From contig CBDBOV010000003.1 of NCBI GenBank assembly GCA_965208575.1, positions 96,001 to 160,000 on the forward strand: DNA of 64,000 nucleotides, read 5' to 3'. A program made the position numbers and the translations under genes. Positions 1 through 64,000 of the stretch are shown here, in pieces. Origin of the DNA: Spirochaetia bacterium (lineage in GTDB: Bacteria; Spirochaetota; Spirochaetia; SZUA-6; Bin103). Position 1 is the stretch's first letter. Every line of letters begins with the position of its first letter. The notes under the pieces were generated by a model. The model did not search any database, was not told the DNA's origin, and was given only the letters and a program-made list of their open reading frames with translations.

Positions 1-298
1 GCAGCCGGTGCTCGCCGATCCGGGCGTAGCGGTGCGCGACCGGCTGCACTTCGCCTACATGGACCTGCACCGCGCGGTGACCAACGGGCGCCACAAGCTG
101 ATCGAGTGCGTGGTAGAGGGTGAGCGGCACACCCAGCTCTTCGACCACGCCGCCGACCCGCACGAGCTGCACAATCTCGCCGCCGAGCCCGGGCAGCGCG
201 ACAATCTGCGCCGCCTGCAGGCCGACCTGCGCGAGCTGCGCGAGTGCTGGGACGACCCGGCGGACAACGTCTGGCAGGTACTGGAGCAAGGGAGTTAG
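1..298 (+). CDS. Sulfatase-family hydrolase, C-terminal part (gene starts before window)
   Basis: RAV..GRHKLI...QLFDHAADPHELHNLA matches the sulfatase C-terminal 'LFDL..DP.E..NLA' motif, also seen in the 48479 and 59305 sulfatases. Confidence 0.7.
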   Translation, partial: QPVLADPGVAVRDRLHFAYMDLHRAVTNGRHKLIECVVEGERHTQLFDHAADPHELHNLAAEPGQRDNLRRLQADLRELRECWDDPADNVWQVLEQGS

Positions 299-300
299 CA

Positions 301-678
301 ATGGAACTGGATCGCACCACCATCATTCTGCTGTGCATCGGCTTCATCATCGTGTGGGTGGTGTTCAAGAAGTTCACCCACAAGCCGCAGCAGCCGCAGG
401 ACCCGCACCAGCGGCGCTACGCGGCGTCGACGCCGGGCGACGCCAGCTTCGACCTGGACAAGTGGTTCGGCCGCGCCCAGGACGTGATCGGCGTCATGGA
501 CGACACCCGGCGCTCGGAGCTGGAAACGCAGTGGCGGGAGATGGACGAGGAGCGCCAGCTCATCCTCGCCGACGAGTTCCTGCGCCGCAACGGCGCCGAG
601 GCCGACACCGCCAAGCTGAGCGACGACGAACGGCGCCGGGTCGGCTGGGCCTACTACGTCAGCCGCCTGGAAGCGTAG
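301..678 (+). CDS. Hypothetical membrane-anchored protein
   Basis: ATG at 301 after GGAG; N-terminal hydrophobic helix IILLCIGFIIVWVVF; GC3-rich codons. Confidence 0.7.
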   Translation: MELDRTTIILLCIGFIIVWVVFKKFTHKPQQPQDPHQRRYAASTPGDASFDLDKWFGRAQDVIGVMDDTRRSELETQWREMDEERQLILADEFLRRNGAEADTAKLSDDERRRVGWAYYVSRLEA

Positions 679-846
679 GTCTCCATCACGGTACGGCGGT
701 CGCCTTCGGGACACCGCCGGCCGCCTCGTGCCGCCAGCCGCATCCGGGCAGCCGCGGCGCCGGCCACGGCTCCGCGATCAAGGCGTGCGCACACGGTTGG
801 CAGGGATTCCGGTTGGCACCCACCGCCGCGAGTGCGTGCCCGCTGG

Positions 847-1713
847 TCAGACAGAGGCCAGGAAGGCGCCGCCGGCCTTCAGGCCGGCCTTCTCGCCCGC
901 CTCGCTGCCGTTGAAGTGCTTGTCCTCCAGCTCGATGGAGACGCCACCGCCGTAACCGGCTGCCTGCAGCGCCTGCAGCGCCGCCGTCCAGCGCATCTCG
1001 CCGTGACCGGGAATGGTGTAGCGCCAGTGGTTTTCGCCGAACCGCTCGCGCTCGGCCAGCGGCGGCTGACGGATGCCGTACTGGTACTGCGACTCGGCTG
1101 AGATCTCCGTGTCCTTGCCATGCGCGTGGCGAACGTGGCCGGCGAACTCCTGCGCGAAGCGCACCGGGTCGATGCCGGTGGCGATCAGGTGCGACGGATC
1201 GTAGTTGATGCCGACCGCCGCCGACTCGCAGCCGTCCAGCACTGCCCGGTACGACTCGGGAGTGGAAGCGACCGCGCCGGGGCCGGGCCAGCCCTCGATG
1301 GCCAGGCAGGACCCCGTGTCCTCGAACACCGGCACCAGCTCGCGCATCGAGGCGATGAACCGTTCGACATTCTCGGCCCGCGGCAGGGAGGGATCCTCGG
1401 GAATGCCGCAGATGTTGAAGATGCGCACGCCGCCGGCGGTGGCCGCGCGGATGTAGCGGATCGCTTCCCGAACGCCGGCGCGGCGCGTGTCGGGGTCGGC
1501 GGAGGTAAACGGCTCGCGCCCGATCAGGTCCGCTGAGCCGATTGCGAAGCCGGCCTCGGTCACCAGACTGGCAGTTTCGTCGGCGTCCTCGTCCAGGTCG
1601 ATGAAGGCGAAGCCGTGGTCGGTGGCCCAGCGCGCCACCGCCAGCAGGTCATCCTTCCAGGTGAGCTGCTTTACGTAGAATCCAATGGGAAAGTTCCCGG
1701 TTCGGGTATGCAT
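847..1713 (-). CDS. Sugar phosphate isomerase/epimerase (xylose isomerase-like TIM barrel)
   Basis: AIEG, NYDPSH, HAHGKD, PGHGE..W, SIELE metal-binding motifs. Confidence 0.85.
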   Translation of the reverse strand: MHTRTGNFPIGFYVKQLTWKDDLLAVARWATDHGFAFIDLDEDADETASLVTEAGFAIGSADLIGREPFTSADPDTRRAGVREAIRYIRAATAGGVRIFNICGIPEDPSLPRAENVERFIASMRELVPVFEDTGSCLAIEGWPGPGAVASTPESYRAVLDGCESAAVGINYDPSHLIATGIDPVRFAQEFAGHVRHAHGKDTEISAESQYQYGIRQPPLAERERFGENHWRYTIPGHGEMRWTAALQALQAAGYGGGVSIELEDKHFNGSEAGEKAGLKAGGAFLASV

Positions 1714-1814
1714 GGCCGATCTGATCGCACGCCGCCCGCCGCCGTGTCAATCTCCCGCCGCGCGGCTGTCATCCGGCCGTTGACGCTGGGAGATGGGGGA
1801 GGTACAGTCGGGCG

Positions 1815-2846
1815 ATGGAGTACGCAGACCTCCCGGGCAGGGACGCCCGGGGCAACTGGAAACCGGTAGCGCGCATCGAGTTGCCCGCGTTCCCACGCTG
1901 GCCGTTCCGGCTCGTCCCCTTCCTCCGGTGGCTGTTCGGGTTTCCCGGCTTCTTGTGGCCCTACAAGGCGGTGATCTTCGGCCTGACCGCGGTGACCTGG
2001 TTCTTCCTGACGCCGCCCCTGGAGACGATGGCGACGCTGCGGCCGGACTGGATCGCGCTGATTCTGCTACGGAATGTCGCCCTGATTGCCGTGTGGTACA
2101 GCATCTTTCACGTGCGCCTGCACGTCCAGCGTGCCCAGGGACTGCGCTACAAGTTCAACAACCGTTGGCTCGCGGAGAAGAGCCGGGCCTTCTTCCTCGG
2201 CGGCCAGACGGCCGACAACGTGTTCTACAGCATCGTCAGCGGCGGCGGGATCTGGTCGGCGTACGAGGTGGTCACCCTGTGGGCGTACGCCAACGGCCTG
2301 CTTCCCTTCATGGCGTTCCGTACCAGCCCGGTTGCATTCGTGCTGCTGTTCCTGGCGATCCCGTTCTTCCGCGCCGCCCATTTCTACGTAGTGCACCGGC
2401 TGATGCACTGGAAGCCGTTGTACAAGGCCGCCCACTACGTCCACCACCGCAACGTCAACGTGGGCCCGTGGTCGGGCATCTCGATGCACCCCATCGAGAG
2501 TCTGATCTACTTCAGCTACATGTTCGTGCACCTGATCGTGCCGTCGCATCCGCTGCATGCAATCTTCCACCTGCAGTACGCCGGCCTGACGCCGGCGCTG
2601 GGACACACCGGCTTTTCGAAGGTGGAGCTCGGTCACGAGAAGGCCGCGCTGGCCCACGGCAGCTATTTTCACTACCTGCACCACCGCTACTTCGAGTGCA
2701 ACTACGCGTCCGACGAGGACATGTTCCTGGACAAGCTGTTCGGCAGCATGCACGACGGCACCGCCGAGGCGCACGCCAAGATGCGCGCGCGGGCGCAGAC
2801 GCGCATACGCGCGCGGAAGGCGGCGGCCGAGTCGCCCCTTGGCTGA
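1815..2846 (+). CDS. Sterol desaturase / fatty-acid hydroxylase family membrane protein
   Basis: His boxes HRLMH, HYVHH, HYLHH; several TM segments. Confidence 0.9.
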   Translation: MEYADLPGRDARGNWKPVARIELPAFPRWPFRLVPFLRWLFGFPGFLWPYKAVIFGLTAVTWFFLTPPLETMATLRPDWIALILLRNVALIAVWYSIFHVRLHVQRAQGLRYKFNNRWLAEKSRAFFLGGQTADNVFYSIVSGGGIWSAYEVVTLWAYANGLLPFMAFRTSPVAFVLLFLAIPFFRAAHFYVVHRLMHWKPLYKAAHYVHHRNVNVGPWSGISMHPIESLIYFSYMFVHLIVPSHPLHAIFHLQYAGLTPALGHTGFSKVELGHEKAALAHGSYFHYLHHRYFECNYASDEDMFLDKLFGSMHDGTAEAHAKMRARAQTRIRARKAAAESPLG

Positions 2847-2862
2847 CCGGGCTGACCTGCTG

Positions 2863-3310
2863 AGGAGGCCTTCTCGACGTTCCACAGGTGCGCGGCGGTG
2901 CCGTGGCCACCCCAGTCCTGCTCGGTGAACTCGTAGCCACTGGGGTCGGCTCCACCCCGCCAGCCGCTCCACACCGCCGCGCACGACGAGGTGTACACCA
3001 CCCGCTTCACGCTGCCTGCCTTGCGGCACGACTCCAGCACGCCCCTGGTGCCGTCCATGATGGCGTCGTAGGTGCGTTGCGCGCTGCCTTCTCCGTAGGC
3101 GGCATCGGTGTGCAGGTCGGCGGCGACGTGAAACACGGCCGAGCAGCCGGCACACACCTCGTCGTAGGCGCCGCCGGTGGCCTGCAGCAGGTCGGCCGCG
3201 AAGATCTCGACGCTGCCCGCGCCGAGGTGGTTCATGGCCAGCAGGAAGTCGGTCTTGTCCCGGCGGCTGGCGTCGCGCACGCTGGCGCGTACCGCGTAGC
3301 CCGCCTCGAC
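2863..3310 (-). pseudogene. Internal fragment of the NAD-dependent epimerase gene (copy of ~23907-24353)
   Basis: Near-identical DNA to the intact gene; lacks both ends. Confidence 0.9.
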
Positions 3311-3328
3311 TGCGCCTGCGCACGGCCG

Positions 3329-4417
3329 TCACCCCGACAGGACGCGCCGCACCTCGTCCGCATCCACCGCCAGCGCCGCGGCGATCGCCCCGGCATCCTG
3401 CCCCAGGCCATGCAGGCGCCGAATCGCCTGCGTGAGCAGCAGGCGCCGCTCCTGCTCCGCCTGCTGCCCTGCCCGCTCCGCTCGCTGCGCCCGCTGCCGC
3501 TCCTGCTGCTGCGCCTGCTCCGCTCGCTGCTGCCCCTGTTCCGCTCGCTGCTGCGCCTGCTCCGCTCGCTGCTGCGCCTGTTCCGCTCGCTGCTGCCCCT
3601 GTTCCGCCTGCTCCGCACGACGCTCGTGATGCTCCACCTGCCGCGCCAACAGCATCGAGTCCCGCAGCAGCAGGTCCTCACCCTCCATCGTGCGCCGCAC
3701 CTCTTCTTCCGCCATCGCCTCCCGCAACTGCCGCAGTACGAAGGCGCACTCCACCGGGTACTCCCCTTCCTCGATCGTCAGCACGTGCGCGTCACCCCGA
3801 CCGTTGCCCTTCACCAGGCCCTGGTCGAAGATCGCCAGCAGCCGCTCCAGCTCGTCCCGCCGCCGGCTCGCCAGCCGCGGGATCTGGATGATGTGGCTGC
3901 GGTGATGGATGCCTTCCACCAGCGGATGGCTCGCCGCAAGCTCCCGCCCCGTGCGCCGCTCGGTCACCCGCGGGCACACGTCGATCACCGCCTCGTCCGA
4001 CAGGTCATCCAGGGCGTAGCCCAGGAAGTAGATCGTCACGATCGGCACCGCCTCGGTGCGGCCCGAAGGGTGGGTGAGGATGTTGTCCCCGCTGCCGATC
4101 TGCTGGCCCAGGTAGCGCCGGAAGCGCTCGATTACCGTGGGCGCGTTGGCCTTCTGGATCTCGATCAGCACTTGCCGCTCGGCGCCGGCGGCGGTGCGCA
4201 CGCGGGCTGCGAAGTCCATGCGCAGCAGCGTCAGCGGCAGGCCGTGGACGGAGGCGTCCGGGGTGCGGGGCACGGCGGTCTCCTGTGGGCTGACGGTGAG
4301 CGACTGCACCGCCAGGCCGGTGATCCTGCCGATCAGCAGGCGGGCGACCCGCTGGTCCTGCATCAGGTACTTGAACACCACGTCGTAGATCGGGTTGGCG
4401 ACGTCCACGCTCCGCAT
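3329..4417 (-). CDS. Rpn-like / PD-(D/E)XK nuclease-family protein with coiled-coil QQRAEQ repeats
   Basis: NPIYDVVFKYLM N-terminus, RMDF...LIEIQK catalytic-like motif, 21-bp tandem repeats at ~3490-3615. Confidence 0.7.
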   Translation of the reverse strand: MRSVDVANPIYDVVFKYLMQDQRVARLLIGRITGLAVQSLTVSPQETAVPRTPDASVHGLPLTLLRMDFAARVRTAAGAERQVLIEIQKANAPTVIERFRRYLGQQIGSGDNILTHPSGRTEAVPIVTIYFLGYALDDLSDEAVIDVCPRVTERRTGRELAASHPLVEGIHHRSHIIQIPRLASRRRDELERLLAIFDQGLVKGNGRGDAHVLTIEEGEYPVECAFVLRQLREAMAEEEVRRTMEGEDLLLRDSMLLARQVEHHERRAEQAEQGQQRAEQAQQRAEQAQQRAEQGQQRAEQAQQQERQRAQRAERAGQQAEQERRLLLTQAIRRLHGLGQDAGAIAAALAVDADEVRRVLSG

Positions 4418-4836
4418 TGAACCTGCGCTCCGCGCGGTCAGTCAATCGACTTGCCGGTGTTGCGATTGATCGGTGCGGCGGCGCTGTCGTTCACTGACAG
4501 GCGTGCTCCCTGGTCCATCGCCGGGGGCGGGCGGCGCGGGACGCCGGCACACGAGATGGCGCCGCGGCTGGCGATGATGTATCATGTGAGCCAGCCGTGG
4601 TTGAACGGATATAACGGCGAAGCGGTCTTGGGGAATTGGGAATTAACGAGCTATTTGCCCGCCTATGGATTGACCAGGAGCTGAAGGCAGAAATGGGATG
4701 CGATAGACGCGATGGCGGTTGAACTGGAAGCTCTGGGTTTCATCGTGGACCGTGAAGCTCCAGCCAGCCAGCCGGATCGATCCAACTCCAGGTATCGATC
4801 CTCGTACCCGGTCGAGAGTCGGTTGACCGAGCAAGG

Positions 4837-5019
4837 CTGAATGTTGAGGATCCCGGTCACATTGAATTGGAGCCGAGGTATCACGCCCTCGGCGTGTCGA
4901 GCGGGGGACGCCGACTCCACGTGACGTTTACGCTGCGGGAGCAGGACACGATGATTCGAGTCATATCCGCCCGCGACATGAGTCGCAGGGAGCGTATGCA
5001 CTATGAGCGAGAGACGTAA
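4837..5019 (+). pseudogene. brnT: BrnT-family toxin, 5'-truncated
   Basis: My translation DPGH..EPRYHALGVSSGGRRLHVTFTLREQDTMIRVISARDMSRRER matches the BrnT C-terminal half; N-terminal half replaced by foreign fragments; overlaps the brnA start. Confidence 0.8.
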
Positions 5020-5275
5020 GCCCGTTCCCGACCTCCGGGATGAAGCGGAAGCGCGGGCCTTCTGGGAGCGTCATGACTCCAGCGAGTACGTGGATTGGAA
5101 TGCTGCCGTACGGGCACGCTTCCCGAATCTGAAACCTTTGAACCGGTCGATTTCTCTGAGGTTGCCGCTGGATTTGCTTGAGCGCATCAAGATCGCCGCC
5201 AACAAGCGCGACGTGCCGTATCAATCGCTGATCAAGGTGTGGCTGGCCGAGAAGGTGAGCGCGGCGGAAGAGTAG
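5003..5275 (+). CDS. brnA: BrnA/CopG-family antitoxin
   Basis: EARAFWERHDSSEY...ISLRLP...IKIAANKRDVPYQSLIKVWL. Confidence 0.9.
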   Translation: MSERRKPVPDLRDEAEARAFWERHDSSEYVDWNAAVRARFPNLKPLNRSISLRLPLDLLERIKIAANKRDVPYQSLIKVWLAEKVSAAEE

Positions 5276-5382
5276 CGGCTCACCCACAAGCACGGTATCC
5301 ACACGTTGGTGCGCCGCCGAAGTCAAGCGGCGCCTCTGGCGTGGGCGCCACCGGAGATGGCCGGCTCGACTTGGCCCTCTGA

Positions 5383-5806
5383 TCATCGTGGGTGTACAGC
5401 ATCAACATGTTCGGCGACGCCCTGCGCGACCTGCTCGACCCCCGCCTGCGCGGCAGCATCTGACCGCCGCTGTCGGCGGCGACGTGAACCACCGCCGAGC
5501 AGCCGGCACACACCTCGTCGTGGGCGCCGCCGGTGGCCTGCAGCAGGTCGGCCGCGAAGATCTCGACGCTGCCCGCGCCGAGGTCATTCATGGCCAGCAG
5601 GTACGCGGTCTTGTCCCGGCGGCTTGGCGTCGCGCCCGCTGGCGCGCACCGCGCAGCCCGCCTCGACCAGGTTCTTGACGACGTGCGATCCGATATTGCC
5701 GGAGGCGCCGGTTACGGCGACCGGCCCGTCGGTAGGTCCCGTGACAGGTGGCATGGGTGGATGGTGTGCCTTGGGTGAGCGCCGAAGTCATGCGGCCTCT
5801 CTGGCA
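5383..5806. pseudogene. Chimera: permease C-terminal tail (+) fused to a degenerate epimerase 5' fragment (-)
   Basis: 5383-5470 matches the NMFGDALRDLLDPRLRG tail; 5472-5806 matches ~24160-24492; same junction as at ~30345-30665. Confidence 0.85.
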
Positions 5807-5885
5807 ACAACCCACGAAACCCGCCGGAAACGGCGGAATTCGCATGGCCGGGATCGACGGCAGACCGCTTGCAGGAGCGCACGAC

Positions 5886-8800
5886 GGGCGGCCAACTCCG
5901 CACGCGCCACCGCGTGGAGGCGGCGCTACCGCGACGGCTCAGGCGGCGGAGCTGGTCCGTAACCGTGGCACATGCGGTGGTGCGCCAGGCACGCAAGAGC
6001 CAGGTTCTCCGGCTCCGGGCCGCCCCCCTCGGCAACCGGCAGCAGGTGGTGGATCTGTAGCAGGTGGGAGGAATTGCAGCGGCGACCGGTGAGCGGATCT
6101 CGATAGCGGCAGCGCCCCCCGTCACGCAGCCAGACGTGACGCCGGACCGCCGCCGGAATGGGGCGCCGCCGCGGCGGCCGGCGCGGGCCAGGCGGAGCAT
6201 CGCTGGTGCACCGCGGCGACGCTCCCCCCGGCGTGCCGCCCGCACCACGCGCACACCGCACGCCGCTGTCCAACTGCGGCGCCGCAGCCGTGACCGGGCG
6301 GATCGGCGTGGCATCAGCGCCGTCGCTGGAGCCGTCGCCGGCCAACTGCGGCGCCGCAGCCGTGACCGGGCGGACCGGCATGGCATGAGCGCCGTCGGCG
6401 GGGCGGCCGCTGGCCAACTTCAGCGCCGCAGTCGTGGCCGACCGGATCGGCGTCGCACCAGCGTCGTCGGCGGGGTCGCCGCCGACCAACTTCGGCGCCG
6501 CAGTCGTAGCTCGCCGGATTGGCGTCGCATCAGCGCCCTCGGCGGGGCCGCCGCCGACCAACTTCGGCGCCGCACCAGCGCTGTCGGCGGGGCCGCCGCC
6601 AGCGCTCCGACCCTCCGGCGCCGCAGCAACGGCGGGCGGGGCCGAAGCAGCAGCACCTGCGCGGGCGCCAACTGACGTTGCACCGCCCGCCGGGGCGGCG
6701 GGCGCTACGCCGCGCACCCCGGCAGCGTTGCGGGACGGCGCGGCCCGCGGCTGCTCCCCGCCGGCCGCGGCCGCCGCCACGACCGAGGGTGCGCCGGTCC
6801 GCTCCCGCCGCGACGATGCTGCCGTGCCGCCCGTACGCCCCCGCCTGCCACCGCCGCGGCGCGGGTCGTGCCGCGCCACCGCCTCGCGCACCAGGCGCGC
6901 CACCAGGTCGCCCCACGACATGCGCGGGTCGACGTGCGACCACAGGTCCTTCAGGTGGCGCAGTCCCTGCTCGCACTCCTGGTCGATGCTCACCTTCAAC
7001 GTGTAGCGGTCCGGCGCCACCGCGCGCAGCGTGTCGCGTGGCGGCGCCACCTGCGGCGCGGCACTGGCCAGCAGGCCGGCGACCTGGCGCGTGGTCATGC
7101 CGGCGGCCTGCTCGATCAGCTCGCGCTGGCGCCGCGGGTGCAGCAGCGCTGCGGCCGATACCGGCCCGGCGGACCGCGGCTCCGGGTTGGAACACGGTTC
7201 CGGGTTCCGGTCACCTCGCGACGGCGCCGGTGCGAGCGCAGCGGTGAGCCGCGGCTCCGATGGGGCCACGACCGGCAACGGTACCGGTTCGGCGCAACTC
7301 GCCGGCGTTGGAGGTGGCGCAGCCGGGCCTTGGTCCGAAGCGGCCGCGGCGGCACCGGGAGGGCGCAACGGTGCCGGACAGTGCCCGGCGGCTCCGCTCG
7401 GTTCCCGCCGCGCCGGCAGCGCATCGGCATGCCGGGCGCCGCGGTGCCGCGCAGCCGCGAGGCTCGCCGCCGGCACCACCGGCGTGGCCGCCGCCTCGTT
7501 ACCCGTGAGCCCGGGCCGCGGTACACGCCCCGGCGCCGCAGGCGGTGGCGCGTGCAGCGTGGCGGCCGTCGAAGCCCGTGCAGCGCCCGAGGTGGCCGCA
7601 CTCGAGTCCAATCGGCCCACCGGCTGCGCACCCGCCGCTGCCGGGCGGGCACCGACTGCCGCCGCGTCGTCCGAAGATCGCCTGCAACGGTCGCTCACGG
7701 TATGCCGGTCTTCGCGGTCCCCGGCGGCACGGGACGACTGCGCCCCCAGGCCGTCCGCCGATGGCCTGCAGCGGTCGTTCACGATGTGCCGGTCTTCGCG
7801 GTCCCCGGCGGCACGGGACGACTGCGCCCCCAGGCCGTCCGCCGATGGCCTGCAGCGGTCGTTCACGGTGTGCCGGTCCTCGTGGCTTCCGGCGTCATCG
7901 AGCGACCTCACCTCAAGCTCGTCCGCCGATGGCCCGCAACGGTCGCTCACGGTATGCCGGGCCCCGCGGCCTCCGGCGTCACCGGGCGACCGCGCCTCCT
8001 GGTCGACGGCGGCCACGCCGGGCGGCGCCGATGCCGTCACCGCCGCGGCACCGGCCATCCCCGCTCCCGACGCTTCGGCATCCTGGTCTCCCGCTCCGCT
8101 CGGCACCGCAGGCAGCCCATGCAGATCTTCGCAGCGCTCCTCATCGACGCTCGCGCTCGCTCTCCGGCACTGGCGCTCGGCGGCGCCAAACGCGGTCTCC
8201 AACTGCGCCGCCGACGTCACACTCAACTCGCCGCTGTGCAGCATCGCCCGCACCCAGCCATGCCGCCGGCACAACCTCATGGTCTGAATACGCCGTTGCG
8301 CGGCCGCATCGGTGAACCGCAACTCCCGCACCGCGTAGTCGAACAGGCTCGAGAACCCGCGCCGCAGCGCCAGCCCGCGACGGTCGATCTCGTCGAGATG
8401 GTCCAGGATGTGCACTTCGAGGCCGCGCTGGTTGGCCGCCAGGCGCCTGGTCTGCTCGAGGAGCTGCTGATCACCGAGTGAGCTGAAGGGTCGTCTGGCG
8501 GTCCCGCCGGTCATGTTTGGCATGTCTTAAATATAACACTGGTATGTAGATAGCACTTTCTTACAGGTCCTCGAACCGGTACCGGCAGCGCCCGTCGGGC
8601 GCGAATTGGCGGCTCCAGGGGCACGCGGTCGGCCACTTGACGGTCGCACACCATTGCCGGGCTTCACGGCCCGCCAGCGGCGTTTAGCGGCAGCGCAAAA
8701 GTGCGTCAACCCCTGCGCCCGATTTTCTGCAGTTATTTTGGTGCAGGTCGACAGGAACCCACCCCGCGCCGCAACAGATGGTCCGACCCGCCCGGTACGC

Positions 8801-8980
8801 GGGCCCTCACGACACCGGCGCCCGCGGCAGCCCGCTCGGTCCTCCATCTGCTGCCGACCTGCGCCGGACGCTCGCTCTGCTCAGTTGCCGTACGCGCGTA
8901 TCGTCCTTGCTCCCCGCTGCTGATCGGGGTCAAACTTCGGGAGGCTCTCCGGGCTCTCCCTCGGCTGACGTTCGCTCGGG
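5886..8980 (-). repeat. HNH element copy 1 (gene plus ~450 bp conserved upstream region)
   Basis: Colinear with 30669-33950 over coding and non-coding parts. Confidence 0.85.
5926..8523 (-). CDS. HNH endonuclease with DUF222-like N-terminus and long low-complexity/repeat linker
   Basis: C-terminal VWLRDGGRC...LQIHH...GG...NL...C..HH; N-terminal HLDEIDRR...GFSSLFDY; 84-bp and 72-bp tandem repeats. Confidence 0.85.
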   Translation of the reverse strand: MPNMTGGTARRPFSSLGDQQLLEQTRRLAANQRGLEVHILDHLDEIDRRGLALRRGFSSLFDYAVRELRFTDAAAQRRIQTMRLCRRHGWVRAMLHSGELSVTSAAQLETAFGAAERQCRRASASVDEERCEDLHGLPAVPSGAGDQDAEASGAGMAGAAAVTASAPPGVAAVDQEARSPGDAGGRGARHTVSDRCGPSADELEVRSLDDAGSHEDRHTVNDRCRPSADGLGAQSSRAAGDREDRHIVNDRCRPSADGLGAQSSRAAGDREDRHTVSDRCRRSSDDAAAVGARPAAAGAQPVGRLDSSAATSGAARASTAATLHAPPPAAPGRVPRPGLTGNEAAATPVVPAASLAAARHRGARHADALPARREPSGAAGHCPAPLRPPGAAAAASDQGPAAPPPTPASCAEPVPLPVVAPSEPRLTAALAPAPSRGDRNPEPCSNPEPRSAGPVSAAALLHPRRQRELIEQAAGMTTRQVAGLLASAAPQVAPPRDTLRAVAPDRYTLKVSIDQECEQGLRHLKDLWSHVDPRMSWGDLVARLVREAVARHDPRRGGGRRGRTGGTAASSRRERTGAPSVVAAAAAGGEQPRAAPSRNAAGVRGVAPAAPAGGATSVGARAGAAASAPPAVAAAPEGRSAGGGPADSAGAAPKLVGGGPAEGADATPIRRATTAAPKLVGGDPADDAGATPIRSATTAALKLASGRPADGAHAMPVRPVTAAAPQLAGDGSSDGADATPIRPVTAAAPQLDSGVRCARGAGGTPGGASPRCTSDAPPGPRRPPRRRPIPAAVRRHVWLRDGGRCRYRDPLTGRRCNSSHLLQIHHLLPVAEGGGPEPENLALACLAHHRMCHGYGPAPPPEPSR

Positions 8981-9039
8981 TGGACGTTCATTCGGTTCCG
9001 GGAGTTCCGACTCGATGGCGGCGACGAGTCGCATGCAGA

Positions 9040-9117
9040 TCCGGTGGCTGCGTCCATATCCTGCAAGTACTCGGCGGCCATCGTCATCAGCCTGCGGCCG
9101 CGCTCCCCGTTGTTCAT
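9040..9117 (-). pseudogene. HEPN-domain gene, 5' fragment
   Basis: MNNGERGRRLM..AAEYL.DMDAA parallels MSNGERGRKLL..SCEHL.EMEGA of 35522; preceded by CTACAGAGCGA, the MNT stop region seen at 22553. Confidence 0.65.
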
Positions 9118-9356
9118 GGCAACCGCTACGTCGCTACAGAGCGACGTTCGGCGTGGCGGTCGATACCGTTCGGCGCTGGAAGTCGGTCCTGGTTACGAGC
9201 TTCGTTGTCACTCTGCCCTCGGTGAGCGTTGGCGGGTGGTCATGTTCGCCGGCAACCGCCGCCGCCGCCGGGAGGAGTTCCACGCACTCCCGTTGCGCGA
9301 CAACTGCTTAGGATCGAGCGGTCTCAGGGTCTCAGGGTCTCAGGACCGGCTCTCGT

Positions 9357-9640
9357 GTCATTGACGGAGTTGACGGGTGGCCGCGCGCGTGCAACACTGC
9401 CGATGGCAGGATACGAGCACATGTGCGTAACGGCTAAGGAATCCCTCCAGCGCGGCTGCCGCTTGAAGATCGTGCAACCGGTGCGTTCTACCCCCGTTCT
9501 ACCCCCCCCCAAAAAAAGGTCGACAACACCTAACTCTCCATTCATCCGACAAATAACTAACCGTTCCGGGCAATCGGGCCGCTTTCGCCGCACCTCCGTG
9601 TACGCCCGCCCGGCGCCTTCGCCAGCACTCCGTCAAATAC
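9357..9640 (+). promoter_or_regulatory. Conserved ~280 bp non-coding leader A upstream of SBP cluster 1
   Basis: Colinear with 26120-26400; begins with TTGACG repeats. Confidence 0.6.
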
Positions 9641-9646
9641 CATTCC

Positions 9647-10024
9647 CCGGGCCAATTCGTTCCGTTCGAAGAGTGGCCCGAAGAGGTCAAGAACGTCTTT
9701 AACTACGATCCGGAAGGCGCGGAGGCGCTGCTGGATGAAGCCGGATATCCTCGCGGCTCGGATGACATTCGATTCAAGACCACGTTGAAATGGATAGAAT
9801 CTTTTGATGTAGGCTATGCGGAATTGGCCATTGGATTCTGGCGCGAAATTGGTGTTGACGTACAGCTTGAGCTGATGCCCGGTGCCGAATTCACTCCTGT
9901 CACGGGTGATAGGGATTACGAAATGGTCACCAGCATAACGGCAAACCTCAGCCCGGGATATATCCACTATTCCGACGCGTTCAATTGGAACACAGCCAAC
10001 CGGGCGGCGGTCTTGGGGCGCTAG
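9647..10024 (+). pseudogene. Internal relic of a family-5 ABC substrate-binding protein (cluster 1)
   Basis: FVPFEEWPEEVK...YDPEGAEALLDEAGYPRG...WREIGVDV; no signal peptide or C-terminus. Confidence 0.85.
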
Positions 10025-10041
10025 GCGATAGTTCAATACTA

Positions 10042-10078
10042 GCAGCCCGTTCCGGCTGCTCCAAGGTCCTCCTTGGGC
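10042..10078 (+). terminator. Stem-loop between SBP and permease
   Basis: CAGCCCGTTCC...GGGACGGGCTG long hairpin; analogous hairpins in the other clusters. Confidence 0.5.
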
Positions 10079-10133
10079 GGTTGGGACGGGCTGTCTTGTT
10101 GGAGGAAGTGGCTAAAGGAGAGAGGCGTGTGAC

Positions 10134-11096
10134 ATGAGAGCCTACATCATCAGGCGGCTATTGCTGATGATCCTTTCACTGTTTCTCTTGACCATCCTGG
10201 TATTTCTCTCGGTGCGCTTGCTCCCCGGCGATGTCATAGACGCAATACTGAGTCGGATGATGGAAATATCAACGGTAGGGACGATTGACCGGGAAGCACT
10301 TGAGCGTCAGCTGGGATTGGACGTGCCTGGCTACGTACAGTATGCCCGCTGGTTGGTGGGGATTCTCCTGCGCGGCAGCCTTGGCGAATCACTGATGGGT
10401 CGAGGAGCGGTGGAACAGCAGATAATCAACAGACTACCGGTCACCCTCGAGCTTGGCCTCCTGGCAATCGTGATCGGGCTGGTGATTGCCCTGCCGGTGG
10501 GCATCTTTTCGGCCGTTCGCCAGGATACCGCCGCCGACTACGCGGGGCGCTCCATCGCCATTGTCGGTCTGGCAACGCCCAACTTCTGGCTGGGCATTAT
10601 GGTCATGGTCTACCCGGCAATCTGGTGGGGCTGGTCGCCATCGATGGAGCTGATTCCGTTCTCTGAAGACCCGTTGGGTAATCTGGGCATGTTCCTCATT
10701 CCCAGCCTGATTCTCGGGACAGCCTCGGCAGCCGCCATCATGCGGCTGACGCGCACCATGATGCTGGAGGTGCTGCGCCAGGACTACATTCGCACCGCTT
10801 GGTCCAAGGGGCTTCGGGAGAAAGTCGTGATTATCCGGCATACCATCAAGAATGCCCTGATCCCGGTGGTGAGTCTGATCGGCCTGCAGGTGCCGATCCT
10901 GGTTGGCGGCTCCGTCATCATGGAAAACATCTTCAACCTGCCTGGAATAGGTCGTCTCGCCCTGATCGCCCTCAATGACAGAGACTTCACGATGGTCGCC
11001 GGAGTAAACTTGTTCTTCGCAGCCACGGTTATGGGGGCCAATCTTGTCACCGACCTGATCTATGCGTTCTTGGATCCCAGAGTTCGTTACCACTAG
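10134..11096 (+). CDS. DppB/OppB-type ABC permease (cluster 1)
   Basis: MRAYIIRRLL, PGD, EVLRQDYIRTAWSKGL EAA loop, LDPRVRY. Confidence 0.95.
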   Translation: MRAYIIRRLLLMILSLFLLTILVFLSVRLLPGDVIDAILSRMMEISTVGTIDREALERQLGLDVPGYVQYARWLVGILLRGSLGESLMGRGAVEQQIINRLPVTLELGLLAIVIGLVIALPVGIFSAVRQDTAADYAGRSIAIVGLATPNFWLGIMVMVYPAIWWGWSPSMELIPFSEDPLGNLGMFLIPSLILGTASAAAIMRLTRTMMLEVLRQDYIRTAWSKGLREKVVIIRHTIKNALIPVVSLIGLQVPILVGGSVIMENIFNLPGIGRLALIALNDRDFTMVAGVNLFFAATVMGANLVTDLIYAFLDPRVRYH

Positions 11097-11111
11097 GGAG
11101 AATCGTCACGT

Positions 11112-12014
11112 ATGAGGGAGCACAGGAGACGTGCCGGGATTGCTGGTTTCCTGCTCAGGTTGGTCAAGGAAAAGCCACTGGGCACTGTTTGCGGGATTAT
11201 CGTACTTATATTGATTCTCGTGGCTATCTTCGCGGATGCTCTGGCTCCCTATGAACACTATCAAATGCACCTGAAAGACCGGATGCAGGGCTCCTCAGCC
11301 CGGTATCTGCTCGGTACCGACCACCTGGGGCGCGACTTCCTGAGCCGAATCATCTATGGGGCCCGTATTTCACTGACGGTCGGTCTGGCCGCGACCGCTC
11401 TCAATGTCGTAGTCGCTGTACTGGTAGGCGGCGTTTCAGGATTCTTTGGCGGTAAAGCAGACCTCGTGGTGCAGAGGTTTGTCGATACCTGGATGTCGTT
11501 CCCGAGTCTGATCCTGTTGTTGACCGTTATGTCCGTATTGGGGAAGGGTTTAGTCCAGATAATAGTCGTGCTTGGAGTAGCAGGAGGCATCGGCAGCTCA
11601 AGAGTAGTCAGAGGCGCCGTTATCGCAGTAAAAGAGAATACCTATTTTCAGGCGGCGGAGTCGATCGGCTCTTCCAAGTGGAGAGCCTATATCCGACATG
11701 TGCTGCCCAATATCGTGGCTCCCGTAATCATCATATTCAGCATCAACATTGGGGGCGTGATCATGTCCGAGTCTGCTCTGAGTTTTCTTGGATTTGGATT
11801 GCCACCCGGTATTCCGAGCTGGGGAGGGATGCTCAGCCGGGAAGGGCGTCAATACATGGAGGAAGGGCCATGGCTGGCGCTCTGGCCAGGTCTCTATCTT
11901 ACGATTCTCGTCTACAGTCTGAACATGTTCGGCGATGCGGTAAGGGACCTGCTCGACCCGAGGCTGAGGGGTGGCGCGGGGCGCTATGGTGCCCATACCG
12001 GCAAGTCGGTCTAG
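11112..12014 (+). CDS. DppC/OppC-type ABC permease (cluster 1)
   Basis: LGTDHLGRD, RHVLPN, LSFLGFG, SWGGML, NMFGDAVRDLLDPR. Confidence 0.95.
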   Translation: MREHRRRAGIAGFLLRLVKEKPLGTVCGIIVLILILVAIFADALAPYEHYQMHLKDRMQGSSARYLLGTDHLGRDFLSRIIYGARISLTVGLAATALNVVVAVLVGGVSGFFGGKADLVVQRFVDTWMSFPSLILLLTVMSVLGKGLVQIIVVLGVAGGIGSSRVVRGAVIAVKENTYFQAAESIGSSKWRAYIRHVLPNIVAPVIIIFSINIGGVIMSESALSFLGFGLPPGIPSWGGMLSREGRQYMEEGPWLALWPGLYLTILVYSLNMFGDAVRDLLDPRLRGGAGRYGAHTGKSV

Positions 12015-12110
12015 AAGAGCACGCGCACAACGGCATGGCAGGTGCGGATCTCAAGTGATGTGCGCCGATGCGGTTGCAAGCTTGGACCGAGCCGCCCGCT
12101 GCGGCCAGGG

Positions 12111-13241
12111 TCACCGGGGCGGCCGCGTCCGAGGCCGCCGCTGGCCCGAGACGGCGCGGGCCGGGCTGCGGTAGACCCCGAGCGCGCGCCCACCGCCGCC
12201 CTTGAGGCGCGGGTCGAGCAGGTCGCGTACGGCGTCGCCGAACATGTTGACGCCGTACACCACCACCGCCAGACAGATGCCGGGAAACAGCGCCAGCTCC
12301 GGCTTGCGCTCCATGTAGCGGCGGCCGTCGAAGCTGAGCATGCCGCCCCAGCTCGGCACCTCCAGCGGCAGGCCGAAGCCGAGGAAGCTGAGCGCCGCCT
12401 CGTCCAGGATGATGTAGCCGATGTTGATGGAGTAGATGACGATCACCGGCGCCACGATGTTGGGCAGCACGTGGCGCAGCACGGTGCGCAGCCTGCGGTT
12501 GCCGATCGCGGCCGCCGCCGCGATGTAGTCGTTCTCCTTGATGCCGATCACGGCGCTGCGCAGGACGCGCGAGTTGTGGATGCCGTACAGGACGCCCAGC
12601 ACCACGATGATCTGCAACGTGCCGCGGCCGACGATCGACATTACCGTGAGCAGCACCAGCAGCCCCGGAAACGCCATCCAGCCGTCCACGAAGCGCTGCA
12701 CCACGAGGTCGTAGCGGCCGCCGAGGTAGCCGGACGGCACCCCGATCGCCGCCGCCACCACGATGGTCACCGTGGTCGCGGCCAGGCCCACCACCAGCGA
12801 GATGCGGGCGCCGTGAATCAGCCGGGTCAGGATGTCGCGGCCCGCCCCGTCGGCACCCAGCAGGTGCCTGGCGGACGGCGGCGCCAGCCGGTCCATCACG
12901 ATCATCTCGTCCACCTCGTAGCGGGTCAGCACGTCGGCGAAGATCCCGCACACCAGCAGCAGCAGGATGATGATCGCCCCCACCAGGCCGAGCGGCTTCT
13001 CGCGCACCAGGCGCACGAAGAAGTCGGCCACCGGGCCGCGCGCACCGGCGCCGCGCGGGCCACGATCCGGTGAACCCGTGTCCGGTGAGTGTACGCGGCG
13101 CGTGACGCGGCGGCGCGGTGTGGCTTCCGGTCCACCGGATGGGTGGGGGGAGGCCCGGCTGTCTTGGCCGCCCACGTCGCGGGAGTTGCCGGCTCGGGCG
13201 CGGTTGCCGTTGCCGGCGCCGCCGTCGGCAAGATCCGCCAT
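12111..13241 (-). CDS. DppC/OppC-type ABC permease (cluster 2), long N-terminal extension
   Basis: LGADGAGRD, RHVLPN, NMFGDAVRDLLDPR. Confidence 0.9.
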   Translation of the reverse strand: MADLADGGAGNGNRARAGNSRDVGGQDSRASPHPSGGPEATPRRRVTRRVHSPDTGSPDRGPRGAGARGPVADFFVRLVREKPLGLVGAIIILLLLVCGIFADVLTRYEVDEMIVMDRLAPPSARHLLGADGAGRDILTRLIHGARISLVVGLAATTVTIVVAAAIGVPSGYLGGRYDLVVQRFVDGWMAFPGLLVLLTVMSIVGRGTLQIIVVLGVLYGIHNSRVLRSAVIGIKENDYIAAAAAIGNRRLRTVLRHVLPNIVAPVIVIYSINIGYIILDEAALSFLGFGLPLEVPSWGGMLSFDGRRYMERKPELALFPGICLAVVVYGVNMFGDAVRDLLDPRLKGGGGRALGVYRSPARAVSGQRRPRTRPPR

Positions 13242-14209
13242 TACCGGTACCTGACCCGCGGGTCGAGGAACGCGTAGGACAGGTCCACCAGCAGGTTGGC
13301 CAGCACCACCGCGGTGGCGATCACCAGGTTGATGCCGGACACCAGCGTGTAGTCGCGCCGCTGCAGGGCGTCCAGCGCCAGCCGCCCGAGACCGGGCAGC
13401 GCGAAGATCTGCTCAATGATCACGGCGCCGCCCACCATCACCGGCAGGCTGGCGCCGACGATGGTCACCACCGGGATCAGCGCGTTCTGCAGCGCGTGTC
13501 CGATCACTACCGCGCGCTGCCGCAGCCCCTTGGACCACGCCGTCCTGATGTAGTCCTGGCGCAGTACCTCCAGCATCATGGCACGCGTCATGCGCATGGT
13601 GGTGCCGGCCATCGCCATCGCCAGGATGAACGCCGGGACCACGAACATGCCCAGGTTGGCGAGCGGATCGTCCCGGAACCGCACCAGCTCCGGGCTGGGC
13701 GACCATCCCCACCAGATCGCCGGGTACAGCACCACCAGCGTCGCCACCCAGAAGCTCGGCACGGCGATGAACACGATCGCCACGCTGCGCGCCGCGAAGT
13801 CGCCGGCGGTGTCCTGGCGCACCGCCGAGTAGATGCCGATCGGCAGCGAGATCAACAGCGACAGCAGCACCGCCAGGAAGCCGAGCTCGAAGGTCACCCC
13901 GATGCGGCTGCCGATCATCTGCGTCACCGGCAGGTGCGAGCGCAGCGAGTCGCCCAGGCTGCCGCGCAGCACGATGCCGGACAGCCAGCGCGCGTACTGC
14001 ACGTGCATCGGCACGTCCAGTCCGAGCGCCTTCTCCAGCGCTTCGCGGTCGAACACCTCGGCGCCGGCGGTGCCGCCGCCCACCACCTCGGCCGCCATGG
14101 CGTCGATCACGTCGACCGGCAGCAGGCGCACCACCGCGAACACGATCAGCGACACCATGAACAGGGTGACGACGACCAGCAGCAGCCGGCGGATCAGGTA
14201 GGTGTGCAC
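13241..14209 (-). CDS. DppB/OppB-type ABC permease (cluster 2)
   Basis: YLIRRLL, EVLRQDYIRTAWSKGL, LDPRVRY. Confidence 0.95.
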   Translation of the reverse strand: MHTYLIRRLLLVVVTLFMVSLIVFAVVRLLPVDVIDAMAAEVVGGGTAGAEVFDREALEKALGLDVPMHVQYARWLSGIVLRGSLGDSLRSHLPVTQMIGSRIGVTFELGFLAVLLSLLISLPIGIYSAVRQDTAGDFAARSVAIVFIAVPSFWVATLVVLYPAIWWGWSPSPELVRFRDDPLANLGMFVVPAFILAMAMAGTTMRMTRAMMLEVLRQDYIRTAWSKGLRQRAVVIGHALQNALIPVVTIVGASLPVMVGGAVIIEQIFALPGLGRLALDALQRRDYTLVSGINLVIATAVVLANLLVDLSYAFLDPRVRYR

Positions 14210-14391
14210 CGGTCAGCGGGCGCCGGACCGCACCGGACGCGCTGGGGCCCGTCCGGTGCCGGGCGCGCTGAGGGCCGTCCGGTGGTGCCCTCCGAGGCGG
14301 CGCAAGAAGCGGCCGCCAGGGGAAGAGGCCCCCGGCGGCCGCGAGGTTCTCAAGTCAGATGCGAATCGCAGCCGTGTTTCGCCGCGGGCTG

Positions 14392-15345
14392 CTACTCGTG
14401 GCCCATTTCGGCGCGGAGGTCCTGGTCGATCCACAGGTAGGTCAGCACCTGCAGGGTGCGCTCGGTGCTGCCGCCCCACTCGCCGCGGTAGCCCTTGATC
14501 CACGGCTGGTACAGCGCGTGGAACGGCCCGCGCGGCAGCACCAGGTTGTACACCTGGCTGATGATGTAGTTGTCCATCTCCTTGAACGAGGCCACCAGCG
14601 CGTCCTGGTCGGGCGCCGCCATGGCGGCGTCGATCATGGCGTTGAGCGTGTCGTCGGTGACCTGCGTGTTGACGTTCGGAGATCCATACCAGTGGGCCGT
14701 TACCCAGAACGGGTTGTCCAGGTTCGGCCGCCGCGGCGACCACACCGAGTTCAGTTCCTTGGCCCTGCCCTCGCCCTTGGCGGTCCAGGCCATGCCGCCG
14801 TCCTCGTACAGGTTGATCTCGACGTCGACGCCGATCTTGTCCCAGTAGCTGGTCACCACCTGGGCCAGGTCCAGGTCGTTGCTGGAGCATGGGCACACGT
14901 CCCAACCGGCGCTGAACCTGGTGCCGCCGGCACCGCGCGGATAACCCGCCTCGTCGAGCAGCCGCTCGGCGCCGGCCGGGTCGAAGGTGTACAGCTCCTG
15001 CACCTCCGCCGGCCACTCGTCGAACGGGTTGGACATGCCCAGGGCGAAGCGCGGGATGTGGCCCCACAGCGAGGTGTCCGCCTCGCCGCCGAAGAACGCG
15101 GCGTTGAGCTCGTCGAGGTCGATCGCCTTCTGCATCGCCGCACGCACCCGCACGTCGTCGAACGGCGGCTTCGATGCCGTGAACGTCGGGCTGGTATTCT
15201 CGTTGTGCCCGAGCAGCAGCTTGACCAGCTCGGGGTTGGACTTGGCCAGGGCGTCCACCTGTTCCAGCGACAGGCCGGGCGCGAACGCGCTCCTGCCGGT
15301 GCGCAGCGCCGCCACCCGGGCGGCGGCGTCCGGCATGATGAACAT
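14392..15345 (-). pseudogene. Family-5 SBP, C-terminal half only (cluster 2)
   Basis: IMPDAAARVAALRTG, PPFDDVRVR, QPWIKGY..E, WIDQDL; N-terminal half missing relative to paralogs. Confidence 0.8.
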
Positions 15346-15411
15346 TATGCCCCACCCTCCCGCGCCGTCAAGCAAGCCGAGCTGGCCGGCTGTCCGGCCA
15401 CCACCTTCAGG

Positions 15412-15560
15412 TTACGCAAGGCCTGCCGTGAGCCCGAGGCACCTGGCGCAGAGGTTCATGCCCTTGTCGTGCGAGAACAGCGCTATCCCACCGACCTCCT
15501 CGCCGACCGCGAGCGCGGTCGCGACATGCAGCGCGTCGAGGGTGCGCACGTGCACCCGGG
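15412..15560 (-). pseudogene. VapC/PIN toxin, C-terminal fragment
   Basis: RTLDALHVATAL...LFSHD...A...GL motif. Confidence 0.7.
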
Positions 15561-15778
15561 AACGGTTCCATCGCCCGCCGCTTGATCTGCGTCGACATCT
15601 CCAGCGCCAAAGTCCAGCGGCGTCTCCGCCGTGGGCGGCACAGGAGACGGCGCCGCGGCCAATCTGATCAATTCGAGACCCGCGCAGCGCCGCCTTCGGG
15701 AAGCTGGCGCTCACGGACCCTGTCATTCACAGGTGGCCGCACATCAACCGGCTGCCATGGCATGCACGTAGGTGCCGG

Positions 15779-15826
15779 TTGACGTTGCGCGGGGGACCGC
15801 GTATACATGATGTGGAGTTGTATACG
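15779..15826 (+). promoter_or_regulatory. Sigma70-like promoter with palindromic operator
   Basis: TTGACG-17bp-TATACA; inverted repeat CGTATACA (15800) / TGTATACG (15819). Confidence 0.65.
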
Positions 15827-16125
15827 TGCAAACGGTAACCGTGTCGTTGCGACTGCCGGAGTCCGAGGTGTCTCGGCTGGAGAGCGCCGCGCAGGCTATG
15901 GGTGTCGACCGCTCCACCCTGTTGCGGTGGGCGGTCAGACGGGGCGCCAGCGCGCTCCTGCTCGAACGTGCGTGCGACGCCTACCGGCGCGGGGAAGTAA
16001 CCCTCTCGCGCGCCGCCGAGATGGCCGGCCTGAGCCTCCGTGACCTGATTCTCCGGTTGCGCGGTCAGGACCTGGTGTTGAACTACGGTCCGGAGGACTT
16101 GGCGGCGGACCTGCAGCCGCTTTGA
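15826..16125 (+). CDS. UPF0175-family putative antitoxin (RHH + HTH)
   Basis: VSLRLP...DRSTLLR...YRRGEVTLSRAAEMAGLS. Confidence 0.85.
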   Translation: MQTVTVSLRLPESEVSRLESAAQAMGVDRSTLLRWAVRRGASALLLERACDAYRRGEVTLSRAAEMAGLSLRDLILRLRGQDLVLNYGPEDLAADLQPL

Positions 16126-16613
16126 CCGTCGTCGCCGATGCCAGCCCGCTGATTTTTCTGGGCAAGATCCGGCGGCTTGCCCTGATTCACCGCGTCCTGG
16201 GAGGCGACGTCGTCGTCCCGCAGCAGGTTCGAGACGAGGTGTTGGCGCGGCCGCTCGACCCCGCCGAATCCGACGAGCTGCATCGGTTCCTGGCGACGGT
16301 ACGCATGGAACGTGTCGACAGCCCGCGAGTCTTTGCCGCCGGCATGAGCCGCGCCGACAACGCCGCCATGACGCTGGCCGTCCGACTTGAGGCGGACCTG
16401 CTGCTCGCCGACGACCGGACCGTTCGCCGCTTGGCCGCGGTGGAAGGCATTCGACCGCTCGGCACGCTCGGCGTGCTGCTGCTCGCGCTGCGGCGGGGAC
16501 TGGTGGAGCGGGCCGAGGTGCGCCGGCTGGTCGACGAACTCGTACGCTCCCATGGCTTCCGCATCGGGGTGGAACTGTATGCCGCGGTGATTCGCGAAGT
16601 CGACCGGCCGTAG
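16122..16613 (+). CDS. DUF3368/PIN-like putative toxin
   Basis: VVADASPLI, VVP..V..E, LLADD, GTLGVL; start overlaps the upstream stop. Confidence 0.85.
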   Translation: MTVVADASPLIFLGKIRRLALIHRVLGGDVVVPQQVRDEVLARPLDPAESDELHRFLATVRMERVDSPRVFAAGMSRADNAAMTLAVRLEADLLLADDRTVRRLAAVEGIRPLGTLGVLLLALRRGLVERAEVRRLVDELVRSHGFRIGVELYAAVIREVDRP

Positions 16614-16673
16614 CTGCAGTGGCTCGAACGTTCGGATTCGCTGCCGGCGATCCAGCAATGCCCATATACGACG

Positions 16674-16850
16674 GTGATACGGATATCTGCAACCGAGGCG
16701 AGCCGTTCGTTCTCGAAGCTGCTCGACCGGATCGAATCGGACGGTGGCTGTCGTCGAAGGCATTCGACCGCTCGGCACGCTTGGCGTATTGCTGCGGGCG
16801 CTGCGGCGGGGACTGCTCGGCCGGGCCGAGGTGCGCCTCTGATCGTTGAG
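16674..16850 (+). pseudogene. Phd-type antitoxin 5' fragment fused to a degenerate DUF3368 fragment
   Basis: RISATEASRSFSKLLDRIE; 16755-16850 resembles 16440-16520. Confidence 0.6.
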
Positions 16851-16890
16851 ATCGATTCGATGCGGCCACGATCCGCTATGGGTTGCCGCG

Positions 16891-18105
16891 TCATTCGACA
16901 GGATACATGCCGGGGGACGAGCGGAGTTGTCTGGTCTCGGGAAGTGCTTCTCCCTGCGTCGGTGCGGCGTGGTCGAGGAGGTAAGCCATCAGCGAGGGAA
17001 TTCCGGGCTCGTAGCGAACCGGCGGAAGCTGGCCGGGCGGGCGCCAGACGAAGCCCAGGCGCTGCAGGGCGGCCAGGGCCGTATGCACCTGCCGCGGGTC
17101 CGCGTTCGCAGCGAGACCGGCGGCGACCGCGGACTTCAACTGCTCATAGGTGAGCGTCGGCATGGATTGAAAACGGTCGGCCACGCGCTCGGCGACGGCC
17201 AGCCAGCCGGATCGATCCAACTCGATATACCGGTCCTCGTAGTAGTCGGTGACCCTGGTTGCCACGTCGGGCTGCGCTGCCGCCGCGTGGGCGGCGGTCA
17301 GCCGGGTCGCGCCGGTCGCCAAGCGCCGCTGCCACAGGGCGCGGCCCCAGACCTGGATGAAGTACGGGTAGCATTGGCTGTCCTTGACCACCGCATCGAG
17401 GGTGGCGGCGTCGATGCTCACGCCATGAGCCGCGAGCGGCACGACCAGAGCAGCGCGGGCGGCGCCCGAACTCAGCAGGCCGATGCCCAGGCGACCTTCG
17501 TCCAGCCGACTCCAGAACGTCGCATTCATGGCGCCAAGATGCGCCGCCAGGCCCGGCGTGCCGGCCAGCACCAGCAGAAACGGCGCCTCGTCGCGCACCT
17601 GCTGACTGGCGTTGAGCAGCGTTCTGCCCACCTCGAGGTCAAGCGTGTGCGCCTCGTCGACCAGCGTCGCCAGCGGCCTCCTGCGGCACCGGGCGGTCAA
17701 CTCCTGCCGCAGGTTGCGCATGCCCCCGGCCGGCGGCGCCCACTCGACCGAGCCCACCGCTGCCACGCCAAGTTTCCGGGGCAGCAGCTTCGCCAACCCG
17801 GGCGGCGGCGTGAGAACCTCGGTCAGTGCGTCCCGGGTGGGGATGTCGGCAGGGGTCAGGCTCACCACGTCCACTTCCGGTTCGCGGTCTCGGCAGGCGC
17901 GCTTGAACCAGTTGAGCAGCACCGTCTTGCCGGTGCCGCGCGGCCCCGTCAGGGCGACGTTGTGCGGTGGAGCCCGACCTCCGAGCAGGTCGCCCAGGCA
18001 CCGCGTCAGCACGGCCTCCTCCCGCTCGCGTCCGGTGAGGGCCGGCGGCGTGGCGCCGTCGCCGGGAGTGAACAGGCGTTGCTCGATTGCCTTCATATCG
18101 ACCAA
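16891..18105 (-). CDS. AAA-family ATPase
   Basis: FTPG..PP.L.GRE, Walker A GPRGTGKT, Walker B LVDEAH, YPYFIQ. Confidence 0.85.
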   Translation of the reverse strand: MVDMKAIEQRLFTPGDGATPPALTGREREEAVLTRCLGDLLGGRAPPHNVALTGPRGTGKTVLLNWFKRACRDREPEVDVVSLTPADIPTRDALTEVLTPPPGLAKLLPRKLGVAAVGSVEWAPPAGGMRNLRQELTARCRRRPLATLVDEAHTLDLEVGRTLLNASQQVRDEAPFLLVLAGTPGLAAHLGAMNATFWSRLDEGRLGIGLLSSGAARAALVVPLAAHGVSIDAATLDAVVKDSQCYPYFIQVWGRALWQRRLATGATRLTAAHAAAAQPDVATRVTDYYEDRYIELDRSGWLAVAERVADRFQSMPTLTYEQLKSAVAAGLAANADPRQVHTALAALQRLGFVWRPPGQLPPVRYEPGIPSLMAYLLDHAAPTQGEALPETRQLRSSPGMYPVE

Positions 18106-18187
18106 CGTAACGTATATCAGACCACCGCATCAGCGCCAACGGCCGAGATCTCGGCATGCTGGTCGCGCGTGCGGGAAGGCGTCACGC

Positions 18188-18500
18188 CGATCACCGTGTT
18201 CAGTCTGAACATGTTCGGCGACGCGCTGCGCGACCTGCTTCGAATACGACGAACAGCCGGCCGGCGCTCGCGGGGCGGCGGCCGACGCGCGTCGCATCCA
18301 GCGCCTGTGCGCCCGCATCGCGGCGGATATCGAACGGGCGGCTGTCGCGCGGCAGGAGCAGGCCGGCGGAGACCGGGAGCCGCCCGCCGGCGCAGCCGAT
18401 TAGCGCGTCAGGACGCGGTTGCGTTCCGCGCTGCGCATGCGGCATGACGTGGTCGCCGGACGGAGCGAAAGACATGCTCGCCGAGAATTGCCTGTTCGGA
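18188..18500 (+). pseudogene. Chimera: permease tail plus HEPN 3' end and downstream DNA
   Basis: 18190-18238 matches ~30325-30374; 18238-18500 resembles 35824-36088. Confidence 0.8.
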
Positions 18501-18530
18501 CGGTCCGCCCGCCTGGCCGCCTCGGGCCGT

Positions 18531-18559
18531 TTGACGGTGCCCTCCTCAGCTGCTACAGT
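18531..18559 (+). promoter_or_regulatory. Sigma70-like promoter of cluster 3
   Basis: TTGACG-17bp-TACAGT with extended -10 TG. Confidence 0.65.
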
Positions 18560-18777
18560 ATCTCCGATTAGGGCCCTCCGCGGGCCGTGCGCTCGGCCTT
18601 GAACACCGAAATCCCCGCAAAAAGGAGGTGCAGTTCGCGGCCCGAGTTCATGACGCTCATGCCGGGTGCGTGACGACCTGAGATTGCCGTCGCTGTTTGG
18701 CCGCCTGCGCTGCGGGCGCGAGAGTGCGCAGGGAACGGCAACTCGCTCAAGCACTCTCAGAATCTGGAGAGTTCAGT

Positions 18778-20560
18778 ATGAATCATCCGAGAATTGCACA
18801 CACCTTGGTGTTTGTGCTCGTGCTCAGCTTGGCCGCAACCGGCCTCTGGGCGGCCGCGGAGAGCGAGGAGCCGGCCGCGGCGGTGGAGAAGGAGATGGTG
18901 CTCGACCCATCCACCGGCGAGATGGTGGAGGCGCCACGCTACGGTGGGACCATCACCTACGGCCGGCCCAACCATGGGGAGCATACCGATGCCTGGTACA
19001 TCGGCGGCTGGGCGAGCCACTTCACCAGCGAGGTCCTCGAGAAGCTCGTCATCGGCGATTGGGCGATAGACCGGAGCGTGAACCACTTGCGCACCTACGA
19101 CCAGCCCTTTTCCATCAATCGAGGGGCGTTGGCGGAAAGCTGGGAAACGCCAGATGCGACCACGATGATCGCCCACATCCGACAGGGCGTTCACTGGCAC
19201 GACAAGGCACCGATGAACGGCAGGGAGCTGACCGCAAAAGATATCGAGTTCAACTATCATCGTCTCTATGGGATCGGCAGCGGCTTCACCGAATCGTGCC
19301 CCGTGTGTGGCGGCAAGGAAAAGAACCTCGAATCCATAACGGCCACTGACGATTGGACGGTGGTTTTCAAGCTGAAGCAGCCTGACCTTCTTGCCCTGGA
19401 CAAGTTCTTCGACCCCTGGGAGACCTTCATCCACGCGCCTGAGGTGATCAAGGAGCACGGCGACGTCAAGGACTGGCGGAACATGGTCGGCACCGGCCCC
19501 ATGGAGCTCACGGAGTATATCGATGCCACCTCCATGAAATGGACCAGGGTCCCCAACTACTGGGGGTTCGATGAGAAATTTCCCCAGAACCGCTTGCCCT
19601 ACGTCGACGAGATCAACGCCGTCATCATGACCGATATGGCGGCGCGGCTGGCGGCCCTGCGGTCGGGGAAGATTGACATACTCGGGACGGCCGGCGACTC
19701 TCAAATCAGGTCGGTCGACCAGTTGAAGAGCCTGCAGGAGAAGAATCCCGAGATCAACGTGTGGACCTTCGATTTTCGGGCCGGCACAGGTTTCGTGTTC
19801 AACAACGTCAACAACCCGCCCTTTGATGACATCCGCGTGCGCCGGGCCATGCAGATGGCGCTGGATCTGGAGACGATTCAATGCGACCTTCTTCGGCGGT
19901 TTGGGAGATCCGACTCCGAACGGATTGTGGGCCAACTCCAAGGAGGGGGTTGGCACGCCCTTCGACCAGTGGACCGAAGAGATCAAGCCATACTACCGGT
20001 ATGACCCGGAAGGAGCGAAGCAATTGCTGGCCGATGCGGGCTATCCCGATGGCTTCAACACCCGTTTGGACTACGACGTGCGCGCCGATACGAGCTACGC
20101 GGAATTGATCGCGAACTACTGGCGTGAGATTGGCGTGGAAGTCGAGATCCACACGGCGGACGCTACGCAAACCACGGTGTTCTGGCGAGACAATACTGCG
20201 GAAGGAATGATCGGTGGGACCACGGCCATGACGTATAGCGCTGCAGGCCTGGAGAACTGGATCACTGGGGGAACGTGGAACGGGTCCGCGGGCAGCGACC
20301 CGGAACTTGATGAACTCTGGGGGCGTGCCGAGTTTGCGGCCACGATCGACGAGCAGAACGCGGCGTTCAAAAGGATGAACATGCGCCTCTCGGAACTGCA
20401 TTGGGTCCTTACTGGTCCCGTGTCCCCGCAATTCAACGTCGCCCAACCGTGGATCAAGGGGTATAACGGCGAGGTCGCGATCAGCATAAATGGCCAATAC
20501 TCGACGGTCTTGACCCGCGTATGGGTCGACCAGGATCTGAAGCGGGAGATGGGCTTCTAA
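18778..20560 (+). pseudogene. Family-5 ABC substrate-binding protein, frameshifted at ~19878 (cluster 3)
   Basis: Signal peptide, LAESWE, GTGP, PFDDIRVR; extra T (ACGATTCAAT) versus ACGATCAAT in the copy at ~36256. Confidence 0.85.
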
Positions 20561-20592
20561 GGAGTCGCTACGGGAGTCTCCTGCTCGCGAAG

Positions 20593-20632
20593 AAGGGGCG
20601 CTGGGATCCTCGCCGGTCCCGGCGCCCTTTTT
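20593..20632 (+). terminator. Stem-loop plus U-tract after SBP
   Basis: AGGGGCGCTGGGAT...GTCCCGGCGCCCTTTTT. Confidence 0.65.
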
Positions 20633-20643
20633 GAAAGGACGAC

Positions 20644-21603
20644 ATGAGAGCGTATATCATCCGCCGCGTTCTGCTTCTCATACCCACCTTCCTGCTGCTG
20701 TCGATCCTGGTGTTCCTGTCCCTGCGTTTCCTCCCGGGCGACGCCATAGATGCGTTGGCGGCGCAAATGGCGAGTTTCATGGACCCCGATATAGACCGTG
20801 AAAAGCTGGAGCGGATGTTGGGACTGGACCGGCCGATCTACGTGCAGTATGGACGCTGGCTGGGGGGTATCTTCCTGCACGGCACGCTGGGCGATTCCCT
20901 GCTGGGCGCCTGGCGGGTCGAGGAGAAGATACTCGCCAGATTACCGGCAACCGTCCAACTGGGAGTGATGGCGATCGTGATCGGTCTGCTGATCGGGCTG
21001 CCGGTCGGCATCTACTCGGCGATGCGCCGCAATACGGCCGCCGACTACGTCGGTCGGTCGGTCGCCATCATCGGCCTGGCGACCCCCAACTTCTGGCTGG
21101 CGACCCTGATCCTGACCTTTCCCGCCATCTGGTGGGCGTGGTCGCCACCGTTGACGCTGGTGCCGTTCCGCGACGATCCGCTGGGCAGCATCGGCGTGTT
21201 CATCGTGCCGAGCCTGATTCTGGGCACCTACCTGGCCGCGGCCACGATGCGGATGACGCGCACCATGATGCTGGAGGTACTCCGGCAGGACTACGTCAGG
21301 ACCGCCTGGTCCAAGGGTCTGCAGGAGCGGGTCGTGATCGTCAGACACGCGATCAAGAATGCCCTGATCCCGGTCGTGACGCTGATCGGCTTGCAAATGC
21401 CGATCCTGATCGGCGGCTCGGTGATCATGGAGAGCATCTTCAGTCTGCCGGGGCTCGGCCGCCTCATGCTGGACGCGCTCAACGACCGCGACTACCCGGT
21501 GGTCTCCGGCGTAAACCTGACGTTCGCCGCCTCGGTAATGGCAATCAACCTGGTGGTCGACCTGATCTATGCCGTTCTGGATCCGCGGGTCGGGTACCGC
21601 TGA
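20644..21603 (+). CDS. DppB/OppB-type permease (cluster 3)
   Basis: Same motifs as 10134. Confidence 0.95.
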   Translation: MRAYIIRRVLLLIPTFLLLSILVFLSLRFLPGDAIDALAAQMASFMDPDIDREKLERMLGLDRPIYVQYGRWLGGIFLHGTLGDSLLGAWRVEEKILARLPATVQLGVMAIVIGLLIGLPVGIYSAMRRNTAADYVGRSVAIIGLATPNFWLATLILTFPAIWWAWSPPLTLVPFRDDPLGSIGVFIVPSLILGTYLAAATMRMTRTMMLEVLRQDYVRTAWSKGLQERVVIVRHAIKNALIPVVTLIGLQMPILIGGSVIMESIFSLPGLGRLMLDALNDRDYPVVSGVNLTFAASVMAINLVVDLIYAVLDPRVGYR

Positions 21604-22535
21604 TGGCACTGATGGGTGAGCGAGTGACGGAAGAACAAGCAGCCGAACGGGCAGCCGCCGCGTCGCCGAAGCGAGCGGAGCGACGGTTGTTCCTGGGCGG
21701 GTTGCCGCGACGATTCATCAAGGAGCAGCCGCTGGGTGCGTTCGGCGGCGCGGTGCTGCTGGCGCTGGTACTGGTCAGCATCTTCGCACCGTACCTGGCG
21801 GGGCACGATCCCAACCAGATGACGCTGGCCGACCGGCTGCAGGGTCCGTCGGGCGAGTATCTCCTGGGCACCGATCAGCTCGGGCGCGACTTCCTGAGCC
21901 GCCTGATCTACGGGGCGCGCATCTCGTTGTTCGTCGGCTTGGCGGCGACCACGTTGCACGTGGTGGTTGCGGTGCTGATCGGCGGCAGCGCGGGGTTCAT
22001 CGGCGGCAAGCTGGACCTGTTGGTGCAGCGGTTCGTCGATGCCTGGATGTCGTTCCCGGGCCTGCTGCTGTTGCTCACCATCATGTCGATCGCCGGGCAG
22101 GGGCTGCTGCAGGTGATCGTGATTCTGGGGGTGTCGTCCGGCATCACCAACTCGCGGGTGGTGCGCGGCGCGGTGATCGGCATCAAGGAGAACGACTACT
22201 TCCAGGCGGCGCAGGCCATTGGCGAGCGCACTTTCGGGACCCTGCTGCGGCACGTGCTGCCCAACATCATGGCGCCGATCATCGTGATCTTCTCGATCAC
22301 CATCGGCGGCATCATCGTGGCGGAGGCTTCCTTGAGCTTCTTGGGGTTCGGTCTGCCGCCCGGGGTGCCGAGCTGGGGCGGGATGCTGAGCCGGGAGGGC
22401 CGCCAGTACATGGAGATGGCGCCGCGGCTGGCGATCTGGCCGGGCCTGTGCCTGACCATCGTCGTGTACAGCATCAACATGTTCGGCGACGCCCTGCGCG
22501 ACCTGCTCGACCCCCGCCTGCGCGGCAGCGTCTGA
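21603..22535 (+). CDS. DppC/OppC-type permease (cluster 3)
   Basis: ATG overlaps the upstream TGA; LGTDQLGRD; NMFGDALRDLLDPRLRGSV. Confidence 0.95.
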   Translation: MALMGERVTEEQAAERAAAASPKRAERRLFLGGLPRRFIKEQPLGAFGGAVLLALVLVSIFAPYLAGHDPNQMTLADRLQGPSGEYLLGTDQLGRDFLSRLIYGARISLFVGLAATTLHVVVAVLIGGSAGFIGGKLDLLVQRFVDAWMSFPGLLLLLTIMSIAGQGLLQVIVILGVSSGITNSRVVRGAVIGIKENDYFQAAQAIGERTFGTLLRHVLPNIMAPIIVIFSITIGGIIVAEASLSFLGFGLPPGVPSWGGMLSREGRQYMEMAPRLAIWPGLCLTIVVYSINMFGDALRDLLDPRLRGSV

Positions 22536-22552
22536 CCGTCGCCGCTGCTTCG

Positions 22553-23074
22553 CTACAGAGCGATGACCTCGCCGGGGCGCATATCGGGCTTCAGATCCCA
22601 ATACCACGAACCGTCGGCCAGCTCCACGCGGCGTGAGCCAAGTTCGCGCAGCCGCAGCCGCAGGCTCGCCAGCTTGCGCGCCAGTACGTGGCGCGGATCA
22701 AACAGAATGATGCCGTGGTCGCAGATGTCCAGCATGAGCCAGGGGGTATCGGCCAGCTCCGTCTCGGTACGGAACACCGCGTACGGCTCGGTCGGAATCT
22801 TGCGCGCCTACAACTCACCTACGAGCGGATGGTCCCGCAACTGCAGCGCGATCTGCAGGAATGCCTCGAACACGGCAGCACGCGGGCCGCGATGGACCAC
22901 GAACAGGTCCACGTCGCTCGCCGCCTGTGCCTGTCCGCGGGCCACCGAGCCATAGAGGGCTACCGCCGACAAGCGATCCCTGAGCCGGTCGCGCACCCTG
23001 GCCAGGTACAGGTCCAGAAGCGGCTTCAGTTCGAGGTACCCCTGACCCCGATGCTGCTGGCGGAGCGACGACAC
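22553..23074 (-). pseudogene. Minimal nucleotidyltransferase (MNT) with in-frame TAG at 22808-22810
   Basis: LYGSVARG...SDVDL; the two track ORFs are in one frame; paralog 34951 has CAG at this codon. Confidence 0.85.
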
Positions 23075-23218
23075 GTCGCAATCAGAATACCACGAACCAG
23101 GCGGCGATGGGGATCCGGTACCTGCAACTACCGCGGGCCGGCAGCAACGTCGCCTTCAAGGGCACTGGCTTTCAGCGCGGCCCGGTTGAACTTGGGAGAC
23201 GGGGCAGGTACTGTCGGG

Positions 23219-23289
23219 CGCGGACGCGCATACGCGAGCGGAAGGCGGCGGCCGAGTCGCCGCTTGGCTGCCGGGCTGACCTGATGAGG
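23219..23289 (+). pseudogene. 3' tip of the sterol desaturase gene (copy of ~2797-2865)
   Basis: RTRIRERKAAAESPLG versus QTRIRARKAAAESPLG. Confidence 0.8.
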
Positions 23290-23322
23290 CCCTGAAGAAG
23301 CGGCTCGGGCTCGACGGAAAGG

Positions 23323-24441
23323 TCACTTCAACGCCAGCTCGATGGCGCCACACTCCAGCAGCGAGTCACCCGTGGCCCGGAGCGTGTCCAGCACGGGATG
23401 AGTCTTCAGCCCCAGTTCGCGAATGGCCTTGGTGCACTTGGCGTGCCAGAAGTCCGGCGTGTCCGGCGTCTGCCAGTCGCCGCCCACCGCGACGTCGGGA
23501 TACAGCCCGCTGAGCGCATCGCGCATCTGCCGCGCGGTGAGCTCCCCGGACTCGTCGGTGGCGCCCAGGATGTAGCGGGATCCATTGGTGGCGACGCTGC
23601 TGGTTGCCATCAGGCGCTGCGCCTGGCCGATGTCGCGCACGTCGATCACGTTCCACAGGAAGCCGGGCGCCGCGCCCTCCAGCGACGCGATGGCCGGCCC
23701 GAAGCCGAGGCCGATCCAGTTCCCGGCGGCGTCTTGCCCGCTTTGCCCGGACAGCGCCTGGCCGATCTTCTTCTGCCACACGTTGTTCTGCGTCCTGTTG
23801 AGCACCGGACCGAGCACGTGGCTGGGCATGTTGGAGACCACGTCGATGCCGGTCTCCTCGCCCCAGGCGTAGCCATACTTCTCGGCATCCACCTTGCCCT
23901 TGGCGTAGGAGGCCTTCTCGACGTTCCACAGGTGCGCGGCGGTGCCGTGGCCACCCCAGTCCTGCTCGGTGAACTCGTAGCCGCTGGGGTCGGCTCCACC
24001 CCGCCAGCCGCTCCACACCGCCGCGCACGACGAGGTGTACACCACCCGCTTCACGCTGCCTGCCTTGCGGCACGACTCCAGCACGCCCCTGGTGCCGTCC
24101 ATGATGGCGTCGTAGGTGCGTTGCGCGCTGCCTTCTCCGTAGGCGGCATCGGTATGCAGGTCGGCGGCGACGTGAAACACCGCCGAGCAGCCGGCACACA
24201 CCTCGTCGTAGGCGCCGCCGGTGGCCTGCAGCAGGTCGGCCGCGAAGATCTCGACGCTGCCCGCGCCGAGGTGGTTCATGGCCAGCAGGAAGTCGGTCTT
24301 GTCCCGGCGGCTGGCGTCGCGCACGCTGGCGCGTACCGCGTAGCCCGCCTCGACCAGGTTCTTGACGACGTGCGATCCGATGTAGCCGGAGGCGCCGGTA
24401 ACGGCGACCGGCCCGTCGGTGGGTCCAGTGACAGGTGGCAT
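23323..24441 (-). CDS. NAD-dependent epimerase/dehydratase (dihydroflavonol-reductase-like)
   Basis: VTGASGYIG, HVA, YTSS, YAKGK, IDVRD. Confidence 0.9.
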   Translation of the reverse strand: MPPVTGPTDGPVAVTGASGYIGSHVVKNLVEAGYAVRASVRDASRRDKTDFLLAMNHLGAGSVEIFAADLLQATGGAYDEVCAGCSAVFHVAADLHTDAAYGEGSAQRTYDAIMDGTRGVLESCRKAGSVKRVVYTSSCAAVWSGWRGGADPSGYEFTEQDWGGHGTAAHLWNVEKASYAKGKVDAEKYGYAWGEETGIDVVSNMPSHVLGPVLNRTQNNVWQKKIGQALSGQSGQDAAGNWIGLGFGPAIASLEGAAPGFLWNVIDVRDIGQAQRLMATSSVATNGSRYILGATDESGELTARQMRDALSGLYPDVAVGGDWQTPDTPDFWHAKCTKAIRELGLKTHPVLDTLRATGDSLLECGAIELALK

Positions 24442-24465
24442 GGGTGGATGGTGTGCCTTGGGTGA

Positions 24466-24534
24466 GCGCCAAAGTCAAGCGGCGTCTCCGGCGCGGGCGA
24501 CACAGGAGATGGCGCCGTGGCCAATCTGATCAAT
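24466..24534. repeat. Bulged-hairpin repeat (also 15603-15672, 5310-5372, 34179-34229; halves at ~4543 and ~5778)
   Basis: GCGGCGTCTCC...GGAGA(T/C)GGCGCCG self-complementary core recurs. Confidence 0.7.
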
Positions 24535-24621
24535 ATGATCGATGGTGGATGTCGAATCCAAATCACACTCTCTTTCGACGTACCATAATATCGATACTCT
24601 ATAGAGGGAGTGAACGTAGAT

Positions 24622-25950
24622 ATGGATATTCCGTACACTGAACGTCACGGTGAGCGTGTTCTCGAACGGTTCATTGTGGACCGCGTGCCGCACAAGCCGG
24701 TGCTCCTCGTGGAGGGCGCTCGCCAAGTGGGGAAGACGACTCTCGTGGAGCATGTCCTGGCGGGCTCGGCCAAGCCAACCGTCCGGATCAACCTGGAGCG
24801 TGACTCGCTGGATCGCATGGCGTTCGACGAATGCCGAGACTTCGCCGCGTTCCAGGACCTGCTGCTCGACCGCCACCGGTTTCGCCCGAACGCCGGCCAG
24901 GTCCTGTTCATCGACGAAGCGCAGGAGAGCCGCAGGCTCGGCGGGTTCGTGCGCTTCATGAAGGAAGAGTGGCCGCGCGCCACGGTAATTCTCTCGGGTT
25001 CGACGCTGAGGCGCCTGTTTCGCCCGCACACTCGCTACCCGGTGGGCCGCGTTCGCCGCCTGGTGCTGGGCCCGTTTTCCTTCTCCGAGTTCCTGCGGGC
25101 GGTGGGGCAGAGCCACCTGGCCGACCAGGTCCTCGGTGACGACACGCAGATCAGCGACCAGCGGCACGACCATCTGCTTGCCCGGTTCGACCAGTTTATC
25201 GCAGTGGGCGGGCTGCCCGCGGTAGTGCAGGCATACGTGGCGGGCGAGGACCACGCCCTGGTGCGCCGCCAGATCGCGGCCGACTACGAGCAGGACTTCA
25301 TACGGCTGTTCGGTGAGGAGAGCGTCGACATCGCCACCGCGTGCCTGCGCAGCGTCGCCAATTTCGTGGGCGGCGTGTCCAAGAACACCTCGGTGGTGCC
25401 GGCACCGGGTAGCCGCGTGAACGCCAGGATCAACGAGGTGTTCGCGCGCCTGGAGAGCTGGCACCTGGTCCTGCGCTCCGATCAACGGGGGTCGAGTACA
25501 TACGCCAGTCATGCCTACCTGCCCAAGCGCTACCTGTTCGACACCGGTGTGCTGCGCGAGCTGCGCGAGTCGGCCGTGCCGGCCATCAGCGCGGTGCACA
25601 CGATGGCGGCGGCCGCGCGCACTCCGCTCGGCGCAATCATCGAGAACCAGGCCGCAATCGAGCTGGCGCGCGGCGGGCGGCCGCTGGCCGGCTGGAAACG
25701 CTCTCCGGCGGGGTCGGAGATCGACTTCATCGGCAAGACCGGTACGGCGGCGGTCCCGGTCGAGTGCAAGGCGAGCCTGTCCGTGAACCTCCGGCACATG
25801 CGCGGCCTGATTGCCTATCTGCGCGCTCATGGCCAGCAGCGCGGGTACATCGCGAGCCTGGCGCCCTACGGGGAAACCGGCGTGGACGGCGCAAAGATCG
25901 TGAACCTGCCCGCCTATCTCCTGGAGCGGCTTGCGCGGGGAGTGCCGTGA
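24622..25950 (+). CDS. AAA_14 ATPase with DUF4143 / nuclease-like C-terminus
   Basis: GARQVGKT, FIDEAQ, SGS, GGLP, KRYLFDTG, EIDF...VECK. Confidence 0.9.
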   Translation: MDIPYTERHGERVLERFIVDRVPHKPVLLVEGARQVGKTTLVEHVLAGSAKPTVRINLERDSLDRMAFDECRDFAAFQDLLLDRHRFRPNAGQVLFIDEAQESRRLGGFVRFMKEEWPRATVILSGSTLRRLFRPHTRYPVGRVRRLVLGPFSFSEFLRAVGQSHLADQVLGDDTQISDQRHDHLLARFDQFIAVGGLPAVVQAYVAGEDHALVRRQIAADYEQDFIRLFGEESVDIATACLRSVANFVGGVSKNTSVVPAPGSRVNARINEVFARLESWHLVLRSDQRGSSTYASHAYLPKRYLFDTGVLRELRESAVPAISAVHTMAAAARTPLGAIIENQAAIELARGGRPLAGWKRSPAGSEIDFIGKTGTAAVPVECKASLSVNLRHMRGLIAYLRAHGQQRGYIASLAPYGETGVDGAKIVNLPAYLLERLARGVP

Positions 25951-26119
25951 GGGTTCTACCGCACCACAGCGCACTTTCGGGCGGCGGGCCGGGTCGGCGT
26001 GGCATCAGCGCCGTCGGCGGAGTTGCCGCCGACCGAAGAGCAGCTTCCCGGTGGGCCGCGCACCCGCCTGGTGCCGGGTCCGTTTTCCTTGCTGGCCTCG
26101 GTGCTCTCTGGCGCGAACC

Positions 26120-26680
26120 TCATTGACGGCATTGACGGAAGTTGACGGGTAGTCGCGCGCGTGCAACACTGTCGATGGTGGGATTACGAGCACATGGGCC
26201 CAACGGCGAGAGATCCCTTGCAGCGCGGTTGCCGGTTGAAGATCACGCGACCGGTGCGCTTCCCCCGCCACGGGCGACAGCACCTGACTATCCATTCATC
26301 CGAGAAATAACTACCAACCGCCGCGGCCAACCGGGCGGCGTTCGCCGCACCTGCGTGTACGCCCGTCCGGCCCTGCGACAGCACTCCGTCCAATTCCAGG
26401 TCATTCCGTCAACTACCGGGATCGCCGCCACCCTTGCGCGTGCCTCGCGGCCGCGCGCTCGGCGTCGAGTACCGGAATTCCGCGCAACGGGGAGGTGCAA
26501 GCTGATACTCAAAGAACTGCACCATGCGCGCGGCCCGCGAGAGTTCACGACGCTCATGCCGCGCGCGTGACCACCTGAGGTTGCCCTCTCGGCTTGGCCG
26601 CCTGCGTTGCGGGCGCGAGAGTGGGCAGGGAACGGCAACTCGCACCGGAAGCACTCTCACAAACTCACATATGGGAGAGA
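26120..26680 (+). promoter_or_regulatory. Long non-coding leader of cluster 4 (leader A plus leader B)
   Basis: 26120-26400 resembles 9357-9640; 26491-26690 resembles 18622-18780. Confidence 0.6.
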
Positions 26681-26685
26681 TCAGT

Positions 26686-28494
26686 ATGAATCTTCCAAGA
26701 ATTGTACACGCCTTCGTGGTTGTGCTCGTGTTCGCCCTGACCGCGACCGGCGTCTGGGCCAGCGGCGAGAGCGACCAGCCGGCCGCGGCGGCCGAGAAGG
26801 AAATGGTGCTCGACCCCCGAACCGGGGAGATGGTGGAGGCGCCACGATATGGCGGGACATTGACCTATGCCACCGTCATGCCCGAGACGGGGGCCGCCGA
26901 CGAGGCGTTGAACGGTCGGTCCGGTCTCTTGCTCGTCCAAGGCGTGCTCGAGAAACCATCGATAGCGAACTGGGCTCTGCCTGCAGACGAATGGGGCAGG
27001 AGGATGGTCAGCTCCGACACCCCGCTCTGGAGTCTCACGGGATCGCTGGCGGAGAGCTGGGAAACACCCGACGACACGACCATCGTTCTCAACATCCGCC
27101 AGGGCGTTCACTGGCATGACAAGCCGCCGATGAACGGCCGGGAGCTGACTGCCGATGACATCGCATACAACTATCACCGCTATCTCGGTCTGGGCAGCGG
27201 CTTCACGGAGGCTGCCCCGGGAGCGGGCCCGCTGGGCGCAGTGGGAGTCGAATCGGTAACGGCCACCGACCAATGGACGGTCGTGATCGAGCTGGAGCGG
27301 CCCAACCCTGTCGCGCTGTTTACGCTCCTCCAGTGGTACACGTTCGACATCCATCCCCCGGAGGTGATCGAGGAACACGGCAACATCAACGACTGGAGGA
27401 ACCTGGTCGGCACGGGGCCGTTCATGCTGACCGACTATGTCGAAGGATCGTCCGTCACCTGGCTCAAGAATCCCAACTACTGGGGCTTCGACGAAAAGTA
27501 CCCGGACAACCGGTTGCCCTACATTGACGAGCTGGTAGCGCTGATCATGCGAGAAGAGGCCACCCGCACGGCGGCACTGCGCTCCGGCAAGCTCGACTAC
27601 AGGGGGTATGCCGGGGAAGCCCAATTGAGGACCATAGACTTGGCGGAAAGTCTCGCCAAGAGCAACCCCGAAATAACGCAGTGGCCGTACTATGTGCGGT
27701 CGGAGTTCGCTTTCGGGTTCAACACCAGCAACCCGCCGTTCGACGACATCAGGGTGCGCAAGGCACTGCAGATGGCGCTGGACATGGAGACGATCAACGA
27801 AACCTACCTCGGAGGGAGGGGAGATATCACGCCTCATGGGAAGGTCGGAACAGCTCAGAAGGGGCTCTTCGTCCCGTTCGAGGAGTGGCCGGACGAGGTG
27901 AAGAAGGGCCACAGGTACGATCCCGAAGGTGCCGAGAAGCTCCTCGATGAGGCCGGCTACCCGCGCGGCGCCGACGGCACGAGATTCAAGACCTCCGTTG
28001 TCCTTCACGCAAATACTGTTCTCAGCTACTATGAATTGGCGGCTGCATACTGGAGCGAGCTTGGCATTGATCTGGAGATTCAGGTGCTGTCTACAGGGGC
28101 CGAGTTCGGCGCGGTCCTACGTGAAGGCAGATTCGAAGCTCTTATAGGCACGATTTCGGGCGCCAACTACTTCAATGAGAATCATGCAACGGGATGGCGT
28201 TCAGGCACTTCAGGTAACGCCGCGGTCGTCAGCGATCCTCACATGGACGCCTTGATTGATGCCCTGAAGGCGAGCACGAGTCTCGACGAGTACCACGGGT
28301 GGTTCCGCGAGATAGATATGTACGCGGTGGAGCAACATTGGAATATCTGGGGTCCCGTTTCCCCGATGTATCATGTCAGCCAGCCGTGGTTGAAGGGGTA
28401 TAACGGCGAAGCGACCATGGGGAATTGGCAAATGAGCGACCTGTACGCCCGTGTCTGGATTGACCAGGAGCTGAGGGCAGAACTGGTAAATTAG
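26686..28494 (+). CDS. Family-5 ABC substrate-binding protein (cluster 4)
   Basis: Signal peptide, PRYGG, LAESWE, GTGPF, PFDDIRVR, WIDQEL. Confidence 0.95.
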   Translation: MNLPRIVHAFVVVLVFALTATGVWASGESDQPAAAAEKEMVLDPRTGEMVEAPRYGGTLTYATVMPETGAADEALNGRSGLLLVQGVLEKPSIANWALPADEWGRRMVSSDTPLWSLTGSLAESWETPDDTTIVLNIRQGVHWHDKPPMNGRELTADDIAYNYHRYLGLGSGFTEAAPGAGPLGAVGVESVTATDQWTVVIELERPNPVALFTLLQWYTFDIHPPEVIEEHGNINDWRNLVGTGPFMLTDYVEGSSVTWLKNPNYWGFDEKYPDNRLPYIDELVALIMREEATRTAALRSGKLDYRGYAGEAQLRTIDLAESLAKSNPEITQWPYYVRSEFAFGFNTSNPPFDDIRVRKALQMALDMETINETYLGGRGDITPHGKVGTAQKGLFVPFEEWPDEVKKGHRYDPEGAEKLLDEAGYPRGADGTRFKTSVVLHANTVLSYYELAAAYWSELGIDLEIQVLSTGAEFGAVLREGRFEALIGTISGANYFNENHATGWRSGTSGNAAVVSDPHMDALIDALKASTSLDEYHGWFREIDMYAVEQHWNIWGPVSPMYHVSQPWLKGYNGEATMGNWQMSDLYARVWIDQELRAELVN

Positions 28495-28577
28495 TACTGG
28501 TAAATTAGTGCCCGCTGAGACTGGGGGGCTCAGGCCCCCCGGTTTTCCTCTACCCGTTGGAACTGACGTGATGTGAC

Positions 28578-29537
28578 ATGAGAGCCTACATCATCCGCCG
28601 GCTCCTGCTGATGATTCCGACCCTGTTCATAGTGACCATCGTGACGTTTCTCTCGGTGCGCTTCATTCCCGGCGATGCAATAGACGCAATGACGGTTCAA
28701 CTGGAAATGATGGGGTTTGTGCCGGACCGTGAAGCTCTCGTGAAACAGCTTGGATTGGACGTGCCGATCCACGTGCAGTATGGACGCTGGATCGGAGGTA
28801 TCCTGTTGCGCGGCACGCTTGGAAATTCACTCTGGGGGACCGATGTTTCGATAGAGCAGAGAATATCGGCCAGATTGCCGGTGACCATCGAGCTGGGTGT
28901 TCTGGCAATCCTGATCGGGCTGGTGATCGCCGTGCCGGTCGGCATCTACTCGGCGGTGCGCCGTAATTCGGCCGCCGACTACGTGGGGCGCGCCGCCGCC
29001 GTCATCGGCCTGGCAACGCCCAACTTCTGGCTGGCCCTGATGGTGATTATTTACCCGGCACTCTGGTGGGGCTGGTCGCCGCCGATGCGGCTGGTCTCTT
29101 TCACCCAAGACCCGCTCGGCAATCTCGCGGTGTTCATCGTTCCGAGCCTGATTCTGGGCACGGCTCTTGCTGCCGGCACCATGCGGCTGACGCGTACCAT
29201 GATGCTGGAGGTGCTGAGGCAGGACTATATCAGGACGGCGTGGTCCAAGGGCCTCAAGGAGCGATTCGTCATCATGAGACACGCCATCAAGAACGCCCTG
29301 ATCCCGGTGGTTACCCTGATCGGCCTGCAGTTGCCTATCCTGGTTGGTGGCTCCGTTATCATGGAGAACATCTTCAACCTGCCCGGATTGGGTCGCCTCA
29401 TGGTGTTGGCGCTCGAAGAGAGAGACTACCCGGTGGTGTCCGGGGTAAACCTGTTTTTCGCAACCGCGGTGGTGTGCTTCAATTTGATGATAGACCTGAT
29501 TTATCCTCTGTTCGACCCCCGGGTCCGCTATGCGTGA
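28578..29537 (+). CDS. DppB/OppB-type permease (cluster 4)
   Basis: Same motifs as 10134. Confidence 0.95.
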   Translation: MRAYIIRRLLLMIPTLFIVTIVTFLSVRFIPGDAIDAMTVQLEMMGFVPDREALVKQLGLDVPIHVQYGRWIGGILLRGTLGNSLWGTDVSIEQRISARLPVTIELGVLAILIGLVIAVPVGIYSAVRRNSAADYVGRAAAVIGLATPNFWLALMVIIYPALWWGWSPPMRLVSFTQDPLGNLAVFIVPSLILGTALAAGTMRLTRTMMLEVLRQDYIRTAWSKGLKERFVIMRHAIKNALIPVVTLIGLQLPILVGGSVIMENIFNLPGLGRLMVLALEERDYPVVSGVNLFFATAVVCFNLMIDLIYPLFDPRVRYA

Positions 29538-30402
29538 AGCGACCAGGAGGCGTACCGCGCTGGCTGATTTCTTTGCCAGGATGGTCAGGGAGCAGCCTCT
29601 CGGTGTCGGCTGCGGTATTGTCGTATTGCTATTGATTCTCGTGGCTATATTTGCCGATGTTCTGGCCCCCTATGGCTTCCTTGAAGTGCACCTCAGGGAC
29701 AGACTGCAGGGCTCATCGGCCCAGTATCCGCTGGGCACCGACCAGTTGGGTCGGGACTTGTTGAGCCGGGTCATCTACGGGGCCCGGCTGTCGATAGCGG
29801 TCGGTCTGGCGGCCACCAGTATCAATGTCGTGGTGGCGCTCCTGATCGGCGGCACGTCCGGATTCCTCGGCGGCAAGTTCGACCTGGCCGTGCAGAGATT
29901 CGTCGATGCCTGGATGGCGTTCCCGGGATTGTTGATCCTGTTGACGATAATGTCGCTGGTCGGGCGCGGCGTAACGCAGATAATAGTCGTCCTGGGCATA
30001 GCCGGCGGCATCGGCGGCTCGCGAGTGGTGCGAGGCGCGGTCGTCGGCATAAAGGAGAATCTCTACTTTCAGGCCGCGGCGGCGATTGGCGCCTCGAAAT
30101 GGCGAGCGTTCGTGCGCCATGTTCTGCCCAATATCATGCCTGTCGCAATCATCATATTCAGCATCAACATCGGCGGGGTGATGATATCCGAGGCGTCTCT
30201 GAGCTTCCTCGGGTTTGGACTGCCTCCCACCGTTCCAAGCTGGGGAGGCTTGCTCAGCCGGGAAGGACGCGAGTACATGGAGCGGGCGCCGTGGCTGGCC
30301 GCCTGGCCAGGGCTCTGCCTGACCATCACCGTGTTCAGTCTGAACATGTTCGGCGACGCGCTGCGCGACCTGCTCGACCCCCGCCTGCGCGGCAGCGTCT
30401 GA
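29530..30402 (+). CDS. DppC/OppC-type permease (cluster 4)
   Basis: LGTDQLGRD; NMFGDALRDLLDPRLRGSV. Confidence 0.95.
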   Translation: MREATRRRTALADFFARMVREQPLGVGCGIVVLLLILVAIFADVLAPYGFLEVHLRDRLQGSSAQYPLGTDQLGRDLLSRVIYGARLSIAVGLAATSINVVVALLIGGTSGFLGGKFDLAVQRFVDAWMAFPGLLILLTIMSLVGRGVTQIIVVLGIAGGIGGSRVVRGAVVGIKENLYFQAAAAIGASKWRAFVRHVLPNIMPVAIIIFSINIGGVMISEASLSFLGFGLPPTVPSWGGLLSREGREYMERAPWLAAWPGLCLTITVFSLNMFGDALRDLLDPRLRGSV

Positions 30403-30410
30403 CCGCCGCT

Positions 30411-30666
30411 GTCGGCGGCGAGGTGAAACACCGCCGAGCAGCCGGCACACACCTCGTCGTAGGCGCCGCCGGTGGCCTGCAGCAGGTCGGACGCGAAGAT
30501 CTCGACGCTGCCCGCGCCGAGGTCGTTCATGGCCAGCAGGTACGCGGTCTTGTCCCGGCGGCTTGGCGTCGCGCCTGCTGGCGCGCACCGCGCAGCCCGC
30601 CTCGACCAGGTTCTTGACGACGTGCGATCCGATGTAGCCGGAGGCGCCGGTAACGGGGACCGGCCC
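30411..30666 (-). pseudogene. Epimerase 5' fragment
   Basis: Matches ~24160-24415; shares the extra T (GGCTTGGCG) with the 5472 copy. Confidence 0.85.
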
Positions 30667-30709
30667 GCGGGCGGCCAACTCCGCACGCGGCCACGGCGTG
30701 GAGGCGGCG

Positions 30710-33493
30710 CTACCGCGACGGCTCAGGCGGCGGAGCTGGTCCGTAACCGTGGCACATGCGGTGGTGCGCCAGGCACGCAAGAGCCAGGTTCTCCGCCTCC
30801 GGGCCGCCCCCTTCGGCGACCGGCAGCAGGTGGTGGATCTGTAGCAAGTGGGAGGAATTGCAGCGGCGACCGGTGAGCGGATCCCGATAGCGGCAGCGCC
30901 CCCCGTCGCGCAGCCAGACGAGACGCCGGACCGCCGCTGGAATGGTGCGCCGCGGCGACGGCCGGCGCGGGCCGAGCGGAGCATCGCGGGTGCACCGCGG
31001 CGACGCTCCCCCCGGCGTGCCGCCCGCACCACGCGCACACCGCACGCCGCTGGCCAACTTCGGCGCCGTAGCCGTAGCCCGCCGGATCCGCGTCGCATCT
31101 GCGCCGCCGGCGGAGCCGTCGCCGGCCAACTTCGGCGCCGCAGCCGTGACCGACCGGATCGGCGTGGCACCAGCGTCGTCGGCGGGGTCGCCACTGGCCA
31201 ACTTCGGCGCCGCAGCCGTGACCGACCGGATCGGCGTGGCACCAGCGTCGTCGGCGGGGTCGCCACTGGCCAACTTCGGCGCCGCAGCCGTGACCGACCG
31301 GATCGGCGTGGCACCAGCGTCGTCGGCGGGGTCGCCACTGGCCAACTTCGGCGCCGCAGCCGTGACCGACCGGATCGGCGTGGCACCAGCGTCGTCGGCG
31401 GGGTCGCCACTGGCCAACTTCGGCGCCGCAGTCGTAGCCGACCGGATCGGCGTGGCACCAGCGTCGTCGGCGGGGTCGCCACTGGCCAACTTCGGCGCCG
31501 TAGCCGTAGCCGGCCGGATCCGCGTCGCACCAGCGCTGTCGGCGGGGCCGCCGCCGGCGCTCCGACCCTCCGGCGCCGCAGCAACGGCGGGCGGGGCCGA
31601 AGCAGCGGCACCTGCGCGGGTGCCAACTGAACTTGCACCGCCCGCAGGGGCGGCGGGCGCAACGCCGCGCACCCCGGCAGCGTTGCGGGTCGTCGCGGCC
31701 CGCGGCTGCTCCCCGCCGGCCGCGGCCGCCGCCACGACCGAGGGTGTGCCGGTCCGCTCCCGCCGCGACGATGCTGCCGTGCCGCCCGTACGCCCCCGCC
31801 TGTCACCGCCGCCGCGCGGGTCGTGCCGCGCCACCGCCTCGCGCACCAGGCGCGCCACCAGGTCCCCCCACGACATGCGCGGGTCGACGTGCGACAGCAG
31901 GTTCTTCAGGTGGCGCAGTCCCTGCTCGCACTCCTGGTCGATGCTCACCTTCAAGGTGAAGCGGTCCGGCGCCACCGCGCGCAGGGTGTCGCGCGGCGGC
32001 ACCACCTGCGGAGCGGCGCTGGCCAACAAGCCGGCGACCTGGCGCGTGGTCATGCCGGCGGCCTGCTCGATCAGCTCGCGCTGGCGCCGCGGGTGCAGCA
32101 ACGCGGCGGCGGACGCCGGCCCGGCGGACCGCTCCGGGCTGGAACACAGTTCCGGGTTGGAACAAAGTTCCGGTTTCCGATCACCCCGCGACGGCGCCGG
32201 TGCGAGTGCAGCGGTGAGCCGCGGCTCCGATGGGGCCACGACCGGCAACGGTACCGGTTCGGCGCCACTCGCCGGCGGTGGAGGTGGCGCGGCCGGGCCT
32301 TGGTCCGAGGCGGCCACGGCGGCACCGGGAGGGCGCAACGGTGCCGGACAGCGCCCGGCGGCTCCGCTCGACTCCCGCCGCGCCGGCAGCGCATCGGCAT
32401 GCCGGGCGCCGCGGTGCCGCGCAGCCGCGAGGCTCGCCGCCGGCACCACCGGCGTGGCCGCCGCCTCGTTACCCGTGAGCCCGGGCCGCGGTACACGCCC
32501 CGGCGCCGCAGGCGGTGGCGCGTGCAGCGTGGCGGCCGTCGAAGCCGGTGCAGCGCCCGAGGTGGCGGCACTCAAGTCCCATCGGCCCACCGGCTGCGCA
32601 CCCGCCGCTGCCGGGCGGGCACCGACTGCCGCCGCGTCGTCCGACAGTCGCCTGCAACGGTCGCTCACGGTATGCCGTTCCTCGCGGCCTCCGGCGTCAC
32701 CGAGCGACTGCGCCGCCGGCTCGTCCGACGATGGCCTGCAACGGTCGTTCACGGTGTGCCGGTCCTCGTGGCTTCCGGCGGCACAGGACGACCGCGCCGC
32801 CGAGCCGTCCGACGATGGCCTGCAACGGTCGCTCACCGCATGCCGGTCCTCGTGGCTTCCGGCGTCATCGAGCGACCGCACCTCCGGCTCGTCCGCCGAT
32901 GGTCCGCCACGGTCGCTCACGGTATGCCGGGCCCCGCGGCCTCGGGCGTCACCGAGCGACCCCGGCTCCTGGTCGACGGCGGCCACGCCGGGCGGCGCCG
33001 ATGCCGTCACCGCCGCGGCACCGGCCATCCCCGCTCCCGACGCTTCGCCATCCTGGTCACCCGCTGCGCTCGGCGCACCAGGCAGCCCGTGCAGATCTTC
33101 GCAGCGCTCCGGATCGACGGTCGCGCTCTCTCTCCGGCACGTGCGCTCGGCCGCCCCAAACGCCGTCTCCAACTGCGCCGCCGACGTCACACTCAGCTCG
33201 CCGCTGTGCAGCATGGCCCGCACCCAGCCATGCCGCCGGCACAACCTCATGGTCTGAATACGCCGTTGCGCGGCCGCGTCGGTGAACCGCAACTCCCGCA
33301 CCGCGTAGTCGAACAGGCTCGAGAACCCGCGCCGCAGCGCCAGCCCACGCCGGTCGATCTCGTCGAGATGGTCCAGGATGTGCACTTCGAGCCCGCGCTG
33401 GTTGGCCGCCAGGCGCCGGGTCTGCTCGAGGAGTTGCTGATCGCCGAGTGAGCTGAAGGGTCGTCTGGCGGTCCCGCCGGTCATGTTTGGCAT
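30710..33493 (-). CDS. HNH endonuclease with DUF222-like N-terminus (paralog of 5926)
   Basis: Same N-terminal ~115 aa and nearly the same HNH domain; expanded 72-bp repeat. Confidence 0.85.
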   Translation of the reverse strand: MPNMTGGTARRPFSSLGDQQLLEQTRRLAANQRGLEVHILDHLDEIDRRGLALRRGFSSLFDYAVRELRFTDAAAQRRIQTMRLCRRHGWVRAMLHSGELSVTSAAQLETAFGAAERTCRRESATVDPERCEDLHGLPGAPSAAGDQDGEASGAGMAGAAAVTASAPPGVAAVDQEPGSLGDARGRGARHTVSDRGGPSADEPEVRSLDDAGSHEDRHAVSDRCRPSSDGSAARSSCAAGSHEDRHTVNDRCRPSSDEPAAQSLGDAGGREERHTVSDRCRRLSDDAAAVGARPAAAGAQPVGRWDLSAATSGAAPASTAATLHAPPPAAPGRVPRPGLTGNEAAATPVVPAASLAAARHRGARHADALPARRESSGAAGRCPAPLRPPGAAVAASDQGPAAPPPPPASGAEPVPLPVVAPSEPRLTAALAPAPSRGDRKPELCSNPELCSSPERSAGPASAAALLHPRRQRELIEQAAGMTTRQVAGLLASAAPQVVPPRDTLRAVAPDRFTLKVSIDQECEQGLRHLKNLLSHVDPRMSWGDLVARLVREAVARHDPRGGGDRRGRTGGTAASSRRERTGTPSVVAAAAAGGEQPRAATTRNAAGVRGVAPAAPAGGASSVGTRAGAAASAPPAVAAAPEGRSAGGGPADSAGATRIRPATATAPKLASGDPADDAGATPIRSATTAAPKLASGDPADDAGATPIRSVTAAAPKLASGDPADDAGATPIRSVTAAAPKLASGDPADDAGATPIRSVTAAAPKLASGDPADDAGATPIRSVTAAAPKLAGDGSAGGADATRIRRATATAPKLASGVRCARGAGGTPGGASPRCTRDAPLGPRRPSPRRTIPAAVRRLVWLRDGGRCRYRDPLTGRRCNSSHLLQIHHLLPVAEGGGPEAENLALACLAHHRMCHGYGPAPPPEPSR
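31052..31530 (-). repeat. 72-bp (24-aa) tandem repeat, ~7 units
   Basis: GGCCAACTTCGGCGCCG at 31052, 31124, 31196, 31268, 31340, 31412, 31484. Confidence 0.9.
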
Positions 33494-33947
33494 GTCTTAA
33501 ATATAACACTGGCTGGTAGATAGCACTTCTGTGCAGGGCCTCGACCCGGCACCGGAAGCGCCCGTGGGGCGCGAATCGGCGGCTCCAGGGGCACGCGGTC
33601 GGCCACTTGACGGTCGCAGACCATTGCCGGGCTTCACGGCCCGCCAGCGGCCCTCAGCGGCAGCGGAAAAGTGCGTCAACCCCTGCGCCCGATTTTCTGC
33701 AGTTATTTTGGTGCAGGTCGACAGGAACCCGCCCCGCGCTGCAAAAGTTGGTCCGACCCGCCCGGTACGTGGGCCCTCACGACCACCGGCGCCCGCGGCA
33801 GCCCGTTCGGTCCCCCATCTGCTGCCGACCTGCGCCGGACGCTCGCCTGCTCAGTTGCCGTACGCGCGTATCGTCCTTGCTCCCCGCTCCTGATCGGGGT
33901 CCAACTTCGGGAGGCTCTCCGGGCTCTCCCCCGGCTAATGTTCGCCC

Positions 33948-34180
33948 GGGGCTTCAGATCCCAATACCACGAACCGTCGGCCAGCTCTACGGCGCGAGCC
34001 AAGTTCGCGCAGCCGCAACCGCAGGCTCGCCAGCTTGCGCGCCAACACGTGGCGCGGATCGAACAGAATGATGCCGTGGTCACAGATGTCCAGCAGGAGC
34101 CAGGGGGTATCGGCCAGCTCCGTCTCGGTACGGAACACCGCGTACGGCTCGGTCGGAACCTTGCGCGCCCGCAACTCGTC
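33948..34180 (-). pseudogene. MNT 3' fragment (copy of ~22586-22816)
   Basis: TPWLLLDICDHGIILFDP...GSWYWDLKP with a small deletion. Confidence 0.85.
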
Positions 34181-34226
34181 ATGCGGCATCTCTGGCGTGG
34201 GCGGCACGGGAGATGGCCGGCTCGAC

Positions 34227-34265
34227 TTGACCCCGAGCAGTCCGTGGCGTACGGTATGACGTACG
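34227..34265 (+). promoter_or_regulatory. yefM-yoeB promoter/operator
   Basis: TTGACC-17bp-TACGGT; CGTACG palindromes at 34248 and 34260, 12 bp apart. Confidence 0.7.
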
Positions 34266-34275
34266 GGAGGCAGCC

Positions 34276-34518
34276 ATGGGGACCTTGAATGTCACCAACG
34301 CACGGAAGAACCTGTACCGGCTCATCGATGAAGTGAATGAAACGCATGCTCCGGTCACGATCACGGGAAAGGAGCGGTCGGCGGTCCTGGTGGGCGAACA
34401 GGACTGGAATGCAATACAGGAGACGTTGTACCTGTCCAGCATCCCCGGCATGACCGATTCGATACGGAGGGGACTCGAGACCCCCGTGGAGGAGTGCGAC
34501 GCAGAGCCTGGGTGGTGA
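34276..34518 (+). CDS. yefM: Phd/YefM-family antitoxin
   Basis: ARKNLYRLIDEV...PVTITG...AVLV...W..IQETLYL..IPGM. Confidence 0.9.
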   Translation: MGTLNVTNARKNLYRLIDEVNETHAPVTITGKERSAVLVGEQDWNAIQETLYLSSIPGMTDSIRRGLETPVEECDAEPGW

Positions 34519-34777
34519 CTATCGACTGGTGTTCACCAGGCAAGCCCGAAAGGATGCACGGAAGGTGGCTGCGTCCGGGCTCCGTACAAACGTGGAGCGC
34601 CTCCTTCAAGTGCTCCGTGAGGATCCCTGGCGCAACCCGCCACCGTTCGAGAAACTGGTTGGCGATCTGACCGGAGCGTGTTCGCGCCGAATCAACATCC
34701 AGCACCGCCTCGTGTACCAGGTCCTTGAACGCGAACGCGTCGTCAAGGTGCTCCGAATGTGGACGCACTACGAGTGA
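34515..34777 (+). CDS. yoeB: Txe/YoeB-family toxin; coupled start appears frameshifted
   Basis: PPFEKLVGDL.G..SRRINIQHRLVY...VKVLRMWTHYE; GTG at 34515 is out of frame by one base, next in-frame GTG at 34529. Confidence 0.8.
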
Positions 34778-34950
34778 GCCGTCACGGTAGGTGCGCCGCG
34801 CACTCCCGTTTGCGCGACAAGCTGCTCGTGATCGAGCAGCTTTCGATGGTTGCCGAGTAATTCCTGGCCCGCCGGGCCGAGCGGCCCAAGCCTCTCCCCC
34901 GCGGAGCTTGATCAGGACGAGTTGGCCGCATCCGACCGGCTTCCCGGGTA

Positions 34951-35505
34951 GTGGCATGTGCTATCATGGCAGCAATGGCAGCATCTTCAGAGAGATGCGG
35001 CACGGGGCGCAGGTCCGGCTATGCTGAGGTCAGGCCGCTCACCGACTGCTTGCTCGCCAGGTTGGGCGCCGAGCTGGATGAGCGACTGGTCGCCGTCGCG
35101 CTCTACGGGTCAGTGGCTCGCGGTGAGGCGCGAGCGGAGAGCGACATCGACCTGTTCCTGGTGTATCGGGGCGACGGCGAGCGCGTCGCGGACACCTTCG
35201 TCGAAGTGGAGTTGGCGCTGCGTGCTGCGCCGCTCTCGGCGGAATTGCAGGCGCGTGGCGTGCCTACCAACCCGATGCCGGTGTTCCGGTCGGAAGCAGC
35301 GCTGGTCGACACCCCGTGGCTGCTTCTGGACGTCTCTCACCACGGCATCATCCTGTTCGATCCGCGCCAAGTGCTGCACGCCAAGCTGGCGGCGCTCCGG
35401 CAGCGGCTTGCCGAGTTGGGGTCGCGGCGCATCGAGTTGGCCGACGGCTCGTGGTACTGGGATCTCAAGCCCGACCTGCGCCCCGGAGAGATGATCGAGC
35501 TGTGA
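34951..35505 (+). CDS. Minimal nucleotidyltransferase (MNT-type antitoxin); start uncertain
   Basis: LYGSVARG...SDIDL; GSWYWDLKP. Confidence 0.85.
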   Translation: MACAIMAAMAASSERCGTGRRSGYAEVRPLTDCLLARLGAELDERLVAVALYGSVARGEARAESDIDLFLVYRGDGERVADTFVEVELALRAAPLSAELQARGVPTNPMPVFRSEAALVDTPWLLLDVSHHGIILFDPRQVLHAKLAALRQRLAELGSRRIELADGSWYWDLKPDLRPGEMIEL

Positions 35506-35521
35506 TCATGCGGGTTTGGCG

Positions 35522-35989
35522 ATGAGCAACGGCGAGCGCGGCCGCAAACTGCTGGCGGCGTCGTGCGAGCACCTCGCGGAGATGGAGGGCGCGCTGCGCC
35601 GCAGTTCGTGGAACATCGCCGTGCGCCGCGCGCAGGAAGTCGTGGAGCTGGCACTGAAGGCGGTGCTCACCTACCTGTGCATTGACTATCCGAAGGTGCA
35701 CGACGCCGCCGAACTGTTCGTGGCTACGCTTGCCGCCCGGCAGATGCCCCTGAGCGAGGTGGAAGCGGCCGACGTGCACGCCGTCTCCGCGCGATTGGCC
35801 GAGCGGCGCGCGCCGGCGTTCTACTTCGAGTACGACGAAGAGCCGGCCGGCGCTCGCGGGGCGGCGGCCGACGCGCGTCGCGTCCAGCGCCTGTGCGCCC
35901 GCATCGCCGCGGACATCGAACGGGCGGCTGCGGCGCGGCAGGAGCAGGCCGGCGGTGACCGGGAGCCGTCCGCCGGCGCAGCCGATTAA
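35522..35989 (+). CDS. HEPN-domain protein
   Basis: AQEVVELALKAVL...YPKVHD...R.PAFY; follows the MNT gene. Confidence 0.85.
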   Translation: MSNGERGRKLLAASCEHLAEMEGALRRSSWNIAVRRAQEVVELALKAVLTYLCIDYPKVHDAAELFVATLAARQMPLSEVEAADVHAVSARLAERRAPAFYFEYDEEPAGARGAAADARRVQRLCARIAADIERAAAARQEQAGGDREPSAGAAD

Positions 35990-36087
35990 CGCGCCAGGAC
36001 GCGGTCGCGTTCCATGTTGCGCATGCGGCATGACGTGGTCGCCGGGCGGAGCGAAAGACATGCTCGCCGAGAATTTCCTGTTCGGAC

Positions 36088-36730
36088 GGTCCCGACCAGG
36101 TTCCGCCAGTCCTTGACGTCGCCGTGCTCCCTGAGATCAACGTGTGGACCTTCGATTTTCGGGCTGGCACAGGATTTACTTTCAACAACGTCAACCACGC
36201 GCCCTTTGATGACATCCGCGTGCGCCGGGCCATGCAGATGGCGCTGGATCTGGAGACGATCAATGCGACCTTCTTCGGCGGTTTGGGAGATCCGACTCCG
36301 AACGGATTGTATGCCAACTCCAAGGCGGGGGTTGGCACGCCCTTCGACCAGTGGACCGAAGAGATCAAGCCATACTACCGGTATGACCCGGAAGGGGCGA
36401 AGCAACTGTTGGCCGATGCGGGCTATCCCGATGGCTTCAACACCCGTTTGGACTACGACGTGCGCGCCGATACGAGTCGCTCCCCGCCTGTGCCTGTCCG
36501 CGGGCCACCGAGCCATAGAGGGCTACCGCCGACAAGCGTTCCCCGAGTCGGTCGCGCACCCTGGCCAGGTACAGGTCCAGAAGCGGCTCCAGTTCGGGGT
36601 ACCCGTGACCCCGATGCTGCTGGCGGGGAGGCGACACGTTGCGATCAGAATACCACGAACCAGCCGGGGATGGGGATCCGGCGGCGTGGACCGAGATGGC
36701 GCGGCGCGGGCGCGGTAGACCCGAGCGCGC
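36088..36730. pseudogene. Chimera of SBP-3 fragments, MNT 5' fragment and permease-2 tail
   Basis: 36088-36130 is an inverted ~19452-19492; 36132-36477 matches ~19750-20095; 36477-36680 resembles 22914-23118; 36691-36730 resembles 12146-12190. Confidence 0.85.
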
Positions 36731-36777
36731 GTCCGGCATGCTACAGTGGTCGCTGTGGAAGTGGAGCACGGTACCGG

Positions 36778-37287
36778 ATGAGGTTGGACAGCATCGAGCG
36801 TGTCGCGCGTGCGTTGAACGACAACGAGGTCCGCTTCATCGTGGTGGGCGGCTTGGCGGTAGTCGCCCACGGCTACGGGCGCCAGACGCAGGATCTCGAT
36901 CTTGTCATTCAGCTTGAGCCGGGCGCCATACTTCGTGCGTTCGTGGCGCTGGCCGGATTGGGGTACCGGCCCCGCGTTCCGGTCACCGTGGACGCATTCG
37001 CCGACCCCCGGCAGCGCGCGCAACTGATTGAGAACAAAGGCATGATGGTCCTGGGCTTCCACAGCGAACGGCACCGCGAGACGCCGGTCGACGTCTTTGC
37101 CACGGAACCGTTCGACTTCGATGCGGAGCACGCGGCCGCGCTAGTCGAGGAGGTGGCTCCCGGAGTGCCGGTACGGATCGTGCGGCTGGAGACGCTGCTG
37201 CGCCTGAAGCGCGGCGCGGGCAGACCCCAGGATTTGGCCGATATCGCGGAGCTGACTCAGTTTGATCGGGGTGAGGCGCATGGCTGA
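36778..37287 (+). CDS. Nucleotidyltransferase-fold protein (putative TA component)
   Basis: FIVVGGLAVVAHG..R.T.DLDL...LK..AGRPQDLADI. Confidence 0.8.
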   Translation: MRLDSIERVARALNDNEVRFIVVGGLAVVAHGYGRQTQDLDLVIQLEPGAILRAFVALAGLGYRPRVPVTVDAFADPRQRAQLIENKGMMVLGFHSERHRETPVDVFATEPFDFDAEHAAALVEEVAPGVPVRIVRLETLLRLKRGAGRPQDLADIAELTQFDRGEAHG

Positions 37288-37465
37288 CGAGATCGATTGG
37301 CGGGTAGTCACGTTTGCCGGCAACCGACGCAGCCAGCGAGAGGAATTTCGCACGCTCCCGTTGCGCGACAAGCTGGTCGTGATCGAACAGCTCTCGATGG
37401 TTGCCGAGTATTTCCGGGCCCGTCGCCGGGTAACGCGGGTGGCGGACGACACTCAAGATACGTAG
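37280..37465 (+). CDS. Small hypothetical partner protein of 36778
   Basis: Overlapping start; fragments recur at ~9225-9305 and ~34800-34870. Confidence 0.6.
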   Translation: MADEIDWRVVTFAGNRRSQREEFRTLPLRDKLVVIEQLSMVAEYFRARRRVTRVADDTQDT

Positions 37466-37498
37466 TCATAGACCCTGCCGGCGGCGCACGGCGCCACT

Positions 37499-37755
37499 TG
37501 ACCGATTCGATACGGAACGGACTCGAGGCGGCCCTACTGCTCGCCGACGACCGGACCGTTCGCCGCGTGGCTGTCGTCGAAGGCACTCGACCGCTCGGCA
37601 CGCTCGGCGTGTTGCTGCTGGCGTTGCGACGGGGACTGGTCGACCAGGACGAGGTGCGCCGGCTGGTCGACGACCTCGTGCGCTCCCATGGCTTCCGAAT
37701 CGGGGTGGAGCTGTATGCCGCGGTGATTCGCGAAATCGACCGGCCGTAGCTGCAG
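37499..37755 (+). pseudogene. yefM snippet fused to DUF3368 3' half
   Basis: 37499-37528 resembles 34451-34479; 37525-37755 resembles 16386-16618. Confidence 0.8.
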
Positions 37756-37844
37756 CGTGCTACAGTGGTCGTGCCGACAGGGGAGTACGGGGTCGGAGGA
37801 GGCTGGTCCTGTGACACCGCACCGGAGACGAATACCGCGCTATA

Positions 37845-37975
37845 GACCACAAGACGCCCGATTTCGCGCACTGAAAACAGCTATTCAGGAAGGTCTGGAG
37901 AGCGGCGTAGCGGACAAGATGGTGAAGGAGATTTGGGCGGAAGCCGAGGTACGATTCCGAGCGAAGCGTGGCTGA
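37845..37975 (+). pseudogene. ParD-like antitoxin, C-terminal fragment
   Basis: FRALKTAIQEGLESG....V.EIWAEAE; no ParE follows. Confidence 0.6.
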
Positions 37976-38340
37976 CTCGAGTGCAACGATGGCGTTCTCA
38001 TTATCCGTGTATTGCACGTAAGAATGGACGCTTCACTTCACCTATGATCCATCGGAACCGGCGAGAGGTTGCATGGAACCGCCGGTTCGCCCAGACACCG
38101 CCACCGCCACCGCCATTGTGCCGGTCGGCACCAACCGGCAGACCGCCGACGAGCGCGGCGAGTAGTGGCCGCCGCCCGCGCTAGCCCGCTAGCCACCGCC
38201 CGACACGACCGACACATCGTACTGCACGCCAATCCTGCTCCTCCCGCGGCCGATCATCTCTCCTGTCACTCGGGCAATCCGGTCAACGGGAGCCTTGACC
38301 GCTGCAGCGCCAACTGCACGCGGCCCACCACGCCATTGGC

Positions 38341-39369
38341 TCAGGCACCGCCCGAGTTCCCTGCGGCGACGCCGCTCCCTCCGGCCGGCGCCGCGCCCAC
38401 GCGGGCGAGGAAGTCGGCGCCGGTGTCACACTGCACCAGCCAATCGCCGACCTCCGCCAGACGTTCCGTGTCGGTGATGGGCGCCAACAGCTCCGCCAAG
38501 CGTTCGGCGGTGGCCACTCCGAAGCGCGCCGCCGTCATTCGGCACAGCAGCGCTCGTTCGTGCTCAAGCCCCTGCTCGCGTCCCTGCTCAAGGCCTTGCT
38601 CCAGCCCCTGCTCGATGCCTTCCTTCTGCCACTCCTTGGACCATTCGGCCGCTCGTTCCACCAACGTCATACTCACGTCCTCCAACTTCCGTATCGGCGG
38701 CAGCTCCGCCCCGCTCGGCACCAGCCGCTCCACGATCTGCCGCATCCAGTCCGCGAACGCCCGCCGCACCTGCAGGTCCGGCAGCCAAGCCGCCAACTCC
38801 TCCGCCACCCGCGCCACGTCGCTCAGCGAACGGCTCTGCTCCAACCCGACCACCGCGCTCATCCGGTTGCGGCTCGGTAAATCGTCCGCTGCTACACGCC
38901 GCTCGTCAAGTACGAAGTAACGCTGCGCCGGTTGATACGGCGCCAGCAGCGGCCCCACCGGCGCGATCAGCTCCCCCATCTGCAGCGGTGACTGCCATGG
39001 CTCGTCGCCATTGTACAACACCAGCGGCAACACCGCGGGCAGCCGGCCATCGGCGTCAAGCTGCTCGTTGCGCGCCAGCTCCTGGTACAGCAGCCCGGTG
39101 TAGGTGAGTATCCGCAACGCCATCAACGGGTCGTCGGTCGATTGGAACTCCACCAGCAACAGCAGGTACAGCCAGTTGCTGCGCAAGCGCATCCGCCAAA
39201 CGTTGTCGCCGTGGCGTTTGAGCAATTCGTCGCTGATGTACTCGGTCGACAGTTTTCTGAGGGTGGCAAAGTCGACCTCCTCGATCCAGTTGCCTGGGAC
39301 GAAACCGCGCAGGAGATCCTCGATCACGCGCGGGGAGGCGAAGATCCGCTTGTAGTTCTCGTCGTGCAT
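38341..39369 (-). CDS. Rpn-family recombination-promoting nuclease / putative transposase
   Basis: HDENYKRIF, DF.TL, D.VW, LLVEFQS, MALR, PAVLPLVLYNG..PW, EQGL repeats. Confidence 0.9.
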   Translation of the reverse strand: MHDENYKRIFASPRVIEDLLRGFVPGNWIEEVDFATLRKLSTEYISDELLKRHGDNVWRMRLRSNWLYLLLLVEFQSTDDPLMALRILTYTGLLYQELARNEQLDADGRLPAVLPLVLYNGDEPWQSPLQMGELIAPVGPLLAPYQPAQRYFVLDERRVAADDLPSRNRMSAVVGLEQSRSLSDVARVAEELAAWLPDLQVRRAFADWMRQIVERLVPSGAELPPIRKLEDVSMTLVERAAEWSKEWQKEGIEQGLEQGLEQGREQGLEHERALLCRMTAARFGVATAERLAELLAPITDTERLAEVGDWLVQCDTGADFLARVGAAPAGGSGVAAGNSGGA

Positions 39370-39530
39370 CCAGCCCCGAGGATACCCGATCCCGGCGTGG
39401 CGGCCGCCACTATGCGGCTGATGCGCACCACGACGGACAGCGCATGTCGTTCCCTGAAACCGCCTAACTTGTATTTCTCCCCAAACTCGGCCGGTTCGAG
39501 AAAACCTCGGCAATCGGGCCGTTTGCGTCA

Positions 39531-39558
39531 TTGACAGGTGTCGAGCGTGTGCTATAGT
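39531..39558 (+). promoter_or_regulatory. Sigma70-like promoter upstream of cluster 5
   Basis: TTGACA-16bp-TATAGT with extended -10 TG. Confidence 0.65.
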
Positions 39559-39798
39559 GACGGTTTGGGACTCGGATGAGTGCGATATTCGCGTGATCAG
39601 GCAACTTGGCCCTGGCAACCGGCTCACGCCAGTGGCACAGCCGGTGCCCAATTCGATCCGATCGATTGCGATCGATTCGTGCCATTGACATGTTGGCCGT
39701 AGGCATGCGATGGTGCCGATATGGGATTTCGTGCGGAGGCACATGATGCGTAAAAGAAACCTTCCAAGCGCTTGTACGGTTGGCGGTAACGCAAGCAT

Positions 39799-39845
39799 CG
39801 TCCTCTCGTCCTCTCGTCCTCTCGTCCTCTCGTCCTCTCGTCCTC
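39799..39845. repeat. (CGTCCTCT)5 plus a partial unit, simple sequence repeat
   Basis: Read directly from the sequence. Confidence 0.95.
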
Positions 39846-40251
39846 CAGGCGCCGGGCGTAACCTCCAAACTCTCGCACAACCGCACAGACCGTAACACCC
39901 GTCCCCGCCCAGGGGACTCTGTTCGCACCACCCACCGCCGGCGCTGCCGGCCGATCAGCTCCGTTGCTCCCCGACCGCCCGCGTGGCGTCCTGACACCTG
40001 TCCCGATACACGCCCGGCGGTCGGCGTTGGCAAACGTCGAAGGAGGTGCGCCGGGAGGTTTTGACGAATTCCGACCAACAACAGTGCGAAGCGTGCCCGA
40101 ACGGAGCGTTCGGCTCGGCACGCCAGCACCTGCCGCCCTCGCTTTCCGGTTGCCTGCGACTGCGCAGGCATGCCACGGGAGTGGGCGAAGGGCCGGCAGT
40201 GAGACGAGCGCTCCCGGAAACGACTCGCAACGACGAGAGGAGAGTCGACTC

Positions 40252-42042
40252 ATGAGATACGTTCTGTTCAAAAAGTGCCTTGCGGTATTGTCCGTGCTGG
40301 TCCTGCCCGCAACCGGCCTCTGGGCGGCAGCGGCGGAGGAGGCGCCGGCAGCGGGCGCCGACAAGAAGTACGTGACCGACCCCACCACCGGCAAGGTGAT
40401 AGTGGCGCCGCAGTACGGTGGTAGTATCGCTGAAGCCGTGACCCGTGACGAGCCGCACACAGACACCTGGTGGGGGGCAGGGTATGGGAGACATGCGGTG
40501 AACCTCCTTCTGGACAAGATGGGCATAGGGGACTGGGCATTAGACAGGGATATATATGATTTTAAACTGGATTATACTCCTCTATCTGCCGTCAGAGGAC
40601 AGCTTGCCGAGAGCTGGGAGGTTTCCCCGGATGAGCTGACCTATACCTTCCACATTCGCCCGGGCGTTTACTGGCACGACAAGCCGCCGATGAACGGGCG
40701 TGAGCTGGTTGCCGAGGATATCGTGTTCAACTTTCACCGGATGACGGGCACAGGCAGCGGTTTCACCGAGAAGAGCCCGTATGCCTCAAGTGTCGCCAAC
40801 TTGCCGATTGAATCGATAGAGGCGACCGACAAGTATACGGTTGTCTTCAAGCTGGCCAATCTGAACTTCAGCGCTTTTGAGATGATCTACCACGAAAGCC
40901 ATGAGGGCTCCTGGATATATCCGCCAGAGGTAATCAAGCAGTATGGCCACATGCAGGACTGGAAGACGGCGGTCGGCACCGGGCCGTACATGCTGACGGA
41001 CTGGGTGAAGGGCAGCTCTCTGACCTACACCAAGAATCCCAACTACTGGGGCTACGACGAGAAGTTCCCGGAGAACCGCCTACCCTACCTCGACGAGGTC
41101 AAGATGCTCGTAATACCGGAATGGTCCACAAGGTTGACGGCGTTGCGCACGGGCAAGATCGTTCGGCTGTGGAACGTTACCTTAGACCAGGCGCAGGCCA
41201 TCCAGAAGACCAACCCCGAACTCTTATGGACAACCCGTGGACAGTCGCCGTACAACTTCGCCATGGATGTGCGCAAGCCGCCCTTCGACGACATCCGGGT
41301 GCGCCACGCAATGCAGCTGGCGCTGGACCTCGAGACAATCAACAACACCTTTTTTGGGGGGCTGGGCGATACGACACCTATGGGGTTTGCTGGGCCGGCT
41401 ACCATCGGGTTCCACACCCCATTTGAGGAGTGGCCCGAAGATGTCAAGGCAAACTATGAATATGACCCGGAAAGGGCGAAGCAGCTTCTGGCGGAAGCCG
41501 GCTATCCCAATGGCTTCAAGACCAAACTGATGATCGACCCGGCCTACGGAGGGAGTAACCTAGACCATACACAATTAGCTGCCACCTACTGGGCTGACAT
41601 TGGCGTTGATGTCGAGCTTGACCTCGTGGAGGGGGCCGTCTGGGTGGCACGCGTAAACGCCCATTCTTACGAAGGTATGACCCGTGGGTTCAGTGGCATC
41701 AACTACAACCCCCTTGTCATCAGCAGGGTCGCGGCTCATTCTGACTCGATATGGAATGGCTCCGGGGCCCAGGACCCTGTCTATGATGCCATAGTTGAAG
41801 CCGCCGAAAACGTCGGCAGCCGCGAGGAGATGATGGAGCTGGTGAAGAAGGCGGACATGTACTTCATCGAGCAACACTGGAATATATGGGGGAGCCCAAT
41901 ACGGCCAGATTTCACCTTCTGGCAGCCGTGGTTGGTGGGTTACAACGGTGAAATCACCCTGGGAGGCGCAAGGTACAATCTCTACCTCTCCCGAGTCTGG
42001 CTCGACTCAGACCTCAGGGAGGAGATGACCGGGACGAGATAA
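40252..42042 (+). CDS. Family-5 ABC substrate-binding protein (cluster 5)
   Basis: ATG after GGAG; signal peptide; LAESWE, GTGPY, PFDDIRVR. Confidence 0.95.
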   Translation: MRYVLFKKCLAVLSVLVLPATGLWAAAAEEAPAAGADKKYVTDPTTGKVIVAPQYGGSIAEAVTRDEPHTDTWWGAGYGRHAVNLLLDKMGIGDWALDRDIYDFKLDYTPLSAVRGQLAESWEVSPDELTYTFHIRPGVYWHDKPPMNGRELVAEDIVFNFHRMTGTGSGFTEKSPYASSVANLPIESIEATDKYTVVFKLANLNFSAFEMIYHESHEGSWIYPPEVIKQYGHMQDWKTAVGTGPYMLTDWVKGSSLTYTKNPNYWGYDEKFPENRLPYLDEVKMLVIPEWSTRLTALRTGKIVRLWNVTLDQAQAIQKTNPELLWTTRGQSPYNFAMDVRKPPFDDIRVRHAMQLALDLETINNTFFGGLGDTTPMGFAGPATIGFHTPFEEWPEDVKANYEYDPERAKQLLAEAGYPNGFKTKLMIDPAYGGSNLDHTQLAATYWADIGVDVELDLVEGAVWVARVNAHSYEGMTRGFSGINYNPLVISRVAAHSDSIWNGSGAQDPVYDAIVEAAENVGSREEMMELVKKADMYFIEQHWNIWGSPIRPDFTFWQPWLVGYNGEITLGGARYNLYLSRVWLDSDLREEMTGTR

Positions 42043-42119
42043 GCACTTAAGCACTCCAGGTGGTGGGGGGGGCCACCAAGGCCCCCACCTGCCACCCTAC
42101 GCCCGCTGAGGAGGCCGAC

Positions 42120-43076
42120 CTGCGCACTTACATAGTCAGAAGACTGCTACTGCTGATCCCGACCCTCTTCATTGTGGCCAGCATGGTCTTCCTGCTCATG
42201 CGCCTGATTCCCGGTGACATCATCGACACAATGGCCAATGAAATGGGGCCTGAGGCCGGTGGTTCCCTGGACCGTGCGGCCATTGAGCGCCGCCTCGGTC
42301 TGGATGTGCCAATACACGTACAGTATGTTCGTTGGATGGGCCAAATACTTCAGGGAAACCTGGGCACGTCGCTCAGAGGAGACGAGCCTGTTGTCGAGCA
42401 GATACTTCCCCGGCTTCCGGTGACGCTTGAGCTTGGTGTCATGGCAATCGCAATCGGGCTCCTGATAGCCGTTCCAGTCGGCATCTACTCGGCGATTCGC
42501 CAGGATACGGCCGCCGACTACCTGGGGCGCACCGTCGCCATCATCGGCTTGGCAACGCCTAACTTCTGGCTGGGAATTATGGTCATGATATACCCGGCCA
42601 TCTGGTGGGGCTGGTCGCCGCCGATGGAATTGATCACCTTCGCAGACGACCCGCTGGGGAATCTCGGCATGTTCCTCATCCCCAGCCTGATTCTGGGGAC
42701 GGCCGGTGCTGCCAGCACAATGCGCATGACGCGCACCATGGCGTTGGAGGTGCTGCGGCAAGACTATATCAGAACCGCCTGGTCGAAGGGGCTGAGGGAG
42801 CGGGTGGTCGTGATGCGGCATGCCTTGAAGAATGCCCTCATCCCGGTGGTCACCCTCGTCGGCTTTCAGCTCCCCATCCTCATCGGGGGGTCGGTCATCA
42901 TCGAGCAGATCTTTGTCCTGCCCGGTATAGGGCGTCTCCTGGTGGCCGCGCTCAGCCAGCGGGAGTATCACCTGGTCTCTGCCATCAACCTGATGCTGGC
43001 AACTGCCGTGATGGTGATCAATCTCGGCATCGACCTCACCTACGCTTTTCTGGATCCCAGGGTGCGCTATGAGTGA
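42120..43076 (+). CDS. DppB/OppB-type permease (cluster 5), probable CTG start
   Basis: GAGGAGG-5bp-CTG; aligns with paralog starts. Confidence 0.9.
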   Translation: MRTYIVRRLLLLIPTLFIVASMVFLLMRLIPGDIIDTMANEMGPEAGGSLDRAAIERRLGLDVPIHVQYVRWMGQILQGNLGTSLRGDEPVVEQILPRLPVTLELGVMAIAIGLLIAVPVGIYSAIRQDTAADYLGRTVAIIGLATPNFWLGIMVMIYPAIWWGWSPPMELITFADDPLGNLGMFLIPSLILGTAGAASTMRMTRTMALEVLRQDYIRTAWSKGLRERVVVMRHALKNALIPVVTLVGFQLPILIGGSVIIEQIFVLPGIGRLLVAALSQREYHLVSAINLMLATAVMVINLGIDLTYAFLDPRVRYE

Positions 43077-43947
43077 CTTCCTGTCGAGGCTGGTCCGGGA
43101 GAAGCCGCTGGGCGCGTTCGGCGGGATCGTCGTGCTGCTGCTGCTGTTCACCGGTATCTTCGCCGACGTCCTGGCGCCCTTTCCGATGAGTGAGCCCCAC
43201 ATGACGGACCGGCTGACCGGGCCGTCAGGGAAATACCTGCTGGGTACCGATCAACTGGGGCGAGACGTGCTCAGCCGAATCATCTACGGGGCGCGGGTGT
43301 CGCTGGTCGTCGGCCTCGCAGCAACCAGTGTCAACATGGTGGTAGCGCTGCTGATCGGCACGACGACCGGGTTCTTCGGCGGCAAGTTGGATATGGTGGT
43401 GCAGCGGTTCGTCGACGCCTGGATGGCCTTCCCGGGGCTGCTCATTCTCATCACGGTGATGTCGCTGGTCGGCCAGGGTCTGCTGCAGACCATACTGGTG
43501 CTGGGCATTAGCGGCGGCATTGGCGGCTCGCGCATCGCGCGCAGCGCCGTCATCGGCATCAGGGAGAACATGTATCTGCAGGCGGCCGAGGCGTTTGGCG
43601 CGAGCGCGACCAGGACCATCTTCCGCCATGTACTGCCCAACATCATGGCGCCCATGATCATCACCTTCACCGTGACCATTGGCGGCGTCATCATGGCCGA
43701 GGCTTCGCTGAGCTTCCTCGGTTTCGGTCTTCCCCCGGATGTCGCCACCTGGGGTGGCATGCTCAGCAACGACGGGCGCCGGTTCATGGAGTTGGCGCCA
43801 TGGCTGGCCATCTGGCCGGGCCTTGCCCTGACCATCGTGGTGTACAGTCTGAATATGCTCGGCGATGCGCTCAGAGACCTGCTCGACCCCCGGCTGAAGG
43901 GCGGTGCAGGTCGTCTGGGTGCCGACAATCGCGCCAAGTCAGTCTAG
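43069..43947 (+). CDS. DppC/OppC-type permease (cluster 5)
   Basis: LGTDQLGRD; NMLGDALRDLLDPR. Confidence 0.95.
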   Translation: MSDFLSRLVREKPLGAFGGIVVLLLLFTGIFADVLAPFPMSEPHMTDRLTGPSGKYLLGTDQLGRDVLSRIIYGARVSLVVGLAATSVNMVVALLIGTTTGFFGGKLDMVVQRFVDAWMAFPGLLILITVMSLVGQGLLQTILVLGISGGIGGSRIARSAVIGIRENMYLQAAEAFGASATRTIFRHVLPNIMAPMIITFTVTIGGVIMAEASLSFLGFGLPPDVATWGGMLSNDGRRFMELAPWLAIWPGLALTIVVYSLNMLGDALRDLLDPRLKGGAGRLGADNRAKSV

Positions 43948-44170
43948 CAGCTCCCACGGCTTCCGCAGAGCATGATTCCATTATGCCTGGAGGAAGCCGA
44001 AGCGACGGATGACGTGCGCATCGAGCGGGGCGAGCAGCGGCCACCGGACGAGCGCGAGCCGCTCGAACCGTAGCGCCAGGAGCGGCTTCGCGCGGCCTTG
44101 CTGTTCGCCCGACCTGCCCGGCCTGTCCTGACCTTGCCGGGTACCCGGCAAGGTACGTAGACTCGCCAGC

Positions 44171-45232
44171 ATGCGAGTGTACATCGGCACCTATACCCGC
44201 GACGACACGGGCAGCGAGGGCATCTACCGCGGCGAGCTGGACGTCGGCACCGGGGAATTGACCGTGCAGGGGGTGGCGGCGCGGGTCGACAACCCGTCGT
44301 TCCTGGCGTTGAGCGCGGCGGAGGACTTCCTGTACGCGGTCAACGAGGTGAGCGACCTCGGCAGCGGCAAGCACGGCGCCGCCAGCGCGTTCCGGGTGGC
44401 GGCAGACGGCGCGCTGACCGCGGCCGGGCAGCAACTGGCCGGGGCGTCCGGGCCTTGCCATGTGTGCGCCCACCCGAGCGGCGAACTGGTGTTCGCGGCC
44501 AACTACGGCGGCGGCGCCCTGTCGATGTTCCGCTGCGCCGGCGGCGACTTGGTGGAGCGGCTGGTGACCATCGACCACGAGGGCAGCAGCGTGAACCCGG
44601 AGCGGCAGCAGGAGCCGCATCCCCACTCCGTGAACCTGTCGCCGGACGGCGCCTGGCTGTACGTGCCCGACCTGGGCATCGACCGCATCGTGATCTACCG
44701 CGTCGACGTGGCGGCCGGCACGCTTACCCGCGCCGGCGAAACGGCCACCGCTCCCGGCGCCGGGCCGCGCCACTTCACCTTCCACCCGCGCGGGCGGGTC
44801 GCCTACGGCATCAACGAGCTCGATTCAACGGTCGCGGCCTATGCGTACGGTTCCACCGACGGCAGCCTGACCGAGATGCAGACCGTACCGACCCTTCCCG
44901 GCGGCTGGTCCGGCGTCAGCACCTGCGCCGACATCCACGTGCATCCCAACGGGCGCTTCGTGTACGGCTCCAACCGCGGCCACGACAGCATCGCCATCTT
45001 CGCGATTGGCGGCGACGGGCGGCTGGAACCGGTGGGCCACGAACCGACTCAGGGGCAGACGCCGCGCAACTTCGCGCTCGATCCTTCCGGCGCGCTGCTG
45101 CTGGCCGCCAACCAGGACAGCGGCACCATTGTCACCTTCCACGTCGACGCCGCGACCGGCCTGCTGCAGCCGACCGGCCACGTGGCCGCCGTCCCCTCGC
45201 CGGTGTGCGTGGTACCGGTGCCCGGTACCTGA
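44171..45232 (+). CDS. Lactonase family (6-phosphogluconolactonase-like beta-propeller)
   Basis: YIGTYT, NPSFL, PCH, HPHS, DLGID, GPRH, SNRGHDSI, PRNF. Confidence 0.9.
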   Translation: MRVYIGTYTRDDTGSEGIYRGELDVGTGELTVQGVAARVDNPSFLALSAAEDFLYAVNEVSDLGSGKHGAASAFRVAADGALTAAGQQLAGASGPCHVCAHPSGELVFAANYGGGALSMFRCAGGDLVERLVTIDHEGSSVNPERQQEPHPHSVNLSPDGAWLYVPDLGIDRIVIYRVDVAAGTLTRAGETATAPGAGPRHFTFHPRGRVAYGINELDSTVAAYAYGSTDGSLTEMQTVPTLPGGWSGVSTCADIHVHPNGRFVYGSNRGHDSIAIFAIGGDGRLEPVGHEPTQGQTPRNFALDPSGALLLAANQDSGTIVTFHVDAATGLLQPTGHVAAVPSPVCVVPVPGT

Positions 45233-45462
45233 TGGAGCCGGACACCGCGGCACGGGCCTGGCAGCCCGTGGCGAGACTCCGACTGCACTGTGCGTGTTGC
45301 GCGGAATCAGGTCGCCCAAGTGGGCCGCGATGCGTGGCCGGTCGAGGGTGTCGATCCCGCGGAACGGCACGGCCTTGTCTCCCGCGGAACGCTTGGGCTC
45401 CGCACCGCACCGGCGTGCCCAAGTCCCCGCCCGGGTGGGGAAGCGCCCGAGGTCGCCGCCGA

Positions 45463-46659
45463 CTACCGGCAGTCCGCAACGACGACTCTATCACGTACAA
45501 GGACGCCCCGCCGGGGCGAGGGTACGTAGCCGGGACGCGGCTCGACCCTGAGAGTTATCCAGGTTGCGTCGGACGGGACGTCGTTTTCTATGGTGGCCAT
45601 CTTATACGTGCCCGTCCCGGAACTGGAGATCGAGACCGTGCCGGCATACGGGATCGGTGACGGGATTTGCAGGTGCAAACCGAGAAATGAAGTGTAGGAC
45701 AGACTGAAATGGACGGTCAGCGAGGACGCGGGTGCCGGGCTCGCGGTCAGCGTCCACACCGCGTCGGCGCCCTCGCACACCAACTCGGAGTCAGCCCTTG
45801 CGGTTACCACCGGCACCCTTGGCCTTGGAGTCGACGGCGCTGGGGGGTCGTTGTCGGTGACCTCGACGGTGGCCGTGTCTGCCCGGCCGACGGTGTAGCC
45901 GCTGCCGGCGACTACGGTGGCCGTCACCGAGCCGTCCGGCTCGTCGGTACCGTCGTCGACGGTGTCCGCCGTGAGCGCTGCGGTCCCGGAGGCGGGGATG
46001 GTGAGCGTCTGCGGAGGGCTCGGGGTCAGGAACGAGCCGGACTCCGCCCAGTTCACGTCGACGGTCACGGGGGAGGCCGGCGGCGGCGCCGCGGTCAGCG
46101 TGAACGTTACCGGGTCGCCTTCGGTCACCGGGCTGTCGCCCGCCGCGATGGTGACCACCGGCGGCACCGGCATGAGGGTCGCGCTCGCCGACGCGTTGGC
46201 GGCCCCTGCGCGGTAGCCGTCGCCGGCCGCGATGGCGGCGGTGACGACGCAGCCCCCGGCGCCCACCGCTGCGCCGCCCGTTTCTACCTTCAGGGAGGCG
46301 CGTGACTCACCCGCGGCGATGGTCACGGTGTCCGGCGCCCGGGTGAGGTTGCAGGGATCGGCCGCGATGGACACGCCGACGGTGAGGTCGGCGCGCGGGG
46401 CGGGAGCGGCGTGCACCAGGAACTGCAGCGGCTCTTCGGCAATCACGGAGTCCACCGCCGCGGTGATGGTCACTACCGGTTCTTGCGGATTCTCAGGGGT
46501 CGGCGCCTCCGTGCCGGCGGCTCCGGGAGCCCGAGTACATCCCGCGAGCGCGAGGAGAAGGAGCAGGCCCAACGCGGCCTCGACCGCATGCGGGCTGCGT
46601 GCTGACGGGCGACCTCCGCCCGCCGGCGAAGAACCTGCGATCATGTACAACTCCTTCAT
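45463..46659 (-). CDS. Lipoprotein with Calx-beta/Ig-like repeats
   Basis: Lipobox LAGC; VTEG..VTFTL, TVDD..DE.DG, V.DND; start uncertain. Confidence 0.7.
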   Translation of the reverse strand: MKELYMIAGSSPAGGGRPSARSPHAVEAALGLLLLLALAGCTRAPGAAGTEAPTPENPQEPVVTITAAVDSVIAEEPLQFLVHAAPAPRADLTVGVSIAADPCNLTRAPDTVTIAAGESRASLKVETGGAAVGAGGCVVTAAIAAGDGYRAGAANASASATLMPVPPVVTIAAGDSPVTEGDPVTFTLTAAPPPASPVTVDVNWAESGSFLTPSPPQTLTIPASGTAALTADTVDDGTDEPDGSVTATVVAGSGYTVGRADTATVEVTDNDPPAPSTPRPRVPVVTARADSELVCEGADAVWTLTASPAPASSLTVHFSLSYTSFLGLHLQIPSPIPYAGTVSISSSGTGTYKMATIENDVPSDATWITLRVEPRPGYVPSPRRGVLVRDRVVVADCR

Positions 46660-46734
46660 GGCTCGACATTGTACAGGCATGACAGCCGGTTGAGTATAAC
46701 TACTACATAATCCGACAGAATCCTGCTTCCTGAT

Positions 46735-46762
46735 GGGTTGGGGTTGGGCCCAACCCCAACCC
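46735..46762. repeat. Perfect 28-bp palindrome
   Basis: GGGTTGGGGTTGGG|CCCAACCCCAACCC. Confidence 0.9.
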
Positions 46763-46910
46763 CGTGCTCGTTCGTTGCGCCTTGCCCGGCCGGGCGCCTC
46801 ACCGCTCTCGCCGCGGCGCCGGCTTCAGCCGCGGGCTTCCAGGGCCGCCGGGACTTGCGTGTTCGGCGTGAACGCCTACGATAGGGGAGGCCGAAGCGGG
46901 AGGAGCAGCG

Positions 46911-48323
46911 ATGAAACCTGGATCGGGAGAGACTCTGTACGAGCCGGCGCGCGAGGTGCCGGTGTACGGCAGTTGCGACGTACTGGTGCTCGGTGGCGGG
47001 CCGGGCGGCACGGCGGCGGCGATCGGCGCTGCGGCGGCGGGGGCCGACACGGTGCTGGTGGAGCGCTACGGCCACCTGGGCGGGCTCGCCTCCGGCGGGC
47101 ACGTGTGCTTTATCGACCGCATGACCGACTGGGACGGGCGCGTCGTGGTGGCCGGCGTCGGGGAAGAATTCATGGACCGCTGCGGGGTGGAGGCGGGCGG
47201 CATCATCGGCCCGGAGCGCCAGTACTGGGGTAGCCGCGACGCGGAGCTGGTCGAGTACTGGGGGCCGCGCGCCAACGCCCACCGCGGCGTGGTGTGCTGG
47301 TCGCCCACCATCGATCCCGAGATGCTGAAGCTGGCTTCCAACGACTTGGTGCGCGAGCGCGGCGTGCACACCTTGTTCCACTGCTGGGCGGTGGCGCCGG
47401 TGATGCGGGAGGATGCCGCCGTCCCCACCGTCGGCGGCGCGCTGTTCGAGAGCAAGCAGGGCCGCTTCGCGATCCGCGCCGCGGTCACCATCGACTGCAC
47501 CGGCGACGGCGACATCTTCGCCGCGGCCGGCGCCGCCTTCGAGACCAACCGCGACGACACCACCATCCACTCCTGCGTCAACACTTCCGGGCGCTTCGGC
47601 GGCGTCGACACGGAGGTGTTCTGGCACTTCCGCACCTACGATATCGAGGGCTACAAGGCCAAGCTGCAAGCGGCGCGCGCGGCCGGCTCCGTGATCCGCG
47701 CCTCGATCCTGCCTCGCGAGGGGCAGGTGCTGACCATGCACCCCAAGTACCACGGCTACTCGGCGATCGAGGTGGCCGACCTGAGCGAGGTGGAGTTCCG
47801 CTCGCGCGACGACCTGCGCCGCGGCCTGGCGTGGTGGCGCCGCCACATGCTGGGCTGGCAGCACGCCTACCTGCTGGAGAGCGCCGACCAGATCGGCGTG
47901 CGCCACAGCCGCCGCCTGGTGGGCGAGGTGCAGATCACCCTCGACCAGTGGAAGCGCAACGGCCGCCACGCCGACTCCATCGGCCTGTGCCCCGGCGTCT
48001 CGCAAGCGTATCCGACCCTGGAGATCCCTTACGGCAGCCTGGTGCCGCGCGAGCTGGATGGCCTGCTGGTCGCCGGCCGCAACCTGAGCTGCGACGTGCG
48101 CTCCCACAACCCGCTGCGCGAGGTGCCGGAGTGCTGGGTGATGGGCCAGGGCGCCGGCGTCGGCGCCGCGTTGGCGGTTAGCCGCGGCGTTGCCGCGCGC
48201 GCCGCACCGGTCGTGGAGATGCAAGCAGAGCTGCGCCGCCAGGGCGCCGTCGTCACGCCGCCTGAATCGGCCGAACCGGCCGCGGCACGTGCCGAACCCG
48301 CCGCAGCCGGGCAGCCGGGATAA
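46911..48323 (+). CDS. FAD-dependent oxidoreductase
   Basis: DVLVLGGGPGG, LGG, IDCTGDGD, IPYGSLVP, LVAGR, GQGAG. Confidence 0.9.
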   Translation: MKPGSGETLYEPAREVPVYGSCDVLVLGGGPGGTAAAIGAAAAGADTVLVERYGHLGGLASGGHVCFIDRMTDWDGRVVVAGVGEEFMDRCGVEAGGIIGPERQYWGSRDAELVEYWGPRANAHRGVVCWSPTIDPEMLKLASNDLVRERGVHTLFHCWAVAPVMREDAAVPTVGGALFESKQGRFAIRAAVTIDCTGDGDIFAAAGAAFETNRDDTTIHSCVNTSGRFGGVDTEVFWHFRTYDIEGYKAKLQAARAAGSVIRASILPREGQVLTMHPKYHGYSAIEVADLSEVEFRSRDDLRRGLAWWRRHMLGWQHAYLLESADQIGVRHSRRLVGEVQITLDQWKRNGRHADSIGLCPGVSQAYPTLEIPYGSLVPRELDGLLVAGRNLSCDVRSHNPLREVPECWVMGQGAGVGAALAVSRGVAARAAPVVEMQAELRRQGAVVTPPESAEPAAARAEPAAAGQPG

Positions 48324-48383
48324 TCGGTGTGATGCGAGCCTCGGCCGGCACCTCAGTAATCGGCGACCAAGAGGAGCAACTGA

Positions 48384-48465
48384 GTGATTGACTGGTCAAC
48401 CTGCCCGGCGGTGGAGCAAGTCCCCGGCAAGGTCAGCGGCGCCTGGGTGTTCACGAATACCCGGG
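48384..48465 (+). pseudogene. DUF433-type antitoxin, 5' fragment
   Basis: IDWSTCPAVE..PGKVSGAWVF..TR after GAGGAG; then runs into the convergent sulfatase. Confidence 0.7.
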
Positions 48466-48478
48466 CGCGGCCGGCGGG

Positions 48479-49855
48479 TCAGGCGCGCAGGCGGCGCTCC
48501 TGGTCGTGGAGCGCTTCTTCGCTGACCTGCTCGGGGTTGGCGATGTTGAGCAGCTCCCGATGCAGGGCCGCGCGCACGGCGGCGTGGCGCGGGTGGGCGG
48601 CCAGGTCGTGGAACTCGCCCGGGTCTTCGCTCAGGTCGAACAGCTGCGGCTGGTGGCCCACGTAGTAGTTGTACTTCCAGTCGCCGCGCTTGATCATGAA
48701 TCCGCCCTGCAGCATGCCCTGGGCGTGGTACTCGCTGAACACCACCCGGTCGTCGCCGCCGACGCCCGGCGGCAGGTGCGCGAGGCTGGTGCCCGGCAGG
48801 CCTGACGGCATGTCGATGCCGGCCAGGTCGAGCAGGGTGGGCAGCACGTCGACCAGCGACACGTTGGCGCCGATCCGCCTGCCGCCGGCAGCGCGCGGTG
48901 TCCTGAGGATCATCGGCGTGCGCACCGAGGCCTCGTAGAAGCACTGTTTCTGCCAGATGCCGTGCTGGCCGGCCATCTCGCCGTGGTCGCTGACGTACAG
49001 CACCACCGTGTCCTCGCGCAGCGGGCTGTCGTCGATCGCCGCCAGCATGCGGCCGACCAGGTCGTCGACCAGCGTGACCAGGCCGTAGTAGCTGGCCAGC
49101 GCCTGCCGCTGCACCGCCTCCGGTACGATCTCTTCGTTGCGGAAGGCGTAGCGCAGGTGGCGGATCGCCGGGTGCTGGTCCGCCAGGGTTTCGCCGCGCA
49201 GGTCGGCGGGGGTCACCGCCGCGGGGTCGTAGCGCCGGTAGTACTCCGGCGGACAGGTGAGTGGAAAGTGCGGGTACATCAGCCCGCTGTACAGCAGCCA
49301 CGGGCGTTCCGCGGGCTGCGCCGCCCTGGCCTGCAGGAAGCGCACGCTCAGGTCGGCCACGGTGGAGTCGTAGTCGTACCATGCCCCGCGACCGGGGCCG
49401 CACTCGGTGACGTGGGAGTTGCTGCCGCGCCGCGCCTGTGGGGTGCGCTTCGGCGCCGTCCGCGAGCGCCACGAGTGCATGTCGTCGAACAGCCGGGTGC
49501 CGAACCCATGCAGGCGGTCGTCGCCGGCCATGTGGGTGCGCCCGCACAGCACGGTCTCGTAGCCGGCGGCGGTGAAGTAGTGGCCGAAGGTCGGGATGTC
49601 GGCGCGCAGCGGCGAGCCGAGGTCCCACACCCCGATCCGGTGGCAGTAGTTGCCGGTGAGGAAGGCCATCCGCGACGGCACGCAGATCGGGCTGTTGCAG
49701 TAGGCGCTGTCGAACACCGTGCCGGCGGCGGCGAGCCGGTCCAGGTTGGGGGTCTGCACCAGCGGGTGGCCGGCGTTACCCATCACCGCCGGGTCATGCT
49801 CGTCGGACATGATCACGAGGATGTTGGGCGGCTTCCCGGCAGGTTCGTGCGCCAC
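48479..49855 (-). CDS. Sulfatase (choline-sulfatase-like)
   Basis: PNILVIMSDEH, TPNLD, CVPSR formylglycine motif, PHFP, SDHGE. Confidence 0.9.
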   Translation of the reverse strand: MAHEPAGKPPNILVIMSDEHDPAVMGNAGHPLVQTPNLDRLAAAGTVFDSAYCNSPICVPSRMAFLTGNYCHRIGVWDLGSPLRADIPTFGHYFTAAGYETVLCGRTHMAGDDRLHGFGTRLFDDMHSWRSRTAPKRTPQARRGSNSHVTECGPGRGAWYDYDSTVADLSVRFLQARAAQPAERPWLLYSGLMYPHFPLTCPPEYYRRYDPAAVTPADLRGETLADQHPAIRHLRYAFRNEEIVPEAVQRQALASYYGLVTLVDDLVGRMLAAIDDSPLREDTVVLYVSDHGEMAGQHGIWQKQCFYEASVRTPMILRTPRAAGGRRIGANVSLVDVLPTLLDLAGIDMPSGLPGTSLAHLPPGVGGDDRVVFSEYHAQGMLQGGFMIKRGDWKYNYYVGHQPQLFDLSEDPGEFHDLAAHPRHAAVRAALHRELLNIANPEQVSEEALHDQERRLRA

Positions 49856-50515
49856 GCTTCCCCTGAACGGCAGTCTGATCGCGTTGCAAGGGGCTGTCCA
49901 GCCGCGTTCCGGCGCCATCGGTCGGGGGTGGTCGGGGCCTATTGCCTCACGTAAAAATCTAACCTTACGGTGAGCGTGCCTCACGTAAGAATCTAACCGA
50001 AAGGGAGGCGGAGAACGAGGGGGGAGCGCGAGGGGGGAGACTCATAAATTGTGGATAAGTGGATAGGCTGCTGGGCGACCGGCCGGGTTGATTCAAGCAC
50101 ACCAACGCGACCGGGGGCGTATCTGGTTGGTCGGCGCGGATGAGGAGGCGTCAACGGCAGGGAGGTGGTCGGTGCCGTGTCGTGTCGCTGACCGAAGAGG
50201 GGGCGGACGGGTCTGGAGGCGACTTCGGTGCTGGTGACACGGGGATGTCCAGACACCACCTCGTGTCGCGGAGAGGCCTTACAGCGCGGCTGAGGCGACA
50301 TTTCTTGACGCCGACCGTCTGGCTCACGGATATACGGGCGTCAGAGACGCTCAGAAGTCATTTGCCGAGCCGGGTGATGCCGCCCACGCCGCGATCGGCG
50401 CGCAGGTTGCTGCGGAGCGCACGGAGCGAGGCGCCCCGGACAACTGCACCGAGGTGCGTTGCCCGGGGCAGGGTCATGACAATTCCCCACCGCCGGGACG
50501 GGGTAGGCGACGAGG

Positions 50516-52189
50516 TTGCGACACCGGAGCCGTCGGGATCGAACGGGGCGGAGGAGATGCTGTACCCCGCTGACGGACGGAGGGCGTAGCCCGACCGGAG
50601 TCAGCCGGCGCGGTGCCGTGGAGGCCACCGTGGACGACGCCGAGATGGCGGACCAGGCAGCCAAGCTGCTCGCTTCCGGGATGAGCGGCTCAGCCTGCGC
50701 TCGCGAACTCGGCATCCCGGTGAGCACCTTCAACGAGAACCGCCGCGCCGGCGTCATCACAGATCCCACCCGGGAGCCCGCCGCCAGCGCCGAGGTTGCG
50801 CCGGCGGCCACCACCACTGATCACCCGGTCAGCACCGCCGCCGCGGTCAGCGACCCGGCGGTCGCCACTGAGCGCGCCAGCCGCGACGCCCGCGACAAGC
50901 ACGCGCCCATGGGCCGCGCGGCGCGCGACGTGGAACGCCGCACGCTCGCCAGAGCCGGCCTGCTGACCGAGGCCACACCAGCGTTCGTCGAGCCCGCCCA
51001 CGCGGTCGCTGGCGGCGGCGTGCTGGCCGCACTGGCGATGCTGCTGCGCGAGGGCCTGCTCACCGCCGCCAACCGCCTGTTCCGCCTGCCGGCCGGATTC
51101 TACGGCCTGACCACCATCCTCCTGTTCGTCGCCTGCATGACCCTGGCCCGGGTGCGCAACCCCGAGAGCCTGCGCTACCAGGCACCCGGCGAGTGGGGCG
51201 CCATCCTCGGCCTCGACCGCTGTCCGGAGACCAAGACGCTGCGCCGCAAGATCAGGCTGCTGGCCAGCGCCGAGCACACCGTGCGCGATTGGCAATCGGT
51301 ACTGGCGCGTACCTGGGCCAGCGAGCACGACGACGACTGGACGACGCTGGCCGTGGATGGCCACGTGAAGGTGTACACCGGGCGCAACGGGCGGTTGCCG
51401 AAACACTTCGTCGCACGCCAGAAGCTGTGTCTGCCGGCGTCGGTGAGCTACTGGATCAACGCCCTCGGCGGCGCACCGCTGCTGTGCCTGCACAAGGCGC
51501 TGGACCCGAAGCCGGTGAATGCGATCAAGCACGACGTGGTGCCGCAGTTGCAGCACCTGGGGGTGGTGACCGAAGCGGCCCCCGACCTGACCGGAGCACC
51601 GGCCGGTACCCCGCAGCTGACCCTGGTGTTCGACCGCGAGGGCTGGAGCCCGGACCTGTTCAAGCGCCTGGCCCGGCGTGGCATCGCCTGCATCACCTGG
51701 CACAAGAACTTCAACGGCGCGGACTGGCTGCCGGAAGACTTCCACACCTTCGAGGTACCGATCCATGGTCCCGCCGGCACCAGCACGACTGCGGTTGATC
51801 TGGCCGAGCAGCCGATCATGCTGCGCAACGGGCTGGTGGTGCGCCAGATCCGGCGGCGTCTGGCCAACGGTCGTCAGGTGGCGGTGATCACCACGCACCC
51901 GCAGATGCCGTTGGCGCAGGTCGCCGGCGCCATGTTCTCGCGCTGGTCGCAGGAGAACTTCTTCAAGTACCTGCGCGAGCAGTTCAACCTTGACGCGCTG
52001 CCGAGCCATGACCTTGCGCCGCCGGAGCCCGACGCACGGGTCGTGAACCGGTGCGCCGGGCCCTGGAAAAGAGCATCAGGCGGGTACGCAGCCGGCTGGC
52101 AGCGGTCCGCAATCGCCTCGCCGAGGCACTGCAGGGACGGCACCGGGACTCCGCCACCCGGCTTACGGTCGCGGATAAAGTTGCACTGA
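50516..52189 (+). pseudogene. Putative DDE transposase, frameshifted at ~52049 and 3'-truncated
   Basis: LGLDRCPE.KTLRRK, VDGHVKVY, FDREG, FSRWSQENFFK; reading continues in another frame (RRALEKSIRR). Confidence 0.8.
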
Positions 52190-52331
52190 ATTGCATGGTT
52201 ATGCATAGACACGGGGGTATCCAGACACCACCTCGTGTCGTGGAGGGGCCTTACAGCGCGGCTGAGGCGACGTTTTCTCATCGCTGACCGCCCATTCTCC
52301 GATTATCGACCGTCAGACCCGCCTGAGAGGG

Positions 52332-53606
52332 TCATTTTGCCGTGCGACCGCTGCCACCACGCTCCTCGCTCGGTGTTTGCACCGTGCTTGGTGCGGCCTT
52401 GGCGGTCTTGCTGACGTTCAGCTGCAGCAGATCCTCGGTCAACCTGGTCAGCTCGCGCTTGAGGGCGACCGGATTCAACGTCGCGTACTGCTGCTTGAGG
52501 CGGTTCTTCACCTTCTCGCTCACCGACTCGGAGGCCAGCATGCGGTGATACGGCGTCTGCGGGTCGTCATAGATGCGGCGCACCTTGCTGCCGGTGCGGG
52601 TTTTCTTCACCAGCTTCACCGAGGGATAGAAGAAGTTCACCAGCAGGCACAGCGGGCGGTATATCGCGTTGAGGGCAGCCAGTTCCCGGTCGGTGTCGTA
52701 ACGCAGGTGGCCGACCGCCCGTCGCACCACGTGGCCATTCTTCTGCTCGACGTAGCAGGTGTCGTTCTTGCGATGCGGGCGACCCCGAGTGAACGTGATG
52801 CCGTGCGCTTCGCAATAGCGCAGCAAATGATGATTGATGAACTCGCTGCCGTTGTCGGTGTCGATCCCCCGCATCACGATCGGCAGGCTCTGCCGGGCAG
52901 CGTCGATCGCCTCGTGGGTCCAGCGCTGCGCCTTGTTCTGCACGCCGTACAGGTCGACCCAGCCGGTGTCAACGTCGGTGATGGTGAGCGTGTGGCAGAA
53001 GTCGCCTGACGCGTTGCCGCCTTCATGGCCCACCAAGTCGATCTCGAAGAAGCCCGGCTCCTGCTCGTCCCAGTCAGCGAAGGTTCGGATCGCGATCTGA
53101 TCCTTCAGGAGGGTGCCCGGCTTGGTGTGCGTGCGACCCTTCAGGCGCAGCCGTGCGCGCTCCTGCTGCAGCAGCCGGTCGATGGTCGCGGCGCTGATGG
53201 TCTGCAGCTTGCCGCGCACCGCTGCGGTCAGCTCGATCTCGCCGAACGACTCCAGCGTCGGCAGCATGGTGCGCAGCACGACCACCAGGCGCTTGCCGCA
53301 CATGCAGTCGAACACGTACCAGATCAGCTTCAGAGCGACCAGCACCTCCTGGTCGTAGCGCCGCGGTCGCACGCGGCGCTGGGCAGGCCGCGGACGCCCG
53401 ACCACCAGCTTCACCAGTGTGCCGTCGACTCGCACCATGCGGGTCCGTCCCCACCAGGTCAACAGATGGATCGCGTACTTGCGCTGGTACCCGGTCGACT
53501 CGACGAACTCGTCGAGTATGCGCCCCTTCTCCTTCTTGCCCGCCCGACGATACCGCTGCGCGTGCTGCTCGGTGAGCTCTCGCCTTGAACTCATCTTCAA
53601 CCCCAT
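52332..53606 (-). CDS. Integrase-core (rve) DDE transposase
   Basis: IS.ATIDRLL, PG..EID.V.H, DTDNGSEF, FTRGRP..KND...VEQKN. Confidence 0.9.
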   Translation of the reverse strand: MGLKMSSRRELTEQHAQRYRRAGKKEKGRILDEFVESTGYQRKYAIHLLTWWGRTRMVRVDGTLVKLVVGRPRPAQRRVRPRRYDQEVLVALKLIWYVFDCMCGKRLVVVLRTMLPTLESFGEIELTAAVRGKLQTISAATIDRLLQQERARLRLKGRTHTKPGTLLKDQIAIRTFADWDEQEPGFFEIDLVGHEGGNASGDFCHTLTITDVDTGWVDLYGVQNKAQRWTHEAIDAARQSLPIVMRGIDTDNGSEFINHHLLRYCEAHGITFTRGRPHRKNDTCYVEQKNGHVVRRAVGHLRYDTDRELAALNAIYRPLCLLVNFFYPSVKLVKKTRTGSKVRRIYDDPQTPYHRMLASESVSEKVKNRLKQQYATLNPVALKRELTRLTEDLLQLNVSKTAKAAPSTVQTPSEERGGSGRTAK

Positions 53607-53854
53607 CTCCTCCGGAACCTCCTCACGTCCCTCGGAGAGGCTCCAACCGGACCCGGAAGGTCCAGCCCGTTCGGTTAGATTTTTAGATGAGGCATGCTTT
53701 CGCTACGGTTAGATTTTCGATGAGTCAATGCGCGGGGTGGACGATTGCTGCCGCCGGTGGGTACTTTTGGGCCAGTTATCTGCTGACTGCGCCACACTCG
53801 CCGGAACCGCCGCTTGCGGTTACCGACTGCTCTCCACAAACAAGGAAACCTTTT

Positions 53855-55129
53855 TTGTCATCTCTCAGTTTCTCCTCTCTCGGCTTGACCGAGACCATTC
53901 TGCGTGCTCTGCAGGCCAGAGGCTACGCCGCTCCGACCCCGATTCAGCAGCAGGCCATCCCGCATCTGCTTGCCGGCAAGGACCTGCTCGGCATCGCGCA
54001 GACCGGAACCGGCAAGACCGCCGCGTTCGCACTGCCCGTCCTGCAGCAGCTTGCCGACGCCCCGGAACGGGCGCGGCCGCGCACTCCGCGCGCATTGGTG
54101 CTGGCCCCGACTCGCGAGCTCGCCATTCAGATCCATGACGATTTTCGCGACTACGGCGCCGGGCTGGGGCTGGGCCAGACGGTCATCCTGGGCGGCGTCT
54201 CGCAGAGTCCCCAGGTCGCCGCGCTGTCACGCCGCATCGACATCGTCGTGGCAACGCCGGGCCGGCTTCTGGATCTCCTGCAGCAGGGCCACGTCCATCT
54301 CGGCCGCATCACCCACTTCATTCTCGACGAGGCGGACCGCATGCTCGACATGGGGTTCATTCCCGACGTGAGGAAGATCATCGGCCGGCTTCCGGTGCGC
54401 CGCCAGTCGCTGCTGTTTTCGGCCACCATGCCGTCCGAGGTTGCCAGTCTGGCGGGTGAGATTCTGCATCGACCGACGCGCGTGGAGGTGGCCCCCGCCG
54501 CCACCACCGTCGATACGGTGCGGCAGCTTGTGTACTTCGTGACCAGCACGGACAAGCACTACCTGCTGCAGGAACTGCTGGACGATGAGGCGCTGTCGCG
54601 GGTGCTGGTGTTCGCGCGCACCAAGCACCGTGCGAACCGGGTTGCCCAGAAGATCTCGGCGACCGGTATCACCGCGGATGCCATCCACGGCAACAAGTCG
54701 CAGAATGCCCGCCAGGCGGCCCTGGAACGGTTTCGCGTCGGACACACCCGGGTGCTGGTGGCAACCGACATCGCGGCTCGCGGTCTCGACATCGACGGCA
54801 TCAGCCACGTCATCAACTTCGACGTTCCGCACGAGCCGGAGAGTTACGTGCATCGCATCGGACGTACGGCCCGCGCCGGTGCGTCCGGATGTGCGCTCTC
54901 GTTCTGCGACCCCGGCGAGGTGCCGCAACTGCGCGCCATCGAGAGGCTCGCCCGCGTCACGCTGCAGACGGTCCGCGACCAGCCGTTCCACGCCGCACCG
55001 CCGGCGCCGCAACGGCGGCATCGGACGCAGCCGGCGGGTACCCACCGCGCCGCCGAGGTCCGCGGCCTCGGCGGCGGCCGGCCCAACGGCGGCCGCCGCC
55101 GTCAGCGCCGCCGCGTGACCGCATCGTAA
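53855..55129 (+). CDS. rhlE: DEAD-box RNA helicase (RhlE-like)
   Basis: PTPIQ, AQTGTGKT, PTRELA, DEAD, SAT, HRIGRTAR; TTG start after AAGGA. Confidence 0.9.
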   Translation: MSSLSFSSLGLTETILRALQARGYAAPTPIQQQAIPHLLAGKDLLGIAQTGTGKTAAFALPVLQQLADAPERARPRTPRALVLAPTRELAIQIHDDFRDYGAGLGLGQTVILGGVSQSPQVAALSRRIDIVVATPGRLLDLLQQGHVHLGRITHFILDEADRMLDMGFIPDVRKIIGRLPVRRQSLLFSATMPSEVASLAGEILHRPTRVEVAPAATTVDTVRQLVYFVTSTDKHYLLQELLDDEALSRVLVFARTKHRANRVAQKISATGITADAIHGNKSQNARQAALERFRVGHTRVLVATDIAARGLDIDGISHVINFDVPHEPESYVHRIGRTARAGASGCALSFCDPGEVPQLRAIERLARVTLQTVRDQPFHAAPPAPQRRHRTQPAGTHRAAEVRGLGGGRPNGGRRRQRRRVTAS

Positions 55130-55146
55130 AACCTCACAACACGGCT

Positions 55147-55905
55147 TCAGACGCAGCGGCCGCCGTCCACGTCCAGGCAGCAGCCGGTCAGGAGTTCGGC
55201 TTCGTCTGAGGCCAGGAACAGGCACGCCCGGGCTACGTCGAGCGGCGTGCTCATGCGGCCGAGCGGAATGGTTTCGATCACCTTGCGGCGCGCTTCCGGT
55301 GTGTCTTCGCCGGGGAGGAACGCCGGCAGCAGGGCGGTGGCGCTGATCACCGGATTGACCGCCACCACGCGGATGCGCTCCGGCGCCAGCTCCAGCGCCA
55401 TCGCCTTGGTCATGGTGATCACCGCACCCTTGGTGGCGCTGTACCACACGATGCCGGGGCGGGGCCGCACGCCGGCGGTGGAGGCGATGTTCACCATCAC
55501 GCCGCCGCCCTGACGGCGGAACACCGGCACCGCGTGGCGGGCACTGAGGTAGATGCTCTTCACGTTGACGTCGAACACGCGCTGAAACTCCGCCTCGTCC
55601 ACCTCCAGCATGGGCCGGTTGCGGTGCGTGGTGCCGGCGTTGTTGACCACGATGTCGAGCTGCCCGTAGCGTTCCAGTGCGCCGGCCACCATCGCGGCCA
55701 CGTCGCCGCTACGGCTCACGTCGCCGGTCATGGCCAGCGCCGCGCCGCCGGCCGCCGTAATCTCCGCCGCCACCCGCCCGGCCGCATCGCCGTCGATGTC
55801 CGCCGCCGCGACCCGCGCCCCCTGCGCCGCGAACAACGTGGCGATCCCCTCGCCGAATCCTCTGCCAGCCCCGGTCACCAGGGCCACCTTGTCCTTCAAT
55901 CTCAA
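55147..55905 (-). CDS. Short-chain dehydrogenase/reductase
   Basis: TGAGRGFG, NNAG, YSATK, VDGG. Confidence 0.9.
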   Translation of the reverse strand: MRLKDKVALVTGAGRGFGEGIATLFAAQGARVAAADIDGDAAGRVAAEITAAGGAALAMTGDVSRSGDVAAMVAGALERYGQLDIVVNNAGTTHRNRPMLEVDEAEFQRVFDVNVKSIYLSARHAVPVFRRQGGGVMVNIASTAGVRPRPGIVWYSATKGAVITMTKAMALELAPERIRVVAVNPVISATALLPAFLPGEDTPEARRKVIETIPLGRMSTPLDVARACLFLASDEAELLTGCCLDVDGGRCV

Positions 55906-55930
55906 CGTCTTCCTCCGCCACCGGTTGCCA

Positions 55931-56854
55931 TCAACGGTCGCCGGCGCCGATCGAGGCTAGGCCCTTGCGGAAGTAGGCGCCGACCGTGAAGTAGAGAATG
56001 ATCACCGGCAGCATGTAGATCAGGCACATGGTGGCCAGCTTCGGGAAGTCCACGTTCTCGTCCAGGCCGAATGCCGTGAACAGGCCGACCGATACCGGGT
56101 ACTTGTCGGTGCTGCTGAGCAGCACCAGGGGCATGATGAAACCGCCCCAGGCGGCATCGAACGACAGCACCCCGACGGCGCCGATGCCGGGCACGATCAG
56201 CGGCAGAACCACGGTGCCGAGTATCTTCATTCGCGACGCGCCGTCGAGTTGGGCGGCTTCCTCCAACTCGACCGGAACCGCGTCGATCGCCCCCTTCATG
56301 ATCCACAGGTTGAACGGCGTGGTGATGCCGACGTACACCAGGACCAGGCCCAGGTGGGTATCCAGCAGGCCCAGCCACAGCATCATTCCGAACACCGGCA
56401 CGATGATCAGCGTGGAGGGAATGACCCGCGTCAGGATGATGCCGTACATCAGCGTCGCCTTGCCGCGGAAGGTGCCGCGCGACAGGGCGTAGCCGCCGGT
56501 GACGCTCGCCGCCAGTGCCAGCAGGGTGGTGGAGCTGGCGATGATGAAGCTGTTGCGCGTCCAGCGCAGGGTCTGGCCGGTGAACGCCTCGATGATGTTG
56601 TCGAGCGTCGGTTGCCTTGGCAGGCGGAGCTGCAGGTTGGCCTGCGTCGACAGCGCCGTGAAGATCAGCCACAGGTAGGGCGCGAACACGTAGAACAGCA
56701 GGGCGGCGAACGCCAGGTAGACGGCGCCATGCAGCAGCACCGGCTTTGCCCCACTAGCGCCCCGGAACCGCCGCCTGCGGCGCCGCTCCCGGCCCAGCCG
56801 GCCTACCATGGAACCCTGCCGAGAGTCCGGCAGGCTTCTATGTCTCAATGACAC
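55931..56854 (-). CDS. Carbohydrate ABC permease (MalG-like); start may be 56809
   Basis: ELEEAAQLDGAS EAA loop; multiple TM helices. Confidence 0.9.
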   Translation of the reverse strand: MSLRHRSLPDSRQGSMVGRLGRERRRRRRFRGASGAKPVLLHGAVYLAFAALLFYVFAPYLWLIFTALSTQANLQLRLPRQPTLDNIIEAFTGQTLRWTRNSFIIASSTTLLALAASVTGGYALSRGTFRGKATLMYGIILTRVIPSTLIIVPVFGMMLWLGLLDTHLGLVLVYVGITTPFNLWIMKGAIDAVPVELEEAAQLDGASRMKILGTVVLPLIVPGIGAVGVLSFDAAWGGFIMPLVLLSSTDKYPVSVGLFTAFGLDENVDFPKLATMCLIYMLPVIILYFTVGAYFRKGLASIGAGDR

Positions 56855-57716
56855 GGTTCAACCTTATGTAGAACAGTCCCAGCCCCACGGTGAGCAGCAG
56901 GATCACGGTACTCGCCGCGCCGGCATAGCCGAGCGCCATGTGGCCGAACGCCTCGTTGTACAGGTAGATCGCGAATACCTCGGTACGCCCCAGCGGCCCG
57001 CCGCCGGTCAGGCCGTACACCATGTCGAACGCCAGCAGGGTGCCGAAGGTGCTCATCAGCACGGTCAACAGCAGGCTGTAGCGAATCATCGGGATCTTGA
57101 TGTACAGGAACGTCTGCCAGGCCGAGGCTCCGTCGATCCTGGAGGCGTCGTAGACGGTGGACGGGATACTCTCCAGGCCCGCCGACAGCAGGATGAACGC
57201 CACCGCCATGCCGCGCGACCAGTTGGCCATGAGAATCGAGATCAACGGGTAGTTGCGCAGCCAGTCGATGCGCACCAGCCCGATGAGCTGCAGCAGGTCG
57301 TTGAGCGACCCGTAGTCGACGTTCAGCACGCTGCGCCACATGTAGCCCACCACCAGGCCCGGAGTCAGCCACGGGATCAGCATGCTCACCGAAATCACCT
57401 TGGTGAAGCGGATGCGCGGAACCCGGATCAGGTTGGCGTACAGCAGCCCAAGTGCGACGTGGCCAATCACGGCCAGCAGCACGAAGGAGAGCGTGACCGC
57501 GGTGCTGTTGTAGAAGTCGCGGTCCTGCATCAGCCGCGCGAAGTTGCGCAGTCCGACGAAGCTGGTCCCGCGGGTCGGGTCGCTCCACAGGTTGAAATCC
57601 GTGAACCCGAGCGCGACGGTCCACAAGAACGGCGCGACGAACACCGCCATGATCATGGCCAGCCCCGGCACCAGGAACAGGAACGGTTGTCGCCGCAGTC
57701 GTTGCGTCACCGGCAT
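56838..57716 (-). CDS. Carbohydrate ABC permease (MalF-like)
   Basis: FVGL.NF, YDASRIDGA, T.GGP. Confidence 0.9.
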   Translation of the reverse strand: MPVTQRLRRQPFLFLVPGLAMIMAVFVAPFLWTVALGFTDFNLWSDPTRGTSFVGLRNFARLMQDRDFYNSTAVTLSFVLLAVIGHVALGLLYANLIRVPRIRFTKVISVSMLIPWLTPGLVVGYMWRSVLNVDYGSLNDLLQLIGLVRIDWLRNYPLISILMANWSRGMAVAFILLSAGLESIPSTVYDASRIDGASAWQTFLYIKIPMIRYSLLLTVLMSTFGTLLAFDMVYGLTGGGPLGRTEVFAIYLYNEAFGHMALGYAGAASTVILLLTVGLGLFYIRLNRVIET

Positions 57717-57819
57717 GGAGTCTTGGACGCGGCAACCGCCACCGTACGCGGACGGTGCGGGGCGTGCCGTCAGGCCACTCCCGCACCGTCTCGGAACGAG
57801 TGCCGGCGCTGCCGCCCCG

Positions 57820-59217
57820 CTACAAGTCGATTTCGTGCTTGATCTTGTCGGACCCCATGATCTGCTCCATCTCGCGCGCGAACTGCGCCATCGCCTCTCG
57901 GCCGGTCCACTCGCCGATGATGATGCGCCCGATCGCTTCCCGGATGGCGTTCTCGGGACCGCTGGCGAAGCCCGCCACGAAGTGCGGCTTCATGTAGGTG
58001 TACTCCAGCCACGTGCTGGTCTCGGCCAGGAACGGGTTGGCCTGGAAGGTGGAATGCTGCATCACGTCCCAGCGGGTGGCTGCCTGGCCCTTGGTGGCGT
58101 TGTACTTGGCCTGACGTTCGGTGGCGGACAGGAACTTGATCAGCTCCCACGCGGTGTCGGCGCGTTCGGTGCTGCTCGCCGGGATCATGTAGTTCCAGCC
58201 GCCCGACTGCGAGACCCAGTCCTGCCCGCGGTAGCTGGCGCCCGGTTCCATGGCCGGCATCCTGGCGTAACCCACCGTGTCCTGCAGGTCCGGGATCGGG
58301 TGCGAGCGGCCTTCGCTCCAGTGGAACATGTAGGCCCACGAGCCATACAGGTTGATGGCGCCGGTGCCGTTCTGGAACGCCTCGATAGACCAGTCGTTGG
58401 CCTGGCCGCCCACCGCGCGCTCGGGGTTGAGCAGACCGCGCTCGGCCATGGTCTGGTAGAATTCGAACACGTCCAGGAGCGGCTGACTGGTCACCACCCA
58501 CTTCTCGTCATCATAGTCGTACAACAGTCCGCCGGCGCCATTGAACAGCAGGTTGAAGCGGCTGAACGTGACCTGGGCGCCCGCCTCCTTGCCGCCGATG
58601 AACAACAATGGCGTGACCCCCGGCAGGGACGCCTTGATCTGCTCCGCGGCGTCCAGAATCTCCTGCCAACTGGTCGGCTGCCACTCGGTAGGGAGTCCCG
58701 CCTGGGCAAACAAGTCCTTGCGGTAGTACAGCGGGATGGCGCTCGATTGAATGGGAATCATGTAGACATGCCCGTCGTAGCCCATCCAGCGCCGGAACGG
58801 TTCGATCACCTGGTCCCACAGCTCCCAATCCGCCACGTAGTCGTCGAGCGGCATCAGGAACCCGGCGCGCATGTAGTTCTGTGACCCGCCGGTCTCCTCG
58901 AACAACAGGTCCGGCCCCTGGCCCGAACGCAGCTCCAGCGTGTTCTTGGTGGTGTACTCGGCATGCGGTCCCGCGAAATACTGCAGGTCCACGGTCACCG
59001 GGGTACCCGCGTCGGCCATCATCTGCTCGAACTCGGCGATGTCTGCGGCGACATCGGGATCGAATCCGGGCGAGTTGGGGCGCAGCTTGAAGGTGAGCAC
59101 CACCGGCTCGCCGGGCGCGGCGGCGGTGTCCTCCTGTGCCGCCGCACTGAGCGGGACAACGGCCACGCCGGCCAGGAACAGTGCCGTCAGCACGTACCGC
59201 AAAGGCTTCGTATTCAT
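57820..59217 (-). CDS. Carbohydrate ABC substrate-binding protein
   Basis: Signal peptide, GPD, LYYRKDLF..AGL, PTSW; ATG after GGAGGA. Confidence 0.9.
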   Translation of the reverse strand: MNTKPLRYVLTALFLAGVAVVPLSAAAQEDTAAAPGEPVVLTFKLRPNSPGFDPDVAADIAEFEQMMADAGTPVTVDLQYFAGPHAEYTTKNTLELRSGQGPDLLFEETGGSQNYMRAGFLMPLDDYVADWELWDQVIEPFRRWMGYDGHVYMIPIQSSAIPLYYRKDLFAQAGLPTEWQPTSWQEILDAAEQIKASLPGVTPLLFIGGKEAGAQVTFSRFNLLFNGAGGLLYDYDDEKWVVTSQPLLDVFEFYQTMAERGLLNPERAVGGQANDWSIEAFQNGTGAINLYGSWAYMFHWSEGRSHPIPDLQDTVGYARMPAMEPGASYRGQDWVSQSGGWNYMIPASSTERADTAWELIKFLSATERQAKYNATKGQAATRWDVMQHSTFQANPFLAETSTWLEYTYMKPHFVAGFASGPENAIREAIGRIIIGEWTGREAMAQFAREMEQIMGSDKIKHEIDL

Positions 59218-59304
59218 CGATTCCTCCATTCTTTTGCTGCCGCTTCGGGCAGCTTCACGCATTATGAAGCCAGTCCCGTATCGCTACAAGCGCGGCGCGG
59301 GTGG

Positions 59305-60855
59305 TCAGAAGCCGGTGTGCGGGTCGGTGTACGGGGAGCGCTCGAACCGGCAGTCCGGTTCGGTGACGCGGGGGTCGTGCTGCTCCTGCAACACCGCCAT
59401 CAGCCGGGACGACAGGTGCTCCCGGGCCTCCGCGTACCCCGGGTCGCCGGCGACGTTGTCGAGGTAGTGCGGGTCGCGCTCCAGGTCGTACAGCTCTTCC
59501 GCCGGGAACTTGCCGAAGCCCATCTCGAACAGCGCGCGCACCTCGGGCTCGCCGCGGTGGTGCACCATCCACGCCTTCGACGGTGAGCCGTCCATGTCGG
59601 AATAGGCTACCAGAGTGTCCTCGCAGAGATCCTCGTAGGAGGGCGGCACGGCGGCGGGGTCGTCCAGGCCGCGCGGGTCGCCCATCGGCCAGCGGTCAGG
59701 TTCGAAGTTGCGGATGTACAGGTAGCGGCCGGTGCGGATGGCGCGCTGCGGGTAGGGCTTGTTGCCGGCGCGCGCCCGGGCCACGTGGCGCTCGCGCCCG
59801 AGCACCACGTGGTCGCGCGAGGCATCCACCTGTCCTGAGGCGGGCGACTCCAGCACCGGCAGCAGGCTGCGCCCCGCCATGCCCGGCAGGCGGTCGACGC
59901 CGGCCGCCGCCAGGAAGGTGGGGGCCAGGTCCATCAGGTTCACGAAGTCGTGCACGGTGCGGCCCGCCGGCACGCGGCCCGGCCAGCGCGCCGCCAGCGC
60001 CACCTCGCAGCCAAGGTTGTACAGGTTGCACTTGGCGCGCGGGAAGCCGGGGATGCCATGGTCGCCGCTCACCACCAGCAGCGTGTTGTCCAGCTCGCCG
60101 ATCTCCTCCAGCTTGGCCAGCAGCACGCCGAGCCCGGCGTCGACCGCCTGGCACTCGCCGAGGTAGTCGCACACGTCCTCGCGTACGTCGTGCACGTCGG
60201 GCAGGAACGCCGGCAGGCGGCCTTCGAGGTGGTCCGGTTCCAGGCCCCAGAGCTGCTTGCCGGAGCCGCGCTGCCACTTGCGGTGGGTGTTGGTGGGCCC
60301 CCACCAGTAGCAGAACGGGCGCCCCGGCTCGCGCGCGTCCAGGAATGCCTGGAAGTTGTCCCGCGTCTCGTCGTACAGCACCTGCTTGGCGCCCTCGACG
60401 CCCCGCTCCGGCGCCAGCTCGGTGGCAACGAACGAGAAACTCCCGTAGCGCGTGCCGGCGGGCGCGTAGCGCGTGCGCTCGGCGCCGTAGGGGGCGTCGC
60501 GCGGCGTGCCCGGCGACCACACCTTGTAGGTGTAGCCGATGTGGTAGCCCGCTTCCTCCAGCGCCAGCGGATAGGAGGGGATCGTCTCGTCCCACTCGGC
60601 GCCCTGCAGAATGGCGCCGCGTCCGGTTTGCCAGAAGTAGCGCCCGGTAAGGATCGAGCTGCGGCACGGCGTGCAGGAAGGCGCCGGCACGAACGCGTTG
60701 CTGAACAGCGCGCCCTCGCGCGCCACCCGGTCGAAGTGGGGCGTGTCGATGAGGGCGTTGAGGGTGCCGTCGCCCTGGATGCGGCGGTAGGCGCTCGCGT
60801 ACCGCCCCCAGTCGTCCGCGAACGCGAATACAATGTTGGGTCTGCTCTGTGCCAT
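59305..60855 (-). CDS. Sulfatase (sulfamidase-like)
   Basis: PNIVFAFADDWG, CTPCRSSILTG, GDHG, ELYDL..DP. Confidence 0.9.
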   Translation of the reverse strand: MAQSRPNIVFAFADDWGRYASAYRRIQGDGTLNALIDTPHFDRVAREGALFSNAFVPAPSCTPCRSSILTGRYFWQTGRGAILQGAEWDETIPSYPLALEEAGYHIGYTYKVWSPGTPRDAPYGAERTRYAPAGTRYGSFSFVATELAPERGVEGAKQVLYDETRDNFQAFLDAREPGRPFCYWWGPTNTHRKWQRGSGKQLWGLEPDHLEGRLPAFLPDVHDVREDVCDYLGECQAVDAGLGVLLAKLEEIGELDNTLLVVSGDHGIPGFPRAKCNLYNLGCEVALAARWPGRVPAGRTVHDFVNLMDLAPTFLAAAGVDRLPGMAGRSLLPVLESPASGQVDASRDHVVLGRERHVARARAGNKPYPQRAIRTGRYLYIRNFEPDRWPMGDPRGLDDPAAVPPSYEDLCEDTLVAYSDMDGSPSKAWMVHHRGEPEVRALFEMGFGKFPAEELYDLERDPHYLDNVAGDPGYAEAREHLSSRLMAVLQEQHDPRVTEPDCRFERSPYTDPHTGF

Positions 60856-60954
60856 GGCTGCCTGGTGAGTATAATCGATGCAGCAGCGGGCCGCCGCCGG
60901 ATCGATGGCGGATGACGATCGGCCCGGTGTGATTGATTCGGAGTACGATCAAAC

Positions 60955-64000: not shown

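Follow-up and report, generated by a model that had tools for sequence, protein, structure and literature searches.

How a stretch of some 40 kb comes to hold a stack of divergent importer cassettes, separated by DNA built from pieces of the neighbouring genes, is the question raised by this locus of a Spirochaetia bacterium, analysed here in a window of 64,000 nucleotides, the whole stretch of DNA examined. The preliminary description had proposed that the locus repeatedly amplifies, swaps and collapses transporter cassettes through shared junction sequences, much as an integron array would. We conclude that the stretch is a genuine recombination hotspot, in which the conserved ends of importer modules are where exchange between them takes place.

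Results

Self-BLASTN of the whole window returned 110 non-self HSP pairs, and of the 40 pairs that reach 85% identity with more than 1 kb between the copies, 39 lie inside 2.7–43.9 kb, the sole exception being the pair 50236/52208. Thirty-six of the 40 are direct, many with perfect tracts of 50–174 bp, and four are inverted; five are not independent, since they match one 39-bp piece to five units of a tandem repeat. Between 2797 and 38340, intact genes leave 12,660 of 35,544 bases (36%) uncovered; 4,970 of these (39%) reproduce window DNA more than 1 kb distant at an identity of at least 85%, and a BLASTN match of any kind exists for 58%. In the 20-kb flank of the same genome that served as internal control (43948–64000), only 2,046 of 20,053 bases (10%) are non-genic and copies cover 165 of them (8%). 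The patchwork is therefore real, dense and local, as first described. The transporter paralogues are 65–76% identical at the DNA level and the fragments 85–100%, also as described; duplication of whole units in a single round does not account for both.

This identity gap bears on the most obvious alternative, that of a passive gene graveyard in which old duplications of a cassette-MNT-desaturase-epimerase unit decayed randomly and the cassette ends played no special part; the gap speaks against it, whereas the relics themselves, which are mostly collinear with the unit order, speak for it.

Six related cassettes in differing states of decay were recognised, five of them of the SBP-permB-permC (Opp/Dpp) type and one almost erased; none contains ATPase genes for the importer, which must be encoded elsewhere. 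The almost erased C0 (4538–5470, plus strand) consists of a permC3-like piece (4538–4575), an SBP 3' end (4576–4696), a permB start (4697–4760), an AAA_16 piece (4763–4806) that is 97.8% identical to the gene of the closest relative, L003, and 88.6% to that of the window itself, a truncated BrnT (4867–5019) and BrnA (5003–5275), a copy of the epimerase-flank element (5315–5377) and an orphaned permC tail (5379–5470), the collinearity being incomplete in that the permC3-like piece lies upstream of the SBP-end relic. C1 (9359–12014, plus strand, GC 0.564) retains a far-upstream leader (9359–9642) and a C-terminal part (9650–10015) of its SBP region, followed by intact permB1 (10134–11096) and permC1 (11112–12014), both on the plus strand, and C2 (12111–15375, minus strand, GC 0.705) is inverted, tail-to-tail with C1, and comprises permC2, permB2 and the C-terminal half of an SBP (14392–15375). 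C3 (18693–22535, plus strand) has a leader core (18693–18762), SBP3, permB3 and permC3; SBP3 has its true start at 18775 and its end at 20560, and a single extra T near 19877 interrupts it. The intact but chimeric C4 (26130–30402, plus strand) carries a far-upstream leader (26130–26398, 77.5% identical to that of C1), a leader core (26590–26662), SBP4 (true start 26686, end 28494), permB4 and permC4, and the intact C5 (40142–43947, plus strand) carries SBP5 (true start 40252, end 42042), permB5 and permC5 behind a weak leader-like match only (40142–40219). GC content is 0.56–0.62 in C1, C4 and C5 against 0.68 in the flank.

Genes that would once have stood downstream of cassettes supply many of the fragments. 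An intact FA_hydroxylase gene, the 'desaturase' (1815–2846, plus strand; PF04116, E 2e-17), is the source of a tip made up of its last ~57 nt and 19 nt of downstream DNA, so that 2790–2865 matches the copy at 23215–23289 (plus strand) at 93.4%. The source copied most often is the epimerase (SDR/3beta-HSD family; PF01370, E 1.4e-20) with its 5' flank element (24465–24534); the sole intact copy in the region lies, flank included, at 23323–24534 on the minus strand, and three fragments, all on the minus strand, were found at 2858–3310 (aa 30–180; 99.3% identical over 448 bp to 23907–24354, and 99.3% by tblastn), 5472–5805 and 30411–30667. The flank element, previously called a hairpin, does recur (4 occurrences against 0 expected, including a copy at 15603–15672), but its folds are no more stable than those of shuffled sequence (z −1.1 to +1.4 in six folds). 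A broken MNT gene without HEPN partner lies at 22553–23074 (minus strand), and a further MNT copy is split into a C-terminal piece (33949–34177) and an N-terminal piece (36476–36681), both on the minus strand, with 2.3 kb between them that holds a flank element (34178–34233), YefM/YoeB (34276–34777), MNT/HEPN (34951–35989) and inverted and direct pieces of SBP3 (36084–36134 and 36130–36476). At 18190–18506 (plus strand) an orphan permC4 tail (18190–18239, identical to its source at 50 of 50 nt) runs directly into a copied HEPN C-terminus.

All the sources named in the preliminary description were thus recovered, namely the epimerase three times, the MNT gene and the permease tail twice each, SBP pieces (4576–4696, 9650–10015 and 36084–36476), ATPase pieces (in C0 and at 26043–26090), a 29-bp yefM piece (37499–37527), the desaturase tip and DUF3368 twice (16384–16619 matching 37520–37755, with a partial copy at 16724–16837), together with HEPN, in one copy (18216–18506) and not the two reported. 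The recurrent order permC-(MNT)-(desaturase tip)-epimerase-flank element holds after C0, C3 and C4 and not after the other cassettes.

Some of these arrangements are what random decay would leave. An intact desaturase with an epimerase fragment at 1.8–3.3 kb faces a desaturase tip with an intact epimerase at 23.2–24.4 kb, a reciprocal loss, and at least one relic, the N-terminal MNT piece, shared with L003 at 95% identity, must be old. In contrast, the epimerase fragment at 2858–3310 differs from its source at 3 of 448 positions and the adjoining tip from its counterpart at 5 of 76 (Fisher p 0.002), which goes against simple decay and points to continuing conversion.

Seven fragment junctions (J1–J7) were read by eye from alignments of the assembled sequence. 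Microhomology at J1–J6 amounts to 0–5 nt, with ~3 nt where the desaturase tip meets the epimerase fragment (J1) and 2–5 nt where the orphan permC4 tail meets the HEPN copy (J2), and joins of this kind only would suit a graveyard as well; J7, which fuses inverted and direct pieces of one gene, SBP3, looks like a template switch. Shared sequences exist at the cassette ends, whereas most spacer fragments were joined through unique microhomologies.

At the cassette ends the evidence is of another kind. The 5' end is conserved as a structured-looking, non-coding leader of ~190 nt plus the signal-peptide region, and the 3' end as an invariant 38-nt coding motif in permC. In a comparison of four cassettes from two genomes, all 28 informative quartet sites in the leader group by genome, with none by orthology or otherwise, whereas 110 of 137 sites in the permB+permC core group by orthology, 15 by genome and 12 otherwise (Fisher p 4e-21). 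Within the permC tail, 15 sites upstream of the invariant block follow orthology and one the window group; after the block none follows orthology and three the window group (Fisher p 0.004). There C4 and C3 agree at 25 of 25 columns, whereas a relative differs at nine. An identical 3' end is common to C3, C4 and the orphan C0 tail, and the site pattern places the 3' crossover inside the invariant motif.

C4 is the clearest case. Its homology to the orthologue in a second related locus, L002, covers exactly 26498–30393 (91.1% over 3,910 bp), with unrelated flanks. In 100-nt bins, the core from ~26750 to 30375 has an identity of 0.87–1.00 to L002 and 0.41–0.84 to the window's C3, whereas 26495–26749 has 0.60–0.77 to L002 and 0.78–0.90 to C3, and 30376–30440 has 0.78 and 0.87, respectively. 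C4 is an L002-like core of low GC content between window-type (C3-like) ends. Between window and L002, dS is 0.15–0.29 for the C4 genes and 0.56 for the epimerase, the single comparator gene, which itself has paralogues; the direction of transfer is one that we infer. The contrast between leader and core would fit either cores imported into resident ends or ends homogenised by gene conversion, and it bears out the earlier claim of swapping through shared end sequences. A graveyard accounts neither for this contrast nor for a crossover within the invariant tail block, and we regard it as an unlikely explanation of the region as a whole.

Toxin-antitoxin modules do sit between the cassettes, as had been proposed: besides YefM/YoeB and MNT/HEPN there is a UPF0175/DUF3368-PIN pair (15826–16613, plus strand; PADLOC PDC-S70, E 5.7e-28), with the partial extra DUF3368 copy behind it. 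Pfam matches identify an AAA_16/AAA_22 ATPase gene (16891–18105, minus strand; 86% DNA identity to L003 8540–9817) and an AAA_14/DUF4143 ATPase gene (24610–25950, plus strand; PADLOC PDC-S01, E 2e-57), the latter followed by pieces of an HNH tandem repeat (25987–26034) and of its own gene (26043–26090). A DUF2204-like nucleotidyltransferase ORF with DUF3368_B occupies 36682–37749 (plus strand); the C-terminal 75 aa of DUF3368_B are 88% identical to DUF3368_A, and the ORF 36124–37287 is a chimera that reads through fragments.

Two kinds of nuclease gene raise a further possibility, namely that selfish nucleases (HNH or Rpn/YhgA) cut the DNA and that repair co-converts the flanks or switches template. 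A 3.6-kb segment is present at 5392–8980 and 30331–33950 (91–95% identity), the first copy with permC tail, the epimerase 5' fragment 5472–5805, HNH_A (5926–8523, minus strand, 865 aa; PF01844, E 1.4e-4; tandem repeats of 72 and 84 bp) and 456 bp upstream of it, the second with the epimerase fragment 30411–30667 and HNH_B (30710–33493, minus strand, 927 aa). The left end of this HNH-bearing duplicate lies in the invariant permC motif, and the family is multicopy, with at least 484 matches and several paralogues per contig. A gene for an Rpn/YhgA-like nuclease (Transposase_31; 38341–39845, minus strand; PF04754, E 3.7e-25) lies inside the region, its ATG directly abutted by (GAGGACGA)x6, and J7 resembles a template switch. 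One study (Kingston et al. 2017, PMC5350276) reports that Rpn proteins raise RecA-independent recombination, with cleavage products able to serve as primers for template switching, and the microhomology and template-switch-like joins seen here match that proposed action. Against this, PMC10400941 describes Rpn proteins also as toxic anti-phage defence proteins, and the window protein is a distant match to NCBIfam RpnA (E 1e-10; 41.6 bits against a curated cut-off of 583), any role of it here being putative. Because the flanks are common to both copies, no HNH target site or element ends can be defined; at its right end (8980/33950) the duplicate was joined through 3–4 nt of microhomology and not through a homology tract; dN/dS between HNH_A and HNH_B is ~0.54 (dS 0.11, dN 0.059); and the Pfam score (22.4 bits) barely exceeds the cut-off of 21.4. 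We hold nuclease-driven rearrangement to be improbable, though it is compatible with the explanation preferred below, as its trigger.

Three related loci of ~15–21 kb each, which were compared as relatives and are not established positional orthologues of the window region, hold the same pieces in other orders, so that cassette pieces and their order vary among genomes. At L003, ~6.7 kb between housekeeping genes contain AAA16, an epimerase, YoeB/YefM, an MNT relic, PIN/FitA, an orphan permC3 and a truncated DUF3368/UPF0175, and the flanks (an ABC-2 transporter and TypA) are unlike those of the window; of its cassette only permC3 and a 61-bp SBP3 relic are left, an instance of the collapse that had been postulated. 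L002 (GC 0.61) has three cassettes, likewise ATPase-less, and its C4 orthologue is followed, 3 kb further on, by an intact epimerase. The related records are labelled as metagenome-assembled genomes, so the window may be one too, and the patchwork might then be an assembly chimera of a mixed population, absent from any one genome; this is very unlikely, since the copies are diverged (85–95%) and joined by microhomology, unlike identical collapsed repeats, since the SBP3 fragment copy at 36 kb reads unbroken where SBP3 has its extra T, and since independent assemblies, two of them chromosome-sized, show a like patchwork of the same pieces reordered.

That no integrase is in view was upheld, a tyrosine or serine recombinase domain being found in none of 147 ORFs of at least 130 aa in 2.5–44.5 kb and in none of 68 ORFs across the whole window (~54 of them within 2.5–44.5 kb). 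A site-specific, integron-like system, with its recombinase outside the window or of a new type, would suit same-family cassettes with toxin-antitoxin modules between them, as in chromosomal integrons, and orphan tails at the boundaries, but is highly improbable: no recombinase domain occurs in the region and no attC-like recurrent inverted repeat at cassette 3' ends among the 25 longest of 69 inverted repeats, Rfam gave no match, the fragment junctions differ from one another, the cassettes are operons of three genes, each behind a leader of its own, C2 being inverted, and what the tails share is a conserved motif of coding sequence.

Discussion

A genomic accordion works by tandem amplification. 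The locus shares with it many direct repeats, which could in principle allow unequal crossing-over, but it has no head-to-tail near-identical copies and no repeated junctions, and a paralogue dS of 0.68–1.03 gives no sign of recent amplification. Capsule and O-antigen loci are replaced through conserved flanks, and paralogues evolve in concert through gene conversion; the variable core between conserved arms, with ends grouping by genome and cores by orthology, is alike, whereas here a non-coding leader and the last permease codons serve as arms, in a multi-slot array on one chromosome. At Rhs/CDI loci, short retained pieces of the conserved gene end, standing before displaced DNA, allow homologous recombination with the main gene. 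The crossover in the 38-nt motif is the counterpart of recombination at that conserved end, and the orphan permC tails 5379–5470 and 18190–18239 are the counterpart of the orphan modules (e.g., PMC3967940); permeases take the place of polymorphic toxins with immunity genes, and the whole three-gene core is exchanged here, with a 5' homology arm in the leader in addition. Segmental duplication with reciprocal degeneration (e.g., PMC3164680) likewise leaves non-genic DNA composed largely of decaying gene pieces with complementary losses, but here the relics resemble their sources far more than the surrounding paralogues resemble one another, and several of them are non-collinear. Integron and superintegron arrays, by the definition of IntegronFinder (PMC4889954), similarly have modules of one type, interspersed toxin-antitoxin genes and a content that varies between relatives; IntI, attC and promoterless single-ORF cassettes are absent here, and the joins are homologous and illegitimate.

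In the absence of an integrase, an attC-like site and near-identical tandem copies, and with most fragments being old, we retain the notion of swapping and collapse and drop those of an integron-like array and an amplifying accordion.

The explanation that we favour, and consider probable, is that of a stack of importer cassettes remodelled by exchange at homologous ends and by illegitimate joining, without site-specific machinery. A chromosomal stack of paralogous Opp/Dpp-type cassettes would have been reshaped over a long time by homologous recombination or gene conversion at two conserved ends, namely the leader and signal-peptide region on the 5' side and the C-terminal motif of permC on the 3' side. 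Such exchange would carry cassette cores, and segments downstream, from slot to slot and probably also from genome to genome. Microhomology-mediated or template-switch joins would delete, partly duplicate and insert segments, leaving collinear relics of eroded cassettes and scattering partial copies of the former downstream genes (MNT, desaturase, epimerase). Toxin-antitoxin and defence-type genes and the multicopy HNH element would settle in the gaps between cassettes, the latter duplicated together with its flanks in a unit of 3.6 kb, and DNA breaks made by HNH or Rpn nucleases may start the recombination events.

With a dS of ~0.1, most copies are of roughly the same age as the split from the nearest relative (0.13–0.33), so that the patchwork is a fossil record more than a fast accordion; its direct repeats may mediate deletion or duplication still today.

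Importer cassettes and the genes between them

The gene map of 1.8–44 kb was drawn from third-position GC and Pfam, the window having a GC content of about 67%. It contains six importer cassettes, C0 to C5, in which a solute-binding protein gene (SBP) is followed by genes for an OppB-like (permB) and an OppC-like (permC) permease. C0 (4.54–5.47 kb) is reduced to an SBP 3' end, a permB start and a permC tail, C1 (9.36–12.01 kb, plus strand) carries an SBP remnant, C2 (12.11–15.38 kb, minus strand) no more than the C-terminal half of its SBP, and C3 (18.69–22.54 kb) an SBP interrupted by a single additional T near 19877, while C4 (26.13–30.40 kb) and C5 (40.14–43.95 kb) are intact. C1–C5 are Opp/Dpp (PepT-type) importers by their SBP and permease content, with Pfam matches to the family-5 SBP (PF00496), the OppB-like permease (PF00528 and PF19300) and the OppC-like permease (PF00528 and PF12911); a complete SBP occurs in C4 and C5 only and a working binding protein is missing from three of the five. 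The true SBP starts, at 18775 (C3), 26686 (C4) and 40252 (C5), lie downstream of the longest-ORF starts, and close SBP homologues are 602 aa long with the same signal peptide at the start. No ABC ATPase (ABC_tran) was found in any of the 147 ORFs of at least 130 aa in the region 2.5–44.5 kb, and ATPase genes are also missing beside the three cassettes of the related locus L002; we infer that the importer ATPases must be encoded elsewhere.

The preliminary description had placed toxin-antitoxin modules between the cassettes, and three intact type II/VII pairs of matching families are indeed found there (UPF0175/DUF3368-PIN, YefM/YoeB and MNT/HEPN), together with a truncated BrnT next to an intact BrnA and a broken MNT gene without a partner (22553–23074). 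Genes for two ATPases, AAA_16 and AAA_14/DUF4143, the latter matching PADLOC PDC-S01, share these intervals with two long, tandem-repeat-rich HNH ORFs (5926–8523, 865 aa; 30710–33493, 927 aa), an Rpn/YhgA Transposase_31 gene (38341–39798, minus strand) and the sole intact copy of an SDR-type epimerase (23323–24441, minus strand), an intact FA_hydroxylase ("desaturase") gene lying at 1815–2846. PADLOC gave no match for HNH, Rpn, unk362 or AAA_16. The ORF at 3329–4417 (362 aa) has a strong coding signal (GC3 0.91) and an internal 21/63-bp tandem repeat, and belongs to no family in Pfam, NCBIfam or PADLOC. The FA_hydroxylase and the 3beta-HSD/SDR epimerase are evidently former convergent neighbours; the epimerase matches the HpnA and sterol demethylase SdmB models weakly, far under their cut-offs, and the substrate of the pair may be a lipid or sterol-like. 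For annotation, it should be kept in mind that several long ORFs of the region, e.g., 36124–37287, are chimeras of fragments.

Right of the array, an IS-like unit (50236–53606) comprises a Transposase_29 ORF (50516–52189) between 83-bp direct repeats (50236–50317 and 52208–52290, 88% identical), followed by an rve-domain ORF (52332–53606, minus strand); both ORFs lie 6–9 kb beyond the array. Two perfect intergenic palindromes of 24 nt (44131–44154) and 28 nt (46735–46762) in the right flank are probably terminators. A sugar-type (SBP_bac_1) ABC operon at 55931–59262 is also without an ATPase gene, and the flanks (1–300, 48479–49984, 59305–60855 and 60955–64000) are rich in sulfatases and Calx-beta/leishmanolysin-like secreted proteins.

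Extent and age of the patchwork

Self-BLASTN of the window returned 110 non-self pairs, 40 of which are at least 85% identical, with over 1 kb between the partners (five being one piece matched against five tandem-repeat units); 39 of the 40 fall inside 2.7–43.9 kb and 36 are direct. Between 2797 and 38340, intact genes leave 36% of the sequence uncovered, and 39% of this remainder closely copies DNA found elsewhere in the window, compared with 10% and 8%, respectively, in the 20 kb of right flank used as a control; unmatched stretches of at least 100 bp number 16 and lie mostly within decayed SBP genes. In a second control for mosaicism, the housekeeping flanks of L003, the closest relative among the loci compared, the sole flank-confined repeat of at least 78% identity is one 111-bp tandem repeat. 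The spacer patchwork that had been proposed is therefore real, and all of the source genes named for it were recovered, HEPN contributing one copy rather than two. The accompanying contrast also holds, the cassettes being 65–76% identical to each other and the fragments 85–100%. A plasmid origin was rejected, as megablast of 20–44 kb against a plasmid collection matched only five records, all over 79 bp or less. Neither a known RNA family (Rfam) nor tRNA anchors were found, and the PIN/FitA, TauD, AAA-ATPase_like, SocA and luciferase-like genes of the relatives have left no relics in the window. In terms of assembly quality control, scrambled regions such as this array need read-level checking.

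Most copies are 90–95% identical, which would make them about as old as the split between the window and L003. The epimerase fragment at 2863–3310 has only three mismatches in 448 nt, compared with five in 76 for the adjoining desaturase tip (p = 0.002); this one copy is recent, as would be expected if an older relic had undergone gene conversion. The larger direct repeats contain perfect tracts of 50–174 bp, and tracts of this length are in principle long enough for homologous recombination. The amplifying accordion of the preliminary description was not borne out: synonymous divergence among the paralogues is high (dS 0.68–1.03), and head-to-tail near-identical copies are absent.

Likeness of the permC tail among all paralogues reflects a conserved coding motif with which OppC-type permeases end, and the tail was for this reason rejected as a special recombination site, being special only in hosting crossovers. 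True orphan permC tails number two, at 5379–5470 and 18190–18239, the latter identical to permC4 at 50 of 50 nt. The "hairpin" element, present in four copies against none expected, was likewise rejected as structured or REP-like: in six folds it did not outperform the shuffled controls (z from -1.1 to +1.4), and it is contiguous with the epimerase start, directly upstream of it, in L003 as well as in the intact copy. Its exact pattern is missing from the three related loci, and it is read here as the epimerase 5' flank.

A 3.6-kb segment is present in two copies (5392–8980 and 30331–33950; 91–95% identity, dS 0.11, dN/dS about 0.54), in which the tail of a permC gene is joined to a 5' fragment of the epimerase, an HNH ORF and 456 bp. 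A broken-MNT copy is itself split into a C-terminal piece (33949–34177) and an N-terminal piece (36476–36681) by a 2.3-kb insert with YefM/YoeB, MNT/HEPN and SBP3 pieces.

Illegitimate joins and homologous exchange

Fragment junctions J1–J7 were read from printed three-way alignments. Microhomology amounts to about 3 nt at J1, 2–5 nt at J2, at most 2 nt at J3, 3–4 nt at J4, 0–1 nt at J5 and 1 nt at J6, and no repeated junction was found among those read. The tail/epimerase join J3 is the same in both copies of the 3.6-kb segment and is thus older than their duplication. At J7 an inverted piece (19448–19498) and a direct piece (19747–20094) of the same SBP gene meet, overlapping imperfectly over about 10 nt, which looks like a template switch. 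To judge from these alignments, the fragment junctions are illegitimate joins, each of them unique.

The cassette ends tell of a different process. C4 is 91.1% identical to an orthologue in L002 over exactly 26498–30393, with unrelated flanks. Within the core, identity is 0.87–1.00 to L002 and 0.41–0.84 to C3 of the window; at 26495–26749 the relation is reversed (0.78–0.90 to C3 versus 0.60–0.77 to L002), and at 30376–30440 C4 is again closer to C3 (0.87 versus 0.78). In a quartet of C4, C3, the L002 orthologue of C4 and L002 cassette B, all 28 informative sites of the leader (the non-coding DNA 5' of the SBP) group the cassettes by genome, whereas 110 of 137 sites in the permB and permC core pair C4 with its L002 orthologue, 15 of the others following genome and 12 neither pattern (Fisher p = 4e-21). 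At the permC 3' end, 15 of 16 sites upstream of an invariant 38-nt block follow orthology, while past it three of three group both window tails (p = 0.004), which are identical there in 25 of 25 columns, a relative differing in nine. By these groupings, homologous exchange has taken place both around the leader and signal peptide and within the permC motif, and it has done so in both genomes, that of the window and that of L002. The groupings would fit import of a core or homogenisation of the ends alike. An event-by-event history was abandoned because the C0 relics are non-collinear and of mixed affinity.

Related loci

A genome scan with the epimerase as the query matched 27 stretches, the window's own genome not being among them, and three were confirmed as loci, L001–L003. 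In the approximately 57 kb of related DNA compared, no positional orthologue of the window region was identified. L003 (OZ242313.1), with an epimerase 94% identical at the protein level and a dS to the window of 0.13–0.33, has the window's pieces reordered in a stretch of about 6.7 kb that is flanked by an ABC-2 transporter and TypA: AAA16, epimerase, YoeB/YefM, an 80-bp MNT relic (95% identical to 36499–36578 of the window), PIN/FitA, an orphan permC3, a truncated DUF3368 and a frameshifted UPF0175. At the DNA level the orphan permC3 shares 93% identity with that of the window, and it stands without SBP or permB, SBP3 being traceable only as an inverted 61-bp relic. Cassette collapse, as proposed in the preliminary description, does occur: L003 documents both collapse and rearrangement, and shows at least one relic to be older than the split between the window and L003.

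L002 (OZ253572.1), whose three cassettes are the ATPase-less ones already mentioned, carries past its C4 orthologue an AAA-ATPase_like/PDDEXK_9 gene, a TauD-family gene and two epimerases. L001 has an epimerase among housekeeping genes and no cassettes; this epimerase (3875–4990) is 86% identical to that of the window, on a contig with a GC content of only 58%, a high identity for so large a difference in GC, and its neighbours are GMP synthase, LpxC, CTP synthase and ClpB.

An AAA_16 scrap at 4761–4806 is 97.8% identical to the L003 gene versus 88.6% to the window's own, so not all scraps are copies of genes present in the window today. The C4 genes have a dS to L002 of 0.15–0.29, compared with 0.56 for the epimerase, and GC is 0.56–0.62 in C1, C4 and C5, 0.68 in the flank and 0.61 in the L002 locus. 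Taken together, the affinity of the scrap, the dS of C4 and the GC contrasts suggest, if thinly, that some importer cores came in by transfer. A protein search with SBP4 found orthologues at 87–97% identity; it was rejected as a proxy for cassette repertoire, since its contigs scarcely overlap those of the HNH search, the one in common (1,661,305 bp) having a 52% paralogue as its SBP.

Candidate nucleases

The HNH ORFs belong to a large unnamed family with at least 484 matches among 8,000 scored candidates, and there are apparently several paralogues per contig: one contig of 806,449 bp has three, those of 1,661,305 and 5,280,734 bp have two each, and that of the window (844,087 bp) seems to have three, both window copies counted. 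The HNH domain itself is barely above its Pfam cut-off (22.4 versus 21.4 bits). Such a distribution would fit a selfish multicopy element, and the possibility of a multicopy HNH element dragging host DNA along is flagged here. The difference in length between the two ORFs is explained by 72-bp (4.4 and 7.1 copies) and 84-bp (about four copies) tandem repeats, and the protein has a low-complexity central part of Ala/Pro/Gly/Arg; the GC content of the ORFs is 0.76.

The Rpn/YhgA gene is a predicted nuclease by its domain, Transposase_31 (PD-(D/E)XK, PF04754; E = 3.7e-25, 89 bits against a cut-off of 21). Rpn/YhgA proteins are reported to increase RecA-independent recombination and to be able to prime template switching (PMC5350276), and also to be toxic and anti-phage (PMC10400941). 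The HNH and Rpn proteins may be drivers of the scrambling. A perfect octamer repeat, (GAGGACGA)x6, at 39798–39845 abuts the ATG of the Rpn/YhgA gene; its units resemble Shine-Dalgarno sites, and slippage could make the tract longer or shorter.

A candidate leader RNA

A conserved core, some 72 nt long and with two predicted hairpins, recurs at 18693–18762, 26590–26662 and 40142–40219 in the window and at 17900–17971 and 8254–8325 (both minus strand) in L002, the window's copies sitting 13–33 nt upstream of the true SBP start codons. In a model-fitted alignment of these five copies, 98.9% of pair cells form pairs, 3 of 20 pairs show compensatory changes, and the covariation score was reached in 4 of 500 shuffles; the copy at C5 is weak (13.9 bits) and the core matches no Rfam family. 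It is modelled here as a candidate cis-regulatory RNA, making a testable case of a possible unrecognised leader in front of peptide or nickel-type importers.

Comparison with known systems

Full-text literature searching, judged from listings, found no description of such an importer array. The proposed analogy with an integron fails at several points. Neither Phage_integrase nor any other recombinase was found in the 147 stop-to-stop ORFs of at least 130 aa in 2.5–44.5 kb or in the 68 Pfam-searched ORFs, no attC-like repeat stands at a permC 3' end among the 25 longest of 69 inverted repeats, and what follows the five permC genes differs in sequence from one to the next. Integron cassettes are promoterless, mostly single ORFs in one orientation, whereas here they are three-gene operons with conserved leaders of their own, C2 being inverted. 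The orphan permC tails recall Rhs/CDI orphans, in which a conserved gene end is kept before displaced DNA, but those involve a toxin tip and an immunity gene, while here permeases are followed by epimerase, HNH or HEPN fragments. Besides these orphans, the closest functional analogues are the replacement of variable cores framed by conserved flanks, concerted evolution at the ends of paralogues, and ordinary reciprocal decay following segmental duplication.

A more elaborate reading, which we regard as improbable, is that the array would be an integrase-free exchange platform, in which a structured RNA in the leader and the invariant tail of permC would serve as portable homology arms, breaks by resident selfish nucleases (the multicopy HNH element, Rpn) would trigger conversions and the toxin-antitoxin modules would hold the array. 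If this were true, importer cores, and with them substrate specificity, would be swapped between slots and genomes. With regard to transporter repertoires, the locus offers a base-level example in which whole SBP-permease cores may be exchangeable between conserved ends; in such exchange the regulation (leader and signal peptide) and the downstream context would stay resident.
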